This document shows, in pieces, positions 1 to 64,000 of a stretch of DNA of 64,000 bases. The notes beneath the pieces were generated by a model. That model ran no database searches, was not told where the DNA came from, and saw only the letters and a list, made by a program, of their open reading frames with translations. The DNA lies in the IMG/VR virus record IMGVR_UViG_3300033182_000581, positions 30,492 to 94,491 of that record. The stretch is one strand, 5' to 3'. Position 1 is the stretch's first letter, and each line of letters opens with the position of its first letter. Origin of the DNA: a virus. The position numbers were made by a program, and so were the translations under genes.

Positions 1-1
1 T

Positions 2-1303
2 TTAATTGAATTAGCAGTGTACGCTCCAATGTTATTACTTGCATCAGCAGGTTTACTTGCGTTTGGATTCTCCCTATTACCATTATCATTTGCACTTATA
101 CTCGCAACACCAGCCATATTGTTATTTAGTATAGCAATGTTGGCGTTAGGAGTGGGATTATCTTTAATAACGGGTAGTATTGATAGGATTGGTGAACAAA
201 TTCCTATGTTAGTAGACCAAATACCTCAATTAGTGGATGCGTTTTCAGGATTTGTAGGAATCTTACCATCATTACTTCTAATAGGCCCTGCATTACTTTT
301 ATTTGGGTTCTCATTACTACCATTATCGTTTTCACTATTACTGGCAACACCAATCATAATGTTGTTTGGTACTGCTATGGCGGTATTGGGTATGGGATTG
401 AATGTAGCCGCCGATGCTATGGCTAAGATGGGTGCTTCAATTGATATCTTTATTGAAAGTATGTTAAAATTGGCGGTAATAGCACCTATAATAGAGTACT
501 TAACACCAGTTTTATTTGTTTTAGGATTGGCATTAGGTGTTTTAGGAATTGGTATGACGATGGCATCAATACCAATGATATTCTTTAGTTTTGCATTAGA
601 TATTTTGGCAGAATCACTACCACCTATGATAGTGATGTTACCAATATTTACTGCAAATGTAATTATGTTGGTACAACAATTACCATTCATTGTAGCAACC
701 GCAGCTGCGTTTAACTACTTAACTGCATCACTCATAGGATTAACTGCTGCTATGGTAATATTTACACCAATATTTTCTTTTGGAACATTGGTAACCGCCG
801 CGTTAGTACCTGCTATGTTATTCGCATCATTTGGTACTACAATGTGGGCAGCATCTGTACAATTCTTATCAGCATCGTTTGAAACACTTATACCAAATCT
901 AATGGCGTTCTTAACCGCAATCCCAATGATGGGTATGTTAGTAACTCTGATACCTGGACTTGTAGCATTATCAGGTGCATTCTTCTTATTGAGTACATCA
1001 TTGTTTACTTTAGGTGCTGGTTTAGGATTTATAGGAGTGTTCCTACCTGTACTTGCAGCGTTGGGTATATTACTTCCAACTGTAGCAGGTGCTTTCGGAT
1101 TTGGAGATGATGAATCAGAATCTTCATCTATTAGTGGTGATAGCGGTGCATCGATGAATGATGTAGTAGAGGAACTTAAAGCATTGAGAGAAGATATTCA
1201 ACAACAACCGATACTTATTAAAGTGGATGGTAAAGTTGTATCTGCTATGAGTAAGGTTCAGGCTAGAAAACAAAGTGTTCGTAATAGTGGGTATGGGGGA
1301 TAA
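2..1303 (+). CDS. Tail tape measure protein, C-terminal part (5'-truncated; frame is open from position 2)
   Basis: Long hydrophobic Ala/Leu/Gly-rich periodic helical sequence ending in a polar tail (ELKALREDIQQQPILIKVDGKVV); lies directly upstream of tail/baseplate genes. Confidence 0.75.
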   Translation, partial: LIELAVYAPMLLLASAGLLAFGFSLLPLSFALILATPAILLFSIAMLALGVGLSLITGSIDRIGEQIPMLVDQIPQLVDAFSGFVGILPSLLLIGPALLLFGFSLLPLSFSLLLATPIIMLFGTAMAVLGMGLNVAADAMAKMGASIDIFIESMLKLAVIAPIIEYLTPVLFVLGLALGVLGIGMTMASIPMIFFSFALDILAESLPPMIVMLPIFTANVIMLVQQLPFIVATAAAFNYLTASLIGLTAAMVIFTPIFSFGTLVTAALVPAMLFASFGTTMWAASVQFLSASFETLIPNLMAFLTAIPMMGMLVTLIPGLVALSGAFFLLSTSLFTLGAGLGFIGVFLPVLAALGILLPTVAGAFGFGDDESESSSISGDSGASMNDVVEELKALREDIQQQPILIKVDGKVVSAMSKVQARKQSVRNSGYGG

Positions 1304-1306
1304 TAA

Positions 1307-4300
1307 ATGGCGTTAAAAGATTTAAAATCAGACCTTTCAAAATTTAGGATGCCAAAGAAAGAACCTTTGGAGGGAAACGCCCGCGTTGATGTTAATAAAA
1401 ATCAAAATTTAACACCATTGGATTCTCTTGTAAATGGATTACCAACCCCATCAAAACCTAATAAAACAACTGATAAAAGGGGAGTTGATGTTAATAAAAC
1501 AAATCAAACTCCAATTACACCTAATTATGATGGTTACTACAAACAAACACCACCAGGTTCTCCAAAGATAGAATCTGTAACTAAAATAGAACCATTCAAA
1601 GGGGAAACAACACCTCCTGAAATAAAACAAGGTGATAAATTCAAAGGTGAAACATCAGTTGAACCAATGAATAGGGAATCTAAGTTCTTAGGTGAAACAA
1701 CACCAACGAGAGATAATAATACACCTGTATCACCAAATTGGGAAGGGTATTATACAGACCAAATACCTAATGCAACTGATACATCTAAGATAAAACAAGG
1801 TGATAAATTCAAAGGTGAAACAAATCCAACACCAATGGATAATTCGGAAAAGTTCAAAGGGGAAACAACACCTACTGAAATAAATCAAACCGAAAAGTTC
1901 AAAGGTGAAACAACACCTACTGAAATAAATCAAACCGAAAAGTTCAAAGGGGAAACAGACCCTAAACCAATGAGCTTAGAGGAAAGATTCTTAGGTGAAA
2001 CAGAACCTAATAAAATGGATAACTCACCAAATTATTTAGGCCAAACCGAACCTAACAAAATGGATAATTCCGAAAAGTTCTTAGGAGAAACAAATCCAAC
2101 TCAAATGGATAATTCCGAAAAGTTCTTAGGAGAAACAACTCCTAAGAGTGAGAACAATACTGGTCAATTCTTAGGTGAAACAAACCCAACTCCTATGAGT
2201 TTGGAAGAACGATTTTTAGGTGAAACAACACCAAACGAAGTAAATCAGAATGAAAAGTTCAAAGGAGAAACTGAACCTACTGAAGTAACACAAGGTGATA
2301 AGTTCAAAGGTAGTGTTGAAGTTGAAAAAGTAACACAAGGTGATAAGTTCAAAGGTGAAACTGAACCTACTGAATTTAATAATACATCAAACTTTGTTAG
2401 GTTTAGTAATGAAGAGATTTCATCTCCATTTGCTACTGAACCTAATAAGATGAATTTGGATGCTAAGTTCTTAGGTGAAACTGATACTAAACCAATGAGT
2501 TTAGAGGAAAGGTTCTTAGGAGAAACTACACCAACTCATAAAGATAGTACAGGACAATTCTTAGGTGAAACCACTCCTACTGAAGTAGAACAGGGTGATA
2601 AGTTTAAAGGTGAAACTGAGCCTACTGTTATGAGTTTGGGTGATAAGTTTAAAGGTGAAACAACACCTGATAGATTTCCATACATTCTAAGACAAGAGAA
2701 TCAGGGTAAAGAGCCAGGTGAAGTTAATTATTTTTCTGATATACATGCAACTGGATTTACATCGAAATTTGAAAGTAAAGAGCAGAGTAAGTTTGTTGGT
2801 ATCAACCCAGACAATACTCAGTTTGATGGAGCAACATCTCTATATGGTAAACTTGGTTTAACAAACTTTATTGTTGATGATGACGCGACTGGGTTCACTA
2901 AAGATATGTTCCCAATTGGTAGTTCTAAAAAACCATCACAATTTATAGGTGTTGATTCGGCAGGAACTATTTTTGATGAAAAGGCATCCGATTATAGTAA
3001 CACTAAAAGTTTATACGAAGGGTTATCTTATAGACCTGGTTATGGTAGATTTAAGTTTGATAAAGAAACTGGAAACGTACAACGATATTCCGAAAGTAAC
3101 AAATACTTAATAGATAATGAGTTGACACGATTAGGAATTTCTCAACTACAAGAAATGAGAAGTTCACCATCATTCTTAGATAAGATGTATGATAAATACA
3201 ACCTAAGAGATGACTCATTTAATTTAGGAACTGCTGCATTTGCCCATCCACTAATTTTAAGAGGTATCCAAAGACAAGGTATTGATAAAGGTGAACCACA
3301 GAAGTGGGGATTTGGATTCCCAGTAGACGATGGTTTAGTTAGAGGTGGTATTGTAACTGCAACGGATAGGGCAGTTGTAGATGCAGTACGATTGGGTAAA
3401 TGGATGATTTCAGTACAAGGTTTATTGTGGGGAATCAAAAACTTAGGGTTACAACAATCGAATCCAAATGTAGAAACTGTAACTGGTAAACGATTAACAA
3501 AAGTTTGGACTCCTATAAACACAATCGCATCATCAATTAGTGGATTTATTGGATTACATCCACGTAGACATGGAATCTTACCATTACCAGAATCTGCAAA
3601 TCCTGAAAAATATGAAACTGTACAAAAAGGTAAACGGATTACGCATATTGAAGACCCAGCATTAGCAGCTCCAATTACAGGAAACCGATTGGTTGGGTTA
3701 TGGGCAGAATCATTCATAACAATTAAGGATACTTCAAAATCACAAACATTTAATGGCTCACCATTTGCAAGATTACAATCATTAGGAGGCCCTAATTCAT
3801 TATATGGGTTGATTCCAGGTGGTAGAGTTCCTACTCGAAATGAAAATACACGACCTAATGATTTCATTGGATACACTATATTCAATCAATACGCAACGTT
3901 TAGATTGGAGAGTGATGGTAGTAGAGTTGTAGAAGGAAGTACCAAAGCATTAGATGTTTTAAACTTAGGAACATCTGAAGATAATTTTGGTAAGAAAACC
4001 AAGTTAGGTAAGAAAATAAAAAGTTATACAAAGTTTGCACCAAATCAAAAATCAACATCAGACCCTAATTTTGCCATTAACAAAATGGCAGGTAAAAATT
4101 ATGATGATGAATCACCATATAACCCAAAAGGAGAACAATTTGACCCTGATAAGACTCCTTTAGGCGTAAAAGCAAACGACCTACCAGCTTCTTTTAAGAA
4201 TAATACTAAAAATACTGAAGGTAAATCACATCCAATAGAAAAGAACGATACTGCAGCCGAAATCATAAAAAATTATGAAACTATGGCGTATGGTAGTATT

Positions 4301-5026
4301 CCAAAAAGAGAGGCTGGAAATCCTTCGTTTAATGATTTTAGAAGTTCATTGGCGGGTGATGAAAAGAAAAGAGCCGATAAATCAGATTATACCAATAAAC
4401 ACATCCATACAAGAGTTGGGTTTGCAAATTATGGGCCGGGAAGAGATTTAAAAGATTGGTCTGATGGGTTAACCGCCGACCCCATAATTAGGAATGAGAT
4501 TGGTAAGTTCGCGCAAAACGATTTAGTGCACTTTTGGGTTCAAGAATATTCAGAAGGTGTTGCATCACAAATACAATTTAGAGGAACAATCACAGGTCTT
4601 ACTGATACATTCTCACCATCGTGGGATGCTATTAAATTTGGTGGTAGAGCAGACCAGGGATACAAATATGGTACATTCGAAAGAAGTGTATCATTTAACT
4701 TCCAAGTTTATGCAACATCGAGAGATGATATGGCCCCTATGTGGAAGAAGTTAGAAAGATTATCCACTATGACAATGCCACAATACGCAGGTACGGAAGG
4801 TTATAATGGTACTTTGGTTAAGTTTAGAGTCGGTGATTTGTATAAAAGTAAATTAGCATTTATTGATTCACTAACATATACAATTTCAGATGATGCGCCG
4901 TGGGATATTAATTTAGATGGTAAATTAGGTGAACTTCCAATGGGAGTTGAAGTTGCTATCGGATTTAAAGTATTAGATGCTAAAAGACCTCAATACAAAC
5001 AAACGGTATATGATTGGAGTATTTAA
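1307..5026 (+). CDS. Large tail/baseplate protein with N-terminal 15-aa repeats and C-terminal tail-tube-initiator-like domain
   Basis: C-terminal FRGTITGLTDTFSPSW...GRA...YKYGTFERSVSFNFQVYA resembles contractile-tail tube/initiator folds; located between tape measure and LysM-like gene. Confidence 0.6.
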   Translation: MALKDLKSDLSKFRMPKKEPLEGNARVDVNKNQNLTPLDSLVNGLPTPSKPNKTTDKRGVDVNKTNQTPITPNYDGYYKQTPPGSPKIESVTKIEPFKGETTPPEIKQGDKFKGETSVEPMNRESKFLGETTPTRDNNTPVSPNWEGYYTDQIPNATDTSKIKQGDKFKGETNPTPMDNSEKFKGETTPTEINQTEKFKGETTPTEINQTEKFKGETDPKPMSLEERFLGETEPNKMDNSPNYLGQTEPNKMDNSEKFLGETNPTQMDNSEKFLGETTPKSENNTGQFLGETNPTPMSLEERFLGETTPNEVNQNEKFKGETEPTEVTQGDKFKGSVEVEKVTQGDKFKGETEPTEFNNTSNFVRFSNEEISSPFATEPNKMNLDAKFLGETDTKPMSLEERFLGETTPTHKDSTGQFLGETTPTEVEQGDKFKGETEPTVMSLGDKFKGETTPDRFPYILRQENQGKEPGEVNYFSDIHATGFTSKFESKEQSKFVGINPDNTQFDGATSLYGKLGLTNFIVDDDATGFTKDMFPIGSSKKPSQFIGVDSAGTIFDEKASDYSNTKSLYEGLSYRPGYGRFKFDKETGNVQRYSESNKYLIDNELTRLGISQLQEMRSSPSFLDKMYDKYNLRDDSFNLGTAAFAHPLILRGIQRQGIDKGEPQKWGFGFPVDDGLVRGGIVTATDRAVVDAVRLGKWMISVQGLLWGIKNLGLQQSNPNVETVTGKRLTKVWTPINTIASSISGFIGLHPRRHGILPLPESANPEKYETVQKGKRITHIEDPALAAPITGNRLVGLWAESFITIKDTSKSQTFNGSPFARLQSLGGPNSLYGLIPGGRVPTRNENTRPNDFIGYTIFNQYATFRLESDGSRVVEGSTKALDVLNLGTSEDNFGKKTKLGKKIKSYTKFAPNQKSTSDPNFAINKMAGKNYDDESPYNPKGEQFDPDKTPLGVKANDLPASFKNNTKNTEGKSHPIEKNDTAAEIIKNYETMAYGSIPKREAGNPSFNDFRSSLAGDEKKRADKSDYTNKHIHTRVGFANYGPGRDLKDWSDGLTADPIIRNEIGKFAQNDLVHFWVQEYSEGVASQIQFRGTITGLTDTFSPSWDAIKFGGRADQGYKYGTFERSVSFNFQVYATSRDDMAPMWKKLERLSTMTMPQYAGTEGYNGTLVKFRVGDLYKSKLAFIDSLTYTISDDAPWDINLDGKLGELPMGVEVAIGFKVLDAKRPQYKQTVYDWSI
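1595..2670 (+). repeat. Coding tandem repeat, about 21 copies of a ~45-nt/15-aa unit (F[KL]GET[TEN]P...)
   Basis: Repeated KFKGET/FLGET; near-identical 45-nt copies at about 1846-1957. Confidence 0.9.
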
Positions 5027-5029
5027 GAT

Positions 5030-5326
5030 ATGAACAGATACGAAAACATACAGATATTAAAAACTGAATTGGGTAAGAGATATAAAAAAACTATTAAATA
5101 TCCTATCATTGAAAAGAATGAAAATGATATTTATATAGTAGGTTCACAAGGTGATAGATTGGATAATATTGCACACAAATATTATAAAGATAGTACGTTA
5201 TGGTGGATTATAGCTCGAGCTAATAACATTGGTAAGGGTAGTTTATCAGTACCAATCGGAACACAAATAAGAATTCCATATAACTATCTAAACATTATTG
5301 ATGAATATAGAAAACTAAACGGATAA
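5030..5326 (+). CDS. LysM-like baseplate wedge / tail X-type protein
   Basis: GDRLDNIAHKYYKDSTLWWIIARAN...GTQIRIP motif; tail context. Confidence 0.8.
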   Translation: MNRYENIQILKTELGKRYKKTIKYPIIEKNENDIYIVGSQGDRLDNIAHKYYKDSTLWWIIARANNIGKGSLSVPIGTQIRIPYNYLNIIDEYRKLNG

Positions 5327-5332
5327 TAAGTT

Positions 5333-7171
5333 ATGTCATTTAATTTTACACCTGGATTTGGTATTGCAGGCCCTACTTTAGAGAAAAGGGTAGATAAGAT
5401 TAAAGGTAGAGAGGTTAATTGGAATTATCAAAAATACGCATACTTTTATCTAACTACATCAGACTACAGCCCACCATCGGTCGGCGATGCAAAGGATTCG
5501 GATTCAGTATTTAATTTAATACCACGAAAAGGATTTTCTGTTGGGATTCCACCAACTGGTGGCCACCTATCACTTTATACAAGTCCTGAGGAAAACGCAA
5601 GACGATTCAAAAAACACATAACATCCGCAACTATTACATTAGATGGTGGTGGTGATATCTATAACTCATTTATTAGAGAGTTTGAAATTGAATTTAAAGT
5701 ATATACACTTGCTGATTTAGAATTAGTTGAAAACGACCTTTTTAAATTGGGTGCTAAAGCAACCGTAAAATATGGGTGGAAAGGTTCATCGGAAGCGGGT
5801 GAATCTGCTGAGGCCACAATATCAATTTACAATTTTGGGTATTCAATGGATGCGGATGGTTCTTTTAATTGTAATATTAAAGGATTAGAAGGAGATGCAT
5901 TTGCAGGTGCTACAAGGGTCGGTGGTACTATAAAACTAACACCCGATGAATCCAAAACCCTAAGTGAAGAAGGTGCAAACCCCGCAAACCTATCTATGGC
6001 ACTTATCGCAAAATATAAAACTGCACATGGTTTATCTGCAGATGACGATGCATCGGATTCAAGTGTTGGATGGGGAAGTCTTATAAAGAAAAACCACGAT
6101 GGTGTTGATTATTATATGTTAGGTATCAAAGAAGTTGGCCAGGGTGAAGGTATACTTGGTAGGGTACTTGATGCCCCACTTAGAGTTGCTATGGTAAGAT
6201 TAGAAGATATAGTAAACCTTGCAAATAAGCTAAGTGGTGATTCTGAAGATAAATCATTTCAGTTTCACGGAACACATCATACCATTTCACCATCACGTTC
6301 AGAATATGGCTCTGCAGACCCAAGAAAGTTTATATTACCTGGTGCTATGGCAGATTATGGTAAGGGAGCGGAAGATATCAAACGTAATGCACCTTCGGGT
6401 AATAGTATCAAAAATATTTTAGTTTCAATAACACATCTAACAAAAAAATTTGATTCTTTAAGTACTACTGTAAATGAAAAACAACAACCACCTGTTGTAT
6501 CAAAATTATTAAAGGCAATTGGCGCTGATTTAAAACGTTTAACAGGTGGTTTGGTTGATTTACAAATTGTACCTTTAGACCCCAAAAATCCAGATGGTAC
6601 ATATGAGATATTTAATAATACTGAGATTCAAAAACTACCACCAAAACCACCATTTGTATTTCCGGGAATTGGTGAAGATTCTATCGTAAAAGAAATTAGT
6701 ATAGATACTGAATTTGATATGGATACTATGTTAATGATGACAGTTGGTAATGTTAAAAGTGGTGCATTTAATCTGCGACCACTACAAGTAGCATATCCGG
6801 AAATACCAAAAATACCACTATCCCCAAAAAAGAAAGAGGCTAAAAAAGAGGCAAAAGAAGCCCCAACTAAAAAAGGAATTGGTAAAGATGGTATTGATGA
6901 TGAACGTGCAAGTTCTATTGCATCGGGTATGGCACAAGTATTGGCAGATGACCCAAATGGTACAATGGTAACAATTCCATTACAAATAAAATTAGGTATC
7001 AAAATAGATGGTATAGAAGGAATTAACTTTTTAGCACCTGTAAGTGTAGATAGATTACCATCTAGATATAAGGATAATTGTAAGTTTTTAGTTACTGCGT
7101 TAGAACATTCATTTGATGGAGATGGTGGATGGGAAACTGATATTAAAACTGCTATGAAGATAGGTAAGTAA
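5333..7171 (+). CDS. Putative baseplate hub protein
   Basis: Follows LysM-like gene; VKYGW motif and C-terminal FLVTALEHSFDGDGGWETDIK typical of hub proteins. Confidence 0.6.
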   Translation: MSFNFTPGFGIAGPTLEKRVDKIKGREVNWNYQKYAYFYLTTSDYSPPSVGDAKDSDSVFNLIPRKGFSVGIPPTGGHLSLYTSPEENARRFKKHITSATITLDGGGDIYNSFIREFEIEFKVYTLADLELVENDLFKLGAKATVKYGWKGSSEAGESAEATISIYNFGYSMDADGSFNCNIKGLEGDAFAGATRVGGTIKLTPDESKTLSEEGANPANLSMALIAKYKTAHGLSADDDASDSSVGWGSLIKKNHDGVDYYMLGIKEVGQGEGILGRVLDAPLRVAMVRLEDIVNLANKLSGDSEDKSFQFHGTHHTISPSRSEYGSADPRKFILPGAMADYGKGAEDIKRNAPSGNSIKNILVSITHLTKKFDSLSTTVNEKQQPPVVSKLLKAIGADLKRLTGGLVDLQIVPLDPKNPDGTYEIFNNTEIQKLPPKPPFVFPGIGEDSIVKEISIDTEFDMDTMLMMTVGNVKSGAFNLRPLQVAYPEIPKIPLSPKKKEAKKEAKEAPTKKGIGKDGIDDERASSIASGMAQVLADDPNGTMVTIPLQIKLGIKIDGIEGINFLAPVSVDRLPSRYKDNCKFLVTALEHSFDGDGGWETDIKTAMKIGK

Positions 7172-7803
7172 TGGCTGATAAACGAAAAAGAATATATTAT
7201 ACAAAGGCACAAATCACTAATGGTTTAAAAACTCCTGGTGGTGAGTGGATGTACACCGATGGTACTGAATATATTGGTCAATACCATAGATATACTACTG
7301 GTGAAGTATTTACAGATGCATCATATGTAGAGGGTAAGTCCAGAATCCTAATACCATTTGTTAATTTGAAAGAAAAATTTGAAGATAACGAATTGGGTAT
7401 TGATTTTGCCAAAAACTTTGAATATGATGGTTTAAAACCAGATTACGTTAAAAAAAGTTTAACACCAAACTCAAAATCAGAACAACCCAAAGATAAAGAT
7501 TATACTAATGGGTATATGATACGATATTTTGCTCATAAACGAAATGATAATCAAATAATAGAACTAAATAGTGAAGGATATGGTCAAGTGGGTACTGAAG
7601 ATGGATTAGATAAAGCAATTTGGGAAAATTTTAAAATCAAATGGAAAATATCAGGTCCTGATAAGGATATATTAGATTCACAAGGTAACATAAAAGAAAG
7701 TGGTATTATTGATACTAATATCAGAACCATCAATTACGAATCAGAGAAGTATCCTGCAATAAAAGATTATATCACCGATTTTAGGCAATTCTCTAAAGCC
7801 TAA
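7171..7803 (+). CDS. Hypothetical tail/baseplate-associated protein
   Basis: 210-aa ORF translationally coupled (TAATG) to the hub gene. Confidence 0.55.
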   Translation: MADKRKRIYYTKAQITNGLKTPGGEWMYTDGTEYIGQYHRYTTGEVFTDASYVEGKSRILIPFVNLKEKFEDNELGIDFAKNFEYDGLKPDYVKKSLTPNSKSEQPKDKDYTNGYMIRYFAHKRNDNQIIELNSEGYGQVGTEDGLDKAIWENFKIKWKISGPDKDILDSQGNIKESGIIDTNIRTINYESEKYPAIKDYITDFRQFSKA

Positions 7804-7806
7804 AAC

Positions 7807-7870
7807 TTAACGATTTCTTAACATTAGAAATTTGGAAAATCAAAGCACATTTCTTATCTTTACTATGTAA
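7807..7870 (+). promoter_or_regulatory. Repeated element copy 1: TTAACr-N5-TTAACA-TTAGAAA-TTTG plus degenerate -7 box
   Basis: TTAACG 7807, TTAACA 7818, TTTG 7831, TATCTTTA 7855 (20-nt spacer). Confidence 0.8.
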
Positions 7871-7885
7871 TAAAAGAGATAAGTT

Positions 7886-8224
7886 ATGATAGTAAAGAAC
7901 GAAAGATTCCAAGTGACCAACGAATTGATTGGTAAGTACATCAACCGAGTGTTGTATTCAGATGTTGACCCTGTGGGTAAGATTGTAGGTATCAAAGGTA
8001 AGACCAAGGTACTGATTCAGCCAGTTTACGCTAGTGAGAACAAAACCAAAACGGAATACATCCCAGGTGGTTTTGCTGGACATTGTACGAATATGTATGA
8101 CCAATCATATGAGTTCTACGAAGATGGTGAGGTCTTTGAGGCCAGTTTGAGTAAGAGTTCTATGAAGAACCGATTTTGGGTTATTGGCGACAATCCTCGT
8201 AAATTCTACGACTACAACTTCTAA
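7886..8224 (+). CDS. Hypothetical protein (early cassette)
   Basis: 112-aa ORF between two copies of the repeated element. Confidence 0.7.
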   Translation: MIVKNERFQVTNELIGKYINRVLYSDVDPVGKIVGIKGKTKVLIQPVYASENKTKTEYIPGGFAGHCTNMYDQSYEFYEDGEVFEASLSKSSMKNRFWVIGDNPRKFYDYNF

Positions 8225-8228
8225 AAGT

Positions 8229-8290
8229 TTAACAATTTCTTAACATTAGAAATTTGGAAAAGTAAAAAAAAGTGGTACTTTAGTACTGTA
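8229..8290 (+). promoter_or_regulatory. Repeated element copy 2
   Basis: TTAACA 8229, TTAACA 8240, TTTG 8253, TACTTTAG 8276 (19-nt spacer). Confidence 0.8.
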
Positions 8291-8322
8291 AGATTGAGAG
8301 TTAAACAATAAATAAATAAAAA

Positions 8323-8595
8323 ATGACTTACGCAGAATTAAATCAGATGAGTATTGAACAACTACGAGCGTTAAACTCAAAAGTAGTTGAAGTAATTAAG
8401 ATGAAACGCAGTGAGGCTGCAATGGACATTAAGGAAGAACTTTATGTTGGTGCTAATGTAAAAGTTAACCATCCCAAGTTGATGGGTAAACAACTCCGAG
8501 TCGAGAAAATCAACCGAACTAAAGCAGTTCTCAAAGTGTTGAATGGTTACGGAACTTATACTGTTCCAATGAGTATGATTGAAGTAAATAAGTAA
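8323..8595 (+). CDS. Hypothetical protein, helix plus SH3-like beta domain
   Basis: ELYVGANVKV...VEKINRTKAVL...YTVPMSMI pattern; A-rich translation start. Confidence 0.65.
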   Translation: MTYAELNQMSIEQLRALNSKVVEVIKMKRSEAAMDIKEELYVGANVKVNHPKLMGKQLRVEKINRTKAVLKVLNGYGTYTVPMSMIEVNK

Positions 8596-8598
8596 GAT

Positions 8599-8817
8599 AT
8601 GGCTATTGTAAGTAAACCCCAAACAATCGGAATCGAAATAGATTTGACAGGCCCACAAGGTAACGCTTTTTACCTTTTGGGTACTGCTAAGAACCTCGCC
8701 AAACAATTAGGTTTGAATGGTAACCAAATTATGGAAGAAATGATGAGTGGTGATTACGAAAACCTTCTTCAAGTGTTTGATAAGAACTTCGGTTCAATAG
8801 TAACCCTTTACCGATAA
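8599..8817 (+). CDS. Hypothetical phage protein
   Basis: IDLTGPQGNAFYLLG motif; tightly packed in operon. Confidence 0.7.
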   Translation: MAIVSKPQTIGIEIDLTGPQGNAFYLLGTAKNLAKQLGLNGNQIMEEMMSGDYENLLQVFDKNFGSIVTLYR

Positions 8818-8820
8818 ATT

Positions 8821-9036
8821 ATGTTAGTAACTAAAAAATCCCCTATTAGTGGAAATTTAAATTCAATGGAGCTTCCAATTACGGAAGCTCAGTTGGAGGC
8901 TCACCGAAATGGTGAGTTGGTTCAGAATGTGTTCCCAACACTTTCAGTTGAGGAGCGTGAGTTTTTGGCGAGTGGTATCTCTCCAAAAGAGTGGAACGAT
9001 TTGTTTGGTAATTATACGGAAGATGAGTTGGTATAA
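8821..9036 (+). CDS. Hypothetical phage protein
   Basis: 71-aa ORF with VQNVFPTLSVEEREFLASGI; operon packing. Confidence 0.7.
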   Translation: MLVTKKSPISGNLNSMELPITEAQLEAHRNGELVQNVFPTLSVEEREFLASGISPKEWNDLFGNYTEDELV

Positions 9037-9235
9037 AGCACCACCCAATACTTCATGGTATTATCGTGAAATGGGTAGTAGGAACAAAAAGACTGGAAAG
9101 TTATCTTACTATACCGTAAAGGTAACCGATTACAAAATTGTAGATTGTGAATGTAAAGCAAGAGAGTTCAATCGTTACTCACCTTGTAAACATATGAAAC
9201 GATTACATCAAAAATTATCACATTTAGATATATGA
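9023..9235 (+). CDS. SWIM zinc-finger protein (start moved from 8909 to ATG 9023)
   Basis: CEC...PCKH (CxC-Xn-CxH); the ATG at 9023 removes a long overlap. Confidence 0.7.
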   Translation: MSWYKAPPNTSWYYREMGSRNKKTGKLSYYTVKVTDYKIVDCECKAREFNRYSPCKHMKRLHQKLSHLDI

Positions 9236-9309
9236 GTTGGTATCAATTAGAAATAGAAGCAGATAAGTACGAAGAGTTGCAGGAATTACTTTTGGAATTA
9301 TCAGAATAA
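9232..9309 (+). CDS. Possible 25-aa microprotein MSWYQLEIEADKYEELQELLLELSE
   Basis: ATGA overlap with the SWIM gene stop; fills the gap up to the next promoter. Confidence 0.4.
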   Translation: MSWYQLEIEADKYEELQELLLELSE

Positions 9310-9322
9310 TTTCGTATATTTG
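9291..9322 (+). promoter_or_regulatory. Bacteroidota primary-sigma promoter (-33 TTTG / -7 TATATTTG)
   Basis: TTTG 9291, TATATTTG 9315, 20-nt spacer; ATG 5 nt after the -7 box. Confidence 0.8.
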
Positions 9323-9326
9323 TTAG

Positions 9327-10586
9327 ATGATTGAATTTGTAACTGAGGGAAATATCAGTATGGAGAAGATGTATATCCACCCAATATGGGCGGATATCCA
9401 TTTACATGCGACTCAGAACAAACTATCATTATTATATATCTATGATATTGAGAAGGGTAGGGAGCTTGTAGTAAACATCGGTAATTTCGATTATCACAAA
9501 TCATCGTTGGATGATATCTCTCTAAATTGTGAGGAAGGGTATATATTGGGTAAAAAATCATTCTTAAATCTGGTCGACCTTCCAAACACTTATGATGCCG
9601 ATTTGGTAAAGTACCTACAAGTGAATGATGTATTAGAAAGGGGCCAGACTCCCACCCATTCTCATTTTCATAGAAAGTTCCACAATCTAAAGTGGGTAAA
9701 CAACTTAATACCAATTTCTAAACACATAGAATCTATCAGAGAGACAAGAGATGAATTCCTTCAGTATTACGATTTGGGTGGGGGAATCACCGAAGGTGTG
9801 AAGAAATTTGAAAATTTCTATATCAAGCCATTACATTCCGTAGAAAAGAATGGTCTTTGGACGGAGAGAGGGATGGAGTGGAGTGAGTATTATCCATATA
9901 CCTTAACATCACGTCCTTCAAATAGGTTTGGGGGAGTAAACTATGCCGCACTTAATAAAGATGATGGTAGTAGAGATAGATTTATTAGTAGGTTCGAAGG
10001 GGGTAAGTTGGTACAATTTGATTATGATGGGTATCACCCACGTATCATTGGTAGAATGGTAGGAGAACCTATTCCAAAAGAAGTATCCGCTCACCAAGCC
10101 TTAGCAGATATGTATGGGGTATCGTATGAAGAATCCAAAGGAATCACATTCCGTCAATTGTATGGTGGGGTGCAGGAAGAATATAGAAATATTCCTTTTT
10201 TTAAGAAAGTTTCACACCAAATTGATAAAATGTGGATGGAGTTCAATCGTAAGGGTTGGGTAGAAACTCCATTAGGTAGAAAGTTGATGAAATCAAATCT
10301 AAAGGATATGAATGCTAACAAACTATTCAACTATATGTTACAAGCAACGGAAACGGAGTTGAATATGAATATCCTTTCAAAAGTGGTAAATTATTTAAAA
10401 GATAAAGAATCAAAAATGGTGTTATATACATATGATTCATATTTATTAGATATACATCCTAATGAGATTAGTGTATTAAATGATTTAAAGATACTTATAG
10501 AGGGGAACGGATTCCCTACGAAAGTAGAAATCGGTGATACCTATTCAGAAATGGAATCGATTAACATAGAAAACACACAAAGGTAA
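9327..10586 (+). CDS. Compact family A DNA polymerase-like protein
   Basis: TSRPS, motif A (QFDYDGYHPRI), motif B (SKGITFRQLYG), motif C (YTYDSYLLD). Confidence 0.8.
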   Translation: MIEFVTEGNISMEKMYIHPIWADIHLHATQNKLSLLYIYDIEKGRELVVNIGNFDYHKSSLDDISLNCEEGYILGKKSFLNLVDLPNTYDADLVKYLQVNDVLERGQTPTHSHFHRKFHNLKWVNNLIPISKHIESIRETRDEFLQYYDLGGGITEGVKKFENFYIKPLHSVEKNGLWTERGMEWSEYYPYTLTSRPSNRFGGVNYAALNKDDGSRDRFISRFEGGKLVQFDYDGYHPRIIGRMVGEPIPKEVSAHQALADMYGVSYEESKGITFRQLYGGVQEEYRNIPFFKKVSHQIDKMWMEFNRKGWVETPLGRKLMKSNLKDMNANKLFNYMLQATETELNMNILSKVVNYLKDKESKMVLYTYDSYLLDIHPNEISVLNDLKILIEGNGFPTKVEIGDTYSEMESINIENTQR

Positions 10587-10588
10587 AT

Positions 10589-12979
10589 ATGACTAATTTT
10601 CTTGATGAGATTATAAGAGCGTGGTGGGTTGAAGTAGGTACAGACCTAACAAACCCCACATCTGATGCATCTATCAAAGGTCTAAAAAAAGTTTTGAGAG
10701 AGGACTTTGAATTTGATAACGATGTTATTACATACATAGTTGAAAGTATTGCGAATCGACCTTCAAACTTCTCATTGAAGGTAGGAAAATCTTCTGGGAT
10801 TGATGTTGGTAAAAATCAAACAGCGGTATCCGCACAATTACATCCTAATTGGGAAGAAGAAGAGGGTGATATCTATCAGACGGTAGATTTGGCTGAAGAG
10901 GATGAAGAGGATAAGGAAGATGAAAAGAAAGATGGTGATAGACCTGATTCTGGTGATGATAAAAAGAAGGCTGAAAAAGATATTCAAAAGTCGTCATTAA
11001 CTGCGTTGGAAAAAGATAAGTTAAAAAAAGAGGCGATTGATGATAAATTGCTAAAAACAAAACTAAAAAACCCAACTACTGGTAATATGAATCAAGTCAA
11101 CACTTTATTAGGTAAAAAGAAATCAGACCCTGCAGCATATAAAGTAGGTAGAGATTTTTTAGGTGATAAGGGTGTATCTGATGATGAAATCGAAAAACAG
11201 GCAGATGTATCAAACGATGATACACCAACTGAATCAGGTGTTGATAGAAGTGGGTTTGATAAAAAAGATAAAACACACAAAGATAATCCCAACGGACCAA
11301 CTCGTAAAGAGATTTTAGATAATTTAAATAGTGGGAATCTCGATGTTCTTTCGGAGTATCAAGATGGTGTTGCACAAAACAGAGAAAAGGGTATTGCAGG
11401 TGCCGGAGGGCCAGTTGCGAGTGAAGGTGAATCAAAATATTGTTCAGCGGTAGATACTAATTTTGATAAATGGGAATCTGAAAATGAAGATGCTATAAAT
11501 GAAACTACATCTAAATTTAAAGAGATAAAAAAATCAGCAGATGAAAAACGTACTGCATCACATTTAGGTTTAGACCCCGATAGTGATGAATTTAACAACT
11601 ATCTTGCTAAAAGAGAAGTTTGGTCAAATCAACAATTGGATAAATTAAAGGCAGATAAGGATTCTGTTTTTTACAAAAACTTCAAAGGTGATGAAGGTGC
11701 GTATAAAGATTGGATGAAAGTGGCATATGATGGTGGAAGAACAACACAGCGTGCCATAAAAGAATCTTCAATTGATACAACAAAACCACATAAAACAATT
11801 CAATCAACTTCTGAGGTAGACCAGGCAGTACAGGCACATTTAGAAGATTCCGTTAAGAATGCAAAATCTCCAGAGGATAAGAAACACGCAGAAACCCAAC
11901 TAAAAAACTTTAATAAGTTCAAAGGGTATCATGATACATATGTTATTGGTAAGGATGAGAATGGTAGAACAACCTATATGGGTATCTCAAACAAAAAAGA
12001 TGACCAGCTAAGAGACCCTCAGAACAATACAACACCTGCAGCACGATTTGAATCATTAAAAAAGAGTTATGGTAAAGATGTTGCAGATGGTGTAACAAAT
12101 TCTTTAAATAAAAACATAGATAGAGTTTCCAACGTACAACAAAATACTGTCAAAGCAGCAAGTAATATGGAAGTTACTGATGATTTTGTAGCAGTATGTG
12201 AAACTAAGGAAATGAAAAAATATATGAATGGTCTTAGAGGTAGAAAAGATATGAAAAAGTATCTTGAATCTAAAGGGATGGATATTACTAAAGTGAGTAA
12301 TAAAGAACTTTTAGTTGAGATGAATAATAAGGCCAAAGAATTAATTGATGAGGGAAAACCAGTACCTTACAACCCATATGGTAAGATTGCAATTAAAGTT
12401 GGTGAGTTTTCTAAAGTTGATAAATTTAAAAAACAATATCCAGATATTAACTTTGATGATTCTTCAGTAACAGGTTCAATTGATATAAAACAAAAAGAAC
12501 AAAGTGTAGTTACCGATTCTCACAAATCATTGGTATCTGATTTAACAGATGCAGATAAACCAGATGGTTATTCTGAAGATAACCCTAATGCAGATAATGG
12601 AAAACACCAACAAGCATACATTAGTGGTGTATTAGATGCATGTCATATTGATACATACATAGATATGGATTCAGATGATGGTATGTTACTTCAAATGGGT
12701 ATCAATGGTGTAAAACCATCTATGATTAGAAATTGTGTTGCTGAAAGAAGTGGATTCAAAGGTGATACATCAACACCCGAAGGTAAGGCCGCATTAAAAA
12801 GTCATTTAAGAAAAAGATGTAGAGTTACTCCAGGTGAATCTTCTGTAAAAATTATGGATAATGGTAAAGAAGTAGATTTATTTGAAGATACTTGGAGAAC
12901 TGCAGGAACTTCTCAGAAAGTTGCTACTCACTTTGGTGGTGCTATGAGAAAATGTTTACAGAAAAAAGCAGCCAGATAA
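10589..12979 (+). CDS. Large hypothetical protein, possible divergent PD-(D/E)xK-like domain
   Basis: 796-aa ORF with acidic linker; HDTYVIG...MGISNKK resembles the D...SxK nuclease variant (weak). Confidence 0.55.
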   Translation: MTNFLDEIIRAWWVEVGTDLTNPTSDASIKGLKKVLREDFEFDNDVITYIVESIANRPSNFSLKVGKSSGIDVGKNQTAVSAQLHPNWEEEEGDIYQTVDLAEEDEEDKEDEKKDGDRPDSGDDKKKAEKDIQKSSLTALEKDKLKKEAIDDKLLKTKLKNPTTGNMNQVNTLLGKKKSDPAAYKVGRDFLGDKGVSDDEIEKQADVSNDDTPTESGVDRSGFDKKDKTHKDNPNGPTRKEILDNLNSGNLDVLSEYQDGVAQNREKGIAGAGGPVASEGESKYCSAVDTNFDKWESENEDAINETTSKFKEIKKSADEKRTASHLGLDPDSDEFNNYLAKREVWSNQQLDKLKADKDSVFYKNFKGDEGAYKDWMKVAYDGGRTTQRAIKESSIDTTKPHKTIQSTSEVDQAVQAHLEDSVKNAKSPEDKKHAETQLKNFNKFKGYHDTYVIGKDENGRTTYMGISNKKDDQLRDPQNNTTPAARFESLKKSYGKDVADGVTNSLNKNIDRVSNVQQNTVKAASNMEVTDDFVAVCETKEMKKYMNGLRGRKDMKKYLESKGMDITKVSNKELLVEMNNKAKELIDEGKPVPYNPYGKIAIKVGEFSKVDKFKKQYPDINFDDSSVTGSIDIKQKEQSVVTDSHKSLVSDLTDADKPDGYSEDNPNADNGKHQQAYISGVLDACHIDTYIDMDSDDGMLLQMGINGVKPSMIRNCVAERSGFKGDTSTPEGKAALKSHLRKRCRVTPGESSVKIMDNGKEVDLFEDTWRTAGTSQKVATHFGGAMRKCLQKKAAR

Positions 12980-12993
12980 TACGGAGAAAATGA

Positions 12994-13383
12994 GTGAGAA
13001 CACAACTATTATGTACCTTCACAACTGAAGATTTGTTTGAGGGGATACTTAAAAATATATTTAATTCCTATGAATTGTTCAGCAGGAAGATATTCATACT
13101 TAAATTAGACCCATCCAAAGAGTTGGTGATAAGCTATAACATTATACCAAATAGAGAGACCAGATTTTTATCATCTACTATAATGGTACATAGAAAAAAA
13201 GAAAGTAATACGATATATACCATCAACGCATTGAATCGTTTGATTGAGAATTTGAATGGTGGTGTATTGGATAAATCATATCAGATAGAGTGGAATGATT
13301 ACCGCAATTCTATGATTCTAACTGATGGTGATGGGTATAAGATTATGAAAACGAATTTGTTTAGAATAATTGATGTTAATTAA
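12994..13383 (+). CDS. Hypothetical phage protein
   Basis: 129-aa ORF (QLLCTF...VHRKKESNTIYTINALN), GTG start. Confidence 0.7.
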   Translation: MRTQLLCTFTTEDLFEGILKNIFNSYELFSRKIFILKLDPSKELVISYNIIPNRETRFLSSTIMVHRKKESNTIYTINALNRLIENLNGGVLDKSYQIEWNDYRNSMILTDGDGYKIMKTNLFRIIDVN

Positions 13384-13412
13384 AAAATTTTGATATTTAT
13401 ATAGGAGAAAGG

Positions 13413-13444
13413 TTTGGTAATCCCAAATCTTTTTCGTATATTTG
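13413..13444 (+). promoter_or_regulatory. Bacteroidota-type promoter (first of two before SSB)
   Basis: TTTG 13413, TATATTTG 13437, 20-nt spacer. Confidence 0.75.
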
Positions 13445-13500
13445 TAACCATATCAACACATGGGAGTAAATGCGTGTTGAGAATAAAAAGTGAAATATAA

Positions 13501-13532
13501 TTTGGATAATTGAAAAATTATTCGTATATTTG
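13501..13532 (+). promoter_or_regulatory. Bacteroidota-type promoter (second before SSB)
   Basis: TTTG 13501, TATATTTG 13525, 20-nt spacer. Confidence 0.8.
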
Positions 13533-13570
13533 TATCAATATAAGTTTAACAATTAAAAAATGGAGTAATT

Positions 13571-14365
13571 ATGGCAATCGATTTGAATGCAATCCGAAAC
13601 CGTCTGGACAGTCTGCAGACGAAAACTACAAAGACTGACAATTTATGGAAGCCAAAACCTGGCAAACAACAAGTAAGAATCGTTCCTTACGTTCACAATC
13701 CATCAAACCCTTTTATTGAATTGTTTTTCCACTACAACTTTGGTGGTAAAAACATCCTATCACCTCAAACGCATGGTGAGGCAGACCCATTAGTGGAGTT
13801 TGCTGACCAATTGAAAGCAACTGGTGATAGAAATGATTGGAATCTATCAAAACAATTAACACCTAAGATGAGAACTTACGTTCCTGTATTGGTTCGTGGT
13901 GAAGAATCAGAGGGAGTTAAGTTTTGGGGATTTGGTAAGACAGTGTATCAAGAACTTCTTGCCTTCTTTGCTGACCCAGATTATGGTGATTTAACTGACC
14001 CAACAAGTGGTAGAGATATTACAGTTGAGTTTAAAACCGCTAAAGAGTTGGGTAAGAATTATCCTGAAACTTACATCAGAGTAAAACCTAACCAAACACC
14101 AATTACTGAAGATAGTAACGTGTTGAATCGGTTGAAAGAACAAATTGAACTACCTAATATGTTCAAAAAGTATTCTTATGATGAAATGAAATCGTTGTTG
14201 GAAACTTGGTTGGAAACTGGTCAGGTAGGTGATTCTGAAGAAGAGGAAACTCAACCAACTCAATCACAATCAAATGATTCACCATTCAATGATGAACCAC
14301 AGGCAGTATCTAACGCAACCACTGCTAATGTAAAAGATGCGTTTGACGATTTATTTAACAACTAA
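13571..14365 (+). CDS. Single-stranded DNA-binding protein (gp32-like)
   Basis: WKPKPGKQQVRIVP, GVKFWGFGKTVY, DLTDPTSGRDI; acidic C-tail DAFDDLFNN. Confidence 0.85.
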   Translation: MAIDLNAIRNRLDSLQTKTTKTDNLWKPKPGKQQVRIVPYVHNPSNPFIELFFHYNFGGKNILSPQTHGEADPLVEFADQLKATGDRNDWNLSKQLTPKMRTYVPVLVRGEESEGVKFWGFGKTVYQELLAFFADPDYGDLTDPTSGRDITVEFKTAKELGKNYPETYIRVKPNQTPITEDSNVLNRLKEQIELPNMFKKYSYDEMKSLLETWLETGQVGDSEEEETQPTQSQSNDSPFNDEPQAVSNATTANVKDAFDDLFNN

Positions 14366-14377
14366 TATTAGGGTATA

Positions 14378-15499
14378 ATGGCTAAAACAAATAGAGATGA
14401 ATTATCTTCACTTCTAGCCGATAACCTTAATAAGAAGTTCAAAGGACAACAAAAAGTTGCATATTTCTTAGATGGCTCCGAGCAGACACCCACCGACCTT
14501 ACTGAGTGGGTGTCCACCGGAGATGATATGTTAGATTTAGCAATTTCAAATCGACCTAATGGTGGATTTCCCGTTGGAAGAATTGTTGAAGTTACAGGTT
14601 TAGAAGCGAGTGGAAAATCACTCCTATCAGCACATACATTGGCAAATACACAAAAGAAGGGTGGATTGGCAGTGTACATTGATACGGAGAACGCAATTAA
14701 TCAAGAATTCTTAGAGGCATTAGGTGTTGATACCAAAAAGTTACTTTATGTACCTTTGGAAACAGTTGAAGATATCTTCGATGCAATGGATTCTATTATC
14801 GAATCTATCCGAAAATCTGATAAGGATAGATTGGTAACTATCGTAGTTGATTCAGTAGCAGCAGCAACCACTAAAGTGGAACTATCTGCCGATTACGACC
14901 AAGCAGGTTACGCAACTCAAAAGGCGATTATCATTTCAAAGGCAATGAGAAAGATTACAAATCTTATTGGTAGAGAAAGAATTTTGGTGGTATTTACGAA
15001 CCAACTAAGAGTTAGAATGGGTGTATCATTTGGAGACCCCTACACTACATCAGGTGGTAAAGCATTAGGTTTCCACGCTAGTTGTAGATTGAGAATGAAA
15101 CAAATGGGTAAACTCAATTCTAAAGTGGGTGGTGTTGACCAGACAGTTGGTATCAAAACCAGAGTTCAGGTCATTAAGAACCGAATGGGCCCACCACTCA
15201 GAGCAGTAGATTTTGATATCTACTTTGATAGAGGTATTGATAGATATGGTTCATGGTTAAGTACTATGAAAACATATAAGTTGGTAACTCAGGCAGGTGC
15301 ATGGTACACATGGACTGATGAAGGAACTGGTGAGGTGATTAAATTCCAAGCCAAAGACTTCTCAGACCTTTTGGAAGAACGACCAGAAATCAAAGAATCG
15401 ATGTATAACCAAATATGTGATACATATATTTTAGGTTATAAGGAAGCGGAAAGTAATGCAAACATAGACTCAACAGAATTTGATGATACAATCGACTAA
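14378..15499 (+). CDS. recA: RecA/UvsX recombinase
   Basis: Walker A GLEASGKS, YIDTE, VVDSVAA, TNQLR, TSGGKALGFHAS, VIKNR. Confidence 0.95.
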   Translation: MAKTNRDELSSLLADNLNKKFKGQQKVAYFLDGSEQTPTDLTEWVSTGDDMLDLAISNRPNGGFPVGRIVEVTGLEASGKSLLSAHTLANTQKKGGLAVYIDTENAINQEFLEALGVDTKKLLYVPLETVEDIFDAMDSIIESIRKSDKDRLVTIVVDSVAAATTKVELSADYDQAGYATQKAIIISKAMRKITNLIGRERILVVFTNQLRVRMGVSFGDPYTTSGGKALGFHASCRLRMKQMGKLNSKVGGVDQTVGIKTRVQVIKNRMGPPLRAVDFDIYFDRGIDRYGSWLSTMKTYKLVTQAGAWYTWTDEGTGEVIKFQAKDFSDLLEERPEIKESMYNQICDTYILGYKEAESNANIDSTEFDDTID

Positions 15500-16520
15500 T
15501 TACAAAGAAATGTTAAATAACTTATCAAATACATCCAATGGTAATGTGAATGATAAAGTTATGATTGTTGATGGCCTCAACCTATTTATTCGCGTTTTTG
15601 GGGCTGTGCCAACATTAAATGATGATGGAGAGCACGTTGGGGGGATAACAGGGTTTCTGTTATCTCTCGGTGCTCTTATCAGAAAGAACAAACCTACAAG
15701 AGTTTTGGTGGTTTTTGATGGTAAGGGTGGTTCTCATCGTAGAAAGAAGTTGTGGAAGGGATACAAAGAAGGTAGAACTGGTCTTACTAAGGTAAATAGA
15801 TTGGCAGGTTATGAAGATTTAGAGGACCAGGCCGAATCTATGAAACGTAATTTTAATACCTTAATAAAATACTTAGAATTTCTACCTATCGATTTGTGTT
15901 ACATAGACCACATTGAGGCAGATGATGTGATGGCGTATGCCGCAAAACACATCTTCCAAAAAGAAGTTTTGATAGTATCTTCTGATAAAGATTTTTTACA
16001 ATTAGTTGATGATAGAATTTCAGTATATCTACCAACTAAAAAGAAATGGATGGGCAAAGATGATGTAAAAGAGTTATTTGGAGTTCCACCACACAATTTA
16101 GTTTATTATAGAATATTCGATGGTGATAAATCCGATAATATTCCCGGTGTAAGGGGTATTGGGCCAAAAACCTTAGTAAATAAATTAGATTTTCTTCAAT
16201 CAGATGAACTTACATTAGATACCCTATTTGAAAAGGTATCTCAGATGGATGATGAAAAACTAAAGAACAAAATTTTAGAGAATAAAGATATTCTTCAGTT
16301 AAATTATGATTTAATGCAGCTATCCAATCCTATTATGGGTTCTGCCATCACATCTAATGTTAGAAATATCATAAATTCACCTATCAATGGGTTGAATTCT
16401 TTTCAATTCAAAAAAGAGTTTATGATTGATAAATTGTACACCGCATTTAAGAACGTAGAAACGTGGTTGGTGAACACATGGGGTGATTTAGATAGGTATT
16501 CAAAACAAACCAGAAAATAG
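15480..16520 (+). CDS. 5'-3' exonuclease / RNase H (FEN family)
   Basis: IVDGLN, VFDG, YKEGR, EADD, SSDKDFLQL, GDKSDNIPGVRGIGPKT. Confidence 0.92.
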   Translation: MMIQSTNYKEMLNNLSNTSNGNVNDKVMIVDGLNLFIRVFGAVPTLNDDGEHVGGITGFLLSLGALIRKNKPTRVLVVFDGKGGSHRRKKLWKGYKEGRTGLTKVNRLAGYEDLEDQAESMKRNFNTLIKYLEFLPIDLCYIDHIEADDVMAYAAKHIFQKEVLIVSSDKDFLQLVDDRISVYLPTKKKWMGKDDVKELFGVPPHNLVYYRIFDGDKSDNIPGVRGIGPKTLVNKLDFLQSDELTLDTLFEKVSQMDDEKLKNKILENKDILQLNYDLMQLSNPIMGSAITSNVRNIINSPINGLNSFQFKKEFMIDKLYTAFKNVETWLVNTWGDLDRYSKQTRK

Positions 16521-16521
16521 G

Positions 16522-16553
16522 TTTGTTTATTTAAAATAAAATTCGTATATTTG
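16522..16553 (+). promoter_or_regulatory. Bacteroidota-type promoter before helicase
   Basis: TTTG 16522, TATATTTG 16546, 20-nt spacer; ATG at 16560. Confidence 0.75.
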
Positions 16554-16559
16554 TATCCT

Positions 16560-17918
16560 ATGGATAAATTTGGAAATAAGTTTGGAACAAGCTTTCAGAT
16601 TAAGATAATCTCAGCGCTACTATCTGATAGGATATTCCTTCAGACAGTTTACGATATTATCAAACCTGAATACTTTGATTCAGAATCTAATGAGTGGATT
16701 GTAAAGAAGATTCTATCTCATTTTGATGGATATAATGAACTTCCAACATTAGATGTATTCAAAGTTGAGGTATCTAAGATTGAGAGAGATGTTCTAAAAC
16801 AATCCATTGTAGATAATCTAAAGCAGATTTGGAATGGGTTGGAATCTGATGATTTAGATTATGTAAAAGAGAAAACCTTAGAATTTTGTAAAAATCAAGA
16901 GGTTAAGAACGCAATCTTAGAATCAGTTACTCTTTTAGAGGAAGGTAAGTTCGATATCATCAAATCAAAGATTGATGATGCGATGAAAGCCGGACAGGAT
17001 ACTGATGTAGGGCATGAATACAAAGTTCATGTCAAAGAAAGATATGAATCTACTGTTAGGGATGTGATTCCAACGGGATGGGATGTGATTGATGAGTTAG
17101 CAGATGGTGGTTTTGGTAAAGGTGAGTTGATAATGTTTGCAGCACCACCGGGTATTGGTAAGTCTTGGGCATTGATAAATGTAGGAATGGCTGCGGCGAA
17201 GAAAGGTAAGACCGTAGTACATTATACATTAGAATTGAATGAAGGTTATGTAGGTCAAAGATATGATGCGGTTCTGACTGGTACGGCAGTTCCGAATCTA
17301 AAGTACAACATTGAAGATGTACAACAACAGGTTAGTAATCTGAGTGGTGAGTTGATTATTAAATACTGGCCTACCAAAACCGCCTCTATTAACGCATTAA
17401 GGGCATCTTTGGATAAATTGAAACTGCAGGGTAAACAACCTGATGTAATCATTGTGGATTATGCAGATTTGATTAAAGGTAATAGTAGAAAAGAAAGACA
17501 CGAAGAATTAGAAGAGATTGTAGAATCACTCAGAGGTATTGCGGGTGAGTATGAATGTCCTCTATTTACAGCATCTCAAATTAACCGAAGTGGGGCTGAT
17601 GATGATATTATCACAGGTACTAAAATTGCAGGTTCATTCTCCAAATTGATGACTGCTGATTTTGTTGTTTCACTAAGTAGAAAGATTGAAGATAAGTTGG
17701 CTGGGACTGGTAGATGGCACGTTATCAAAAATCGATTTGGGCCTGATGGTATGACTTTACCATCTAAAGCGAATATGAGTAATGGTAGAATTAACATATA
17801 TTCAGATGATTCCATTGATGGTAAAAAGACCCAAAGTGATATGTTAAAGGGGGAGAGTTTAGTAAGAAAGAATTTGTTACAAAAATACAACGAAATGAAG
17901 GGTGATATTGATGTTTAA
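16560..17918 (+). CDS. dnaB: Replicative DNA helicase (DnaB/gp41-like)
   Basis: Walker A APPGIGKS, YTLEL, IIVDYADL, TASQINR, KNRFGPDG. Confidence 0.92.
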   Translation: MDKFGNKFGTSFQIKIISALLSDRIFLQTVYDIIKPEYFDSESNEWIVKKILSHFDGYNELPTLDVFKVEVSKIERDVLKQSIVDNLKQIWNGLESDDLDYVKEKTLEFCKNQEVKNAILESVTLLEEGKFDIIKSKIDDAMKAGQDTDVGHEYKVHVKERYESTVRDVIPTGWDVIDELADGGFGKGELIMFAAPPGIGKSWALINVGMAAAKKGKTVVHYTLELNEGYVGQRYDAVLTGTAVPNLKYNIEDVQQQVSNLSGELIIKYWPTKTASINALRASLDKLKLQGKQPDVIIVDYADLIKGNSRKERHEELEEIVESLRGIAGEYECPLFTASQINRSGADDDIITGTKIAGSFSKLMTADFVVSLSRKIEDKLAGTGRWHVIKNRFGPDGMTLPSKANMSNGRINIYSDDSIDGKKTQSDMLKGESLVRKNLLQKYNEMKGDIDV

Positions 17919-17974
17919 TCAGTATTTATAATCACTCAATAAAAGTTTAATAGAAGTAAAATCAGGAAAAAGTA

Positions 17975-18967
17975 ATGGCAATATTTAAGGAAAGAGTACC
18001 CTTCAAACCTTTCGAATATCCAGTATATTATACTGAGGGCTGGTTGAAACAAGCACAAGCCTTTTGGTTACATACTGAGATTCCGATGCAAGGTGATGTG
18101 AAGGATTGGAATGAGAACCTAAACGAATCAGAAAAGAATTTAGTAGGAAATATCCTATTAGGATTTGCACAAACTGAATGTGCAGTATCCGATTATTGGA
18201 CAACTATGGTAACACAATGGTTTCCAAAGCATGAGATTAAACAAATGGCTATGATGTTTGGTTCACAGGAAACAATTCACGCAACAGCATACTCTTACCT
18301 TAATGAAACATTGGGTTTAGAAGATTTTGAAGCATTCCTACACGAACCTGCGATTGCAGAAAAGTTTGAATATTTAACGGCAGTATCATCTAATTGGACA
18401 CATAAAGATTTAGAGTCAAATCCAATAGCAAGAAAGGAAGTAGCACGTTCGTTAGCAATATTCTCAGCATTTGCAGAAGGTGTATCTCTATATAGTTCTT
18501 TTGCTGTACTGTATTCCTTCCAAATGAGAAATCTTTTGAAAGGAATTGGTCAGCAGATGAAATGGAGTGTAAGAGATGAATCTCTACATTCTAAAATGGG
18601 ATGTCAATTATTCCGACATATGTGTGATGAATATCCTGAATTGTTGGAAGAAGTTAAAGATGATGTACTCCAAGCAGCACAATATATGGTTGAGATGGAA
18701 CACAACTTTATCGATAAGATGTTTGAGATGGGTGATTTAGAAAATATGAAATCAGCTGATTTAAAACACTTTATCTCAAAAAGAGGAAATGAAAAGTTAA
18801 AAGAGTTAGGATACGAACCTACATTTGAATATAATGATAAGAAAGCATCTGAATTGGATTGGTTCTATCATTTAACAGGAGGAACAACACATACCGATTT
18901 CTTTGCAGTAAGACCTACGGATTACTCTAAAGCAAATGAGGGTGAAGATTTTAACGATATTTGGTAA
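17975..18967 (+). CDS. nrdB: Class I ribonucleotide reductase beta subunit
   Basis: KPFEYP; metal ligands TE, ETIH, EG, DESLH; Tyr in HATAYSY. Confidence 0.95.
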   Translation: MAIFKERVPFKPFEYPVYYTEGWLKQAQAFWLHTEIPMQGDVKDWNENLNESEKNLVGNILLGFAQTECAVSDYWTTMVTQWFPKHEIKQMAMMFGSQETIHATAYSYLNETLGLEDFEAFLHEPAIAEKFEYLTAVSSNWTHKDLESNPIARKEVARSLAIFSAFAEGVSLYSSFAVLYSFQMRNLLKGIGQQMKWSVRDESLHSKMGCQLFRHMCDEYPELLEEVKDDVLQAAQYMVEMEHNFIDKMFEMGDLENMKSADLKHFISKRGNEKLKELGYEPTFEYNDKKASELDWFYHLTGGTTHTDFFAVRPTDYSKANEGEDFNDIW

Positions 18968-18973
18968 AAAGTT

Positions 18974-20746
18974 ATGAAGAATTACGGAGAAGAATTAGGC
19001 TGGGAACTCGGAGTAGATTTTCCAGATTGGGCTAATACGGAAATATATGTAAAAACAATCTCAAAAGGTTATCTATTGGCGGGTGAAACTCCTAAAGATG
19101 CATATTGGAGAGTATCAACATCAGTTGCCCGTAGATTAGGTAAACCACAAATGGCATCTAAGTTTTTTGATTATATTTGGAGAGGTTGGTTAAATCTTGC
19201 AACACCTGTATTATCAAACACTGGTACTGATAGAGGATTACCAATTAGTTGTTTTGGTATTGATGTGGGTGATTCAATTCAAGAGATAGGTAATAAGAAC
19301 TTAGAGATGATGTTACTCGCCAAACATGGGGGTGGTGTAGGTATTGGCATCAATCAAATCAGACCTGCCGGGAGTAAGATTACACAAAATGGTACATCTG
19401 ATGGTGTAGTTCCATTTGCTAAGATTTATGATTCCACAATCCTTGCAACAAATCAGGGTTCAGTTCGTAGAGGTGCCGCATCGGTGAATCTAAACATCGA
19501 ACATGGTGATTTTGATGAGTGGATTGAAATCAGAGAACCTAAAGGTGATGTGAATCGACAATGTTTGAATTTACATCAATGTGTTATCGTTGGTGATAAG
19601 TTTATGAGAAGATTGGAAGATGGTGATGAAGAGGCTCGTAGAAGATGGGGTAAAGTACTTCAGAAGAGAAAGGCAACTGGCGAACCTTACATTATGTATA
19701 AGGGTAATGTAAACAAACAAAACCCAGAAGCATACAAACAAAATGGATTGAAAGTGTTTATGACGAACATTTGTTCTGAGATTGCACTTCATACTGATGA
19801 ATCACATTCATTTGTATGCTGTTTATCATCTCTTAACCTATCTAAGTATGATGAGTGGAAACATACAGACCTTATCTATACGGCAACTTGGTTCTTAGAT
19901 GGTGTATTGGAAGAGTTCATCCAACGGGCGAAAAATATGAGAGGGTTTGAAAACTCAGTTCGTTCTGCTGAAAAAGGTAGAGCATTGGGCTTGGGTGTAT
20001 TAGGATGGCATACCTACCTACAACAAAAAGGTATTCCATTTGATTCACTTCCAGCCCAATTTGAAACTCGTAGAATCTTTTCTCAACTAAAGATTGAATC
20101 AGAAAGGGCGAGTAGAGATATGGCGTTGGAATATGGTGAACCACTATGGTGTGTTGGTACAGGTATGAGAAACACTCACCTAAGAGCAGTTGCACCAACG
20201 GTATCAAACTCTAAGTTGGCTGGTAATGTATCACCAGGTATTGAACCTTGGGCAGCCAATGTATTCACCGAACAAACTGCAAAGGGTACATTTATTCGTA
20301 AAAACAAAGAGTTAGAGAAAGTTCTCAGAAAGGTTGGTATCAACAACAAAGAAACGTGGGATAAGATTCTTACCGACGGTGGCTCAATTCAGGGGATTGA
20401 TGAATTAGATAATTGGGTATATTGTGATGGTAGAGTTATGAATGTATCCGATTGTGAAGAGGGTAAAGAGGTCGATAGAGTTAAAGATGTATTTAAAACC
20501 TTTAAAGAAATCAATCAGTTAGAGTTGGTTAGACAGGCAGGTGTAAGACAACAATACATCGACCAATCAGTATCGTTGAATTTGGCATTCCCATCGGTGG
20601 CAACTCCAAAGTGGATGAACCAAGTTCATATGGAAGCGTGGAAACAAGGTGTAAAAACCTTATATTATACCAGAACTGAATCAGTTTTGAGAGGTGATAT
20701 TGCAGCACAGGCGATGAACCCAGATTGTATCAGTTGTGATGGATAA
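18974..20746 (+). CDS. nrdA: Class I ribonucleotide reductase alpha subunit (no ATP cone)
   Basis: ISCF, GGGVG, NICSE, APTVSNS, KTLYY, C-terminal CISC. Confidence 0.95.
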   Translation: MKNYGEELGWELGVDFPDWANTEIYVKTISKGYLLAGETPKDAYWRVSTSVARRLGKPQMASKFFDYIWRGWLNLATPVLSNTGTDRGLPISCFGIDVGDSIQEIGNKNLEMMLLAKHGGGVGIGINQIRPAGSKITQNGTSDGVVPFAKIYDSTILATNQGSVRRGAASVNLNIEHGDFDEWIEIREPKGDVNRQCLNLHQCVIVGDKFMRRLEDGDEEARRRWGKVLQKRKATGEPYIMYKGNVNKQNPEAYKQNGLKVFMTNICSEIALHTDESHSFVCCLSSLNLSKYDEWKHTDLIYTATWFLDGVLEEFIQRAKNMRGFENSVRSAEKGRALGLGVLGWHTYLQQKGIPFDSLPAQFETRRIFSQLKIESERASRDMALEYGEPLWCVGTGMRNTHLRAVAPTVSNSKLAGNVSPGIEPWAANVFTEQTAKGTFIRKNKELEKVLRKVGINNKETWDKILTDGGSIQGIDELDNWVYCDGRVMNVSDCEEGKEVDRVKDVFKTFKEINQLELVRQAGVRQQYIDQSVSLNLAFPSVATPKWMNQVHMEAWKQGVKTLYYTRTESVLRGDIAAQAMNPDCISCDG

Positions 20747-20791
20747 AGAAGTTATTTAAGATATGTTTAAAATTTTAATGAAGGTAAAAGA

Positions 20792-21031
20792 ATGAAGTAT
20801 TTGTATTTTTCAGCAGCATGGTGTGGCCCTTGTAGAACATTAGGCCCGATTATGAATCAGGTTTCATCAGAAGTTCCTGTACAAAAAGTAGATGTTGATT
20901 CTGAGTATGAGTTAGCACAAAAGTTTAACGTAAGAAACATCCCAACTGTGGTGTTGGTAAATGGTGATTCTGAATTGAAACGATTTGTTGGAGTACAAAG
21001 TAAAGATACCTACATAAACGCAGTAAAATAA
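20792..21031 (+). CDS. trxA: Thioredoxin
   Basis: WCGPC active site and IPT cis-Pro motif. Confidence 0.92.
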   Translation: MKYLYFSAAWCGPCRTLGPIMNQVSSEVPVQKVDVDSEYELAQKFNVRNIPTVVLVNGDSELKRFVGVQSKDTYINAVK

Positions 21032-21032
21032 A

Positions 21033-21064
21033 TTTGGATAATTAAAAAATTATTCGTATATTAG
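21033..21064 (+). promoter_or_regulatory. Bacteroidota-type promoter heading the nucleotide-modification operon
   Basis: TTTG 21033, TATATTAG 21057, 20-nt spacer; ATG at 21070. Confidence 0.75.
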
Positions 21065-21069
21065 TAGTT

Positions 21070-21492
21070 ATGAAAAAGCAATTACAACAATTATTGGAAT
21101 TCCAAAGAGCGTATAATTCTACGAGAAACACCAAACCAACCTTAATCTCAGAAGATGATTATGTACTAAGATATAAGTTGGGTAAAGAGGAACTGATAGA
21201 ATATTTTGATGCGTGTAAAGATGGAAACTTAACTGAGGTGGCAGATGCACTCGCAGACCAATTGTACATCCTTTTGGGTACAATGATTTCCCACGGTATG
21301 CAAGATGTAATCGAAGATATCTTTGATGAAGTACATCGTTCAAATATGAGTAAGTTAGGTTCAGATGGTAAACCCATTTATAGAGAAGATGGTAAGATTC
21401 TCAAAGGGCCTAACTTTTCACCACCTAATATATCTAAGTATCTTTCAAATAATGGTCAAATAGAAATCCCATTGGATGAAAAGGTACATTAA
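21070..21492 (+). CDS. MazG-like (PRA-PH family) NTP pyrophosphohydrolase
   Basis: EELIE...EVADALADQLY...EVHRSNMSK...REDGKILKGPNF. Confidence 0.88.
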   Translation: MKKQLQQLLEFQRAYNSTRNTKPTLISEDDYVLRYKLGKEELIEYFDACKDGNLTEVADALADQLYILLGTMISHGMQDVIEDIFDEVHRSNMSKLGSDGKPIYREDGKILKGPNFSPPNISKYLSNNGQIEIPLDEKVH

Positions 21493-21697
21493 GATGGTAG
21501 GTAAGGCCGCGTGGATGTTTGATAATAGGTTGAGGGGCGAAAATCATCCCAACGCTAAACTATCATCTGAAGATGTAGTTAAGATTAGAGAATTGCATTC
21601 CAAAGGGTTCTCAGTAAGAGTTATTGCAAAAAACTTTAAAGTATCCAATTGGAATATCAAACGTATAGTAGATAGAAAAACGTGGGTTCACATTTAA
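21476..21697 (+). CDS. Small HTH DNA-binding protein resembling the C-terminal domain of phage HNH endonucleases
   Basis: RGENHPNAKL...IR...IAKNFKVS...I...KTWVHI; no HNH catalytic motif. Confidence 0.7.
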   Translation: MKRYIKMVGKAAWMFDNRLRGENHPNAKLSSEDVVKIRELHSKGFSVRVIAKNFKVSNWNIKRIVDRKTWVHI

Positions 21698-21713
21698 TAG
21701 AAATAAATAAGTT

Positions 21714-22412
21714 ATGACATTAATAGAAGCAACTTCTCCAGGTGATGCATGGGTAAAAGTATCAAAACATCTTTTAGAAAATGGAGTTAGAGTAGGTAAC
21801 CTAACTGAAGAACTAAATGTAATGACAGAAATCACCGAATTCAAATCGGATGATTGGTTCGATGGCCATTTTAGAGAAGTTATGGGTGATGATAGAATTG
21901 ATTTTGCCAAAACGGTAACATTCCTTAAACCAGAACCTAAAAAATCAGATAATGCATTCTTTGAAGCAGAAGAAGGGTTGGATTATAAATTTATCAAAGA
22001 CCACTATCACCAATCTTATTGGGGTAGAATGGTTAGTTGGAGAGGTGAATTCAATCAGATTGAGAATGTAATAAAAATTCTTTCGACTGGGAAGGCAGTT
22101 AAACGTTGTGAGTTGATTATATTCGACCCCACAAAAGATGCACGAAACCCATACTCACAACCTTGTATGGTTATGATTGATTTAAAACCAAGAGATGGTA
22201 AGTTATATCTAACATCCGTTCTTCGTTCAAATAGAGTATCTAAATCTGGTTATGCAGATTATACCGCATTAGTAGAGATGGGTAATTTCCTTTCTGAGCA
22301 GAGTGGTTTGGAATTGGGTAAGGTAAGTGTACTTGCGTGTTCTTGTCATATTGGTGATATGAATGAAGAAAAAAAGAAAACCATTAAATTACTAGAAATT
22401 TTAGGTAAGTAA
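21714..22412 (+). CDS. Divergent thymidylate-synthase / dCMP-hydroxymethylase superfamily protein
   Basis: YWGRM, NQIE, catalytic PC (QPCM), RSNRVSKSGYAD aligning to TS RSxD...N, SCHI. Confidence 0.8.
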   Translation: MTLIEATSPGDAWVKVSKHLLENGVRVGNLTEELNVMTEITEFKSDDWFDGHFREVMGDDRIDFAKTVTFLKPEPKKSDNAFFEAEEGLDYKFIKDHYHQSYWGRMVSWRGEFNQIENVIKILSTGKAVKRCELIIFDPTKDARNPYSQPCMVMIDLKPRDGKLYLTSVLRSNRVSKSGYADYTALVEMGNFLSEQSGLELGKVSVLACSCHIGDMNEEKKKTIKLLEILGK

Positions 22413-22413
22413 T

Positions 22414-23919
22414 ATGTGTGGTATAGTTACAACAATAGGTTACGATACATCAGATGTAAATGTGATGTTAGATGCAATTGAGCATAGAGGTAGAGATTAT
22501 AGAGGTATCAATGAATTTGAAGTAAATGGTAAAAAGGTAGTTTTAGGACATAACCGATTATCCATCAATGATACATCTTCTGCCGGAAATCAACCTATGG
22601 AGTACGATGGTGTTTGGTTAGTAGTTAATGGTGAAATTTGGAACTATCCACAACTTCGAAAAGAATATGAAGAGAGAGGGTATAAATTCAAATCAAATTC
22701 AGATTCAGAGATTATTTTATTCTTATATAAAGAGGGTGAGTTAAAACGTCTGAATGGTATGTTTTCATTTGTTATTTTTGACGGAAGTAAACTAATCGTA
22801 TCTCGCGATTGGGTTGGTAAAATTCCATTGTATATCCACAACACTAACAAATACATTATTGCGAGTGAGATTAAGGCTATACAAACTCAAAACGGAATCA
22901 ATGATATTAAGATAGTTCCTAAAAACACCTTAATTGAGATTGATTTGAATACAGATGAGTTTATTGTACATAAAGATTACTACTTTAACTTTTCATCAGA
23001 AGTTACTCATGTAACATCACATGAAGATGTGGCAGAAACAACATTTAAATTATTAGAATCTGCAGTTGATAAAAGGTTAATATCAGATGTACCTATTGCA
23101 ACATCTCTAAGTGGTGGTATTGATTCAGCAATCATTACTTACCTATTGGCACAGAGAATTCCAAATATAAAAGCATATACTATTGCGTTTGACCAGGAAT
23201 CAAAAGATTTACAAAAGGCAAGGGTTTGTGCAGAATCAATAGGAATTGAATTAGTTGAGGTGTTTGTACCTCGCGATGAAAAGATTATCAAACAAAGATT
23301 TATGGAATCTATCAAAGTGATTGAGTTTCCATCAACCGTTCAAATGGAAGTTGGTATCCTACAATCATTCATAGCTGAAGAAATGGCCAAAGATGGTATC
23401 AAAGTAGCATTTAGTGGTGAGGGTTCTGATGAATCATATGGTTCTTACGGAACGTTCAGAATGTTCAGTAAGAAACCAGATTGGAGTGGTGTTAGAAAAA
23501 AACTATTTGAAAAACAACACTATGGTAATCTACTCAGAGGTAATACTATTTTTATGAATTATGGTACTATCGAATTGAGGTGTCCATTCTTTGATACGGA
23601 TTTCTTAGATTATACCACCAACCTTACCGATGAGTTCTTATCTCACAAAGGACAGTGGAAATTACCACTTGCAAATGCGTTTAGAGGTAAATTACCAGAT
23701 GAGATATTAGACCAGGAGAAACGTGCGTTTCAGAAAGGCACTAACTTTAAACAATACATAGAGGATATTATTCTTAATGATGCTGAGATAAACTTCAATA
23801 ACCGAAAAAATATGATTCACGTTATTGGTGATAATTTCAAAAGAATACATGGGTTTCCACATAAAAAACTAAGAGAAGAAGTAACATCAAATAATATTGG
23901 TATCTATCAATGGGTTTAA
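22414..23919 (+). CDS. asnB: Asparagine synthetase B-like glutamine amidotransferase
   Basis: N-terminal MCGI, HRG, HNRLSI, NGEIWN, SDSE; LSGGIDS; SGEGSDE; ELRCPF. Confidence 0.9.
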   Translation: MCGIVTTIGYDTSDVNVMLDAIEHRGRDYRGINEFEVNGKKVVLGHNRLSINDTSSAGNQPMEYDGVWLVVNGEIWNYPQLRKEYEERGYKFKSNSDSEIILFLYKEGELKRLNGMFSFVIFDGSKLIVSRDWVGKIPLYIHNTNKYIIASEIKAIQTQNGINDIKIVPKNTLIEIDLNTDEFIVHKDYYFNFSSEVTHVTSHEDVAETTFKLLESAVDKRLISDVPIATSLSGGIDSAIITYLLAQRIPNIKAYTIAFDQESKDLQKARVCAESIGIELVEVFVPRDEKIIKQRFMESIKVIEFPSTVQMEVGILQSFIAEEMAKDGIKVAFSGEGSDESYGSYGTFRMFSKKPDWSGVRKKLFEKQHYGNLLRGNTIFMNYGTIELRCPFFDTDFLDYTTNLTDEFLSHKGQWKLPLANAFRGKLPDEILDQEKRAFQKGTNFKQYIEDIILNDAEINFNNRKNMIHVIGDNFKRIHGFPHKKLREEVTSNNIGIYQWV

Positions 23920-24746
23920 AAGGATTTAACGAAGAAACTCCATTAGAGGAGTACAAAGTAAAAGGTCGTTCTGTTTGGGTAAAGAGAGATGACCTAATGG
24001 GTGATGGTGTTAGTTTACCGCCGTGGGGTAAGATTGGCGCAGTTTATGAACTTGTTAAAAAGTATGTAGATAGAAATAGACCATTAACTCACTTATCAGT
24101 AGATGGTTCTTGGACAGGTTGGGTTCTTGCAGCAATATGTGAAGATTTAGGAATTGAGTTCCACGTTTCGTATCCAGACTCTAAAAAGATTAGTAGAGTT
24201 TATTTGGATATGATACAAGAAATGTATCCATCAGTACATATGAATCCCATCAAACCAAATATGATGCAGATTATGTATAACTCTTTAAAAAGTACAGCTA
24301 AAGAGAATGGTTGGCAGATGTTACCATATGCGTTTGACCACGAATTTTATAGAGAATACCTTAAAGAAAGAATACAACCATATAAACATTTTAAAAATTT
24401 AGTTGTATCTTCGGGTAGTGGTGTAACTCTTTCTGGTCTTATGATGGGGTATTATGATGAAGAGTTAAAACAATTTTTTGTTAAGACTGATAAAAAAGTA
24501 TGGACAACGTGCGTATCATCTGAAAGTTCAATTCGAAAAATGTTATTAAAAAGTGGTGTTGGGCAAGTACCGATTGATATTAGAAAATCAGAGTATGGTT
24601 TTGATGATAGATTAGAAGGTTATGAAGCACCATTCCCATGTAATCAGTTTTGGGATATTAAACAATGGCATTGGTTAGAAAACAACATTGATTCTTTAGA
24701 AGGTGATATCCTTTTTTGGAACATCGGTGGCCTTTACAAATTTTAA
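23910..24746 (+). CDS. PLP-dependent fold-type II enzyme (ACC deaminase / D-cysteine desulfhydrase-like)
   Basis: TPLEE...VWVKRDDL...GK (PLP Lys), SSGSGVT phosphate loop, LFWNIGG. Confidence 0.8.
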   Translation: MGLKGFNEETPLEEYKVKGRSVWVKRDDLMGDGVSLPPWGKIGAVYELVKKYVDRNRPLTHLSVDGSWTGWVLAAICEDLGIEFHVSYPDSKKISRVYLDMIQEMYPSVHMNPIKPNMMQIMYNSLKSTAKENGWQMLPYAFDHEFYREYLKERIQPYKHFKNLVVSSGSGVTLSGLMMGYYDEELKQFFVKTDKKVWTTCVSSESSIRKMLLKSGVGQVPIDIRKSEYGFDDRLEGYEAPFPCNQFWDIKQWHWLENNIDSLEGDILFWNIGGLYKF

Positions 24747-24807
24747 CAATTTCTTAACATTAGAAATTTGGATATTACAAAAACTTTTTGTATATTAACA
24801 CTGTATT
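24743..24807 (+). promoter_or_regulatory. Repeated element copy 3
   Basis: TTAACA 24743, TTAACA 24754, TTTG 24767, TATATTAA 24791. Confidence 0.8.
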
Positions 24808-24827
24808 AAGAAATTAAAAATTGAAAT

Positions 24828-26459
24828 ATGAAGTTAATAAAGGAACATAACTGTGAGAGTATGGTTTGGACTCTGCAGGGTCAACCATTGGAACATGGTT
24901 TCGATGGTCAAAACTTCCTCATGGAGTGGGATGATAACTCGATTGGTTACGGTGGTAACTCCGTTATAAATAAGTTATTTAAAGATTCTAATGGTAGATG
25001 GTCTATTATTAGGGGACAACAAGGTGGTTCTTGTACCGATGAAAGATTTATCTACGGATTTATCGATAAGAAAAAAAGAAACAACGAAGAGCGAAATAGA
25101 AGTGAATCCAGTGGTTTAGCCGAGATGGGTGGTTCAGTTTCAACTCATAACTTTAGTACTAACGAAGTAGTTGGTTATGTAACTCCTGATAGGAAATTTA
25201 GAATAGCGAAATTCGAATACGGATTTCCAAATGGTTTAGAAACATCGGAAGTAACCCCTTCCGATTTTGTAAAACTACAATCATTAAAGGTTAGTATTTA
25301 CGAAGTTTCAAAAGAAGAATATTTGAATGAACATGGTCTTGGAAAATCGTTCAACGGATGGTTTAATAAATCTCTCCTTTTTAAAGGAACACGATTAAGA
25401 CCTGATTTTTACGGATTGGTTGATTTTTCATCAATGAGATATCAGTTTAGAACTGGTAAGAAGTTGAAGTATGAACTTCATGTTGAAGGTGAAGAACCAA
25501 TTTCACTTCCAACTAAAAGATTTTACTTCCCATGTAATTCAGGTGAGCCAGTAACTCACTACTCTCAAATGTTAGAAGTTGAGGATACTGAAGGTGAAAC
25601 ACTCCACACAATCCATTGTGGTTCTGATGTGTACGAAGGAACTTTACATAGTTATGAAACAATCAGAGCATCTCAGACTGATAAGTTGATGAAGTTAGAG
25701 AATATGGCAGGTGGTCAACACATGATTCACCCAACTCACTCTAAGAAGTTAGATTTTCCAACCATCGATGTAATCGACGCGAGTGGTACTTATATTACTA
25801 CCGTTCCATTGTTTACTACGAGTAGATGGGATGAGTTCTACAACAATAGAAAGTGGTTCTTTGTTCTCACATCCGATTCAGCAGTACCATTCGCAAGAAT
25901 GAAGAATCAGTTCTCTAATATGGAGTTTCCAATTGAGTTAAGAGCATATGTTAAGAGATTGGCTAAAAAACTTGATTTAGGTCATACAGGCTCTAAAAAG
26001 ATGCTAAAGAAGATTGAGGATGCAGAGGTTCAAAATTATGTAGATTGTTTAAAAGATGAAAATAACCCATCACATGCTACAGTTCTCCTTAATACTGAAA
26101 AGATTATTGGTGGTAAGATTGAAGTTAATAACATCGTTAGAGAGTGTACTACATATTCATTCAACACCGATTTAATTTTTAATTCAAATCACGAACACTT
26201 AGTTGAGTGGCAGAAAGATGGAATGGATGATGAACACATCACAGAGTTTATTGCCAGATTGGTGATGCCACGACATAAGTTCAAAACACTAACATGGGTT
26301 CATGGTGGTGAATCATCCAATTTGATTGGTAAGTTAAAAGAAGTAATAGAGGGTGGTAGAGTTAACCTTAATGGTATTGAGAAAATTCAAACAGTTAATA
26401 AGAAAGATTTCTATACTACTAAAGGTTATCAAAACGTAACAATCATTTATCAGAAATAA
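24828..26459 (+). CDS. Hypothetical protein; probable divergent GHKL/MORC ATPase fused to a PD-(D/E)xK-like nuclease
   Basis: MEWDDNSIG (ExxDNS box), SGLAEMGGS lid; C-terminal RE...TDLIF...LVEWQK...DDEHI. Confidence 0.5.
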   Translation: MKLIKEHNCESMVWTLQGQPLEHGFDGQNFLMEWDDNSIGYGGNSVINKLFKDSNGRWSIIRGQQGGSCTDERFIYGFIDKKKRNNEERNRSESSGLAEMGGSVSTHNFSTNEVVGYVTPDRKFRIAKFEYGFPNGLETSEVTPSDFVKLQSLKVSIYEVSKEEYLNEHGLGKSFNGWFNKSLLFKGTRLRPDFYGLVDFSSMRYQFRTGKKLKYELHVEGEEPISLPTKRFYFPCNSGEPVTHYSQMLEVEDTEGETLHTIHCGSDVYEGTLHSYETIRASQTDKLMKLENMAGGQHMIHPTHSKKLDFPTIDVIDASGTYITTVPLFTTSRWDEFYNNRKWFFVLTSDSAVPFARMKNQFSNMEFPIELRAYVKRLAKKLDLGHTGSKKMLKKIEDAEVQNYVDCLKDENNPSHATVLLNTEKIIGGKIEVNNIVRECTTYSFNTDLIFNSNHEHLVEWQKDGMDDEHITEFIARLVMPRHKFKTLTWVHGGESSNLIGKLKEVIEGGRVNLNGIEKIQTVNKKDFYTTKGYQNVTIIYQK

Positions 26460-26483
26460 ATGTACAAAATTGATATATAAAAT

Positions 26484-27713
26484 ATGACAGAAATACAACA
26501 ATATTTTGAGAAGTTTAAAGATATGGAGCCATACTTAGAAATCAATGAAGAAGAATGGTCTTACATAAAAGAAACTTTCCCAAAAGATGAGGTAAAAGAA
26601 GTATTGGCGGATATTCTTATGGATTATCCACTACCAACTTCTGAAATAAGTGAAGTTGATGCATATAATGATTTTATGAAACTAAAAGGAATTCGTTGGA
26701 ATGAACTTTTAGTAGAAGATGAGTGGTTTCCACGAAAAGCATCCGAATCAAAATATCCACTAATCTTCAGAGGTAAACCACAATATATTCGTAGATTAAA
26801 TACAGGTAATAATGCATCAAATCATTTTCAACAAGAAAATCGTTGGGGTGTAGATGGAACTGTATCACCTGGCCCAAAACGAACATGGGAAACGAGAAAG
26901 TTTATGGTTACTCTAATCGGTGGGTTATACACTCTTAAATTTCCAAAGGTTACCCGAAACGAATTGAGAGTTTGTTTAAGTTTAAGAAAATACATTTGTT
27001 CACAATTCAAACCAAATGTTGCAAAGGTATTCTATGAAATGATGGGTTCTGAGAACGTATTAGATTTTAGTGCAGGGTGGGGTGATAGATTCGCTGGATT
27101 TATGGCAGCAACAAACACCAAACATTATGTAGGGTTAGACCCTCGTAAAGAAAACCATCCTTACTATCATATGCAAGGTGAGTTCTATGATAAACACTTA
27201 GGGTTCTTTGAAGGTAACAAAGATTGGGAGTTTCATATCACTGCAGCAGAAGATTTTGATTTTACTCCTTATGATAATCATTTCGATATGGTGTTTACAT
27301 CACCACCTTACTTTTCAGTAGAGAGGTATTCATATGATGATAATCAGAGTTGGGTTCGATACAAAACGATTGATGATTGGAACAAAAACTTCCTACATAA
27401 AACTATTGAAAAGCTTTGGCCATCGATTAAGAAGGGTGGTTACATCGCAGTTAACATCGCTGATGTATATGCATCATCTGGCGGTGAGAGAAAGTATATG
27501 GAAATAACAAACCCAATGAATGATTTTATTAAATCGTTAGGTGGTACTTATGAAGGGTGTTTAGGTATGGAAATGGCTAAACGACCAGGTTCAGTTGGTG
27601 CAGGATTGGTAATCGAAGAGGATAGAGATAGATATACTGAAGAAGAATTAAGAAAGCATGATGAAAATGTTGGTAAAACATTTTGTGAACCAATTTGGAT
27701 TTGGAAGAAGTAG
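26484..27713 (+). CDS. DNA amino-methyltransferase (N4-C/N6-A type), paralog 1
   Basis: SQFKP, LDFSAGWGDR (motif I), FTSPPYF (motif IV), EPIWIW. Confidence 0.85.
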   Translation: MTEIQQYFEKFKDMEPYLEINEEEWSYIKETFPKDEVKEVLADILMDYPLPTSEISEVDAYNDFMKLKGIRWNELLVEDEWFPRKASESKYPLIFRGKPQYIRRLNTGNNASNHFQQENRWGVDGTVSPGPKRTWETRKFMVTLIGGLYTLKFPKVTRNELRVCLSLRKYICSQFKPNVAKVFYEMMGSENVLDFSAGWGDRFAGFMAATNTKHYVGLDPRKENHPYYHMQGEFYDKHLGFFEGNKDWEFHITAAEDFDFTPYDNHFDMVFTSPPYFSVERYSYDDNQSWVRYKTIDDWNKNFLHKTIEKLWPSIKKGGYIAVNIADVYASSGGERKYMEITNPMNDFIKSLGGTYEGCLGMEMAKRPGSVGAGLVIEEDRDRYTEEELRKHDENVGKTFCEPIWIWKK

Positions 27714-28918
27714 TGGATATTAAAGAAGTTTTTAAGAAATATTATAATATGAAACCATATCTTCAGATTGAAGAAGATGAGTGGCAACATATTATTACTA
27801 CTTATGAAAAAGATGAGGTGGTTGATGAACTCGCCAAATGTTTACATACATACCCATGTCCAATACCAGAAATATCTGAAGAAGAAACTCTTAAATCTTT
27901 AAAGTTATTAAAAGGTGTAAAGTGGCCTAAATTACTTATTGAAAAGGAGTGGTTTCCTCGAAATGAGAGAAAATCAAAATACCCTTTAACCGAAAAATAC
28001 TTTAAAAGAGATAATAGCGGAAACAACGCATCAAACCCATTTCACATTGAAAATAGATGGAAGGTGGATTGGACACGTAGTCCATCTGGTTGGAGAACCT
28101 GGCAGACGGTAGATGGTATCAAAACAATTGTTCGTGCATTTTGGAGTTTAGAGCAGGTTTTAACAAAAGTAGATTTACAATCAATTAGAATGGCAACCAC
28201 TCTACGCAAGTATGTGGCTTCTCAATTTAAACCATCGATTGCAAAAGTATTTTATGATTATTTTAAATCAGAAAATGTATTAGATTTTTCAGCAGGTTGG
28301 GGTGATAGGTTGGCCGGGTTCTATTGTGGTGAAACTACAAAACATTATGTTGGTATTGACCCCAATACATTAAATCATCCAAATTATAAAAAACAGATTG
28401 AGTTCTATAAGAAACATCAAACTTTTTTTGAAGAACCAAAGCAGGTGGATTTAATTTGTATGCCCGCAGAAGATGTAGATTTTTCTAAGTACGAAAACCA
28501 CTTTGATACTGTATTTACATCCCCACCATATTTCGATGTTGAACGATATTCGGATGAGGATACACAAAGTTGGGTAAGGTATAAAAATATAGATGATTGG
28601 AATAAAAACTTTTTACATAAAACACTTGGTAATATCATTCCAGCTGTAAAAAAAGGTGGTATATTGGCAATCAATATTGCGGATGTTTGGTCTGCAAAAG
28701 ATAAGGATTACTTTGAGATTTGTAATCCTATGAATGAGTTTTTAGAATCACAAGGATTAACATATTATGGTTGTATCGGAATGGAGATGACAAAGAGATT
28801 TAATTCAGGTGGTGCAGGAAATGCTAAGAGTGAGTATTTTGAGGAACATTTAAAAGAAACAACTGAAGAGAAAAAAGATGTTGCTTTTGGTGAACCGATT
28901 TGGATTTTTAAAAAATAA
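27713..28918 (+). CDS. DNA amino-methyltransferase, paralog 2 (likely GTG start 27713)
   Basis: Same motifs, colinear with paralog 1; GTG start aligns the N-termini. Confidence 0.85.
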   Translation: MDIKEVFKKYYNMKPYLQIEEDEWQHIITTYEKDEVVDELAKCLHTYPCPIPEISEEETLKSLKLLKGVKWPKLLIEKEWFPRNERKSKYPLTEKYFKRDNSGNNASNPFHIENRWKVDWTRSPSGWRTWQTVDGIKTIVRAFWSLEQVLTKVDLQSIRMATTLRKYVASQFKPSIAKVFYDYFKSENVLDFSAGWGDRLAGFYCGETTKHYVGIDPNTLNHPNYKKQIEFYKKHQTFFEEPKQVDLICMPAEDVDFSKYENHFDTVFTSPPYFDVERYSDEDTQSWVRYKNIDDWNKNFLHKTLGNIIPAVKKGGILAINIADVWSAKDKDYFEICNPMNEFLESQGLTYYGCIGMEMTKRFNSGGAGNAKSEYFEEHLKETTEEKKDVAFGEPIWIFKK

Positions 28919-28930
28919 TTTGTATATTTA
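28899..28930 (+). promoter_or_regulatory. Bacteroidota-type promoter before DNA polymerase B
   Basis: TTTG 28899, TATATTTA 28923, 20-nt spacer; ATG at 28935. Confidence 0.65.
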
Positions 28931-28934
28931 ACGT

Positions 28935-31442
28935 ATGTATCAAAATGTGTATTGGGAAAAAGAGGGGGGAATCGTCCATTGTTGGGATGATGAGAAAGGT
29001 TACTTTACAAAGAAGTATAGAAATTATGCTTATGTAAGGGATGGTAATGGTTCTTATCAATCCATTTATGGTGAAAGATTAAAGAAAATCAACTTTTGGA
29101 AAAAGGAAGATAATCTGAAACTTTACGAATCAGATGTAAATGAGATGACCCGTTTCCTAATTGATGAGTATGGTGATTCTGATGAAGTATCAAACGGACA
29201 TGTAATTATGACATTTGATATTGAGGTAGAAATGAATTCAGGCCTACCAGATACCAATGAAGCCCAAAACACAATGACATCAGTTGCGTTCCACGACTCT
29301 GCAACAAATGATTACTTTGTATATGTTGTAAATGAAGGTGAAGAGATAAATAAAACCATTAAGGGTGCAAAGGTTCGTTCATTCCGTTCTGAAGAAGATA
29401 TGTTAATTGCATTCTTAAACAGTTGGGAAGAGATTTCACCCACTATCATCACCGGGTGGAACATTGATTTCTTTGATGTTACTTATCTATACAATCGATT
29501 GAAGAGATTGTTTGGTACATCAACTGCAAACAGATTATCACCAATCAAAAAAGTACATTGGAATAAGTATCGTAATAGATATATCATTGCAGGTGTATCT
29601 GCATTAGATTATATTGCGTTGTATAAAAACTTCACATATACAGAACTACCTAATTACCGATTAGACACTGTCGCAAGAGAAGAACTAAACAGAGGTAAGG
29701 TTGAGTACGATGGGAACTTAGACCAACTATTTAGAGATGATTTAGAAAAGTTTATTGAGTATAACTTAGTGGATGTGGAGTTGGTTGTTGATATGGATAA
29801 GAAACTTCAGTTCATTGATTTGGCACGTGCAATTTGCCATGCAGGACACGTATTCTATGAAGATTTCCTATTCTCATCAAAGTGGTTAGAAGGTGCGATT
29901 CTAACATTCCTAAGAAGAAGTGGTAGGGTGGCACCTGATAAACCGCAAAGGAAACAATCAACTGATGGTGGTTCGGATTCATTTGCTGGTGCGTATGTAA
30001 AAGAACCAAAACCTGGTCTTTACAAATGGATATATGATTTGGATTTAACATCACTATACCCATCTATTATTATGACAATAAACATATCACCCGAAACAAA
30101 GGTGGGTAAAGTAAAGGGATATTCTGTTGATTCTCATATGAAATCCCAAATAGAATCATATAGTATTGTTGAAGATAGTGGTAGAGAATTACCAGCTATG
30201 GAAAAATCAAAGTTTGAAGATTTTATTTCTAATACAAACCTATCCATAGCATCAAATGGTGTACTATATACGCAGGATAAGGTAGGTGTAATACCTGAGA
30301 TTCTTAACGTATGGTTTGATAAGAGGGTTGAGTATAAAGACCTGATGAAGAAATATGGTAAAGAGGGTAATACCAAATTGTACAACTTCTATTCCCAAAG
30401 ACAGTTAGTTCAAAAGATTATGTTGAACTCACTTTATGGAGTATTGGGATTACCATCATTTAGATTCTATGATGTGGATAACGCAGAGGCCGTAACACTT
30501 ACAGGTCAAACTGTAATTAAAACAACTGAGTTGATTGCAAACCAATATTATAGTCAAAATATTGGAGAAACAAAAGATTACAACATATATGTTGATACTG
30601 ATTCTGTATTCTATGAGGCAGCACCATTGGTTAAATCGAGAAATCCAAACATAGATGTAAACTCAGATGAACAAATGATTCCTGCAATTCTATCGGTTGC
30701 TAAGGAAGTACAAGACCACATTAATAAAACTTATGATGTGATGTCAAAACGTATGTTCAATGTGGCTAATCATAGATTTGATATTAAGCAGGAAACTATT
30801 GCAAAGGGTGGTTTTTGGGTATCAAAGAAAAGATACGCTCAATGGATTATCAACGATAATACTGTGAATTGTGATAAGTTGGATGTGAAAGGGTTGGATG
30901 TTAAACGTAGTTCATTCCCAACTTATTTCAAAGAAGTGATGAGTACCGTACTGATGGATATTCTAAAGGATGAGGATAAAGATAAAATTGATGATTATAT
31001 TCTATCTAAGAGAGATGAAATGAAAACTATCAACTTTATCGATATAGCAAAGAACTCAGCAGTTAAGGATATGAGTAAGTACCAATTTAAGAATCAGGCA
31101 ATTGGTGAGTTTATGAAAGGAACACCTGCACACGTTAAGGCAGCACTTACATATAACCAATTACTGAAGTATTATAATGCACCTTACAAATACGAACCGA
31201 TGAAAGATGGTGATAAGATTAAGTGGGTGTATTTAAAAAACAACCCATTAGGATTAGGTTCTGTTGGGTTAACGGGTTATAACGACCCAAAAGAGATTTT
31301 GGATTTGGTGGAACAATACATTGATTATGACTTAATCTGGCAAAAAGAATTAGAAAATAAGTTAGATGATTTCTACAATGCAATGGATTGGGAGAAACCA
31401 AATCCAAATATGGCTAAAGCATCAAAGTTTTTTGGATTTTAA
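28935..31442 (+). CDS. Family B DNA polymerase (gp43-like)
   Basis: Exo FDIE, GWNIDFFD, YNLVD; Pol DLTSLYPS, KIMLNSLYG, YVDTDS, KKRY. Confidence 0.96.
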   Translation: MYQNVYWEKEGGIVHCWDDEKGYFTKKYRNYAYVRDGNGSYQSIYGERLKKINFWKKEDNLKLYESDVNEMTRFLIDEYGDSDEVSNGHVIMTFDIEVEMNSGLPDTNEAQNTMTSVAFHDSATNDYFVYVVNEGEEINKTIKGAKVRSFRSEEDMLIAFLNSWEEISPTIITGWNIDFFDVTYLYNRLKRLFGTSTANRLSPIKKVHWNKYRNRYIIAGVSALDYIALYKNFTYTELPNYRLDTVAREELNRGKVEYDGNLDQLFRDDLEKFIEYNLVDVELVVDMDKKLQFIDLARAICHAGHVFYEDFLFSSKWLEGAILTFLRRSGRVAPDKPQRKQSTDGGSDSFAGAYVKEPKPGLYKWIYDLDLTSLYPSIIMTINISPETKVGKVKGYSVDSHMKSQIESYSIVEDSGRELPAMEKSKFEDFISNTNLSIASNGVLYTQDKVGVIPEILNVWFDKRVEYKDLMKKYGKEGNTKLYNFYSQRQLVQKIMLNSLYGVLGLPSFRFYDVDNAEAVTLTGQTVIKTTELIANQYYSQNIGETKDYNIYVDTDSVFYEAAPLVKSRNPNIDVNSDEQMIPAILSVAKEVQDHINKTYDVMSKRMFNVANHRFDIKQETIAKGGFWVSKKRYAQWIINDNTVNCDKLDVKGLDVKRSSFPTYFKEVMSTVLMDILKDEDKDKIDDYILSKRDEMKTINFIDIAKNSAVKDMSKYQFKNQAIGEFMKGTPAHVKAALTYNQLLKYYNAPYKYEPMKDGDKIKWVYLKNNPLGLGSVGLTGYNDPKEILDLVEQYIDYDLIWQKELENKLDDFYNAMDWEKPNPNMAKASKFFGF

Positions 31443-31474
31443 TTTGGATAGTTCAAAAAGTTTTTGTATATTTG
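31443..31474 (+). promoter_or_regulatory. Bacteroidota-type promoter before sliding clamp
   Basis: TTTG 31443, TATATTTG 31467, 20-nt spacer. Confidence 0.8.
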
Positions 31475-31504
31475 TATCAATTAATTATTTAAAAGTTTAA
31501 AATT

Positions 31505-32218
31505 ATGGAAAAAGTTCGTGTAAACCGATTTATTCAGAAGTACAACCTTGCTGGGTTAATCGAATCTGTGAAGTGGGGTGTCGAGGGAGACACATTAACC
31601 ACGCAATTTATTTCAGATGACAAATCCGTGCTAGGTAATGTTACTATGACAGGTTTTGATTTTGAAGATGGTGAGTATGGTATTTACGATACCACAAAGT
31701 TCACCAAAATGTTATCAGTATTATCAAATGATGTAGATATCACTCCATCTAAGTTTGATGGTAAGGTAACTGCCATTGATTTATCTGATAAAGGTACATC
31801 GGCAACTTATATGTTGGCAGACCTCTCAGTTATTCCAGTTGTTCCTGATTTGAAACAACTACCACCATTCGATGTTCAAATTGATATCGATTCTACATTT
31901 GTAGATAGATTCAATAAGGCAAAGAGTGCTCTTTCTGATGAGAAAAACTTTACATTCCAATGTAAGGGTGGTAATGGTAAAATCATCATTGGTTATTCTA
32001 AAACCAATACTAACAGAATCTCTATTGATGTAAATTGTAAATGTGAAAACGATGTAGATGGTATTTCATTCTCAGCAGATTTCTTAAAAGAAATTCTAAA
32101 TGCAAATAGAGATGCATCTTCGGCATCATTAAAGATTTCAACACAAGGATTGGCTAACCTAAAATTCGATGTAGACAATTATACATCTGAATATTACTTA
32201 GTAGAGGTACAATCATAA
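31505..32218 (+). CDS. Sliding clamp (gp45/PCNA-like)
   Basis: 237 aa; GIYD...LSVL, SFSADFLKEIL, YYLV C-terminus; next to PolB and clamp loader. Confidence 0.75.
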   Translation: MEKVRVNRFIQKYNLAGLIESVKWGVEGDTLTTQFISDDKSVLGNVTMTGFDFEDGEYGIYDTTKFTKMLSVLSNDVDITPSKFDGKVTAIDLSDKGTSATYMLADLSVIPVVPDLKQLPPFDVQIDIDSTFVDRFNKAKSALSDEKNFTFQCKGGNGKIIIGYSKTNTNRISIDVNCKCENDVDGISFSADFLKEILNANRDASSASLKISTQGLANLKFDVDNYTSEYYLVEVQS

Positions 32219-33849
32219 TGAATCATTTTTACGAACGTTCACAGTTTTCCACATTTAAATCCAATACAACTTATCATCAGTTACTACAAATGACTGATGA
32301 TGAGTTTGTGGATTGGGCTCGTACGCTTCGTAAAGAGGTTACAGAGCAGTGGGATGAAAGAGGTACTCCACCTGTTATAGGTAAGAATGAGAAAGGTATC
32401 ATAACTTCTATGAAAAAACTTAAATCCAACTCTGCAGATTATTGGGAGAAAGATTTGAGTGGAGATAGTGGTTCATTGGGTATCATCAAAAATTTCAATA
32501 AAGATGCATCAGTTGTAAATCAGTTTTTCCCAACAATGTTAAAAACTAAGATTTCAATTGGTAAATCTGCAGATGGTGGGTTGAGTATTTATGACCATTT
32601 CTCAGACCCCGATATGGAAGATAAGTTCGTAAAGATTATGAAACGGTCTGTAAAAAGGGATTCAATGTATTCCTGGTCGCGTTCTATTGTTAATAAGAGG
32701 GATGAGAACCCATTTTGGAATGGTCAAACTGGATATGATTTTGTAAAAGAAGTACATGATGGTAAAATATTCAATGGGAAATATTCTAATTACTCAATAG
32801 TTCTTGCAAAGGTAAAAGAAGATACTTTAGAGAATTATGGAACTTTCAACGCAGAGTATGTTGGGTTTAGTAATCTTTATTTATCTGCAGATGAAGTTAA
32901 TGAACTAAAAGATGGTGGGTATCTGAACCAAACCCAATTATCAAACATCGATAAAATAGAACCATCATATGAACTAAAAGATGGTACTAAGAAGAATTAT
33001 CACTATTTAATTCGATGGTATGATAAGACAGTTGGTATATTCCCTAAAATACTTCAGGTATTTAGATTAGGATGTGGACAACCCGCAGTTAACTTCCCGG
33101 CCCTTACTGCTAAATGGATTTATGAAAACTATACATCACATATTGAGCAAGATGAACCATTAAACATTTATGATTCATCTGCAGGTTGGGGTGGTAGAAT
33201 TATGGGTGCTATGAGTAGTAGAAAGAAAATCCACTACATTGGAACTGACCCAAATCCCGATAACTTTATTGATGAATTAGGTATCACACGATATGAATAT
33301 CTTGCAGATTTCTACAATAAAAATTGTGTTGATGATTTCTCAGATAAACTAACAACATTCTTTAATGTAGAAAAACAATCTAATACATATGATGTTTATC
33401 AAGAGGGTTCTGAATTAATTCAACATAATCCAAACTTTCAGAAGTATAAAGGTAAGTTGGATTTGGCGTTCACATCACCGCCGTACTTTAATAGAGAACA
33501 ATATTCACAAGATGAAAAACAATCATTTAAGGCGTATGGTGAGTATGAAGATTGGAGAGATAACTTTCTTAGACCAACTTTAACTACAATCTATGAATAT
33601 CTTAAAAATGATAGATACATCCTTTGGAATATTGCAGATATTAAAATCGGTAGTAATACATATTACCCATTAGAGCAAGATTCAATTGATATCTTAGAAG
33701 AGTTGGGTTGTGAGTATAAGGGTAAGTTGAAAATGTTGATGACAAGAATGATTGGATTAGACCCATCTAAGAGTGGTATTAAAAACGCAGTAGAGTATGA
33801 AGGAAAGGCTTATAAGTTTGAACCTATATTTGTATTTCACAAACCATGA
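32218..33849 (+). CDS. DNA amino-methyltransferase, paralog 3 (with large insertion)
   Basis: VNFPALTAK, YDSSAGWGGR, GTDPN, FTSPPYFNREQY, EPIFVF. Confidence 0.82.
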   Translation: MNHFYERSQFSTFKSNTTYHQLLQMTDDEFVDWARTLRKEVTEQWDERGTPPVIGKNEKGIITSMKKLKSNSADYWEKDLSGDSGSLGIIKNFNKDASVVNQFFPTMLKTKISIGKSADGGLSIYDHFSDPDMEDKFVKIMKRSVKRDSMYSWSRSIVNKRDENPFWNGQTGYDFVKEVHDGKIFNGKYSNYSIVLAKVKEDTLENYGTFNAEYVGFSNLYLSADEVNELKDGGYLNQTQLSNIDKIEPSYELKDGTKKNYHYLIRWYDKTVGIFPKILQVFRLGCGQPAVNFPALTAKWIYENYTSHIEQDEPLNIYDSSAGWGGRIMGAMSSRKKIHYIGTDPNPDNFIDELGITRYEYLADFYNKNCVDDFSDKLTTFFNVEKQSNTYDVYQEGSELIQHNPNFQKYKGKLDLAFTSPPYFNREQYSQDEKQSFKAYGEYEDWRDNFLRPTLTTIYEYLKNDRYILWNIADIKIGSNTYYPLEQDSIDILEELGCEYKGKLKMLMTRMIGLDPSKSGIKNAVEYEGKAYKFEPIFVFHKP

Positions 33850-34343
33850 TAAACTTTAATGATTATATAAGTACTGTTCCAAACTATCCAACAGATGATG
33901 TGTTGTATAGAGATATTCAACCGCTTCTAATGAATCAGATGGTATTCAAAGAGGTAATCAAACGAATGGGTAGCATGGTTACTATACCCAATTATTGGGT
34001 TGCGTTGGAATCAAGAGGATTTCTATTTGCAACAGCGTTATCGTATAAGTTTGGTGGTGGAGTTCGATTGATTAGAAAACCAGGTAAACTTCCAAACGAT
34101 GGTGTTATTACAGTACCATATGAATTGGAATATGGAAGTGGCCACTTAGAAATGGCAGTATTTGATGAAGAAGATGCAACTTGTGTAATTGTGGATGATG
34201 TATTCGCAACAGGTGGAACTATGAGAGCAGCACAAATTCTTTGTGAAGCAAATGGGTTAGAGGTAATTGATAAGTTAGTTCTTATTGATATTGGTATTAC
34301 TGAATCGGATGATGTAAAATCCCTAATATATTATGGCGAGTAA
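33846..34343 (+). CDS. apt: Adenine phosphoribosyltransferase
   Basis: ESRGF, RKPGKLP, YELEYG, PRPP motif IVDDVFATGGT. Confidence 0.9.
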   Translation: MINFNDYISTVPNYPTDDVLYRDIQPLLMNQMVFKEVIKRMGSMVTIPNYWVALESRGFLFATALSYKFGGGVRLIRKPGKLPNDGVITVPYELEYGSGHLEMAVFDEEDATCVIVDDVFATGGTMRAAQILCEANGLEVIDKLVLIDIGITESDDVKSLIYYGE

Positions 34344-34899
34344 CATCCTATTACTTTCGGCAACCGATTTAGAACACAACCAAACCTCAATCGGTGATTG
34401 GCCAATACACATTACAGGTGTGGGTAAGATATCATCTGCGTTAAGAACTACTGAATTAATAAAAGAACACAAACCTCTTTTAGTGATTAATTTTGGTTCA
34501 TGTGGTAATCTTAAAAATCACAAAGTAGGTGAGTTGTTGAGTGTGGGTAAGGTTTATAATGATATTGATGCAAGACCATTTGCAGAATATGGGCAAACAC
34601 CATTTTCCCCATTAAGAGAAATTGGTTTAGATTCAAAATCAGATATTAAATGCTTCACTACTGATATTATTTATGATATTGGTAGAGGGGATTACCCAAC
34701 ACAATACCAACAAATGATTAAAGAGTGTGATATCGTAGATATGGAGTTGTACTCAATTGCGTGGGTTTGTAGGTATTACTCTAAACCATTGTTATCCTAC
34801 AAATGGGTGAGTGATGATGGTGAAACTGATAAGTGGGAAGAAAACGCATCAAAAGGGTTTAACAAATTTAAATCTGAGATTTTAAATAAATTTGGATAA
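34333..34899 (+). CDS. mtnN: MTA/SAH nucleosidase (PNP/UDP family)
   Basis: TGVGK, INFGSCG, VDME, KWVSD. Confidence 0.82.
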   Translation: MASNILLLSATDLEHNQTSIGDWPIHITGVGKISSALRTTELIKEHKPLLVINFGSCGNLKNHKVGELLSVGKVYNDIDARPFAEYGQTPFSPLREIGLDSKSDIKCFTTDIIYDIGRGDYPTQYQQMIKECDIVDMELYSIAWVCRYYSKPLLSYKWVSDDGETDKWEENASKGFNKFKSEILNKFG

Positions 34900-34922
34900 T
34901 TAAAAAATAATTAGTATATTTG
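34891..34922 (+). promoter_or_regulatory. Bacteroidota-type promoter before clamp loader
   Basis: TTTG 34891, TATATTTG 34915, 20-nt spacer; ATG at 34927. Confidence 0.8.
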
Positions 34923-34926
34923 TAAT

Positions 34927-35856
34927 ATGAACAAAAACGAAAATACGTTGTGGGTTGAAAAATATAGACCCGATACATTAGAAGGTTATGTTGGTAACGA
35001 ACATATTCTTGAGAAGGTAAGAATTTACATTCAGAATGAGGATGTTCCACATCTTCTATTATATGGTCAAGCAGGTACTGGTAAAACCACATTGGCTAAA
35101 ATCATCACTAATCAGATTGATTGTGATGTGATGTACATCAACGCATCTGATGAAAATAATGTTGATACGGTAAGAGATAAAATCAGAGGATTTGCATCAT
35201 CTATGGGATTCCGTAAGTGGAAAGTTATTATTTTGGATGAGAGTGATTACCTTACACCAAACGCACAGGCAGCACTTCGTAATCTGATGGAAACTTTTTC
35301 CAAAACTACAAGGTTTATTTTGACTTGTAATTATGTAGAAAAAATTATTGACCCCATTCAAAGTAGATGTCAAACCTTTGGAATTACACCACCATCTAAG
35401 AAAGAGGTTGCAATTCGATTAAAAGAAATTTTAGATTTGGAAGGTGTAACTTATGAAATGCCTGATTTGGCAACATTAGTTAATAGTGGGTATCCTGATA
35501 TTCGTAGGGTATTAAACGCAGCCCAAAGACAGGTTGTAAATGGTAATTTAAAGATTGATAAAGCATCTACCATTCAAGCAAACTATATGGATGAGGTTTT
35601 AGAGATTTTAAAATCTAATAGTAATCTAAAGGATTCATTCAGAAATGTAAGACAAATTATCGCGGATTCGAAGGTAAAAGATTTTACACCATTCTATCGA
35701 TTCCTATATGATAATGTTGATGAATACGCAAGTGGTAAGGCGGGTAACATTATCTTAAAGATAGCAGAAGCACAATACCAGGATGCATCAGTAGTTGATA
35801 AAGAAATCAATGTGATGGCAATGATGTTACAAATTTTAATTGATATAAAAGGATAA
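34927..35856 (+). CDS. Clamp loader ATPase subunit (gp44/RFC-like)
   Basis: WVEKYRP, GQAGTGKTT, INASD, ILDESD, SRC. Confidence 0.95.
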   Translation: MNKNENTLWVEKYRPDTLEGYVGNEHILEKVRIYIQNEDVPHLLLYGQAGTGKTTLAKIITNQIDCDVMYINASDENNVDTVRDKIRGFASSMGFRKWKVIILDESDYLTPNAQAALRNLMETFSKTTRFILTCNYVEKIIDPIQSRCQTFGITPPSKKEVAIRLKEILDLEGVTYEMPDLATLVNSGYPDIRRVLNAAQRQVVNGNLKIDKASTIQANYMDEVLEILKSNSNLKDSFRNVRQIIADSKVKDFTPFYRFLYDNVDEYASGKAGNIILKIAEAQYQDASVVDKEINVMAMMLQILIDIKG

Positions 35857-35859
35857 GTT

Positions 35860-36120
35860 ATGGCAAAAGGAAAAGGAAAAGTTGTGGGTATGAAACCACA
35901 ACAACAAGCACCACAATTGAACATTGACCCAACTAAGTTGGATACTGTTTCATGTGAAAATTGTGAAGGTATCTTCTTTGAAGAAGTTACAATGTTTAAA
36001 GAAGTTCCAGCAGTTCAATCACCTAATGGACAGAAATCAATGTTACCGATTCCTGTTGTTAGATGTGCAGAATGTGGAAACGTATCAGAGAAATTCTTAC
36101 CTAAAGAGTTGTTACCTTAA
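35860..36120 (+). CDS. Zinc-ribbon hypothetical protein
   Basis: CENC...CAECG. Confidence 0.75.
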   Translation: MAKGKGKVVGMKPQQQAPQLNIDPTKLDTVSCENCEGIFFEEVTMFKEVPAVQSPNGQKSMLPIPVVRCAECGNVSEKFLPKELLP

Positions 36121-36572
36121 TGGCTAAGAAGAGTGATACATCGGTAAAGGCTAAGAGTATATTTGACCATCTTAGTGGTATAAAGGAAAAGAAGGTTGCT
36201 TGGGAATCTCTATCAGAGATGGATAAGAAATCATTCTCACCATTTATTATCAATCGATGGTTGAGTATGAACTTAGACCTTTTACCAATTATTAACATTC
36301 TTCAGAAATATACAATTGGAACTTTAAAAGAGCGAGAAGTTTACAAATTGTATTTAGATTTCCTACCTAAAGAAAAAACATTTGATAAATACATCAAAGG
36401 TAAGAAAGAAGGAAAGTACAACAAAGAACTCTTAGAGTACCTATCAAAGTGGTATGGTGTATCTCAGAGAGAAGTTAGTGATTATTTAGAGTTACTTTCA
36501 GACGATGAAGTAGTTAAGATTTTAACAAAATATGGTTTAACAGATAAAGAAGCAAAAAAGTTATTAAAATGA
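36120..36572 (+). CDS. Putative clamp loader small subunit (gp62-like)
   Basis: IFDHL...FSPFIINRWLSM pattern; two genes after gp44-like. Confidence 0.65.
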   Translation: MAKKSDTSVKAKSIFDHLSGIKEKKVAWESLSEMDKKSFSPFIINRWLSMNLDLLPIINILQKYTIGTLKEREVYKLYLDFLPKEKTFDKYIKGKKEGKYNKELLEYLSKWYGVSQREVSDYLELLSDDEVVKILTKYGLTDKEAKKLLK

Positions 36573-36823
36573 GTAGATTAGTAGATATGTTAAAAGCATC
36601 AGCAGTTGCTGATAAGGCTAAAGCACTCCTTACGTTGGAGTTGTTAGAAAACAAAGGAGTTGGTATTGGTGACCACTCAACTGGTGATTTTTATGAGAAC
36701 GCAGAAGAGGCGTTGAGAATGTTAGTTGACGCGGATGATAGGTTGATTACGTTGGAAAGATACTTCACTCCACAACAACCACAAACTGAAAAGAAGGATA
36801 CCAAACAACAATTAAATGGATAG
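36569..36823 (+). CDS. Hypothetical protein
   Basis: 84-aa ORF with GVGIGDHS; overlapping operon packing. Confidence 0.7.
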   Translation: MSRLVDMLKASAVADKAKALLTLELLENKGVGIGDHSTGDFYENAEEALRMLVDADDRLITLERYFTPQQPQTEKKDTKQQLNG

Positions 36824-37223
36824 TATAAGAGAAGCAAAAACCAAAGTAGTTCATAGGGGTGAACGTACAATGAGTACGAACAAAGAACAATCCGCAGTTG
36901 ACTTTTGTGAACAAAATTATCCTGAAATGATGGAAGAGTACAAAAGGATTATGTGGGAACAATACGAAACCTTTTGTAAGAAACAACGTAACTATGGGCC
37001 TGATAACATTTCAGTAGGTACTGATTTGAAAACTAAAGATGAGATTAAGATTTCACTTACAGGCCTGTGGTTTAGAATGAACGACAAAATTCAACGACTA
37101 AAACAATTAGTCGTATTGGGTCAACCTGATGAGGTGGGTGAATCGGTACAAGATACATACGCTGACCTTTCAGTATATGGTATCATTGCTCAAATTGTTC
37201 AAAACGGTAAATGGGGTAAATAA
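36816..37223 (+). CDS. DUF1599 / nucleotide-modification-associated domain protein
   Basis: KKQRNYG...RMNDKIQRL...ESVQDTYADLSVYGII. Confidence 0.8.
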   Translation: MDSIREAKTKVVHRGERTMSTNKEQSAVDFCEQNYPEMMEEYKRIMWEQYETFCKKQRNYGPDNISVGTDLKTKDEIKISLTGLWFRMNDKIQRLKQLVVLGQPDEVGESVQDTYADLSVYGIIAQIVQNGKWGK

Positions 37224-37224
37224 T

Positions 37225-37289
37225 TTAACAATATCTTAACATTAGAAATTTGGATTTATCAAATATTATCCGTACTTTAGTACTGTAAT
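37225..37289 (+). promoter_or_regulatory. Repeated element copy 4
   Basis: TTAACA 37225, TTAACA 37236, TTTG 37249, TACTTTAG 37273. Confidence 0.8.
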
Positions 37290-37290
37290 A

Positions 37291-37644
37291 ATGAGAGATA
37301 TGAAAGATAAATCAATTTTTGTAAAACTAGCCAAAATGTTGGCTGATAGTGGTGTTGATGTTGAATTCGAAAGTGATTTCGAATATTGGAAAGAACATAG
37401 TGAGATTAAATATACTGAAGTTCCCTACATTGGTAGTGGTTGGTATGGTGGTCGTGATGGTTTCTACTTTAGGAAAGGTGCTTATAAAGATTGGAGTGAA
37501 TCTGAAGAGATAAAAATCCAATCAGTATTCGAAAACCTACAAATTGATGGATATCATTTAGAACTCAATAACATTGATGGTGTAGAATACGATGATGACC
37601 GAATTTGGAAGGCCAGTTTTGGTTTCTTTGTTGATAAAATTTAA
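37291..37644 (+). CDS. Hypothetical protein (single-gene cassette)
   Basis: ORF between repeated element copy 4 and a consensus promoter. Confidence 0.65.
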   Translation: MRDMKDKSIFVKLAKMLADSGVDVEFESDFEYWKEHSEIKYTEVPYIGSGWYGGRDGFYFRKGAYKDWSESEEIKIQSVFENLQIDGYHLELNNIDGVEYDDDRIWKASFGFFVDKI

Positions 37645-37653
37645 TATTAAAAG

Positions 37654-37685
37654 TTTGGTATATCCAAATAATTTTCGTATATTTG
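37654..37685 (+). promoter_or_regulatory. Bacteroidota-type promoter before exonuclease
   Basis: TTTG 37654, TATATTTG 37678, 20-nt spacer; ATG at 37691. Confidence 0.8.
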
Positions 37686-37690
37686 TATAG

Positions 37691-38638
37691 ATGAAAGATA
37701 GTAAGATAAACAACATATTTAGATTTGGGTTGAAAGAACCAAACCCAGATGATACGAGGGTATCTTACTCTCAATACACAATGTATGCAAGCTGTCCTAA
37801 ACAATGGAAGTTGAATTATATGGATGGTCATCGTTCATTTGACCCATCACTTCATTTAGTGTTTGGTACTGCAATGCACGAAACACTTCAGAGTTGGTTG
37901 GATGTGTTATATAACAAATCACTCAAAGAAGCAACTGAGATGGATTTGGGTAAGTTGTTGTATGATGGTATGATAGAAGAGTACAAAAAGATGCGTGAGC
38001 AGACTGGTACTGATTTTAGTACACCATCTCAAATGGAAGAGTTCTTAGAAGATGGGATTGAGATTCTAAATTATATTACAAAAAATAGGATTGATTACTT
38101 TAATACTCGTCAACTAAATTTAGTTGCTATTGAGTTACCAATATATGCCAAAGCAATTGAATCCCACAATGTTTATATGATGGGTTTCTTAGATTTGGTA
38201 TTCGAAGATACATATCAAAACAAATTGGTTATTTGGGATATCAAAACATCTACAAATGGGTGGAACAAATATCAGAAGGCTGATAAAACAAAAACCGCTC
38301 AGTTGGTATTGTACAAAAAGTTCTTATCTGAACAATATGGATATCCATTGGATAGAATCGATGTTAAGTATTTCATCGTAAAACGTAAGTTGATGGAAGG
38401 TATGATGTTTGCACAAAAGAGGGTACAAGAATTTGTACCTGCGAGTGGTAAACCAACATTGAATAAGATAACTAAGAGTTTCGAGGATTTTATCAGAAAC
38501 TCGTTTAACGAAGATGGTACATATCGTACTGATTCTGAGTTCCCTGCTATGGCAGGTAAAAACAATAAGAATTGTAAGTACTGTCCTTTTAAAAATGATT
38601 TTGATAAATGTCCTAAAGAAAATAGACACAAAGTTTAA
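37691..38638 (+). CDS. PD-(D/E)xK exonuclease, Cas4/AddB-like with Fe-S cysteines
   Basis: SYSQ...CP, GTAMH, GFLDL, WDIKT, QLVLY, CKYC...C. Confidence 0.88.
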   Translation: MKDSKINNIFRFGLKEPNPDDTRVSYSQYTMYASCPKQWKLNYMDGHRSFDPSLHLVFGTAMHETLQSWLDVLYNKSLKEATEMDLGKLLYDGMIEEYKKMREQTGTDFSTPSQMEEFLEDGIEILNYITKNRIDYFNTRQLNLVAIELPIYAKAIESHNVYMMGFLDLVFEDTYQNKLVIWDIKTSTNGWNKYQKADKTKTAQLVLYKKFLSEQYGYPLDRIDVKYFIVKRKLMEGMMFAQKRVQEFVPASGKPTLNKITKSFEDFIRNSFNEDGTYRTDSEFPAMAGKNNKNCKYCPFKNDFDKCPKENRHKV

Positions 38639-38648
38639 ATTTAGATAT

Positions 38649-39224
38649 ATGTTGTACGTTTATTGTAAAAAGGGGTTAGAGTTTAAAAACATAACCCGTA
38701 AGGCTATTTTGGGGTTGTTGGGATATACAACCTTTTTAGTATTAGGAACTTTCATATTAACTCACAATTCAGATAGACAGGTAGTTTTACAAACTATTAC
38801 ACCTGAAGAACGTATGATTGTAATCAATCAAAATGAACGAACATTTAGTGAAGATACTTTGGTTGATATGTTAAAAGAGTTGAATGTTAAGTTTCCACAT
38901 ATTGTATTAGCACAATCAATAGTTGAAACTGGTCATTGGACTAGTAGAATCTTTATGGAGAATAATAATCTCTTTGGTATGAAAGAAGCATATGTAAGAG
39001 TTCATACTGCAAAGGGAACTCAACACAACCACGCATACTATGAGAATTGGAGAGAATCGGTATATGATTATGCATTTTATCAATGTAGATATTTGGGTGG
39101 TATCGAAATCGAAGAAGAGTACTTTCAGTATCTATCAAAAAGTTATGCAGAAGCACCAAATTATGTACAATCTTTAAAAAGGGTTATAGCTAATGAAAAA
39201 TTACGTGAGAAATTTCAAAAGTAG
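38649..39224 (+). CDS. GH73 glucosaminidase-like peptidoglycan hydrolase with N-terminal membrane anchor
   Basis: LAQSIVETG, NNLFGMK, YAEAPNY; hydrophobic AILGLLGYTTFLVLGTFIL; start moved to ATG 38649. Confidence 0.8.
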   Translation: MLYVYCKKGLEFKNITRKAILGLLGYTTFLVLGTFILTHNSDRQVVLQTITPEERMIVINQNERTFSEDTLVDMLKELNVKFPHIVLAQSIVETGHWTSRIFMENNNLFGMKEAYVRVHTAKGTQHNHAYYENWRESVYDYAFYQCRYLGGIEIEEEYFQYLSKSYAEAPNYVQSLKRVIANEKLREKFQK

Positions 39225-39279
39225 TTCAAACAAAACTCGCGTATTATATAAACGAATATCAAATGGAAATGATGATGAT

Positions 39280-39675
39280 ATGAACATAGCAATAATTGGT
39301 TCACCCAAATATGATAATGTTAGAACCATTAGAGATTTCCTATTCAGTATCAAACAAAAGATGGGTACTGATGTTAATATTATTACGAGGGGGAATAAAG
39401 ATGGATGTGAAAAGTGGGTTAGAAAATATGCATTAGAGTTTGGATTTAGATATACTGAATTCAATCCAGCACATACGACACGAAATTTGTATAGTGGGAT
39501 GACTGATGAATATTATGATAAACCATTTCATCCAACACAAAGGTTACACCAATACGACTGTGTGGTGAAACATTCTGATAAGATAATCTATTTTGGTGGA
39601 ATTAAACCATCAGAGCAGAAACATTTTGAAAAACTTCTTTTGAGGTTTGGAAAAAAAGTTGTATATTTGACTTGA
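39280..39675 (+). CDS. SLOG-superfamily (YspA/DprA-like) protein
   Basis: IAIIGS...IITRGNKDGCEKWVRKYA; start moved to ATG 39280. Confidence 0.65.
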   Translation: MNIAIIGSPKYDNVRTIRDFLFSIKQKMGTDVNIITRGNKDGCEKWVRKYALEFGFRYTEFNPAHTTRNLYSGMTDEYYDKPFHPTQRLHQYDCVVKHSDKIIYFGGIKPSEQKHFEKLLLRFGKKVVYLT

Positions 39676-39698
39676 TTAAATATACTTCAATATTTATA
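39639..39698 (+). promoter_or_regulatory. Host-type promoter plus TATTTATA box upstream of the glycan island
   Basis: TTTG 39639, TATATTTG 39662 (19-nt spacer); TATTTATA 39691. Confidence 0.6.
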
Positions 39699-39719
39699 TA
39701 AAAATAATAAGGTTACGAA

Positions 39720-41108
39720 ATGAGTAAAAAGAAAAAGATTCTATTATTATCCGATGATTTGAGATTGCATAGTGGTATCGCAACCATGTCAAAGGAAATT
39801 GTATTACATACCTCACATATATACGATTGGATTCAGGTAGGTGCAGCAGTTAAACATCCAGATGAGGGTAAATTCTTTGATGTATCGGATTCAGTAAATG
39901 AAGAGGCCGGCATTGATAACGCAAACGTTAAGATTATACCAATGAGTGGGTATGGTAATCAAGACTTAATTAGACAATTGATTACAACTGAAAACCCTGA
40001 TGCAATCCTACACTTTACTGACCCACGTTTTTGGGATTGGTTATATGCTATGGAAGATGAAATCCGTAGACATATTCCTATCTTTTATTATAATATTTGG
40101 GATGATTTACCAGACCCACAATGGAATGCACCATTCTATGGAAGTTGTGATTTGTTGATGGGAATCTCTAAACAAACGTATGGTATCAACAAAAGAGTAA
40201 TGGATAAGTTTGGTATGACAATGGAAGATTGGCAAATCAAATATGTACCACATGGTGTATCTGAGAAGTTTAAACCAATCTTAAAAGATTCAGATGATTA
40301 TCAAAAAGTAATTGATATGAAATCTAAATTGGGTATTGGTGATAAAAAGTTCGTTGTACTATACAACAATAGAAACATTCGTAGAAAGAATCCAGGTGAT
40401 GTGATATTGGCATACAAAGAATTTTGTGATACTCTAACACCCGAAGAAGTTAAAGATGTTGTTCTCCTATTCCATACTCAGCAAGTAGACCCAAATGGTA
40501 CTGATTTGCCTGAAGTGATTAAGAATGTTTGTCCTGATTATGATGTTCAATTCACAAACTCTCAGTTCTCAACTGATGATTTGAATGTATTATACAATCT
40601 TGCAGATGTTACAATCAATATGGCATCTAATGAAGGATTTGGATTGGCAACTTGTGAATCAGTAAAAGCAGGTACACCAATCGTAGTGAATGTAACAGGT
40701 GGGTTACAAGACCAATGTAACTTTACTATCGATGGTAAGTATATCACAGCAGACCAATATGTTGAATTAGGTTCACTTCACAATCGTAAGAAATTGCCTG
40801 AGAATCTAAGTTGGGGTAGTTGGGTAAATCCAATCTGGCCTACGAATCGTTCTCTACAAGGTTCACCTGTAACTCCATATATCTTTGATGATAGATGTTC
40901 GTATGAAGATGCAGGTAAGGCATTAAGACAGTGGTATGATACACCAGCAGAACGTAGAACTGAATGTGGTTTGGAAGGTTCTGTATGGGTAAACTCAGTA
41001 GAAAGTGGTATGAGTGCTAGATATATGGGTCAGAGATTTATTGATTCTATGAATGGTGCATTTGAAAATTGGAAACCAAAAACGGAAGTTACATTATGGA
41101 AAATATAA
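39720..41108 (+). CDS. Glycosyltransferase, GT-B (GT4-like)
   Basis: NNRNIRRKN, EGFGLATCESVKAGTP. Confidence 0.88.
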   Translation: MSKKKKILLLSDDLRLHSGIATMSKEIVLHTSHIYDWIQVGAAVKHPDEGKFFDVSDSVNEEAGIDNANVKIIPMSGYGNQDLIRQLITTENPDAILHFTDPRFWDWLYAMEDEIRRHIPIFYYNIWDDLPDPQWNAPFYGSCDLLMGISKQTYGINKRVMDKFGMTMEDWQIKYVPHGVSEKFKPILKDSDDYQKVIDMKSKLGIGDKKFVVLYNNRNIRRKNPGDVILAYKEFCDTLTPEEVKDVVLLFHTQQVDPNGTDLPEVIKNVCPDYDVQFTNSQFSTDDLNVLYNLADVTINMASNEGFGLATCESVKAGTPIVVNVTGGLQDQCNFTIDGKYITADQYVELGSLHNRKKLPENLSWGSWVNPIWPTNRSLQGSPVTPYIFDDRCSYEDAGKALRQWYDTPAERRTECGLEGSVWVNSVESGMSARYMGQRFIDSMNGAFENWKPKTEVTLWKI

Positions 41109-42436
41109 AAAAGTTATGTGTAGTGAGTTGTCCTATTTCGACTCGAAGTGGGTATGGCGCACGAAGTAGAGATTTTGTTAGAGGTTTGATTGAATCTAAA
41201 CCTGATTGGGATATTCGAATTCTTTCTCAGAGATGGGGTATGACCGCAATGGATGCTCTTAAAGAAGGTGAAGATGATGATTTATTAAGTAGAATCATTA
41301 CTGAAAAGATGAATACTCAACCAGATGTTTGGATTCAGATTACAGTACCAAATGAGTTCCAACCCGTTGGTAAATATAACATTGGTGTAACTGCTGGTGT
41401 AGAAACAACTATCATGCCTGCAGAATGTTTGGAAGGTATCAATCGAATGAATAAAGTATTGGTATCATCTGAGTTTACAAAGCAGGTAATTATGAGTTCG
41501 GTGTATGATAAGAAAGACCAACAAACAAATCAAGCAGTAGGACAGTTGAAATGTAATGTTCCTGTTGAAGTATTGTTTGAAGGTATTGATTTAGAAGTGT
41601 ACAATGAGAAAGCACAACCTGAAGAACGAATCAATAATGTAATGAAGGAAATCAAAGAAGATTTCGCATTCTTATTTGTAGGACATTGGTTAAAGGGTGA
41701 TTTTGGACAAGATAGAAAAAACGTAAGTGGTTTGATTTGGACGTTCTTACAAGCGTTTCAAAATAAAAAGAAGCAACCCGCATTGATTCTAAAAACATCA
41801 GCAGGTTCAACATCATTGGTTGATAGAGTTAAGTTGAGAAAAGTAATCCAACAAATCAAAGAGCAAGTTGGTGGTACTAGACTACCAAATATTTATTTAC
41901 TACATTCAGATTTATCCGATTGGGAGATGAATGCACTGTATAATCATCCAAAGGTAAAAGCTCACATATCATTTACGAGAGGTGAGGGTTTTGGTAGACC
42001 TTTATTAGAAGCAACAATTAGTGGTAAACCTATGATTGTAAGTGGTTGGAGTGGACATATGGATTTTATTAATCCAGAATATGTAAGTGTGATAGGTGGT
42101 AAATTGGATAATGTGCATAAATCGGCTGCAGATAAATTCTTATTAGCAGATGGACAGTGGTTTTCAATCGATTACAACCATGCAGGTAGTGTTATGAGAG
42201 ATATGTTCGATAACTATAAGAAATATTTAGAAAAATCTCGTAAACATCGTAAGTATAGTAAAGATAGATTCTCATTTGATAAAATGATAGAACGTATTGG
42301 TGTATTGTTTGATGAGAGTACGATGGATATCAAAGAACAGCCACAACAGGTTCAGTTAAAACTACCTAAACTTAAAAAAGTTGGTGAAGATAAGAAACCA
42401 GAACTTAAACTACCAAAATTAAAGAAGGTTAAGTAA
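41096..42436 (+). CDS. Glycosyltransferase, GT-B (GT4-like)
   Basis: SGYG, FLFVG...RKN, GEGFGRPLLEA...GKP...WSGHMDF. Confidence 0.88.
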   Translation: MENIKKLCVVSCPISTRSGYGARSRDFVRGLIESKPDWDIRILSQRWGMTAMDALKEGEDDDLLSRIITEKMNTQPDVWIQITVPNEFQPVGKYNIGVTAGVETTIMPAECLEGINRMNKVLVSSEFTKQVIMSSVYDKKDQQTNQAVGQLKCNVPVEVLFEGIDLEVYNEKAQPEERINNVMKEIKEDFAFLFVGHWLKGDFGQDRKNVSGLIWTFLQAFQNKKKQPALILKTSAGSTSLVDRVKLRKVIQQIKEQVGGTRLPNIYLLHSDLSDWEMNALYNHPKVKAHISFTRGEGFGRPLLEATISGKPMIVSGWSGHMDFINPEYVSVIGGKLDNVHKSAADKFLLADGQWFSIDYNHAGSVMRDMFDNYKKYLEKSRKHRKYSKDRFSFDKMIERIGVLFDESTMDIKEQPQQVQLKLPKLKKVGEDKKPELKLPKLKKVK

Positions 42437-42951
42437 TGCTAGGGTATTACAATACACATCTAAGAAAAACATCAGACCCCACTCCAATTACGAAAAGTAA
42501 GATGGAGAGGGGTATGGTTGTTAAGATTAAGTACAAAAAAGATACAGGTACAAAGTTGTATCTAGTATTTGTACTTCAACCTAAATGGCCAAACACTACT
42601 GATGGTAAATTGCATGGATTATCATTGGATGCAGTATCTCCAGGTAAACTATTAGAGATTGCAGAAATTTACAATGAGGTGATGTCTAAATCATCAAAGG
42701 TGAAACGATTAGATTTGGCTAAGATTCAAATCAATGAAGCATCTAAGGTGTTCTACACATCAGAGATTAAAACCGAAAAACAATTAAAAGCTGCGTATCG
42801 TACATTTAACCTTTTGGATATCAAATCGGTTCAGGCGGTAAATTATGATTGGGGTAAATATGATAAGATTCCATCAGCCGCAGAACGTAGAGCACAATTA
42901 GAAGAAGAGGCAAGATTACGACAAGAATCAGAACAAAACAAATTAAAGTAA
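42436..42951 (+). CDS. Hypothetical protein
   Basis: 171-aa coupled ORF (LHGLSL...AYRTF). Confidence 0.65.
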   Translation: MLGYYNTHLRKTSDPTPITKSKMERGMVVKIKYKKDTGTKLYLVFVLQPKWPNTTDGKLHGLSLDAVSPGKLLEIAEIYNEVMSKSSKVKRLDLAKIQINEASKVFYTSEIKTEKQLKAAYRTFNLLDIKSVQAVNYDWGKYDKIPSAAERRAQLEEEARLRQESEQNKLK

Positions 42952-42952
42952 A

Positions 42953-43573
42953 ATGAAAATTAGTTATGCAATCCCAGTTTGTAATGAGCATGTAGAAATA
43001 CAAAGATTGGTATCATTTCTACTAAAACACAAACAAACTGAAGATGAAATTGTTATATTTTTTGATTCGAACAATGGTTCAAAATCAGTAGAAGAATATC
43101 TCAGAAGTCATTCTGTAAATGGTGAGTTTAGTTGGCACCCATATCCATTTGATGGACATTTTGGGAATATGAAAAATAAACTTAGTGAAATGTGTGATGG
43201 TGATTACATCTTTCAGATTGATGCCGATGAATTGCCTGATATTGGTTTGATGGAAAACATCCATAGTATTCTTAATATGAATGATGTTGATGTTGTATTA
43301 GTACCAAGAGTAAATACAGTCGCCGGCCTAACTGAATCTCACATTTATAAGTGGAAGTGGCAAGTGAATGATAATGGGTGGGTAAATTGGCCTGATTTAC
43401 AATGGAGAATCTACCGTAACTCAGATGATATCAAATGGGAAAACAAAGTACATGAAGTATTGAGTGGATACAAAACAATATCACATTTACCGTTAACTGA
43501 AGAGTTGGCGTTACATCATCCAAAAACAATCGAACGACAGGAGAAACAAAACGCGTATTACGATACGTTATAA
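42953..43573 (+). CDS. Glycosyltransferase, GT2 family
   Basis: ISYAIPVCNE, IDADE, VHE. Confidence 0.88.
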   Translation: MKISYAIPVCNEHVEIQRLVSFLLKHKQTEDEIVIFFDSNNGSKSVEEYLRSHSVNGEFSWHPYPFDGHFGNMKNKLSEMCDGDYIFQIDADELPDIGLMENIHSILNMNDVDVVLVPRVNTVAGLTESHIYKWKWQVNDNGWVNWPDLQWRIYRNSDDIKWENKVHEVLSGYKTISHLPLTEELALHHPKTIERQEKQNAYYDTL

Positions 43574-43576
43574 GTT

Positions 43577-45319
43577 ATGCATAAAGTAGGTATAATCGGT
43601 AAGGGTTACTTTGGTAAAAAGATACACTCAACACTCAAATCATTTTGTGATATCAAATTCTTCACTGGAAGAGAGATGGATATTACATATGATATTGATT
43701 GGGTAGTTATTGCATCTTCAACCGAATCTCATTATGAATTAGCAAAAGATTTCATCCAAAGGGGCATAAACGTCTTTGTTGAAAAACCAATGACTCCAAC
43801 ATATGAACAATCTAAAGAGTTGGTAGATTTATCAAAAAAGTACAATGTAAAGTTGTATGTTGATGATGTATTTTTGTATCACCCAACATTACGATGGATT
43901 GCACAATATGACCCTAAAGTTATTAGGTTCGAATGGAGAAAATATGGTTCATTTAATGATAATATTTTTAATAATTTATCATATCACGATTTATATATAG
44001 TATTACACTTAGGATACGATTTATCAGGAGATATTCATATCAAAACAAATAGAGTAAACGAAAAAGAGTTTAGTATTGGTGATATTGAATTTTATTATGA
44101 TAGGACTAGTAAAAATAAAACTAAACAGGCATTCGGTGGTGGGTTCAGTTTTGATTTCAAAACAAATTTAAATCTACTTACTTTTATGTTTCATCAGGTG
44201 TTTGATGAAAAGGTATCTTTCGAATCAAACAATAAAATGGCATTAGAAGTTAATTCTATATTGGATAGATTGAATGAATATAAACCAAAAGTAGCGGTAA
44301 TTGGGGCCGGTATCTTTGGAGTTACATCAGCACTTAAATTAGATGGTGATTTTGATGTAACATTATTTGAACAAAATAGTGATATATTACAAAACGCAAG
44401 TTCTATAAACCAATATAGATTACATAGGGGGTATCATTATCCACGAAGTGTTGATACTGCTGTATCTGCTAAGCATGGTACTGAAACATTTTTGAAAGAA
44501 TATCCATGTGAATTGGAATCATCAAATCAACATTATGCAATCGCATCATTTGGTTCAAAAGTAAATTCAGAAGAATACGAATCTTTTATGAATAGTGTGG
44601 GTTTAGAATATGAAGAAGTTGAAAGTGATTTAGTAGTTGATACAAGTATAGAAAAATTATACAAAGTTAATGAGGGATTATTTGACCCAAAAAAGTTGTA
44701 TGATATGTGTAAGAGTAGATTGGATGATTCTAATATAAAAGTACTATTCAACCAACAATTCAACCGTATACATGAGTTGGAATATGATTATATAATCAAT
44801 GCAACATATTCTAATCTTAATCAAAATTCAGAAAAGCAATCGGATTATCAATTTGAGATTTGTGAGAAACCATTGATTAAGTTGCCGGAAAAATATAAAG
44901 GAGTTGGTGTTGTGATTATGGATGGCCCATTTATGTGTATAGACCCATATTCTGATACCGATTACCATATAGTTGGAAATGTGGTTCATACAATTCATCA
45001 TACAAATGTGGGTAAAATCCCTGAGATACCTCAGAAGTTGAAAGGGTTATTAAATAAAGGTATTGTTAAAAACCCATCGATTACAAAATGGAATAGATTC
45101 AAAGAAACATTAAGTGAGTTTTTTACTGATGTTGATGGTGTAGAACACATTGGTTCTATGTTTACAATCAGAACTGTATTATCTAATAGAGATTATGATG
45201 ATGCAAGACCTAGTATAGTTGATAAAGAATCTAAAAGTAAATATCTAATATTTTCAGGTAAAATATCAACCGCGGTTGATACTGCAAATGAGTTGTACAA
45301 TTATATAAAAAAGAGCTAA
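43577..45319 (+). CDS. Gfo/Idh/MocA NAD-oxidoreductase fused to FAD-dependent (DAO-like) oxidoreductase
   Basis: GIIGKGYFG...HY...VFVEKP; second domain VAVIGAGIFG, NQYRLHRGYHYPRS. Confidence 0.8.
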   Translation: MHKVGIIGKGYFGKKIHSTLKSFCDIKFFTGREMDITYDIDWVVIASSTESHYELAKDFIQRGINVFVEKPMTPTYEQSKELVDLSKKYNVKLYVDDVFLYHPTLRWIAQYDPKVIRFEWRKYGSFNDNIFNNLSYHDLYIVLHLGYDLSGDIHIKTNRVNEKEFSIGDIEFYYDRTSKNKTKQAFGGGFSFDFKTNLNLLTFMFHQVFDEKVSFESNNKMALEVNSILDRLNEYKPKVAVIGAGIFGVTSALKLDGDFDVTLFEQNSDILQNASSINQYRLHRGYHYPRSVDTAVSAKHGTETFLKEYPCELESSNQHYAIASFGSKVNSEEYESFMNSVGLEYEEVESDLVVDTSIEKLYKVNEGLFDPKKLYDMCKSRLDDSNIKVLFNQQFNRIHELEYDYIINATYSNLNQNSEKQSDYQFEICEKPLIKLPEKYKGVGVVIMDGPFMCIDPYSDTDYHIVGNVVHTIHHTNVGKIPEIPQKLKGLLNKGIVKNPSITKWNRFKETLSEFFTDVDGVEHIGSMFTIRTVLSNRDYDDARPSIVDKESKSKYLIFSGKISTAVDTANELYNYIKKS

Positions 45320-45320
45320 T

Positions 45321-46748
45321 ATGCAGTTTTGGAGAACATTAGATAACAAAGTATACCCGGCCGGTGAAGTTAGTTCATTAGGGTTTCCAATAGATGACCC
45401 ATCTTACATTCCTGATGAGTATTTAGAAGCACAAAACTTTGTGATTCTGAGAACTTGTTTTGGGGTTGGTGATTGGGGAATCATTTCAGCATTTCCACAA
45501 AAGTTAAAAGAAAAATATCCCGAATGTAAAGTGTGGATTCCATCACCAAAATTGCTTCGTGAGATGTTTGGACACCTTGAACAAAACTGGTCTTCTTGGG
45601 ATGACCCATTTCAAGTAGTTCATACTATCTTCGACCACAACCCATATGTGGATGGATTTATTGATTCGTTTGAAGGGGAGGTGTTCAATGACCACTATCG
45701 TATTACGGATGGTGGGGATGTTCCTCTTATGGAAGAAATCCTTAAATTTTGGCAATTTGATAACTTTGAGAAAATTGAGCCGGAATTGTATTGGACTGAT
45801 GAGGAAAAAGAGTTTGGAGACAATATCATCAAAGAACATACGGATGGTGAATTTGGAACTCTTCTAATTTCAAATAGGTTTGATGGGACTGGTATTGAAA
45901 AGATTCAAAAGACATTGGATTGGTACAAAGCTCTACCTATATTCTATTGGACTAAATCGGTGGATGTTGATTTAGAGTTTAAAAAAGGATTGGATATGAG
46001 GCATATTGATACTCGTATTCAGTTGTATATCAAAACTCAAGCAAAGTTCAATGTAGGTAATCAGACTGGTATGAATGATACCATTGCAAACTACTCACCG
46101 ACCTTCACCGTTGCCCGTGGTAAACTTGGGTCTAACTTTATTAGAAGTCAACACTACTTGGAAGATACGATTGACCAAATTTTAAATCAAATTCCTGATA
46201 AATGGGATAGTAAAACAACTACCTCGAAGAAATGGAAAACTGATTTGTATAATTTCTGCAAAGAGAATGATGTAAAATCAATCTTGGAGATTGGAACATC
46301 ATTGGGACATACTACATACTTTGTAGCACACTTTGTTGATAAGGTTACTACAGTTGAGGTGGATTTTAATAGAGTTGAGAAGGCGAAGAAATTATCAGAG
46401 AAACATAATAACATTCATTTTATATGCCAAAGTGCATATGGTAGAGAATGGGATTTCGGATATCACGATTTAACAATAATTGATTGTATACATGAATACG
46501 ATTATGTTAAAATGGATATCGATAACGCAATTAAATTAGGAACTAAGTATATCGCATTTGATGATTATGGATTGTTTCCTGAAATAAAACAAGCAATTGA
46601 TGAATATATTTCTGAGGGGAAATTGGAAGTGGTATCTAAAATTGGATATCCCAAAGGAACTCACTTCTATATGTCTTTATCAACAAACACCACATCAGAT
46701 AAGGTTTTAGCTGATAGTGAGGGTATAATTTGTAAAGTAGTATTATGA
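45321..46748 (+). CDS. GT9-like domain fused to a class I SAM methyltransferase
   Basis: GVGD...HNPYVD N-domain; C-domain ILEIGTSLG, IIDCIHEY, FDDY. Confidence 0.65.
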   Translation: MQFWRTLDNKVYPAGEVSSLGFPIDDPSYIPDEYLEAQNFVILRTCFGVGDWGIISAFPQKLKEKYPECKVWIPSPKLLREMFGHLEQNWSSWDDPFQVVHTIFDHNPYVDGFIDSFEGEVFNDHYRITDGGDVPLMEEILKFWQFDNFEKIEPELYWTDEEKEFGDNIIKEHTDGEFGTLLISNRFDGTGIEKIQKTLDWYKALPIFYWTKSVDVDLEFKKGLDMRHIDTRIQLYIKTQAKFNVGNQTGMNDTIANYSPTFTVARGKLGSNFIRSQHYLEDTIDQILNQIPDKWDSKTTTSKKWKTDLYNFCKENDVKSILEIGTSLGHTTYFVAHFVDKVTTVEVDFNRVEKAKKLSEKHNNIHFICQSAYGREWDFGYHDLTIIDCIHEYDYVKMDIDNAIKLGTKYIAFDDYGLFPEIKQAIDEYISEGKLEVVSKIGYPKGTHFYMSLSTNTTSDKVLADSEGIICKVVL

Positions 46749-47431
46749 AAAATTTAAAATCTTTAATGGAAACTGATTTAGGTGTAAATGCTGAGGTTTT
46801 ATTAAATTTAATAAAAACGAAAGAAAACTCAATATTTGTAGATTTAGGAGTGCGTGATGGAAACTCATCTACTATTTTTTTAGAAGGTTCTACTGAACGT
46901 GAAAACAAAGTATATGGTGTGGATATTTCGTTTGAAACGTGTTCTACTAAAATAAAAAAACACCCCAACTATACTATGATTGAAAACGATTCTGTCATCG
47001 CTGGTGATGAGTGGGATGGTGGTGAAATAGATGTACTATTCGTAGATACCATCCATTCAGAACCACATGTAATGTGTGAATTACACAAATGGTATCCCCA
47101 TATGAAAAAGGGTGGTTCGATTGTATTTCACGACTCTAATTGGCCCGATGGTAAAATTTATAAACCTATGGGGAAATCTTTTGGTAGGGTTGATACTGCG
47201 ATAAAAAAATTCTTCAATATTGATACTTTAAACTTTGTAGATGATAATATTGATGTAAAAACGTATCCTAAATCTTGGGGAATGACATTTATCAAACTAC
47301 TAAAAAAGTATGATTACATTGGTGATGTATCCGATTGGGATTCTATCTATGAGGAGCGGGCCGAGTTAATTGAGTTGTCAATACAAAACGGAGGAAGAAC
47401 GACATCTAAATTAAGTAAATTTATAAAATGA
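46745..47431 (+). CDS. Class I SAM methyltransferase (Methyltransf_24-like)
   Basis: VDLGVRDGNS, LFVDTIH, GGSIVFHD. Confidence 0.82.
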   Translation: MKNLKSLMETDLGVNAEVLLNLIKTKENSIFVDLGVRDGNSSTIFLEGSTERENKVYGVDISFETCSTKIKKHPNYTMIENDSVIAGDEWDGGEIDVLFVDTIHSEPHVMCELHKWYPHMKKGGSIVFHDSNWPDGKIYKPMGKSFGRVDTAIKKFFNIDTLNFVDDNIDVKTYPKSWGMTFIKLLKKYDYIGDVSDWDSIYEERAELIELSIQNGGRTTSKLSKFIK

Positions 47432-48126
47432 AAATAGCTGTATACACATCCATCTTCGGTGGATATGACAATTTGATTGAAGACCAATTCCAAATGGAAG
47501 GGGTTGACTATATTTGCTTTACCGATAGAGATATTGAGTCTAAAACGTGGACGGTCGTTAAATCAACACCAATTTATAATGACCCTAATAGAAACGCAAA
47601 GAAGTATAAGGTTCTACCACATAGGTATCTGAAAGATTACGATTGGTCGGTTTGGATTGATGGTAATATAAAAATCATTTCAGATGTAAGACCATTGTGT
47701 AATGGTGATGTATATAAATTATACGACCATATGCAAGTCTTTGATAAGAGAAATTGTATCTATGATGAAGCACAGGCAATCCTAAACTTCGGTAAGATAA
47801 ACTCCGAACGATATCCTGAAAAGGGTATCAAGAATTGGAAAGATAACCCACGATTGATAGTAGAACAAATGAATCGCTATATTTCAGAGGGATATCCAAA
47901 ACAAAATGGATTGGCTACAACACCAATTATGGTTCGTTCACATCACGATGAAGATGTTATCAAACACAATGAAGATTGGTGGAATGAAATTAAATATAAC
48001 TCAAAAAGAGACCAGTTGAGTTTTAATTATATCGCTTGGAAAAATGAATTTAATTTTGTATATTTGAAAGGAGATTCACGAAATAATGAATATTTTGTGA
48101 GTATGGGTAAACATATAGGAAAATAA
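47428..48126 (+). CDS. DUF616-type glycosyltransferase
   Basis: VYTSIFGGYD, CFTD, KVLPH, WIDGN, RNCIYDEA, RDQLSF. Confidence 0.82.
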   Translation: MKIAVYTSIFGGYDNLIEDQFQMEGVDYICFTDRDIESKTWTVVKSTPIYNDPNRNAKKYKVLPHRYLKDYDWSVWIDGNIKIISDVRPLCNGDVYKLYDHMQVFDKRNCIYDEAQAILNFGKINSERYPEKGIKNWKDNPRLIVEQMNRYISEGYPKQNGLATTPIMVRSHHDEDVIKHNEDWWNEIKYNSKRDQLSFNYIAWKNEFNFVYLKGDSRNNEYFVSMGKHIGK

Positions 48127-48128
48127 TT

Positions 48129-49556
48129 ATGAAACATTCTCCAATAAATTTAGATTACTTTTTAGATATGGAAATCGCCAATGGTGGTCCAAGTAAACAA
48201 ATAGTAACACTAAATGGTAAGCTGAAAACGATTAGGGATTTAGTTACATATTGGAAATCCGCACCAAAACCAAATTTAACTCCTGAGACATGGCAATATT
48301 ACAATTGTATGATTGCAGGGTTCAGACGGGGTGTGGATAATCATCATGATATAGGATGGGATTCTTTAACAAAAGAATACTATGATTCATTAGAGCCGAT
48401 GGATGATGATGAAATAACTGAGTTTTTGGAAGAAAACCCAGTTGAGTTTAATAATGGGTTTATCAAACATAGCTACCACAGAGCACTCGCTATGGTTGGT
48501 AGATTAATTAAAGGGGAGAGTTATATTCCTTTTTATATGGAAACCTCTCAGATTTATGATTTACCAAGAAAAGAAGATGGTAAGTTACGAACTACTAAAT
48601 TAACATCTAAGTTGAAACATCTATCTAAATTAGATGAAATGGGTATTAGTAGAAATGAATATTGTTTATGTCAAAGTTCTATTTTATCAGTTATGGGTGT
48701 TAGAGATAATGATGATTTAGATATAATCATTTCATCTAAACTAAGAAAACAAAACATAACATTCCCAACTGGTATTGATGTATTTGATGCAGATAGAAAG
48801 AAGTTTGATTACTTTGGTGCAGATGGTGATGATGATATATTGGAAAATTATTGTATCAATATAGATGGGTATAAGTTCTTAGAACCACGTTTTTATTTTG
48901 CAAGAAAAAATACAAATACCCATAGAGATAAAAGTGATTGGGAAGGTATTGGTGAGTTTTTCAAAAGAGAATCTCATAAAGGGTATCCATTTAATTTTGA
49001 ATTCTACAAATGGGGATTGCCTAATTTTGTAGAGCGTATAAAATTATCAACATTAGATTTAGAATCATTAGTGTTAGTAAAAGATAAATACGATAGAGTT
49101 GTTAATGGTATTAATCAAGGAAGAGCAGTTTATGCTGGATTGGGTTATTATGTAAAAATATTTCATCCTGAATATTGTAGATTACAAAACTTTAGAGATG
49201 CATTGAGTAGTGGATTCTTAAATGGATTAGTACCATCGTTGACTCATCTAATAGAAGATGATGATAAAAATATAATAGGGTATGTTACATTATCAGGTAA
49301 AATATTATCAGAAAACGAATCTCATTTTGAAAAGATTCCAGAATACTTTATTAGAACTGTATTAAGAAATTGTCAAAAAAGAAAGAAAGTATTTTACGAT
49401 TTAGTTCCTATTAACATTATCAGAGACTTATACTATAATCAGCTCAGTTTGATTGATTTAGAAAGTGTTTACGATTTGAATAGATTAGATGATATGAAAA
49501 AGCACAACGCAGAACTAAAACCATCTAATCTTTTAGAAATGATAGATAAGATATGA
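48129..49556 (+). CDS. Multidomain protein: ParB/Srx-like + nucleotidyltransferase-like + kinase-like
   Basis: HSYHR; SSILSVMGVRDNDDLDII; YVKIF...YDLVPINI...LIDLE. Confidence 0.45.
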   Translation: MKHSPINLDYFLDMEIANGGPSKQIVTLNGKLKTIRDLVTYWKSAPKPNLTPETWQYYNCMIAGFRRGVDNHHDIGWDSLTKEYYDSLEPMDDDEITEFLEENPVEFNNGFIKHSYHRALAMVGRLIKGESYIPFYMETSQIYDLPRKEDGKLRTTKLTSKLKHLSKLDEMGISRNEYCLCQSSILSVMGVRDNDDLDIIISSKLRKQNITFPTGIDVFDADRKKFDYFGADGDDDILENYCINIDGYKFLEPRFYFARKNTNTHRDKSDWEGIGEFFKRESHKGYPFNFEFYKWGLPNFVERIKLSTLDLESLVLVKDKYDRVVNGINQGRAVYAGLGYYVKIFHPEYCRLQNFRDALSSGFLNGLVPSLTHLIEDDDKNIIGYVTLSGKILSENESHFEKIPEYFIRTVLRNCQKRKKVFYDLVPINIIRDLYYNQLSLIDLESVYDLNRLDDMKKHNAELKPSNLLEMIDKI

Positions 49557-50380
49557 AAGTATTAGTTACAGGTGGCGCGGGGTTCGTAGGAACAAATCTT
49601 ATTAAACAATTGTTGGAAGATGGTCATACCGTTATATCAATTGATAATTACAGTACTGGTTTAAAAGAAAACCATCAAGAGGGTTGTTTCTATCTCGAAG
49701 GTGATGTTCGTAAGTTTGATTTGCCATTTGAAGTAGATGTGGTTTTTCATATGGCTGCAGTTGCAAGAATCCAACCATCATTTGAAAGACCTGATGATTA
49801 CATTACTACAAATTTTAATGGAACGTATGAAATTGTTAAATTTTGTGTAGAGCGAAATGTTCCATTGATTTATGCAGGTTCATCATCTAAACATAGTGGT
49901 AGATTCAAAAATCCATATACATTCTCAAAAGATTTGGGAGAGGATATCATCACATTGTATCAGAAACATTTTGGATTAAACGCAACTATCACAAGATTTT
50001 ATAATGTATATGGGCCGCACCAACTAACTGAAGGGGGATATACTACATTGATTGGTAGATGGATTCATAATATTGAAAATGGTATTCAATGTGAGATTTA
50101 TGGAGATGGTGAACAAAGAAGAGATTTTACTCACGTTGATGATATTGTAAGTGCATTGATGATGATAATGTATCAGAAAGAATACGGACATGAGTTTGAA
50201 CTTGGTAGAGGTAAAAACTATTCTGTAAACGAAATTGCAGATATGTTTGGTATTACTCCTATATATAAAGAGGCAAAACCAGGTGAGGCAAGAGAAACCT
50301 TAAACACCGATGATGCAGCTTATGATGTGTTGGGGTGGGTTGCAACTACAAATATTGAAGATTATATAAAAGAGTTATGA
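49553..50380 (+). CDS. NAD-dependent nucleotide-sugar epimerase/dehydratase
   Basis: TGGAGFVG, YTFSK, RFYNVYGP, GDGEQRRDFTHVDD. Confidence 0.92.
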   Translation: MKVLVTGGAGFVGTNLIKQLLEDGHTVISIDNYSTGLKENHQEGCFYLEGDVRKFDLPFEVDVVFHMAAVARIQPSFERPDDYITTNFNGTYEIVKFCVERNVPLIYAGSSSKHSGRFKNPYTFSKDLGEDIITLYQKHFGLNATITRFYNVYGPHQLTEGGYTTLIGRWIHNIENGIQCEIYGDGEQRRDFTHVDDIVSALMMIMYQKEYGHEFELGRGKNYSVNEIADMFGITPIYKEAKPGEARETLNTDDAAYDVLGWVATTNIEDYIKEL

Positions 50381-51141
50381 AAAACGTAGTATTCATACCA
50401 AATGTTGATTTAGGAAATGGTCGTAGTACACCATACCACTACTCAGTAAAGAGTTGGAAAAAATGGTGTGATATGAATGGTGTTGAGTTCATTGAATGGA
50501 CTGAACCAATTACCGATGTATCTCATTTTAAGATAACCCTTCAGAGATATTGGGTACATGATATATTAGAACATAATGGTATTGATTACGACCAGGTTTT
50601 AATTGTCGATGCAGATACTATTATTCACCCAAATACACCTAATTTTTTTAATGAAACAAATGGTAAGTTTGGAGTGGTTCTAAATAACGGATGTTATGAA
50701 TGGACTACCAGAAGTATTAAGAATTGGGGAAACGCATTATTTAAGGAACAACCCAAATTGAATACTTGGGAATATTTCAATGGTGGGTTTCAAATCACAA
50801 ATAAATCACATATACCATTTTACAAAGAGGTTCAGAAATATTATTGGGATAATATCGAAACTATCAATATGTGGAATGATAGAATCAAAGCAGGTACTGA
50901 CCAAACAATTATTAACTATCTTACAAAACTACATAAGATTGATGTAACTTATATGAGTGAGTGTTATAACCTACAAGACCTATTCAGAAAAAATCTATTA
51001 TATATACCAAATCATTCTTGGTGGAAAGATGAGTTGAGGTTCTTAGAAGCGGGATGGGTATATCACTTTAATGCAATTCCATCAAACCCAAGAGATGTAT
51101 CATATTGGATGGAACGTACATATAAACATTTATACGAATGA
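50377..51141 (+). CDS. Glycosyltransferase, GT-A (GT8/GT34-like)
   Basis: VDADT, YFNGG, DQTIINY, YHF. Confidence 0.8.
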   Translation: MKNVVFIPNVDLGNGRSTPYHYSVKSWKKWCDMNGVEFIEWTEPITDVSHFKITLQRYWVHDILEHNGIDYDQVLIVDADTIIHPNTPNFFNETNGKFGVVLNNGCYEWTTRSIKNWGNALFKEQPKLNTWEYFNGGFQITNKSHIPFYKEVQKYYWDNIETINMWNDRIKAGTDQTIINYLTKLHKIDVTYMSECYNLQDLFRKNLLYIPNHSWWKDELRFLEAGWVYHFNAIPSNPRDVSYWMERTYKHLYE

Positions 51142-52064
51142 AAGTAGCATTTTTTACTGAGATGGGATTCAATGGTAAAGTACCAAGAACCCATAAGAAT
51201 ATGAGAACTGAGTTTGCGTGGATGGTTTCGTTGGAAGCAGACCATTATAATCTGAATGATACACCACAACAATTTTATCAGTTGGGTATTGTAATCACTC
51301 CAAAGAATTCACCTGAAAAAGTTGATGTTGGTAGATTGAAACATTTTTGCAACCAGATTGCTGTGATGCAAGAGGGCCCATTTTGGTACTTCCAAGATTA
51401 CGAACTATCAAATCAGATTCACTATTTTAATAATTTAGTTGAAGCTGATATCATATATGCACATAATAAGCAGGATGCTAAATATTATAAGGGGTTAACA
51501 AATCACAAAGATGTTAGAGTTTTACAATCATTGATGATAAAAGATGCTCTTTGGGATATCCAAGAACAACATCCTGAGGGTAGAGATGGTATTATGATTG
51601 GTGGTAATATGAAGAGTTGGTATGGTGGTTTTGATTCATTTATGTTAGCATCTTCAGTAACCGATGAAATCTATTCACCACAAATGGGTAGACGGCAAGA
51701 TGGTGAGAGTGAGTTGGGTATTACTCAATTACCATATTTAGAATGGGATAAGTGGATTTCCGAACTAAGTAAGAGAAAGATAGGTATCCATATGATGAGA
51801 ACTCATGCAGCTGGTACGTTTGCAATGAATTGCTCTTATTTAGGAATCCCTTGTGTTGGTTATAGAGGATTAGATACACAAAGGGAGTTACACCCAAATC
51901 TATCAGTAGAGGATGGTGATTTGGATACTGCAAGAGAATTAGTAAAAAAGTTGTGGAATGATTTGGATTTCTACGAAGAAAATCGTATATTAACAGTTAA
52001 GTTGTATAAAGAAAAATACTCTGAAGAAGAGTGGAAAAGAAAGTTTTATAATGAGTTTAAGTAA
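51138..52064 (+). CDS. Putative glycosyltransferase (GT-B-like)
   Basis: AGTFAMNCSYLGIPCVG C-terminal motif; glycan island context. Confidence 0.6.
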   Translation: MKVAFFTEMGFNGKVPRTHKNMRTEFAWMVSLEADHYNLNDTPQQFYQLGIVITPKNSPEKVDVGRLKHFCNQIAVMQEGPFWYFQDYELSNQIHYFNNLVEADIIYAHNKQDAKYYKGLTNHKDVRVLQSLMIKDALWDIQEQHPEGRDGIMIGGNMKSWYGGFDSFMLASSVTDEIYSPQMGRRQDGESELGITQLPYLEWDKWISELSKRKIGIHMMRTHAAGTFAMNCSYLGIPCVGYRGLDTQRELHPNLSVEDGDLDTARELVKKLWNDLDFYEENRILTVKLYKEKYSEEEWKRKFYNEFK

Positions 52065-52413
52065 AAAAGATAATTATAAAGAAGAAAGACCGTGGGGTGA
52101 TTTTGAAAACCTCTTAGATAATGATAAGTGTAAAGTCAAAAGAATTGTAATTAAACCTGGTCATGCACCAAGTTATCAATACCACTTTAAAAGGTCTGAA
52201 GTTTGGATTTTAGTAGAGGGTAGTGGTGAGTTAAAACTTAATGATGAACTACACAATGTAACTGTAGGTGATGTATTACAAATTCCAGTTGAAGCAAAAC
52301 ATCAAATGAAAAATACGGGTGGTACGGATTTAGTATTTATTGAAGTTCAGTTAGGTACTTACTTTGGTGAAGATGATATTGTTAGATTAGAGGATAACTA
52401 TGGTAGAGTATAA
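52051..52413 (+). CDS. Cupin, mannose-6-phosphate isomerase type II-like
   Basis: RPWG, SYQYHFKRSEVW, IEVQLGTYFGEDDIVRLED. Confidence 0.9.
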   Translation: MSLSKKDNYKEERPWGDFENLLDNDKCKVKRIVIKPGHAPSYQYHFKRSEVWILVEGSGELKLNDELHNVTVGDVLQIPVEAKHQMKNTGGTDLVFIEVQLGTYFGEDDIVRLEDNYGRV

Positions 52414-53944
52414 GGTACTGATAACAACAAGTGGTATTGGTAGTAGATTGGGTAAACTCACCAACTATACAAATAAATGTTTAGTTAGGGTGGGTGATAT
52501 TCCTGCGATTTCTCATATAATCGAAAGTTATCCATTAGATACTAAATTTGTAATAACTTTAGGTCATTACGGTGATTATGTAAGGCAGTTTTTAGAACTG
52601 ACTTATAATGATAGGAATTTTACATTTGTGAATGTAGATAAGTATGAGGGAGATGGTAGTAGTTTGGGATATTCAATACTCACTGCCAAATCAGAACTAC
52701 AATGTCCATTCATATTTCATGCAAGTGATACGATACTTCCAAATTTAGAAATACCCAATACAAATTCGAATTGGTGTGTTGGTGCATACAAAAAAGAAAC
52801 ATCTCAATACAGAACCTTAAAGATAAGTAATGGGTATGTAGATACTATCAATGAGAAAGGTGAAATCAACTTTGATTATCCATATGTTGGTGTATGTGGT
52901 ATTAACGATTATAATCTATTTTGGGAATGTTTAGAGGAATTGGATAATCATCATGGGTTATCAGATGCACACGTAATCAACAAAATGTTAAACCACAATA
53001 CTGAGTTCAAATTTTATGAAGCAAAACTTTGGTTAGATATTGGAAATACGAATGAACTTAATAACGCCAGAAATCACTTTGGCCAAACAATTGATGTGTT
53101 AGATAAAGAGAATGAATCTATTTTCTTCTTTGAAGATTTTGTGGTAAAGTTTTTCTCAGATACTAAAGTTAACCAGAATAGAGTAAAACGGGCTGAATTA
53201 TTAAATGGATTAGTTCCTACTATTTTGGGTAGTACAGAAAACTTCTACAAATACAAAAAGGCAGATGGTAAGTTATTTTCTAAATCAGTAAATACAAAAA
53301 GTTTTTCTAAGTTTTTAGATTGGGCTCAAAGTGAATTGTGGATACCATCAATTAAATCAACAGGTGATTCTGATTTTAACAATCTTTGTTGGGAGTTCTA
53401 TATAGATAAAACCAAAAAAAGAGTTCTTCAATATTTGGATGGAAAATCAGATACACCTCAATTAATCAATGGAGTTGAAATTCCATCTGTATTAGATATT
53501 ATAGATTCTTTAGATAAAGAATGGTTGACCGATGGATTGCCATCTCAGTTTCATGGGGATTTTATTCTTGATAATATCATAGAAACTCAGAATGGATATA
53601 CATTAATAGATTGGAGACAGGATTTTGGTGGAGATTTGGAAGTGGGTGATATTTACTACGATTTAGCAAAGTTAAATCACAACTTAGTAGTTAATCATGA
53701 AATAGTATCAAATGGTAACTTCAATTCAGATACTGATAATTGTTACATATTGTGTAATTCAAAATTAGTTGAGTGTACAAATATCCTACATAATTTTATA
53801 AAAACTAAAGGATATGATTTGAAAAAGGTAAAGGTGTTGACTGGAATCATATGGATTAATATGGCACCATTACATGAATATCCATTTAATAAGTTTTTAT
53901 TCAATTATGGAAAATATATATTAACAAAGGAATTAGGGTTATGA
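52400..53944 (+). CDS. Sugar-phosphate nucleotidyltransferase fused to APH/choline-kinase-like phosphotransferase
   Basis: SGIGSRL...NKCL, WLDIG; FHGDFILDNI, LIDWR, YYDLAKL. Confidence 0.85.
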   Translation: MVEYKVLITTSGIGSRLGKLTNYTNKCLVRVGDIPAISHIIESYPLDTKFVITLGHYGDYVRQFLELTYNDRNFTFVNVDKYEGDGSSLGYSILTAKSELQCPFIFHASDTILPNLEIPNTNSNWCVGAYKKETSQYRTLKISNGYVDTINEKGEINFDYPYVGVCGINDYNLFWECLEELDNHHGLSDAHVINKMLNHNTEFKFYEAKLWLDIGNTNELNNARNHFGQTIDVLDKENESIFFFEDFVVKFFSDTKVNQNRVKRAELLNGLVPTILGSTENFYKYKKADGKLFSKSVNTKSFSKFLDWAQSELWIPSIKSTGDSDFNNLCWEFYIDKTKKRVLQYLDGKSDTPQLINGVEIPSVLDIIDSLDKEWLTDGLPSQFHGDFILDNIIETQNGYTLIDWRQDFGGDLEVGDIYYDLAKLNHNLVVNHEIVSNGNFNSDTDNCYILCNSKLVECTNILHNFIKTKGYDLKKVKVLTGIIWINMAPLHEYPFNKFLFNYGKYILTKELGL

Positions 53945-54888
53945 GTAATGTAAAATATTTTATCGGGCCCATGACAAAGAATGTTGTAGATGCCATTTTA
54001 GAATTTTCAGAAGAAACTGAAAATGTTATTGGATTTATACCATCTCGTAGACAAGTAGAGTGGGATGGTGGATACGTTAATAATTGGACTACAAAAGAAT
54101 TTTCGGAATATGTAAACGGTAGATTACCAATTAAAAGAGACCACTCAGGCCCTGGCCAGGGATATATTGATGATGATGGATTTGAATCACTTAAAGAAGA
54201 TTGTAAGTATTTAGATTACATTCATATAGACCCCTGGAAAAAATATCCAAAATACGATGATGGGTTGGATTGGACTGTAAAAATGATTGAGTTCTGTTAT
54301 GAGTTAAATCCTAATATTCAGTATGAGATTGGAACTGAACAGGCTATTAGAGAGTTTGATGCAGATGAGTTAGATGACTTTGTTAATGATGTAAACAAAA
54401 GATTACCATTTCAGATATTCAAAAAAATAACACATTTAGTAATACAAAGTGGAACATCTTTAAAAGGAAATGTAAATACGGGCGAGTATGATTCTGAGAG
54501 ATTAACTGAGATGTTGGATGTTGCATCAAAATGGGGATTGATATCAAAAGAACATAATGGTGATTACATACCCGTTGAATTAATTAAAGAAAAAATGTCA
54601 TTAGGATTAGATTCCATAAATATCGCGCCAGAATTTGGTTTAATTGAAACAATTTCGTATATTGAATCAAATATTGATATCGATAAGTTTTGGAAAATAT
54701 GCTATGATTCAAAAAGATGGGAAAAGTGGGTAGATGATTCATTTGACCCTATCAACCAAAAAGAAGATTTGATTAAGATTTGTGGACATTACGTTTTATC
54801 TCATCCAGATTTTATATCTATTAAACCAGATATTGATGATGTTATAAAACAAAATGTAAAGAAAAAGTTATATGAGTTATACAGATAA
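53941..54888 (+). CDS. GatZ/KbaZ-like TIM-barrel ketose-phosphate aldolase/epimerase
   Basis: SRRQV...GGY, RDHSGP, IHIDP, YEIGTE, KEHNGDY, NIAPEFG. Confidence 0.75.
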   Translation: MSNVKYFIGPMTKNVVDAILEFSEETENVIGFIPSRRQVEWDGGYVNNWTTKEFSEYVNGRLPIKRDHSGPGQGYIDDDGFESLKEDCKYLDYIHIDPWKKYPKYDDGLDWTVKMIEFCYELNPNIQYEIGTEQAIREFDADELDDFVNDVNKRLPFQIFKKITHLVIQSGTSLKGNVNTGEYDSERLTEMLDVASKWGLISKEHNGDYIPVELIKEKMSLGLDSINIAPEFGLIETISYIESNIDIDKFWKICYDSKRWEKWVDDSFDPINQKEDLIKICGHYVLSHPDFISIKPDIDDVIKQNVKKKLYELYR

Positions 54889-55243
54889 ACGGCCCCTTAC
54901 TATTTTTTGTGATATTGATGGAACGTTGGTAAAGCATAGTAAACCAACCGATTCTCAAAAACCAACTCATACCTTAGAGTTACTTGATGGTACTTTAGAA
55001 AAATTATTGGAGTGGGATAAGATGGGATACAATATAATACTAACAACCGGTAGGAAAGAAAGTTTACGTTCAGTTACAGAATTGCAGCTAAGTAAAGCCG
55101 GTATCATATATGACCAATTGATTATGGGTATTGGTGGTGGTAAACGATATCTGATTAATGATAGAAAACCATATGGTACTGGGGATTACGCAGTTGCAAT
55201 TAATATCGATAGAAATGTAGGTATTAAAGATTTAGAATTATGA
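54872..55243 (+). CDS. HAD-superfamily phosphatase
   Basis: DIDGTL, TTGR, YDQLIMG, LINDRK. Confidence 0.88.
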   Translation: MSYTDKRPLTIFCDIDGTLVKHSKPTDSQKPTHTLELLDGTLEKLLEWDKMGYNIILTTGRKESLRSVTELQLSKAGIIYDQLIMGIGGGKRYLINDRKPYGTGDYAVAINIDRNVGIKDLEL

Positions 55244-56001
55244 AAGTAGCATTGTGTTTTTATGGATTATTGGGTAGTGTAAAAGGAAAATCAGGTGATG
55301 CTGAAAAAAGTTCATCTGATGTTTTGGATATTGCGTTTAATCATGTTAAAAAACACATATTAGATGTAAATGATATAGATGTCTTTATACACTCTTGGGA
55401 TGTAGATTTGAAAGAAGAGATAGTATCTTTATACAAACCAAAGGGTAGTAAGTTTGAACAAACCAAAACATTTAAAATAGAACCACCATTAACAGATACT
55501 CGTAGAGTTCAGAACCATTATAGTAGATGGTACTCTTGTAGAGAAGTAATGAGATTAAAGAAAACGTATGAGATTGAAAACAATTTCAAATATGATTTTG
55601 TAGCACTATCTCGACAAGATATTGCGTGGCAAACTGATGTTGATTTTTCAAAGTTTGATACAAATTACTTTTATGTACCAAATTGGAGACAACAATTCAA
55701 TGGTGCACAAATGGGATGGCCACATGGTGCATACAATCGCTCTTTACAAGATATTTGGTGTTTTGGTAATTCAGATGATATGGATAGATTTGTAGACATA
55801 TATGAAAACATACAACAATACAGTATTGATAATCCAGACCTGATGGGTAATAAAGGTATATCAAATCACAGATTAATGTATCATCAATTAGTTCTTATGA
55901 AAATATTACCATTAAGATTAAAGTTTGCGTTCAATCACGATTTAGTAGAACGTTCTGATATGCCGTTAGTAAGGTATAAGTTTTTTGGAGATACAACATA
56001 A
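55240..56001 (+). CDS. Hypothetical glycan-related protein (probable glycosyltransferase)
   Basis: KVALCFYG, DVFIHSW, YDFVALSRQD. Confidence 0.6.
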   Translation: MKVALCFYGLLGSVKGKSGDAEKSSSDVLDIAFNHVKKHILDVNDIDVFIHSWDVDLKEEIVSLYKPKGSKFEQTKTFKIEPPLTDTRRVQNHYSRWYSCREVMRLKKTYEIENNFKYDFVALSRQDIAWQTDVDFSKFDTNYFYVPNWRQQFNGAQMGWPHGAYNRSLQDIWCFGNSDDMDRFVDIYENIQQYSIDNPDLMGNKGISNHRLMYHQLVLMKILPLRLKFAFNHDLVERSDMPLVRYKFFGDTT

Positions 56002-56002
56002 A

Positions 56003-56034
56003 TTTGGATAATTCAAATATTATTCGTATATTAG
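56003..56034 (+). promoter_or_regulatory. Bacteroidota-type promoter
   Basis: TTTG 56003, TATATTAG 56027; nearly identical to the 21033 promoter. Confidence 0.75.
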
Positions 56035-56058
56035 TAGTTAAAATAGAAAAGTTTTATA

Positions 56059-57255
56059 ATGAGTTTAAGCAAAAAAGATATAAGTTTTATTACTCCCAGC
56101 AGAAACAATCTAAAATATTTGAAATGGGCGTATGACTCAATCAGAAAGAACGCCGGAGAAGAACCAACCATTTGTGTTGCTGATGATTTCAGTAACGATG
56201 GAACTTGGGAGTGGTGTAAGGAAATGATGGAGAAAGACCCAAATTTTAAAGCAATCAGAAACGAAGGCCCAACCAGATTAGGACATACAATCTTATATGA
56301 TAGATTGATTAACGAAGTTGCGTCAACAAAGATTGTGGGTATCTATCATGCAGATATGTATCTTTGTCCAAATGCATTGGAATCGGTGTTAAAACATATC
56401 AAACCGTTGAGTGTAGTATCACTCACGCGTATTGAGCCAGATTTACATCCACCAGGGCCTGAGAAAGCATTGATTAAAAATGCACCAACTGAACCTGAAG
56501 ATTTTGATGAGAATTGGTTCTTGAACTATTTTGATAGTGAATATTTACCAATGGCTAAAAATAAAACTACTGATGGTATATTTGCACCCTGGTTCTTATT
56601 CAAAGAAGATTTTCAATCAATTGGTGGACATGACCCGTTATATGCACCACAATCAAAAGAAGATTCTGATATATTCAACCGATTCCTTTTGAATGGATAC
56701 AAACTTATTCAGACGTGGGAAGGTGCTGTGTTTCATTTGACTTGTAGGGGAAGTAGATATAACCCAACTCTAACTGAAGTAGGTAAAGAATCAGATGAGT
56801 GGTTGGCACAAAACATTCGTTCTACTCGCAACTTTATCAGAAAATGGGGCCACTTTGTAAAGCATGATGCATATATGATGCCAATAGTACCACCAAAGTA
56901 TGATATTCAATTCAATATTGAAAATGGAAATGAGAAGTTATTGAATATGTTAGAACCCTGGTGTAGTAGGATTGTGATTGATTTGGATAAAGATAAAATC
57001 AAAGAATATATTGATTTAGAACAACCAAATACTCAGTTTGATTTGACCAAAAGAATCAATGTAGATGTAGATTCGGATATTGAAATTAGTTTCGATGCAA
57101 ATAAATTAACCCAATATTCATATAATATCATAACTGAGTTATCTATGATACTTGAGAACTCTGAAATTGAGGTTGGTGAGTTTGAATTGGATATATTTAG
57201 AGTGAAAGTAAATAAAGTAAAAACATACGAAAATTCATTGATTCATTTAAAATAG
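56059..57255 (+). CDS. Glycosyltransferase, GT2 family
   Basis: ISFITPSRNN, ADDFSNDGT, HADM, EDSD. Confidence 0.88.
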   Translation: MSLSKKDISFITPSRNNLKYLKWAYDSIRKNAGEEPTICVADDFSNDGTWEWCKEMMEKDPNFKAIRNEGPTRLGHTILYDRLINEVASTKIVGIYHADMYLCPNALESVLKHIKPLSVVSLTRIEPDLHPPGPEKALIKNAPTEPEDFDENWFLNYFDSEYLPMAKNKTTDGIFAPWFLFKEDFQSIGGHDPLYAPQSKEDSDIFNRFLLNGYKLIQTWEGAVFHLTCRGSRYNPTLTEVGKESDEWLAQNIRSTRNFIRKWGHFVKHDAYMMPIVPPKYDIQFNIENGNEKLLNMLEPWCSRIVIDLDKDKIKEYIDLEQPNTQFDLTKRINVDVDSDIEISFDANKLTQYSYNIITELSMILENSEIEVGEFELDIFRVKVNKVKTYENSLIHLK

Positions 57256-57271
57256 TGTATTTATTGATGAT

Positions 57272-57514
57272 ATGAGATACTACATTTTACTTCCAGACGA
57301 TGATGGTAGTGAAGATTATTCTACCAACATTTTAGGTGAAAGTTCTTTTAAAACGTTTTGGACTGAACATGGTTTTGAAATATTTGAGAGGATGGTTCAC
57401 AAATATCCAGATACACTGGAGCACATCATTATTAAAGACGAAAAGGGTAAGGAATATACACCCGAACAATTCTTAGAATCTATAAGTAAATTAACAATTA
57501 AAAGGATGGGCTGA
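57272..57514 (+). CDS. Hypothetical protein
   Basis: 80-aa ORF preceded by a TATTTAT box. Confidence 0.7.
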   Translation: MRYYILLPDDDGSEDYSTNILGESSFKTFWTEHGFEIFERMVHKYPDTLEHIIIKDEKGKEYTPEQFLESISKLTIKRMG

Positions 57515-57732
57515 TGAGTAAATTAAGACTTAATCATATTGATTGGGATAATTACGATGAATTGGATGGACTTTATGATGAATCTATGGAGATGATTCAT
57601 AACAAAAAAAGAAAAAATGGAAAATTTAAAGAAAACGAAAATGAAGAAGGATTTCACCAATCACAGAGGGTGTCTGCCCGAAGGGGAGAGGGTGATAGTT
57701 ATATCAGTAAACGAAGAAAAGCAAGAAGTTAA
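57514..57732 (+). CDS. Hypothetical protein
   Basis: TGATG-coupled 72-aa ORF. Confidence 0.55.
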   Translation: MSKLRLNHIDWDNYDELDGLYDESMEMIHNKKRKNGKFKENENEEGFHQSQRVSARRGEGDSYISKRRKARS

Positions 57733-57793
57733 GGTAGCAGACCCATTCGATAGGGAATGGATTGTACCAATTTCGTATGTTAAACTAGATTAG
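57617..57793 (+). CDS. Small SH3-like hypothetical protein (58 aa, absent from ORF track)
   Basis: MENLKKTKMKKDFTNHRGCLPEGERVIVISVNEEKQEVKVADPFDREWIVPISYVKLD; A-rich start; fills the gap to the next gene. Confidence 0.55.
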   Translation: MENLKKTKMKKDFTNHRGCLPEGERVIVISVNEEKQEVKVADPFDREWIVPISYVKLD

Positions 57794-57829
57794 CACATAT
57801 TTATATCCAAAGAACTTACGGAGAAATCT

Positions 57830-58105
57830 ATGCCGGCTAAATCTAAAGCACAACAAAAGTTTATGGGATTGGTTTACGCTCTTAAAAAAGGAGATGTAAA
57901 ACCATCCGATGTATCTAAAGATGTGCGAGATGTTGCAAAATCTATGAAAACAAAAGATGTTAAAGATTTTGCTTCAACCAAGCATGAAGAGTTACCAAAC
58001 AAAGTTGAGATGGAATTAGAGGCATTGATTAAAAAAATTGACGAGGAATGGTCGGGTAAATACAAAAGAAGTATAGATTGTAATAACCCGAAAGGATTTT
58101 CTTAG
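57830..58105 (+). CDS. DUF3008-like protein; TAG at 58103 appears to interrupt a motif
   Basis: MPAKSKAQQKFMG...KDFASTKH; SIDCNNPKGFS*KAHCQG continues past the TAG. Confidence 0.7.
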   Translation: MPAKSKAQQKFMGLVYALKKGDVKPSDVSKDVRDVAKSMKTKDVKDFASTKHEELPNKVEMELEALIKKIDEEWSGKYKRSIDCNNPKGFS

Positions 58106-58155
58106 AAAGCACATTGTCAGGGTAAAAAAAGTAGGTTTGAAATTGGAGAACGAAT

Positions 58156-59100
58156 ATGTTACTAAAAGTTGGTTCACGTGGAACTGAAGTAAAAGAATTA
58201 CAAGAGTTTTTAGAGGTAGGTGCAGATGGTATCTTTGGAAAAGGTACTGAAAAAGCCGTTAAAAAATGGCAAAAAGAAAACGGGTTGGTTGATGATGGTA
58301 TTGTGGGTCCTGCCACTTGGAACGCTATGGGTATTGCTAGCACTGATAATTCAGAAACGTTTAAGACAACACCAGACGGATTAATTATTCATAAAGATTA
58401 TCTACCTAAGGGTGAATACTTTAATGGTCCCATAGACCCTGAATATTTGTTCATACACCATACTGCAGGATGGGAAGACCCGTATAAAGTTATTGGAAAT
58501 TGGGCCAACGATACCAGAGGTCAGGTCACAACTGAATTTGTAATTGGAGGACAATCTGTTAAAGGTAATAACGACAAATATGACGGTGAGATTGTCCAAG
58601 CATTTCCTCACCTTTGTTGGGGTTGGCATTTAGGTATTGGTAAAACCAAAATGGCGGTTAACTCTATCGGTATTGAAGTATGTAATTTTGGTTACCTTGA
58701 AGAAGGTGGATATACCAAATATGATACGGTTAAAAAGAAGAATGTTTGGATACCAAAAACACCAGGTAAGTTTTACACTTATGCAGGTATCGAAGCTGAT
58801 GAATCACAAATTGTTAAATTATCAGAACCGTTTAGAAACCATTCTTATTGGCATAGATATTCTGACAAATCGTTGTATTCGTTAAAAGAAAACATCTTAT
58901 ACATTGCAGAGCGTGATAACATAGATGTGAGAGAAGGTTTACCAAAATGGATTAAAGAAAAAGGTCCTAAAGCATTTGATTATTCATCAGACGCAAGAAA
59001 CGGTAAAGTAAAAGGGTTATTAACCCACACAAATGTTCGATTGGATAAGGTGGACATGTTCCCCCAACAAGAACTGTTAGATATGTTATTAGGGTTATGA
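58156..59100 (+). CDS. Endolysin: peptidoglycan-binding domain + N-acetylmuramoyl-L-alanine amidase
   Basis: GSRGTEVKELQ...DGIFG...DGIVGPAT; IHHTAG, WHLG, SIGIEVC, LTH...KVD. Confidence 0.9.
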   Translation: MLLKVGSRGTEVKELQEFLEVGADGIFGKGTEKAVKKWQKENGLVDDGIVGPATWNAMGIASTDNSETFKTTPDGLIIHKDYLPKGEYFNGPIDPEYLFIHHTAGWEDPYKVIGNWANDTRGQVTTEFVIGGQSVKGNNDKYDGEIVQAFPHLCWGWHLGIGKTKMAVNSIGIEVCNFGYLEEGGYTKYDTVKKKNVWIPKTPGKFYTYAGIEADESQIVKLSEPFRNHSYWHRYSDKSLYSLKENILYIAERDNIDVREGLPKWIKEKGPKAFDYSSDARNGKVKGLLTHTNVRLDKVDMFPQQELLDMLLGL

Positions 59101-59216
59101 TGAAAGAATTAGAAGATATATTTGATACGAAAGAATTTAAGTCGTTACCTTGGAAAAACGATTCATCATTAGATTAAAGGTAGCGTTAATCCAAACTTTT
59201 AATTATGGAATGTAAT
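59097..59216 (+). pseudogene. Small ORF apparently frameshifted in an A5 run (~59155-59159)
   Basis: MMKELEDIFDTKEFKSLPWK; adding one A gives KRFIIRLKVALIQTFNYGM* ending just before the holin start. Confidence 0.45.
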
Positions 59217-59219
59217 AAA

Positions 59220-59648
59220 ATGGAATTAGTACAATCGAAAGTAACCCAATTTATTATGGGGGTATCCGCTGTATGTGGATTTATGGGTAGTTATTTTATG
59301 GATTTAACTGCCAACAATACTGAACAATACCTCGCAGTTATATGTGTGATGTTGTTGGATGGGTTCTTTGGAATTATTGCAGGAATTAAAAGAGAAGGAT
59401 TTAAAACCCACAAAGCAATTAGAGTTTTGAAAAACATTTTCGCTTGGGAATTGATACTCACAGTAATTTTATCAATTGAATTAGGATTCACAGGCACTGG
59501 TTGGTTATCTGAAACTATATTAGCACCATTTTTAGTATTCCAATTGATATCAGCTCTCAAAAATGCATCTATGGTAGGTTTCATAAAAAATGAGTTATTA
59601 AATGAAATTTTAGATAGAATAGATAAGCATAAAGGGGATAGAAAATGA
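59220..59648 (+). CDS. Putative holin
   Basis: Several TM helices, LDGFFGIIAGIKREGF, ISALKNA, charged C-tail; follows endolysin. Confidence 0.75.
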   Translation: MELVQSKVTQFIMGVSAVCGFMGSYFMDLTANNTEQYLAVICVMLLDGFFGIIAGIKREGFKTHKAIRVLKNIFAWELILTVILSIELGFTGTGWLSETILAPFLVFQLISALKNASMVGFIKNELLNEILDRIDKHKGDRK

Positions 59649-59961
59649 AACAACTTCTAAATAGTATTACCGATACACGTATGGTGTATCTTTTAATGTC
59701 AATCGTACTCTTATCAGGATATTTATTATAGTCTTGGGGAGTAGTAATTTTTGTAACATTGTAAAGGTTGCCCTTTGGGTTATTATGGGAGTGGGTTTAA
59801 TCACAACTGGATTATACATCTTTGTACTACTTTTTGGACATGATTCAAAGATTATTGAATCGACATGGTCTAATTTATTTGGTATCTTATTAACTAATTC
59901 ATTCAGTATCATTGGTACTATTATGGGTGTTAAACACGCAACTTAGACTGATAAAAAATAA
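59645..59961 (+). pseudogene. Disrupted membrane-protein coding region (two frames meeting at ~59753-59760, two in-frame TAGs)
   Basis: Frame A MKQLLNSITDTRMVYLLMSIVLLSGYLL*SWGVVIFVT; frame B NIVKVALWVIMG...GVKHAT*TDKK with no credible start. Confidence 0.5.
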
Positions 59962-60003
59962 TACCATATTTATATTAAAGAAAACATTTTAATATTTATA
60001 AGT

Positions 60004-60162
60004 ATGATACGAGAATATAGTTGGAAAGATTGGATTAGTAATCCTAAAAACAAAGAACTCTATAATAGAGATATGAACGAAGGTTTACGTCAATTCCAAT
60101 TGGAAAAACAACGTAGAGATAAAGTTGCTAAAGCGGCTGCATTTAATCTAAGGGGATTATAA
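60004..60162 (+). CDS. Small hypothetical protein (52 aa, absent from ORF track)
   Basis: MIREYSWKDWISNPKN...; follows TATTTATA box; TAATG-coupled to next gene. Confidence 0.6.
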   Translation: MIREYSWKDWISNPKNKELYNRDMNEGLRQFQLEKQRRDKVAKAAAFNLRGL

Positions 60163-60662
60163 TGGGTAAGAAGATAAATGATGGAAACCTAATGGTGAGT
60201 AGACGGGTGTTAAAAAAACAAGCCGTTAAAACTATTAAAGACCCAATTAGTGCTACCGATGATGTTAAAGCAAAATTAGGTGGGCCCGTTAAAGATAAAA
60301 TGGTAAATAAGTTAACTGACTTTTTGGCTTATTTGTATAGTAAATACGAAAAGGCAGATGTAATCGAAAGATATAAATCAGAAATCAAATCAATTATTCG
60401 TGAAGAGATTAAGACTGTTAGTAGGCAGTTAAAAGAAGTTGATGATTCGCAAGTTCCGATGACATACGCATCTCTTGAAAGAGCTAAGAAGTATTCGGAA
60501 GGAATTTATCGTAAGATGAAGGAGAGAGATGTTCAGGATGTTGATGGTTGGGTATTTGCAAAAATTACTCTCGCAGAAGATTATTTGAAATCGGTTTATG
60601 GGTATTTCGATGGTAAAGACGGGTTAGATGATAAACCGAATACACCTGATGATGTGGAGTAA
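60162..60662 (+). CDS. Hypothetical protein
   Basis: 166 aa; IKSIIREEI and WVFAKITLAEDYL motifs. Confidence 0.65.
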   Translation: MGKKINDGNLMVSRRVLKKQAVKTIKDPISATDDVKAKLGGPVKDKMVNKLTDFLAYLYSKYEKADVIERYKSEIKSIIREEIKTVSRQLKEVDDSQVPMTYASLERAKKYSEGIYRKMKERDVQDVDGWVFAKITLAEDYLKSVYGYFDGKDGLDDKPNTPDDVE

Positions 60663-61778
60663 TTGATGCCAAATTTGAGTAGGAAAGATATGCCACAGGT
60701 TAAAACCCAAGATTTGGGTAAGGCCCTTTCTATGGTTTCTGATAAGGTAAAAGTAACCAAAGAAACTATTCCTGCATCAAAATTGAAGAAATCACAAAAA
60801 GAACTCTACAAAGATAAAGTAAAGGGTATTGCAAATAGACTCAATTCACCTAAAGCGATGAAACCTTTGATTATATCGAAGGATAATCATATTGTAGATG
60901 GTCATCATAGATGGGGTGCCGCAATATACAAATGGGGTGAGGATGTAAAGATTCCAGTATATAGAATCAATCTATCAGTTAACAACGCAATCAAATTATA
61001 TAAACATATCGCAGATGTGATTGATGAAGTAATCAAAGAAGCAATCACAATCCCTATTGAGATTGGTGATACTGTTTTGGGTGGTAAGTTCAAAAACAAA
61101 CCAATCGTAGTAAAATCAATTGATAAGAATGAAAAGGGTGATATCACAATCAATGGTAAACCACTACTTAAATTCAGATTGGTAAACGAAGCAAACGCCG
61201 TAAGTGGTGGTAAAGTACATAAATTCATAACAGGCAAGAATCTTACATTTAAGGGTAAAAAATACCCAAACTTATATTTTGAAGTATTGAGGATTGATAA
61301 TAAATCAAAATTGGTTACTTTGAAAATATTATCACCGAAAGAATTATTTGGTAAAGAATTAGATGTACCATTCAAAACTATCAGAAGAGGCCCATTCCTA
61401 AAGACCGATACAAGCGGTTTGGGTGAAGATAAAATCAATGAAATCCCAATGGGAGACCTTCAGAAGATTGACCAATTTGCTGATAAGAAACTAAACCCAG
61501 TTGATGTAGTAATCACCGATAAACACTTCTTTGATAGATTGAACGACCCTCGTAATGGTAAGGAAATATCAAACGCCGAGTTGATTGGATTCTTCAAGAG
61601 ATTGGCTAAACATAAGAAAGAGTTTGTTGAATTCCTCAACAAATATAACTCCGTAGTTGCCGTTGATGATAGAACAAACATCAATATTCCGTTTATGAAG
61701 CAGGCAAACAAAGCCATTGCAAAGACGGTGATGCGCAAAAAAGATTTCAAAACTCCTGACAAAAAATTGGATATTTAA
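60663..61778 (+). CDS. Multidomain protein with N-terminal ParB/Srx-like domain
   Basis: RKDMPQV, PLIISKDNHIVDGHHRW; further modules GGKFKNK and HFFDRLNDPRN. Confidence 0.7.
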   Translation: MMPNLSRKDMPQVKTQDLGKALSMVSDKVKVTKETIPASKLKKSQKELYKDKVKGIANRLNSPKAMKPLIISKDNHIVDGHHRWGAAIYKWGEDVKIPVYRINLSVNNAIKLYKHIADVIDEVIKEAITIPIEIGDTVLGGKFKNKPIVVKSIDKNEKGDITINGKPLLKFRLVNEANAVSGGKVHKFITGKNLTFKGKKYPNLYFEVLRIDNKSKLVTLKILSPKELFGKELDVPFKTIRRGPFLKTDTSGLGEDKINEIPMGDLQKIDQFADKKLNPVDVVITDKHFFDRLNDPRNGKEISNAELIGFFKRLAKHKKEFVEFLNKYNSVVAVDDRTNINIPFMKQANKAIAKTVMRKKDFKTPDKKLDI

Positions 61779-61797
61779 CAAAAATTTCGTATATTTG
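61766..61797 (+). promoter_or_regulatory. Bacteroidota-type promoter
   Basis: ATTG 61766, TATATTTG 61790; ATG at 61800. Confidence 0.65.
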
Positions 61798-61799
61798 TA

Positions 61800-62567
61800 A
61801 TGAAACTTAAAGAACTCATATTAGAAGGAATGTACGATAAACTCACTGGAGAAATCAATAAAGATGTGTTTAAAACTCTGAAGAATGCTATCAAAGGTAG
61901 TGGAACGCAGGAGAAACCAAAGAAGTACAAAGGGTACGAAGTTCGTAAAGACCCAATTCCAATGGTCGGTACAATGCAAGATATGTTCAATGCTGAAAGA
62001 GCTACATTGTATGTGGGTGGATATTCAGATAGTGTGAGTGGTGTAGAGGTTGAGGTAGAACTTAAAGTGGCGGTTACTGAAGATGGTGTAGAGCCAGGTA
62101 AGTTCTTCATTGATGGTTCTGCAGAAGCAGATGAAGATTTTCCATCATTAGAGGTAAATATTGGTATTCATCCAAATGATGCTGAAAGTGGTAGGGTGTT
62201 CTCAAAGATACAACCTGTGTTGAGGGATTTGGTAAGGCATGAGATTGAACATCTAACACATGGTAAGGGTTCTGCATCTGAGAAACCGGGTAAAAGAATG
62301 AGAGGTGATTTGGCAATGAGGAAGAAGATTCGTTCTAATCCTGAGTTGTACTACAAATACTTCTTACTACCAAAAGAGGTGGATGCAAATATACATGGGT
62401 TGTACTCAAAAGCAAAGACACTAAAACAACCATATCAAAAAGTGGTTGATGATTATTTAGATTCATTGGTAGATGATGGTGTAATAACAATTGAGAAGAG
62501 AAAAGAAATTTATAATAAGTGGAAGAAACGAATCCCAAAAATTGGTGGAATACCAAAATTAAAGTAA
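61800..62567 (+). CDS. Hypothetical protein with HExxH (zincin-like) motif
   Basis: VRHEIEH...Y...KEVDA. Confidence 0.65.
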   Translation: MKLKELILEGMYDKLTGEINKDVFKTLKNAIKGSGTQEKPKKYKGYEVRKDPIPMVGTMQDMFNAERATLYVGGYSDSVSGVEVEVELKVAVTEDGVEPGKFFIDGSAEADEDFPSLEVNIGIHPNDAESGRVFSKIQPVLRDLVRHEIEHLTHGKGSASEKPGKRMRGDLAMRKKIRSNPELYYKYFLLPKEVDANIHGLYSKAKTLKQPYQKVVDDYLDSLVDDGVITIEKRKEIYNKWKKRIPKIGGIPKLK

Positions 62568-63172
62568 TGATGAATAAGAACGAGTTTATATCAAAAGTTT
62601 TCAAAGATGAAATCAAAATGTTGAGAGGAGGAAAAGCTCTCAGAGTTTTTGATTTTGATGATACGTTAGCAACGACTACATCATACATCTATGTAAAACA
62701 TAGGGATGGTAGTGAAACTAAATTAGACCCTGCAGAATACGCTAAGTATGATGAGAAGCCGGGCGATGAATATGATTTCAGAGATTTCAATAGAAAGTTG
62801 AATAAACCAAAGGTAATCAAAAGGAACTTTAAATTACTTCAGCAAATGTTAGATAACCCACAAAAGAAGGTTACTATTCTCACTGCAAGAAAGTTGGCGT
62901 TTCCCGTAAGAAAGTTCTTTAAGGATACATATGGAATGGATGTGTATGTGGTTGCATTGGGAAGTAACAATCCAAAAGATAAAGCAGATTGGATTGAGAA
63001 ACACATTAAGAAGGGTTATAGCGATATAGCATTTATGGATGATTCATCTAAAAATATCAGAGCAGTTGATTCTTTGAAATCAAAATATCCTGATGTTCGT
63101 ATCAGAACTCACTTAGTAAGGGAGTTTATTGAAGAAGATGTTCAGAAATATGTACAAAAGATAATTCACTAA
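62566..63172 (+). CDS. HAD-superfamily phosphatase-like protein
   Basis: VFDFDDTL, ILTAR, FMDDS. Confidence 0.8.
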
Positions 63173-63196
63173 ATTTAAAATAATATTTATATTCAA

Positions 63197-63436
63197 ATGA
63201 ACTACGAAAAAGAAGTAATGGTCAACGTATATCAAATCTTAACAAAAAAAGATTTTAAATGGAGTTATGAGTTTAAGCATAGTATGAAGATTCAGATGTT
63301 GAATCTATTATTGGAATATTTTACTGATATTGAACACTATGAGAAATGTGCTAAACTCGCTACCATACTTAAAAAGTTGGAGAATATGAATGAGAATATT
63401 GGTGAAACAACTATCACCGGAAGTGAAAACTCTTAG
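63197..63436 (+). CDS. Small protein with UVR (UvrB/C) coiled-coil motif
   Basis: EHYEKCAKL matches the ExYExAAxL pattern. Confidence 0.6.
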   Translation: MNYEKEVMVNVYQILTKKDFKWSYEFKHSMKIQMLNLLLEYFTDIEHYEKCAKLATILKKLENMNENIGETTITGSENS

Positions 63437-63551
63437 TGGTTGGTTGGTCTATGTAATAGATGAAGCAGAACGGCCAATTGAGGCAGAAGTATGTGAATTG
63501 GATGATTTAGTAGAAACCGTAAAGGTATTTGAATCGAAATATAATTTATGA
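63390..63551 (+). CDS. Small hypothetical protein (53 aa, absent from ORF track)
   Basis: MRILVKQLSPEVKTLSGWLVYVIDE...; ATGA-coupled to clpS. Confidence 0.5.
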   Translation: MRILVKQLSPEVKTLSGWLVYVIDEAERPIEAEVCELDDLVETVKVFESKYNL

Positions 63552-63769
63552 AACTATTTATACTAAACGATGATGTAAATTCTTTTGAACACGTAACCAG
63601 TTGTATTCAGAGATATTTGAATTATCCTTATCTACAAGCAGTATCAATAGCTGATATCGTTCACAATATTGGGAGATGTGAGATTAAAGATTCTGATGAT
63701 GAAGTGGTGATAAAAGAAATATACGAAGGTTTAGTTAAAGAAGGATTACATTTAAGAATTGAAGGATAA
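63548..63769 (+). CDS. clpS: ClpS-like N-degron adaptor
   Basis: LNDDVNSFEHV...A...VHNIGRC. Confidence 0.82.
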   Translation: MKLFILNDDVNSFEHVTSCIQRYLNYPYLQAVSIADIVHNIGRCEIKDSDDEVVIKEIYEGLVKEGLHLRIEG

Positions 63770-63773
63770 TATT

Positions 63774-63941
63774 ATGAGTGAATCTAAAGGTTTAGGTGAT
63801 GATATAAAGAAAGTAACTTCAGCAGTTAAGTTAGATATCTTAGCGGAGAAAGTTGCAAAGGCAGTTGGTAAATCTGATTGTGGATGTGCCAAAAGACAAG
63901 AGAAGCTCAATAAGATGTTCCCATATGGAGACAAAAAATGA
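63774..63941 (+). CDS. Small hypothetical phage protein
   Basis: SKGLGDDIKKVT...DCGCAKRQEKLNKMFPY. Confidence 0.7.
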   Translation: MSESKGLGDDIKKVTSAVKLDILAEKVAKAVGKSDCGCAKRQEKLNKMFPYGDKK

Positions 63942-64000
63942 ATTTAAGAGAATTTATACAATCAGAGATAAAATCACAACTAAATGAATCAGTAAACGAA
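63938..64000 (+). CDS. Start of a 3'-truncated ORF
   Basis: ATGA overlap; MNLREFIQSEIKSQLNESVNE is open to the window end. Confidence 0.5.
   Translation, partial: MNLREFIQSEIKSQLNESVNE

Follow-up and report, generated by a model that had tools for sequence, protein, structure and literature searches.

Recurrent promoter cassettes with tandem TTAACA repeats in a T4-like marine phage and their likeness to PhoB/PhoP-type regulator sites

Four copies of a repeated element and the genes behind them

The stretch of phage DNA analysed here (the window, 64,000 nucleotides) carries four copies of a repeated element on its plus strand, at positions 7807, 8229, 24743 and 37225. These are the only matches to TTAACANNNNNTTAACATTAGAAATTTGG with at most one mismatch, and 100 dinucleotide-preserving shuffles of the window contained none. 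Number and positions agree with the initial annotation, and its further observations on the layout are borne out by the sequence. The element begins at or close to the preceding stop codon (offsets 3, 4, -4 and 1 nt in the above order), the second hexamer is separated from TTTG by 7 nt in all four copies, the -7 boxes deviate from the consensus and TGTA(A) stands 3′ of each of them. The hexamer pair alone, searched loosely with two mismatches allowed, is not enriched in the window (20 found vs 26 expected). It is therefore the whole 29-mer which constitutes the signal.

In cassette 1 (7807–7870) the tandem TTAACG-ATTTC-TTAACA (7807–7823) is followed by the -33 element TTTG(G) at 7831–7835, the -7 box TATCTTTA at 7855–7862 and TGTAA at 7866–7870. 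The 112-aa ORF behind it (c1_112, 7886–8224, plus strand) belongs to no Pfam family and has no homologue in 26 distinct related loci. Cassette 2 (8229–8291) is composed of TTAACA-ATTTC-TTAACA (8229–8245), TTTGG (8253–8257), TACTTTAG (8276–8283) and TGTAA (8287–8291), and here the spacing between TTTGG and the -7 box is 18 nt while it is 19 nt in the other three copies. It heads a plus-strand run of small ORFs of 90, 72, 71 and 108 aa (8323–9235), all without Pfam family and only some of them present in relatives; the calls for the 71-aa ORF (8821–9036) and the 108-aa ORF (8909–9235) overlap. The 72-aa protein represents a conserved phage family. Its structure was modelled with confidence (pLDDT 85.5) and the model matched no solved fold and no helix–turn–helix protein.

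Cassette 3 (24743–24805) contains TTAACA-ATTTC-TTAACA (24743–24759), TTTGG (24767–24771), TATATTAA (24791–24798) and TGTA (24802–24805), and its first hexamer includes the stop codon TAA of the upstream PLP-enzyme gene. The 543-aa ORF behind it (24828–26459, plus strand) has neither a Pfam nor a PHROG family and occurs sporadically in relatives, with 91% identity in locus L474 and 47–48% in L485 and L487. Two methyltransferase-like genes and then PolB follow without large gaps. Cassette 4 (37225–37288) reads TTAACA-ATATC-TTAACA (37225–37241), TTTGG (37249–37253), TACTTTAG (37273–37280) and TGTAA (37284–37288) and precedes a 117-aa ORF (37291–37644, plus strand) without Pfam family that is found in 1 of 39 distinct related loci. 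The degenerate copy which the initial annotation had placed at 37641 does exist. It is a remnant of the repeat in the otherwise plain promoter of the exonuclease gene (37641–37690, plus strand): the second hexamer is kept at five of six positions (TTAATA), TT-AAAAG-TTTGG comes next, and the -7 box is a perfect TATATTTG. Where the distal hexamer would lie, the 117-aa gene has its 3′ end.

As judged from these motifs, the copies are all promoters of the Bacteroidota type (TTTGG at -33, 19 nt, a weakened -7 box) with TTAACA-N5-TTAACA upstream, and the 28-bp element described initially is the upstream half of a predicted promoter cassette of about 65 bp plus a short conserved leader. Since the element adjoins the previous stop codon and contains an inverted repeat (AATTTCT ... 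AGAAATT), one might also regard it as a hairpin that ends the upstream transcript, that is, as a terminator–promoter composite. The three best window copies can indeed form a 7-bp stem (-3.3 to -3.7 kcal/mol), but the stem is AT-only and lacks a T-run, in the copy at 37225 it is broken with no compensating change, and a terminator scan of the plus strand found none at the element sites. Furthermore, 115 distinct viral elements fold no better than chimeras that combine the left half of one with the right half of another (-1.81 vs -1.82 kcal/mol, p=0.59). We give this explanation next to no credence.

A promoter class with a weakened -7 box

A genome-wide motif scan, as suggested with the initial annotation, returned 17 copies on the plus strand of the whole 169,380-bp genome of this T4-like Bacteroidota phage and none on the reverse strand. 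The four accessory cassettes first described are thus real, but the description understated what is a genome-wide promoter class, which moreover is not confined to accessory genes: a dozen or so relatives have a complete cassette, repeat included, directly 5′ of the core exonuclease gene. In relatives such a promoter also drives a tRNA gene. The complete 266-kb relative G066, whose PolB is 53% identical, has 29 exact TTAACA-N5-TTAACA sites vs 0 for the reversed-pattern control. The full layout was found at no fewer than 170 sites in at least 118 IMG/VR viral loci, and more than 100 contigs carrying it are marine viral. The most conserved columns among the viral elements are the hexamers and their 11-bp spacing with drifting flanks, and the first hexamer mostly reads TTTAACA. 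The ATTTC spacer is also kept between phages as divergent as these two, conservation of the repeat extends to the -7 region, TGTAA and leader, and the distance between TTTGG and the -7 box is 19 nt in 109 of 113 viral promoters. Four complete relatives at a similar distance (G071–G074) lack the element altogether.

A perfect -7 box is found in none of the 15 repeat-bearing promoters detected by script in the 169,380-bp genome and in 13/113 of the viral set. In the promoters of the same genome which lack the repeat the -7 box is mostly a perfect TATATTTG. This in silico result supports the initial reading of the cassettes as activator-dependent. The TTTGG at -33 is nevertheless intact in every phage copy, unlike in several host phosphate promoters (L298, L362) where the repeat lies over the -33 region, and because of this the phage promoters may be transcribed at a substantial level even where no activator is bound.

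Likeness to bacterial phosphate-gene promoters

The PhoP two-component system of Riemerella anatipestifer (Flavobacteriales) is induced by phosphate starvation, and DAP-seq and EMSA with phosphorylated PhoP yielded a motif with TTTAACA as its most conserved nucleotides (PMC9603813). In bacterial genomes 64 ORFs start at most 150 nt downstream of TTAACA-N5-TTAACA-N5-TTAACA, and Pfam assigned seven of these to PstS-type proteins, eight to ABC permeases, two each to Na/Pi cotransporters and PhoU, and one to PHO4. Among Bacteroidota and their relatives the genes behind the tandem include those for PHO4 (L298), PstS (L362), an OmpR/PhoB-type regulator (L261), a glycerophosphodiesterase (L177), Na/Pi cotransporters (L169, and L174 by similarity) and phosphate-selective porins of Tenacibaculum (L188) and of a Flavobacteriales MAG (L199). 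Both porin sites contain the 17-mer TTAACATAAACTTAACA, which is also used by the phage, and both cotransporter promoters show the complete phage layout. Flavobacteriaceae pstS promoters have forward-oriented TTAACA-like tandems, one of them with a TATCTTTAG box. Measured from the last repeat, the TAnnTTTG box lies at a distance of 4 modulo 11 in 16 of 29 bacterial arrays, a phase shared by the phage spacings of 37 and 48 nt. Bacteria rarely have the exact phage-type pattern (54 single matches in 596 Gb), and only one or two of 13 Flavobacteriaceae Na/Pi cotransporter genes have the tandem upstream. A conserved regulator–kinase operon of Flavobacteriaceae has TGTTA-type repeats in the opposite orientation, so that the orientation rules in Bacteroidota are not settled.

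The comparison with Bacteroidota PhoB/OmpR boxes called for at the outset thus led to a half-site matching the published PhoP motif of Riemerella and to the same tandem, orientation and register at bacterial phosphate-uptake genes, which supports in silico the early proposal of an OmpR/PhoB-type site possibly responding to phosphate. The TTAACA tandem appears to fit best a site for a host regulator of the PhoB/PhoP type, and we lean, with modest confidence, towards control by host PhoB. From the sequence comparisons we infer host-regulator binding, activation rather than repression, and phosphate dependence. The core would be an ordinary Bacteroidota sigma-A promoter (TTTGG at -33, a fixed 19 nt, then the -7 box), with the -7 box systematically weakened to TAnnTTTA, TAnnTTAG or TAnnTTAA in place of TAnnTTTG. 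The two hexamers, 11 bp apart and starting 48 and 37 nt 5′ of the -7 box (at about -40 to -60 from the presumed start site), would most likely be bound by the phosphate-responsive regulator of the host (PhoB or PhoP, OmpR/PhoB family) as a dimer. Once bound, the regulator would make up for the weakness of the -7 box and so raise transcription in a phosphate-starved host; it might equally act when the infection itself drains phosphate.

Alternatively the repeat might be recognized by an activator that the phage encodes or by an RNA polymerase that it has modified. It would then mark promoters of one temporal class (early or middle), by a logic like that of MotA boxes in T4 middle promoters, and the likeness to Pho boxes would be coincidence or signal-less mimicry. 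A whole class of promoters with 17 and 29 copies per genome would suit such a factor, as would the retained ATTTC spacer, the joint conservation of -7 region, TGTAA and leader, the far greater frequency of the element in viral than in bacterial sequence and its absence from G071–G074. Moreover, 16 proteins of the 169,380-bp genome are shared with G066 and absent from G073 and G074, among them several small uncharacterized ones including the 72-aa protein behind cassette 2. However, a DNA-binding family was recognized in none of ten co-occurring proteins scanned, six-frame translation of the phage gave no match to Trans_reg_C (PF00486) at E<=1, and the structure model of the 72-aa protein, as stated above, resembles no helix–turn–helix protein. 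The phage promoters also keep their -33 element, unlike MotA-type promoters. Agreement with bacterial phosphate-gene promoters and the published motif in half-site, 11-bp period and orientation, and in helical register as well, is more than chance would produce. We regard a phage factor as rather unlikely.

A pair of subsites with a spacing of about 11 bp, immediately 5′ of the -33 element, is also the geometry of E. coli UP elements. The repeat could accordingly act constitutively in the manner of a UP element and draw the alpha-subunit C-terminal domains of the host RNA polymerase to strong early promoters without any signal input, which would agree with the small early-type genes and the tRNA gene behind these promoters. 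But the rRNA promoters of three Flavobacteriaceae genomes have A-rich upstream tracts and no TTAACA repeats, the -7 boxes of the repeat-bearing promoters are weakened and not strong, and the bacterial tandem is linked to phosphate genes and not to highly expressed genes in general. This possibility strikes us as very unlikely.

Gene exchange at the cassettes and comparison with known systems

The initial annotation had also proposed a role in gene exchange, which is supported in silico by gene content that varies among relatives behind the element at all four sites. The interval between the 210-aa and the 419-aa core genes measures 381–3688 nt in 26 distinct relatives, 25 of which have the element, and the interval 5′ of the exonuclease gene 4–2615 nt in 39 distinct relatives. 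Three different genes stand behind the same promoter 3′ of the PLP-enzyme gene in L474, L475 and L476. The proposed search for breakpoints was carried out by nucleotide alignment in the first slot and by gene content in the others. In the first slot homology to L368 and L364 breaks at the cassette edges, ending at window positions 7881–7896 and resuming at 8222–8224, and thereby brackets the 112-aa gene exactly. Genes are also swapped at sites without the element (8823/9056 and 9321), so the element is not required for gene flux. We infer that recombination at the element causes the gene swaps. Near-identical cassettes at core-gene boundaries would provide short homologies for gain, loss and replacement of promoter-plus-gene units, and newly acquired genes would therefore arrive already wired to cassette control.

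One could go further and assume that the element serves solely as a mobile or recombinogenic repeat, like the PeSL cassettes described below, and that the hexamers hitch-hike without regulatory role. The entire cassette including the leader is repeated almost verbatim and cassettes bracket swapped genes; in metagenome contigs of two studies position 7889 is followed directly by 8318, with one gene and one cassette skipped, a weak indication as the matched sides are short. Against this stand the hexamers and their spacing as the best-conserved columns and the coupling of the repeat to a weak -7 box. In other relatives promoters without the repeat fill the same slots, which argues that the repeat is a separable and selected add-on. 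A role in recombination alone is to our mind very unlikely, and we retain the regulator site as the preferred reading.

Among known systems the T4-like marine cyanophage S-PM2d has tandem TTAA-core repeats (cyanobacterial Pho box PyTTAAPyPy(T/A)) before its own genes; host PhoB binds some of the boxes, and the genes concerned, including hypothetical genes, mazG and DNA polymerase, rise at low phosphate, while several predicted boxes failed in EMSA (ISME J 2024, PMC10976474). Host PhoBR control of pstS and phoA in P-SSM2 is cited in the same paper. Our phage likewise has tandem TTAA-core repeats before T4-like marine phage genes, one cassette heading the operon into PolB. The boxes of S-PM2d are few, degenerate and individually placed, whereas here a rigid predicted cassette occurs 17–29 times per genome, in which the repeat stands at a constant distance from an intact -33 element and a weak -7 box, and the phages have hosts of a different phylum.

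Promoter-early stem–loop (PeSL) cassettes of T4-type phages are short repeated motifs that contain a promoter and lie between genes in hyperplastic regions, and insertions, deletions and replacements between close relatives start and end at them (Arbiol et al. 2010, PMC2839356; Comeau et al. 2014, PMC4122927). Changes at the present cassettes resemble this, as seen in the nucleotide alignment of the first slot and in the gene content of the remaining ones. PeSLs are, however, composites of a stem–loop terminator and an early promoter, while the four window copies have no selected stem–loop and contain, beyond PeSLs as described, a conserved tandem direct repeat resembling a response-regulator site.

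For Riemerella PhoP 583 peaks were reported, with a motif resembling the E. coli ArcA box, and the moxR EMSA probe contains tandem TTTAACA copies (Microbiol Spectr 2022, PMC9603813). The usual first hexamer of the phage element, TTTAACA, matches this OmpR/PhoB-family motif. Unlike in the phage case, the genes studied there are chromosomal and belong to a bird pathogen that is not known to be a host of these phages, and the study gives no spacing or orientation rules. In Bacillus subtilis the promoters activated by PhoP have boxes of the type TT(A/T/C)ACA on their coding strand, repeated with a period of about 11 bp, and Bacillus Pho promoters have no -35 element. Hexamer, period and orientation to the gene are the same in the phage, although the phylum and the type of sigma-factor promoter differ and the phage keeps its -33 element.

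Promoter types in the phage genome and its relatives

The window covers bases 30492-94491 of a 169,380-bp IMG/VR virus record, which is 93% complete and has a G+C content of 34%. A crude ORF call places 206 ORFs on the + strand and five short ones on the - strand. Against Microcystis phage Mel-JY01 the family-B DNA polymerase has 49.5% identity, and against T4-like cyanophages about 32%; from these values we infer that the phage is T4-like.

The 29-mer TTAACANNNNNTTAACATTAGAAATTTGG occurs with at most one mismatch at window positions 7807, 8229, 24743 and 37225, and 100 shuffles gave no occurrence. The initial annotation had described a hexamer pair at the end of the preceding gene, followed by TTTG, a non-consensus -7 box and TGTA, and the description holds for all four copies. 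The element adjoins or overlaps the preceding stop codon, the second hexamer is separated from TTTG by 7 nt, and the -7 boxes are, in order, TATCTTTA, TACTTTAG, TATATTAA and TACTTTAG, with TGTA after each. The degenerate copy reported at 37641 is also present. When the full layout was searched in the complete genome with a spacer of 4 or 5 nt permitted between the hexamers, 17 copies were found on the + strand, and the reverse strand gave none. All 17 contain TTAACA-N5-TTAACA, and some extend the array by a third or fourth in-phase repeat. The 13 copies in addition to the four cassettes lie at 95.7-128.3 kb of the genome amid many small genes and tRNA genes.

Three promoter types are found in the intergenic gaps of the genome. 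The repeat-bearing type has the upstream TTAACA tandem, TTTGG and a weakened -7 box; the plain type, TTTGG-N19-TATATTTG, resembles host rRNA promoters; and the third type, CATATTTATA, stands in front of structural genes. The -7 box is weakened in all 15 repeat-bearing promoters detected by script and mostly perfect in the plain type. Such a weakened box would fit activator dependence. The -33 TTTGG is intact in every cassette copy with the repeat located upstream of it, and since this element is intact the cassette promoters may also be active without an activator. In T4 middle promoters, which depend on the phage proteins MotA and AsiA, the activator box takes the place of the -35 element; the cassettes keep TTTGG in all copies and in this feature do not conform to MotA-dependent middle promoters. 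The third promoter type, (C)ATATTTATA, was seen at window positions 57733-57829 and 59649-60003 and at 1-30 kb and 126-165 kb of the genome, often just past a terminator and ahead of structural genes, and resembles the T4 late box TATAAATA read on the opposite strand.

The cassette is widespread among related viruses. Relatives stem from coastal, lagoon and aquaculture samples, and some of those in IMG/VR have genomes of 167-180 kb. The exact pattern TTAACA-N5-TTAACATT-N4/5-TTTGG is present in at least 118 IMG/VR loci, with at least 170 sites. Across 121 distinct sites of the N5 type the hexamers, TT, TTTGG, the -7 box, GTAA and an GAGAGATATG-like leader are conserved; a few relatives have an N4 spacer. 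Of 113 viral sites, 109 keep 19 nt between TTTGG and the -7 box, and only 13 have a perfect TAnnTTTG box. The complete 266-kb phage genome G066, with a PolB identity of 53%, contains 29 exact hexamer pairs, which share one strand (reversed-pattern control 0). In four other complete relatives that are about as distant (G071-G074, 202-289 kb), hexamer pairs do not exceed the control. As the same genomic slot holds a repeat-bearing promoter in some relatives and a plain promoter in others, the repeat is a separable addition to an ordinary promoter.

Full phage-type cassettes including the phage leader were met on contigs of metagenome-assembled genomes assigned to Schleiferiaceae (L131) and Flavobacteriaceae (L153) and on one labelled Mycoplasmatota (L136). 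Such contigs probably belong to phages and were wrongly binned together with the hosts, and they hint at Flavobacteriales as hosts. Window positions 51138-57255 hold a six-gene block with a mannose-6-phosphate-isomerase-type cupin, common to G066 and absent in the element-less genomes G073 and G074, which resembles a module for modifying sugars or polysaccharides.

The hexamer repeat as a candidate Pho box

The strict phage pattern is rare in bacterial genomes, with only 54 single matches in 596 Gb. These include the promoters of a Na/Pi cotransporter gene with a PhoU domain (locus L169, and L174 alike) and of a glycerophosphodiesterase gene (L177). A triple repeat, picked without regard to promoter context, was found in at least 120 bacterial loci. 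Among 64 ORFs starting at most 150 nt downstream of the triple repeat, a Pfam tally counted seven PstS-type proteins, eight ABC permeases, two Na/Pi cotransporters, two PhoU and one PHO4. In Bacteroidota and relatives the genes behind the triple repeat include those for PHO4, PstS, TonB-dependent receptors and an OmpR/PhoB-type regulator. Overall, TTAACA tandems in the same orientation precede bacterial genes for PstS, PHO4, Na/Pi cotransporter, PhoU, phosphate porin, glycerophosphodiesterase and a PhoB-type regulator. Flavobacteriaceae genomes have 3-10 exact hexamer pairs each, almost all intergenic; two of these pairs are upstream of phosphate-selective porin genes and carry a 17-mer that is also found in the phage. 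Forward-oriented TTAACA-like tandems also occur in pstS promoters.

The tandem is placed in a preferred register to the promoter. Measured between the last repeat and the TAnnTTTG box, the spacing in 16 of 29 bacterial arrays equals 4 modulo 11, in phase with the 37 and 48 nt of the phage; part of this set had been chosen by TTTGG at a fixed spacing, the triple-repeat subset not. In the host examples L298 and L362 the repeat covers the -33 region, which in the phage is the intact TTTGG.

For Riemerella anatipestifer, a member of the Flavobacteriales, the DAP-seq motif of phosphorylated PhoP has TTTAACA as its most conserved nucleotides; binding is backed by EMSA, with tandem copies in one probe, and this two-component system is induced by phosphate starvation (PMC9603813). 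Beyond this motif no description of a Bacteroidota Pho box was found in the searched literature. The phage half-site thus matches, at order level, the regulator motif of the presumed hosts, Flavobacteriales. The earlier proposal that the 11-bp tandem has the geometry of OmpR/PhoB-type binding sites and possibly responds to phosphate is consistent with this motif and with the phosphate genes behind the bacterial tandems.

A phage-encoded factor would also suit as binder of the repeat, given that the promoter class is large and conserved. Sixteen proteins, several of them small and uncharacterised, co-occur with the element when the phage and G066 (with element) are compared with G073 and G074 (without), a profile that yields leads and no exclusions. 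Against this, none of the 10 co-occurring proteins scanned for families belongs to a DNA-binding family. A phage protein of the OmpR/PhoB type is rejected, as no Trans_reg_C domain was detected at E ≤ 1 in the six frames of the genome. The 72-aa protein encoded behind cassette 2 (window 8599-8817) represents a conserved phage family with 44-93% identity in ten loci including G066. Its AlphaFold model is confident (pLDDT 85.5) and shows a small beta-alpha3-beta unit that matches nothing in the PDB, and the protein has no Pfam family. Its look-alikes in the Atlas are unnamed viral clusters only, the nearest having 54 to 247 members. The repeat might also be read as an UP element; host rRNA promoters, which are without the repeat, do not support this reading.

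The phosphate-gene matches, the Riemerella motif, the register, the lack of the domain in the phage and the lack of the repeat in rRNA promoters together make a host PhoB/PhoP-type regulator the best candidate for the predicted binder. Some host data call for caution. An OmpR-type regulator gene (227 aa in the opened loci) was matched at E ≤ 1e-40 in 79 of 81 sampled Flavobacteriaceae genomes, in 77 of them once. In all 10 mapped loci it is followed by an ORF of roughly 345-380 aa, which encodes a histidine kinase in the one scanned (L575). No forward TTAACA tandems were found at these orthologue-like operons in 29 Flavobacteriaceae loci. Many of the upstream regions (L555-L584) instead contain TGTTAnn-N4-TGTTAnn direct repeats about 80-100 nt before the operon. 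The core of this repeat is the reverse complement of TAACA and its orientation is opposite to that of the phage repeat, which is a reason for caution about the host regulator as binder. These upstream regions also have a TATCTTTAC -7 box without the -33 TTTG, the same box variant as in the phage cassettes.

Among 13 Flavobacteriaceae loci the region upstream of the Na/Pi cotransporter gene contains the tandem only in L213 and weakly in L218, and hence this gene is an unreliable Pho marker in Flavobacteriaceae. PstS is present in only seven of 61 sampled Flavobacteriaceae genomes. Public runs with the sequence are DNA contigs, and in two metatranscriptomes it has a share of only 6-7%.

Gene exchange at the cassettes

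Relatives were retrieved through the flanking core genes. At all four window sites the intervals differ in length and content between related genomes, in line with the variable gene content that had been anticipated behind the element. Cassettes 1 and 2 are located between the genes for a 210-aa and a 419-aa protein. In 26 distinct loci this interval ranges from 381 to 3688 nt, as against 1523 nt in the window. Of the 26 loci, 25 have the element, and in 22 it is at most 130 nt from the upstream stop codon. The 112-aa gene behind cassette 1 has no homologue in any of the 26 loci; the other small genes of the interval were found in 2 to 8 of them.

Breakpoints at the element, another expectation of the initial annotation, were seen in the comparison with the closest relatives L368 and L364. 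Nucleotide homology extends through promoter 1 up to the start codon, where it is lost (7881-7896), and is found again from the first base of cassette 2 (8222-8224). Because the homology stops and resumes at these positions, the 112-aa gene has been replaced between two cassettes. Further homology breaks lie away from the element at 8823, 9056 and 9321. At the last of these, three close relatives have a 2-kb insertion whose position coincides exactly with the plain promoter ahead of the 419-aa gene (window 9236-9326 against L364 3906-5979), and therefore plain promoters are insertion points too.

The other two sites also vary. Following the gene for a PLP enzyme, four close relatives retain cassette 3 with a 4-nt spacer, and behind the same promoter and leader L474, L475 and L476 each have a different gene. 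In more distant relatives the promoter at this place is a plain one, and a methyltransferase gene or PolB comes directly after it. In front of the exonuclease gene, the site of cassette 4, the interval is 4-2615 nt in 39 distinct loci, only one of which has the 117-aa gene, and in about a dozen a full cassette directly precedes the exonuclease gene. The degenerate copy at 37641 is most plausibly the exonuclease promoter, whose distal hexamer would have been overwritten by a promoter-plus-gene unit inserted upstream.

In metagenome contigs from two studies position 7889 is joined to 8318, so that one gene and one cassette are skipped; the matched sides are short. Along window positions 7000-26999 the contigs mostly end at cassettes, as is expected of repeats. 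A megablast search of window positions 7000-13000 against deposited phages gave no match.

Implications and comparison with known systems

Flavobacteria have a major part in degrading algal-bloom material in phosphate-poor seas; how transcription is regulated in their phages is, to our knowledge, little known. Tentatively, and with more doubt than confidence, we propose that a widespread clade of T4-like phages of marine Flavobacteriales has a promoter class, amounting to about one third of the non-late transcription units and 17-29 cassettes per genome, which is wired to the phosphate-starvation regulator of the host, and that the cassette is the unit of gene exchange by which genes captured into hyperplastic slots automatically come under phosphate control, or under Pho control induced by infection. 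If this is true, the accessory genes expressed would track the nutrient state of the infected cell, and a Pho response set off by phage DNA synthesis could act as a timer supplied by the host. The phages would have put one host regulator to use for an entire promoter class, not just for an auxiliary gene or two, and regulation would be concretely tied to the shuffling of genes in hyperplastic parts of T4-like genomes. TTAACA with an 11-bp period and a fixed register to the -7 box would then be a candidate Bacteroidota Pho box and, in metagenomes, a searchable signature for phage genes that follow host phosphate status.

New are the combination and the scale, that is, a rigid cassette of putative Pho box and promoter as a whole promoter class in Bacteroidota phages, conserved on more than 100 marine viral contigs. 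Already known are PhoBR control of cyanophage genes and promoter-cassette shuffling in T4-type phages, the latter established for coliphages and vibriophages. In T4-like cyanophages control of phage genes by the host PhoBR is established; the cyanophage study nearest to the present case cautions that predicted phage Pho boxes often fail in EMSA (PMC10976474). The phage described here has a PhoH-family gene outside the window (genome positions 4961-5542, E 5.6e-51), which lies in the structural-gene region after a terminator-like hairpin and has no repeat-bearing cassette ahead of it.

The PeSL cassettes of T4-type phages mediate gene shuffling in the same pattern as observed here (PMC2839356, PMC4122927). 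Unlike PeSL, the window copies have no selected stem-loop, and the terminator scan found no + strand terminator at them. That the internal inverted repeat acts as a hairpin or terminator is rejected, as there is no covariation and real elements do not differ from chimeras in folding energy (-1.81 versus -1.82 kcal/mol, p = 0.59). Four copies outside the window, at genome positions 95714, 114859, 120303 and 128252, have a GC-rich hairpin and a T-run between -33 and -7 when read from the sequence, which resembles a terminator incorporated in the promoter. A GC-containing hairpin whose 5' arm is the -33 TTTGG, as in GGTTTGG-ttatt-CCAAACC, is also seen in the cassettes of the loci L013, L073 and L091, and the T-run after it doubles as spacer before the -7 box. 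The plain promoters at window positions 13400 and 37645 have the same TTTGG-N5-CCAAA palindrome. Like PeSL, the cassettes are present in many copies (17) among variable genes flanked by core genes, and breakpoints of insertion, deletion and replacement coincide with the motif in the comparison of the cassette 1 site with L368 and L364. PeSL contains an early promoter for the host sigma factor, and the phage cassettes have a sigma-A-type -33/-7 layout, as judged from the sequence.

What the first reader, a model, noticed from the sequence alone, without database searches (positions are those of the whole stretch)
21033..24746. Candidate new base-modification pathway: dCMP-type TS homologue + AsnB-like amidotransferase + PLP fold-II enzyme + MazG
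Seen: one promoter drives a tightly packed run (MazG-like, small HTH, TS-like, AsnB-like, PLP enzyme) directly after nrdBA/trx and before the methyltransferases and PolB. Established: phage TS homologues modify C5 of dUMP/dCMP before replication, MazG-type enzymes remove the canonical dNTP, AsnB-family enzymes convert carboxylates to carboxamides, and fold-II PLP enzymes perform beta-elimination/replacement. Inference: the PLP enzyme supplies a non-folate C5 donor (aminoacrylate, 2-oxo acid or sulfide), the TS homologue attaches it to a pyrimidine nucleotide, and the AsnB-like enzyme amidates it, giving an amide-bearing modified cytosine. I know no characterised pathway with this trio, and it differs from the 5-hmdU-kinase/amino-acid-transferase and 7-deazaguanine systems.
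Basis: partly seen in the sequence, partly recalled or inferred. Interest (0 to 1): 0.92.

Follow-up and report, generated by a model that had tools for sequence, protein, structure and literature searches.

The report
Uncharted phage cytosine hypermodification gene cassette
A 169-kb uncultured aquatic phage carries a tightly packed, widely conserved set of enzymes whose nearest studied relatives all decorate bases in phage DNA, in a combination not described in any paper I could search, so it probably makes an unknown modified cytosine.

Summary
The genes are real and sit at the stated coordinates: MazG, a small HTH protein, a thymidylate-synthase (TS)-fold enzyme, an AsnB-like amidotransferase and a fold-II PLP enzyme. 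Two copies of one promoter-like element bracket the run.

In 44 distinct related loci the PLP gene always lies beside either this TS-like gene (31, plus one TS-AsnB fusion) or a 2-hydroxyacid dehydrogenase (12), never both. An AsnB-like or PP-loop ligase is present in 42 loci, an SPPY methyltransferase-like gene in 40, and MazG in only 3.

- **PLP enzyme:** an end-to-end homologue of Pseudomonas phage M6 gp52, which decarboxylates an amino acid tethered to a base in DNA. It is not obviously a donor supplier.
- **AsnB-like enzyme:** its nearest phage relatives are CmoY-type amide ligases, which act on carboxymethylcytosine in DNA.
- **TS-like enzyme:** it has the dCMP-type Asp, but neither the folate-type Asp169 nor the Asn169 of flavin-dependent 5-hydroxy-dCMP synthases.
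- **Methyltransferase-like and PP-loop domains:** both occur fused to this PLP domain elsewhere.
- **Starter enzymes:** the genome lacks those of the published pathways (5-hmdU kinase, amino-acid:DNA transferase, CmoA, CmoX).

Verdict: a real, widespread, uncharacterised DNA-hypermodification cassette. This scan has noted the same cassette on several other genomes.

The parts
21031..21062 (+). Promoter-like element (TGGATA-16-TATATT) just before the MazG start codon
   Evidence: A near-identical copy lies at 24765-24796.
21070..21492 (+). MazG-like NTP pyrophosphohydrolase. Accessory, not a core member.
   Evidence: PRA-PH E 1.2e-12 and phrog_671 E 1.5e-37. Present in 3 of 44 distinct loci.
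21476..21697 (+). Small HTH protein (73 aa), often found upstream of the TS-like gene in relatives
   Evidence: HTH_38 E 7e-6. tblastn hits at 52-79% identity in most TS-type loci.
21714..22412 (+). TS-fold enzyme (P0001, 232 aa) of the dCMP type with a non-canonical active site
   Evidence: - AF2 model pLDDT 88.
- Top Foldseek matches are MilA CMP hydroxymethylase and HY126 AfhB dCMP hydroxylase.
- The Cys of PC, Arg-Ser of RS and Asp at the N177 position are invariant.
- The D169 position is R or A.
22414..23919 (+). AsnB-like glutamine-dependent amidotransferase (P0002, 501 aa), a relative of CmoY-type enzymes
   Evidence: - GATase_7 plus Asn_synthase. TIGR01536 scores 292.9 bits.
- N-terminal MCG and the SGGIDS PP-loop are conserved.
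- The best cultured-phage hit is TurkishDelight gp124, which lies between CmoX-like and CmoA-like genes.
23910..24746 (+). Fold-II PLP enzyme (P0003, 278 aa), a homologue of M6 gp52
   Evidence: - BLASTP against M6 gp52: 27% identity over the full length, E 2e-27. Lys41 aligns with gp52 K36.
- AF2 model pLDDT 96. Top folds are D-cysteine desulfhydrase and ACC deaminase.
- Lys41 is invariant in 34 family members.
24765..24796 (+). Second copy of the promoter-like element. It closes the five-gene run and precedes the 543-aa gene.
24828..26459 (+). 543-aa protein of unknown family (P0004). An inserted accessory gene, not core.
   Evidence: No Pfam, PHROG or NCBIfam match. Its family has only 8 members in the fetched loci, in about five distinct contigs.
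26484..27713 (+). SPPY methyltransferase-like protein MT1 (409 aa), probably part of the system
   Evidence: Motif I (VLDxSxGWGxR) and TSPPYF are conserved. This family is fused to the PLP domain in P0205. A member lies within 6 kb of the PLP gene in 40 of 44 loci.
27695..28918 (+). SPPY methyltransferase-like protein MT2 (407 aa), a paralogue of MT1
   Evidence: 55% identical to MT1. phrog_12517 E 3.6e-15.
32218..33849 (+). SPPY methyltransferase-like protein MT3 (543 aa)
   Evidence: N6_N4_Mtase scores 27.1 bits. It is homologous over its whole length to the N-terminal part of the MT-PLP fusion P0222 (35% identity, E 1e-38).
33846..34899 (+). Adenine phosphoribosyltransferase (33846-34343) and an MTA/SAH nucleosidase-like protein (34333-34899). 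Possibly salvage of by-products of SAM-dependent transfers. Specific to this genome.
   Evidence: NF002636 scores 137.5 bits, above its cut-off. The MTA/SAH nucleosidase models reach E 1e-13, below their cut-offs. Neither gene is found in the other loci.

Best explanation
This is a DNA-hypermodification cassette of a large uncultured aquatic phage. It has four enzyme roles.

1. A TS-fold enzyme. Here it is the dCMP type and acts on the mononucleotide before replication. In other phages a 2-hydroxyacid dehydrogenase takes this slot.
2. An AsnB-like, CmoY-related amidotransferase. It adenylates a carboxylate tethered to the base and converts it to a carboxamide, using ammonia from glutamine.
3. 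A gp52-like PLP enzyme. It processes, most likely decarboxylates, a base-tethered alpha-amino acid to give a primary amine.
4. SPPY methyltransferase-like enzymes. They bind SAM and the target base in DNA and install or extend the side chain.

The expected end product is a C5-substituted cytosine carrying an amide and/or a primary amine, which would shield the DNA from host nucleases. MazG and the 543-aa gene are accessories.

Shown here: gene content, synteny, homologies, conserved catalytic residues, gene fusions, and the absence of known starter enzymes.

Inferred: every substrate, the order of the steps and the product. One point stays unresolved. The amidotransferase and a decarboxylase cannot both use the same carboxylate, so there must be two carboxylates or two sites. 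My working model, held at low confidence, is this: the TS-like product carries the carboxylate that is amidated, and a SAM-derived 3-amino-3-carboxypropyl group is what the PLP enzyme decarboxylates.
For: **Synteny**
- In 44 distinct loci with enough flank, the PLP gene is always next to TS (31, plus 1 TS-AsnB fusion) or 2HADH (12), and never both.
- AsnB is present in 39 loci, a PP-loop ligase in 3, MT-like genes in 40.

**PLP enzyme**
- Full-length match to M6 gp52 at E 2e-27, with the catalytic Lys aligned.
- gp52 is a proven decarboxylase of Calpha-glycinylthymine in DNA (PMC8989533).
- Amine-acylating partners (GNAT, an LPG_synthase_C-like domain) follow the PLP domain in other contexts. 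That fits an amine product.

**AsnB-like enzyme**
- Cys2 and the PP-loop are invariant.
- The best cultured-phage relative sits between CmoX-like and CmoA-like genes.
- The glutaminase-less replacement found in some loci matches CmoY of S-B43 and of a Staphylococcus phage.
- CmoY ligates DNA 5cxmC to an amine, and a glutamine-type CmoY cluster is predicted to use ammonia (PMC12783734).

**TS-like enzyme**
- TS fold. Its nearest structures are the cytosine-specific MilA and AfhB.
- Asp at the N177 position is invariant, whereas the dUMP enzymes M6 gp58 and PhiF1 have Asn there.
- A separate fragment of a canonical ThyA lies elsewhere in the genome.

**Fusions**
- MT-like plus PLP: P0209, P0222, P0205.
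- PP-loop plus PLP: P0225.

**Absences**
- No ADDT, HMUDK, CmoA or C5-methyltransferase in the 93%-complete genome.
Against: - No chemistry has been measured and no isolate exists.
- P0002 scores above NCBIfam's equivalog cut-off for asparagine synthase (292.9 against 267.1 bits), so a plain metabolic role is not excluded by sequence.
- A complete 134.5-kb genome with the PLP, 2HADH and AsnB' genes has no TS-family match. The core therefore does not need a C5 enzyme, and the TS-like gene might act in a separate pathway.
- The nearest solved folds of the PLP enzyme are deaminases that make 2-oxo acids. Its constant pairing with a 2-hydroxyacid dehydrogenase in 12 loci fits deamination better than decarboxylation.
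- No source for the carboxylate has been identified.
- The methyltransferase-like proteins could be ordinary N4-C or N6-A methyltransferases.
Confidence: 0.55

Rival explanations
1. There are two independent modifications rather than one pathway. The methyltransferase-like enzyme and the PLP enzyme together aminopropylate a base in DNA: 3-amino-3-carboxypropyl transfer from SAM, then decarboxylation, as MccD and MccE do for microcin C. The TS-like enzyme separately makes 5-hydroxymethyl- or 5-hydroxy-dCMP. The amidotransferase would belong to one of the two branches.
For: - MT-PLP fusions exist.
- The locus L135 has ThiF-like, MT-like, PP-loop-PLP and GNAT genes in the order of the mcc operon.
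- The core occurs without any TS.
- An MTA/SAH nucleosidase-like gene and APRT follow MT3.
- The nearest cultured-phage TS relatives sit beside beta-glucosyltransferases.
- The microcin C precedent is from my own knowledge, not from a tool.
Against: - TS or 2HADH is obligatory and mutually exclusive next to the PLP gene (44 of 44).
- The AsnB subfamily changes together with it, at 33-36% identity between the two types. That argues for one pathway.
- TS, AsnB and PLP are separated by +1 and -10 nt.
- P0001 lacks both the folate Asp169 signature and the Asn169 hydroxylase signature.
Confidence: 0.2
2. The PLP enzyme makes an electrophile from an amino acid, either an aminoacrylate or a 2-oxo acid. 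The TS-like enzyme adds C5 of dCMP to it without folate. In the other cassette type the 2-hydroxyacid dehydrogenase reduces the same 2-oxo acid. The amidotransferase then amidates the resulting acid, giving a 2-amino- or 2-hydroxy-amide side chain.
For: - It explains why TS and 2HADH are alternatives beside one and the same PLP enzyme (89% identical in both contexts).
- It explains why the AsnB subtype changes with them.
- The nearest PLP folds make 2-oxo acids.
- The folate-binding Asp169 is lost, and the residue aligned with Glu58 is K, S, R or G.
- gp52's own substrate is a beta-(pyrimidin-5-yl)alanine.
Against: - No TS-fold enzyme is known to use a non-folate carbon electrophile.
- The one characterised relative of the PLP enzyme is a decarboxylase acting on DNA.
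- Arg at position 169 is not conserved (Ala in the L048 clade).
- The scheme gives no role to the MT-PLP fusions.
Confidence: 0.12
3. These are ordinary auxiliary metabolic genes that merely sit together in a variable region: asparagine synthetase, an amino-acid deaminase and a divergent thymidylate synthase.
For: P0002 and AsnB' pass the TIGR01536 cut-off. The region between nrd and polB is a hot spot for insertions such as homing-endonuclease-like genes, a GmrSD-like gene, a SAM-lyase-like gene and a chaperonin.
Against: - Adjacency is strict over about 40% protein divergence and in unrelated phage backbones.
- There are fusions with DNA-methyltransferase-like domains.
- No relative of the PLP enzyme was found in 185,579 bacterial and archaeal genomes at the sensitivity used.
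- The aspartate-binding Asp384 of E. coli AsnB is Asn here. I read this from the alignment; the role of Asp384 is from my own knowledge.
Confidence: 0.05

Closest known systems
CmoA/CmoX/CmoY pathway of Synechococcus phage S-B43 (5-carboxymethylcytosine and its glycine amide; PMC12783734)
   Same: - Both pair a cytosine-C5 enzyme that uses a catalytic Cys with an AsnB-family ATP-dependent amide-forming enzyme.
- Both have glutaminase-bearing and glutaminase-less variants of that enzyme.
- P0002's best cultured-phage hit and the PP-loop replacement both fall in Cmo clusters.
   Different: - There is no CmoA and no C5 DNA methyltransferase in this genome.
- The C5 enzyme here has the TS fold and so should act on the nucleotide, not on DNA.
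- A gp52-like PLP enzyme and SPPY methyltransferase-like genes are added.
Thymidine hypermodification of Pseudomonas phage M6 and Salmonella phage ViI (PMC8989533, PMC5889632)
   Same: - A TS-family enzyme supplies a modified pyrimidine nucleotide.
- A homologous fold-II PLP enzyme (gp52, gp226) tailors an amino acid appended to the base.
   Different: - No 5-hmdU DNA kinase, no amino-acid:DNA transferase and no radical SAM isomerase.
- The pyrimidine is predicted to be cytosine.
- An amidotransferase and methyltransferase-like enzymes are present instead.
TS-fold dCMP enzymes: T4 dCMP hydroxymethylase, MilA, and the flavin-dependent 5-hydroxy-dCMP synthases (RB69 gp48, DLP3 gp80, HY126 AfhB; PMC13326640)
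   Same: Same fold, catalytic Cys, Arg-Ser phosphate motif and Asp at the N177 position. They are also the top structural matches.
   Different: - Position 169 is Arg or Ala, not Asp (folate enzymes) or Asn (hydroxylases).
- Position 143, counted back from the Cys, is Ser or Gly rather than Leu or Asp/Glu.
- No glycosyltransferase is adjacent.
Microcin C aminopropylation by MccD and MccE (recalled from my own knowledge, not checked in a paper here)
   Same: A SAM-dependent methyltransferase-fold enzyme is followed by a PLP decarboxylase and a GNAT. The locus L135 has ThiF-like, MT-like, PLP and GNAT genes in that order.
   Different: The target there is a peptidyl-nucleotide, not DNA. As far as I recall, the MccE decarboxylase has a different PLP fold.

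Membership tests
Folate-dependent thymidylate synthase / dCMP hydroxymethylase | TS fold with catalytic Cys146 and the Arg166-Ser167 phosphate-binding pair | tested here: met
   AF2 model pLDDT 88. Foldseek E 2e-12 to MilA and 6e-10 to T4 dCMP hydroxymethylase. PC and RS are invariant in 12 family members.
Folate-dependent thymidylate synthase / dCMP hydroxymethylase | Asp169, which contacts the pterin, in the RSxD motif | tested here: not met
   The motif is RSNR, RSMR or RSQA in the family, against RAND in MilA and RSND in the dUMP and dCMP phage enzymes.
Folate-dependent thymidylate synthase / dCMP hydroxymethylase | Catalytic Glu58 | tested here: inconclusive
   In the MAFFT alignment A2 the aligned residue is K, S, R or G, where nattely and M6 gp58 have Glu. 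Identity is only 16-25%, and I made no structure-based check.
Folate-dependent thymidylate synthase / dCMP hydroxymethylase | Score above Pfam's gathering threshold for PF00303 | tested here: not met
   21.7 bits against 24.3. TIGR03283 scores 72 bits against 174.6.
Flavin-dependent 5-hydroxy-dCMP synthase | Asn at position 169, the diagnostic residue named in PMC13326640, together with Asp at 177 | tested here: not met
   Position 169 is R or A. Asp177 is present. AfhB reads RSQN...D in the same alignment.
Class II (Ntn) glutamine amidotransferase / asparagine synthetase B family | N-terminal Cys nucleophile, glutamine-binding residues and the SGGxDS PP-loop | tested here: met
   - MCG start, HNRLSI, NGEIWN, SDSE, SLSGGIDS and SGEGSDE align with E. 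coli AsnB 1ct9.
- These are invariant in 12 homologues.
- TIGR01536 scores 292.9 bits, above the 267.1 cut-off.
Class II (Ntn) glutamine amidotransferase / asparagine synthetase B family | Makes asparagine from aspartate | not testable with these tools
   The residue aligned with E. coli Asp384 is Asn, while Arg387 and Lys449 are kept. The roles of these residues are from my own knowledge.
CmoY-type DNA amide ligase | Homology to CmoY, and a genomic partnership with CmoA and CmoX | tested here: not met
   Homology holds: TurkishDelight gp124 at E 2e-53, and the PP-loop variant against S-B43 CmoY at E 1e-5. CmoA and C5-methyltransferase are absent from the genome. It is a relative, not a member of that system.
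gp52-type PLP decarboxylase of base-tethered amino acids | Full-length homology, the Schiff-base Lys and PLP fold type II | tested here: met
   - E 2e-27 over 278 aa, with K41 aligned to K36.
- phrog_7093 E 3.6e-24.
- Lys invariant in 34 sequences.
- Fold II.
gp52-type PLP decarboxylase of base-tethered amino acids | Partnership with the 5-hmdU DNA kinase and the amino-acid:DNA transferase; decarboxylase activity | tested here: not met
   PF18748, PF18723 and PF18724 have no match in the genome. Enzyme activity cannot be tested here.
N6-A / N4-C amino-methyltransferase | SAM-binding motif I and the (S/N/D)PPY motif IV | tested here: met
   VLDxSxGWGxR and TSPPYF are invariant across MT1-3, distant relatives and the fused forms. 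Pfam scores straddle the cut-off: 25.7, 19.2 and 27.1 bits against 26.7. Whether the group transferred is methyl is untested.

The most novel reading that the evidence does not exclude
The TS-like enzyme is a third chemical type within the thymidylate-synthase fold. It would be neither folate-dependent nor a flavin hydroxylase, and would join C5 of dCMP to a carboxyl-bearing carbon electrophile made by the PLP enzyme. The 2-hydroxyacid dehydrogenase is the alternative consumer of that same intermediate in sister cassettes. Together with SAM-derived aminocarboxypropyl transfer by a methyltransferase-like enzyme, the cassette would write a new amide- and amine-bearing cytosine into DNA by reactions not yet known for DNA.
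Probability: 0.12. Interest if true: 0.92.

Novelty: new variant of a known kind. Interest (0 to 1): 0.78.

Why it matters
Phage DNA hypermodifications decide which restriction enzymes and CRISPR systems can cut a phage, and they have given useful enzymes to biotechnology.

This cassette is abundant. Its amidotransferase has more than 120 protein clusters at 75% identity or above, and the PLP family has 460 clusters at 50% identity. It also spreads across different phage backbones.

It combines relatives of three recently characterised DNA-modifying enzyme families, yet lacks the starter enzymes of all of their pathways. Solving it would probably reveal:
- a new modified cytosine;
- a new active-site type in the thymidylate-synthase fold;
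- a functional link between methyltransferase-like proteins and PLP chemistry on DNA.

The modular swaps give a ready-made comparative experiment: TS for a dehydrogenase, a glutamine amidotransferase for a plain ligase, and added acyltransferases.

Tried and rejected
- **Complex prediction:** Complex prediction of the AsnB-like with the TS-like protein gave no answer (score 0.00). This is neither for nor against binding.
- **Cellular genomes:** a scan of 185,579 bacterial and archaeal genomes for relatives of the PLP enzyme found none.
- **TurkishDelight methyltransferases:** BLAST against MT1-3 showed no similarity. They proved to be CmoX-like and CmoA-like instead.
- **Isoelectric points:** pI values of the enzyme families did not separate DNA-acting from metabolite-acting enzymes. 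M6 gp52 itself has pI 6.5.
- **ThyA fragment:** an Rfam scan around it found no intron.
- **Short contigs:** look-ups for the fused proteins P0209, P0205, P0222 and for P0153 landed on short contigs with uninformative neighbours.
- **Rejected, 7-deazaguanine pathway.** The weak QueC hits are only the shared PP-loop. I did not search the genome for DpdA or QueE.
- **Rejected, Arg169 as a conserved carboxylate-binding residue.** It is Ala in the L048 clade.
- **Rejected, MazG as a pathway member.** It is in 3 of 44 loci.
- **Not counted, the TS-AsnB fusion in L046.** It lacks the glutaminase Cys and looks like a deletion, so I give it little weight as evidence of channelling.

Full report
**What is there**

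The window is bases 30492-94491 of a single 169,380-bp viral contig (IMG/VR, estimated 93% complete). It has about 34% G+C, and the ORFs examined here all read on the + strand. By PolB, the nearest cultured phage is Microcystis phage Mel-JY01 (49.5% identity). That phage lacks the genes discussed here.

The finding's ORFs exist as described:
- MazG-like, 21070-21492
- a 73-aa HTH protein, 21476-21697
- a TS-like protein, 21714-22412
- an AsnB-like amidotransferase, 22414-23919
- a fold-II PLP enzyme, 23910-24746

They are packed with overlaps or gaps of at most 17 nt. Two copies of one promoter-like element bracket them, at 21031-21062 and 24765-24796. Upstream are nrdB, nrdA and a thioredoxin gene. 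Downstream are a 543-aa unknown gene, two SPPY methyltransferase-like genes (MT1, MT2), PolB, a clamp-like gene and a third paralogue, MT3.

**Conservation**

A search of IMG/VR with the TS-like protein gave 49 loci at 46-94% identity. Wherever the contig reaches far enough, the TS-like gene is followed by an AsnB-like or PP-loop gene and then the PLP gene. A second search with a PLP alignment gave 80 loci.

I clustered all co-directional ORFs and kept one locus per distinct PLP protein with enough flank. That left 44 loci:

| Partner within 6 kb of the PLP gene | Loci (of 44) |
|---|---|
| TS-like | 31, plus one TS-AsnB fusion |
| 2-hydroxyacid dehydrogenase (2HADH) | 12 |
| TS-like and 2HADH together | 0 |
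| AsnB-like | 39 |
| Glutaminase-less PP-loop protein | 3 |
| SPPY methyltransferase-like | 40 |
| MazG | 3 |

The 2HADH proteins are about 284 aa. They match both 2-Hacid_dh domains and keep invariant Arg, Asp and His residues.

The AsnB subtype changes with its partner. The two types are 33-36% identical to each other. The PLP enzyme does not change in this way. L053 has flanks 85-90% identical to this window and a PLP enzyme 89% identical, yet it carries AsnB' plus 2HADH in place of TS plus AsnB.

A complete 134.5-kb genome of the dehydrogenase type has no TS-family match.

The unit is therefore PLP + amide-forming enzyme + methyltransferase-like enzyme + (TS-like or 2HADH). MazG and the 543-aa gene are accessories.

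**The PLP enzyme**

- P0003 aligns over its whole length with gp52 of Pseudomonas phage M6: 27% identity, E 2e-27. Lys41 sits on gp52 Lys36, and the two share a C-terminal PFPCNxFWDxKxWxWL motif.
- gp52 was shown to decarboxylate Calpha-glycinylthymine in DNA to 5-(2-aminoethyl)uracil (PMC8989533).
- No solved structure matches P0003 by sequence.
- A confident model (pLDDT 96) is fold type II. It is closest to D-cysteine desulfhydrase and ACC deaminase, including 1j0a, the template that paper used for ViI gp226.
- An exhaustive profile search found 460 clusters of this family and none in cellular genomes at the sensitivity used.
- Several members are fused to other domains:
  - P0222 is MT3-like plus PLP.
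  - P0205 is MT1-like plus PLP plus a domain like the aminoacyl-tRNA-dependent transferase of MprF.
  - P0209 is methyltransferase plus PLP.
  - P0225 is a PP-loop domain plus PLP. It lies in a locus reading ThiF-like, MT-like, PP-loop-PLP, GNAT.

These fusions tie the methyltransferase-like and PP-loop enzymes to the PLP enzyme. The acyltransferases that follow suggest that the PLP step produces an amine.

**The amidotransferase**

- P0002 keeps the N-terminal Cys, the glutamine-binding residues and the PP-loop of E. coli AsnB. So do all AsnB and AsnB' genes in the loci.
- It even passes NCBIfam's asparagine synthase cut-off, which keeps a metabolic reading alive.
- Its best hit among cultured phages is gp124 of Streptomyces phage TurkishDelight (31.5% identity over 91% of its length). 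That gene lies between a C5 cytosine methyltransferase homologue and a small class I methyltransferase.
- The glutaminase-less protein that replaces it in some loci matches the "asparagine synthase" of Synechococcus phage S-B43 and a homologue in a Staphylococcus phage. Both lie between CmoA-like and CmoX-like genes.
- Those are the CmoA/CmoX/CmoY clusters of PMC12783734. There CmoY ligates 5-carboxymethylcytosine in DNA to glycine, and a glutaminase-bearing cluster is predicted to use ammonia.
- This genome has neither CmoA nor a C5 methyltransferase.

**The TS-like enzyme**

- The model (pLDDT 88) has the TS fold. Its best matches are the cytosine-specific MilA and the flavin-dependent dCMP 5-hydroxylase AfhB.
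- The catalytic Cys, the Arg-Ser pair and Asp at the N177 position are invariant. The dUMP enzymes M6 gp58 and PhiF1 TS have Asn at that position in the same alignment.
- Position 169 is Asp in folate enzymes and Asn in all tested 5-hydroxy-dCMP synthases (PMC13326640). Here it is Arg, or Ala in a sister clade.
- It therefore fails both membership tests. Arg is also not a conserved adaptation.
- The nearest cultured-phage relatives (23-25% identity) sit next to beta-glucosyltransferases.
- A 70-aa N-terminal fragment of a canonical ThyA lies elsewhere in the genome.

**How it may work**

By homology, three of the enzymes act on side chains of bases: a C5 enzyme, an amide former and a decarboxylase of tethered amino acids. 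A fourth binds SAM and a flipped base. The published starter enzymes are absent, so the handle must arise in another way.

I favour a single cassette that yields an amide- and/or amine-bearing C5-substituted cytosine (0.55). Within that, the working model is only an inference. The TS-like product would carry the carboxylate that is amidated. A SAM-derived aminocarboxypropyl group would be what the PLP enzyme decarboxylates.

The strict alternation of TS with a 2-hydroxyacid dehydrogenase beside one and the same PLP enzyme is not explained by that model. It fits a rival better: the PLP enzyme makes a 2-oxo acid, which is either captured by the TS-like enzyme or reduced by the dehydrogenase. I keep this as a rival (0.12), and it forms the core of the novel case. 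Two independent modifications (0.20) and plain metabolic genes (0.05) remain possible.

**Novelty**

Seven literature searches found no description of this combination. Two papers note amidotransferases of unknown role near hypermodification genes.

Earlier notes of this scan describe the same cassette on other genomes. One of them pointed me to the 5-hydroxy-dCMP synthases, which I then checked myself.

Noticed in passing
L127:1486-1698 (genome C1:120087-120299, outside the window): A 70-aa ORF matches only the first 69 positions of the canonical thymidylate synthase model (E 9e-22) and then stops. The rest of the gene is not found in the genome, and Rfam finds no intron. The ORF just upstream (L127:1118-1489) looks to me like a methylglyoxal synthase-like domain. 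That is read from the sequence and not tested.
   Followed up: partly
window 33846-34899: Adenine phosphoribosyltransferase (above the NCBIfam cut-off) and a short MTA/SAH nucleosidase-like protein lie directly after MT3. This looks like salvage of by-products of SAM-dependent transfers. Neither gene is seen in the related loci.
   Followed up: partly
window 39720-43573: A run of glycosyltransferases: two GT4 genes, one of them matching the 'GT4-conflict' family, and a GT2. Mel-JY01 also has glycosyltransferases at the matching place without any TS-like gene, so they are probably unrelated to the cassette.
   Followed up: no
window 24828-26459: A 543-aa protein with no Pfam, PHROG or NCBIfam match and its own copy of the promoter-like element. 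It occurs in only a few related loci, at 47-97% identity. Other first-reader notes call it a GHKL-nuclease; I did not test that.
   Followed up: no
L046:8001-10133: A single 710-aa ORF joins the TS-like and AsnB-like proteins. It has lost the last 15 residues of the first and the first 14 of the second, including the glutaminase Cys. It is either a deletion variant or an assembly error.
   Followed up: partly
L135:3717-12969: The locus of the PP-loop-PLP fusion reads ThiF-like, MT-like (551 aa), PP-loop-PLP, a 499-aa GNAT and HU, followed by a Sua5/TsaC-like threonylcarbamoyl-AMP synthase and a threonyl-tRNA synthetase-like gene. This is another uncharacterised variant, and its order resembles the microcin C genes.
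   Followed up: partly
P0205 (L129:856-5013): A 1385-aa protein joins an unknown 360-aa N-terminus, an MT1-like domain, the PLP domain and a domain like the aminoacyl-tRNA-dependent transferase of MprF (LPG_synthase_C, E 8e-6).
   Followed up: partly
L076:5371-6861; L037:11613-12242; L099:8800-9357; L059:4558-5730; L078:1394-3016: Variable genes are inserted around the cassette in relatives:
- a GmrSD_N plus HNH protein (type IV restriction-like);
- a SAM lyase-like protein;
- a dUTPase-like protein next to the PLP gene;
- a P-loop/ABC-like ATPase fused to a GNAT, between MT1 and TS;
- a phage chaperonin (Cpn60).
   Followed up: no
L051:6001-8359 and L131:4001-7056: In Enterococcus phage nattely and Lactobacillus phage ATCCB, a TS homologue with Asp at the N177 position lies beside or near a beta-glucosyltransferase. 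In ATCCB a UDP-galactopyranose mutase follows as well. These are likely glycosylated 5-hydroxymethyl- or 5-hydroxy-cytosine phages.
   Followed up: no
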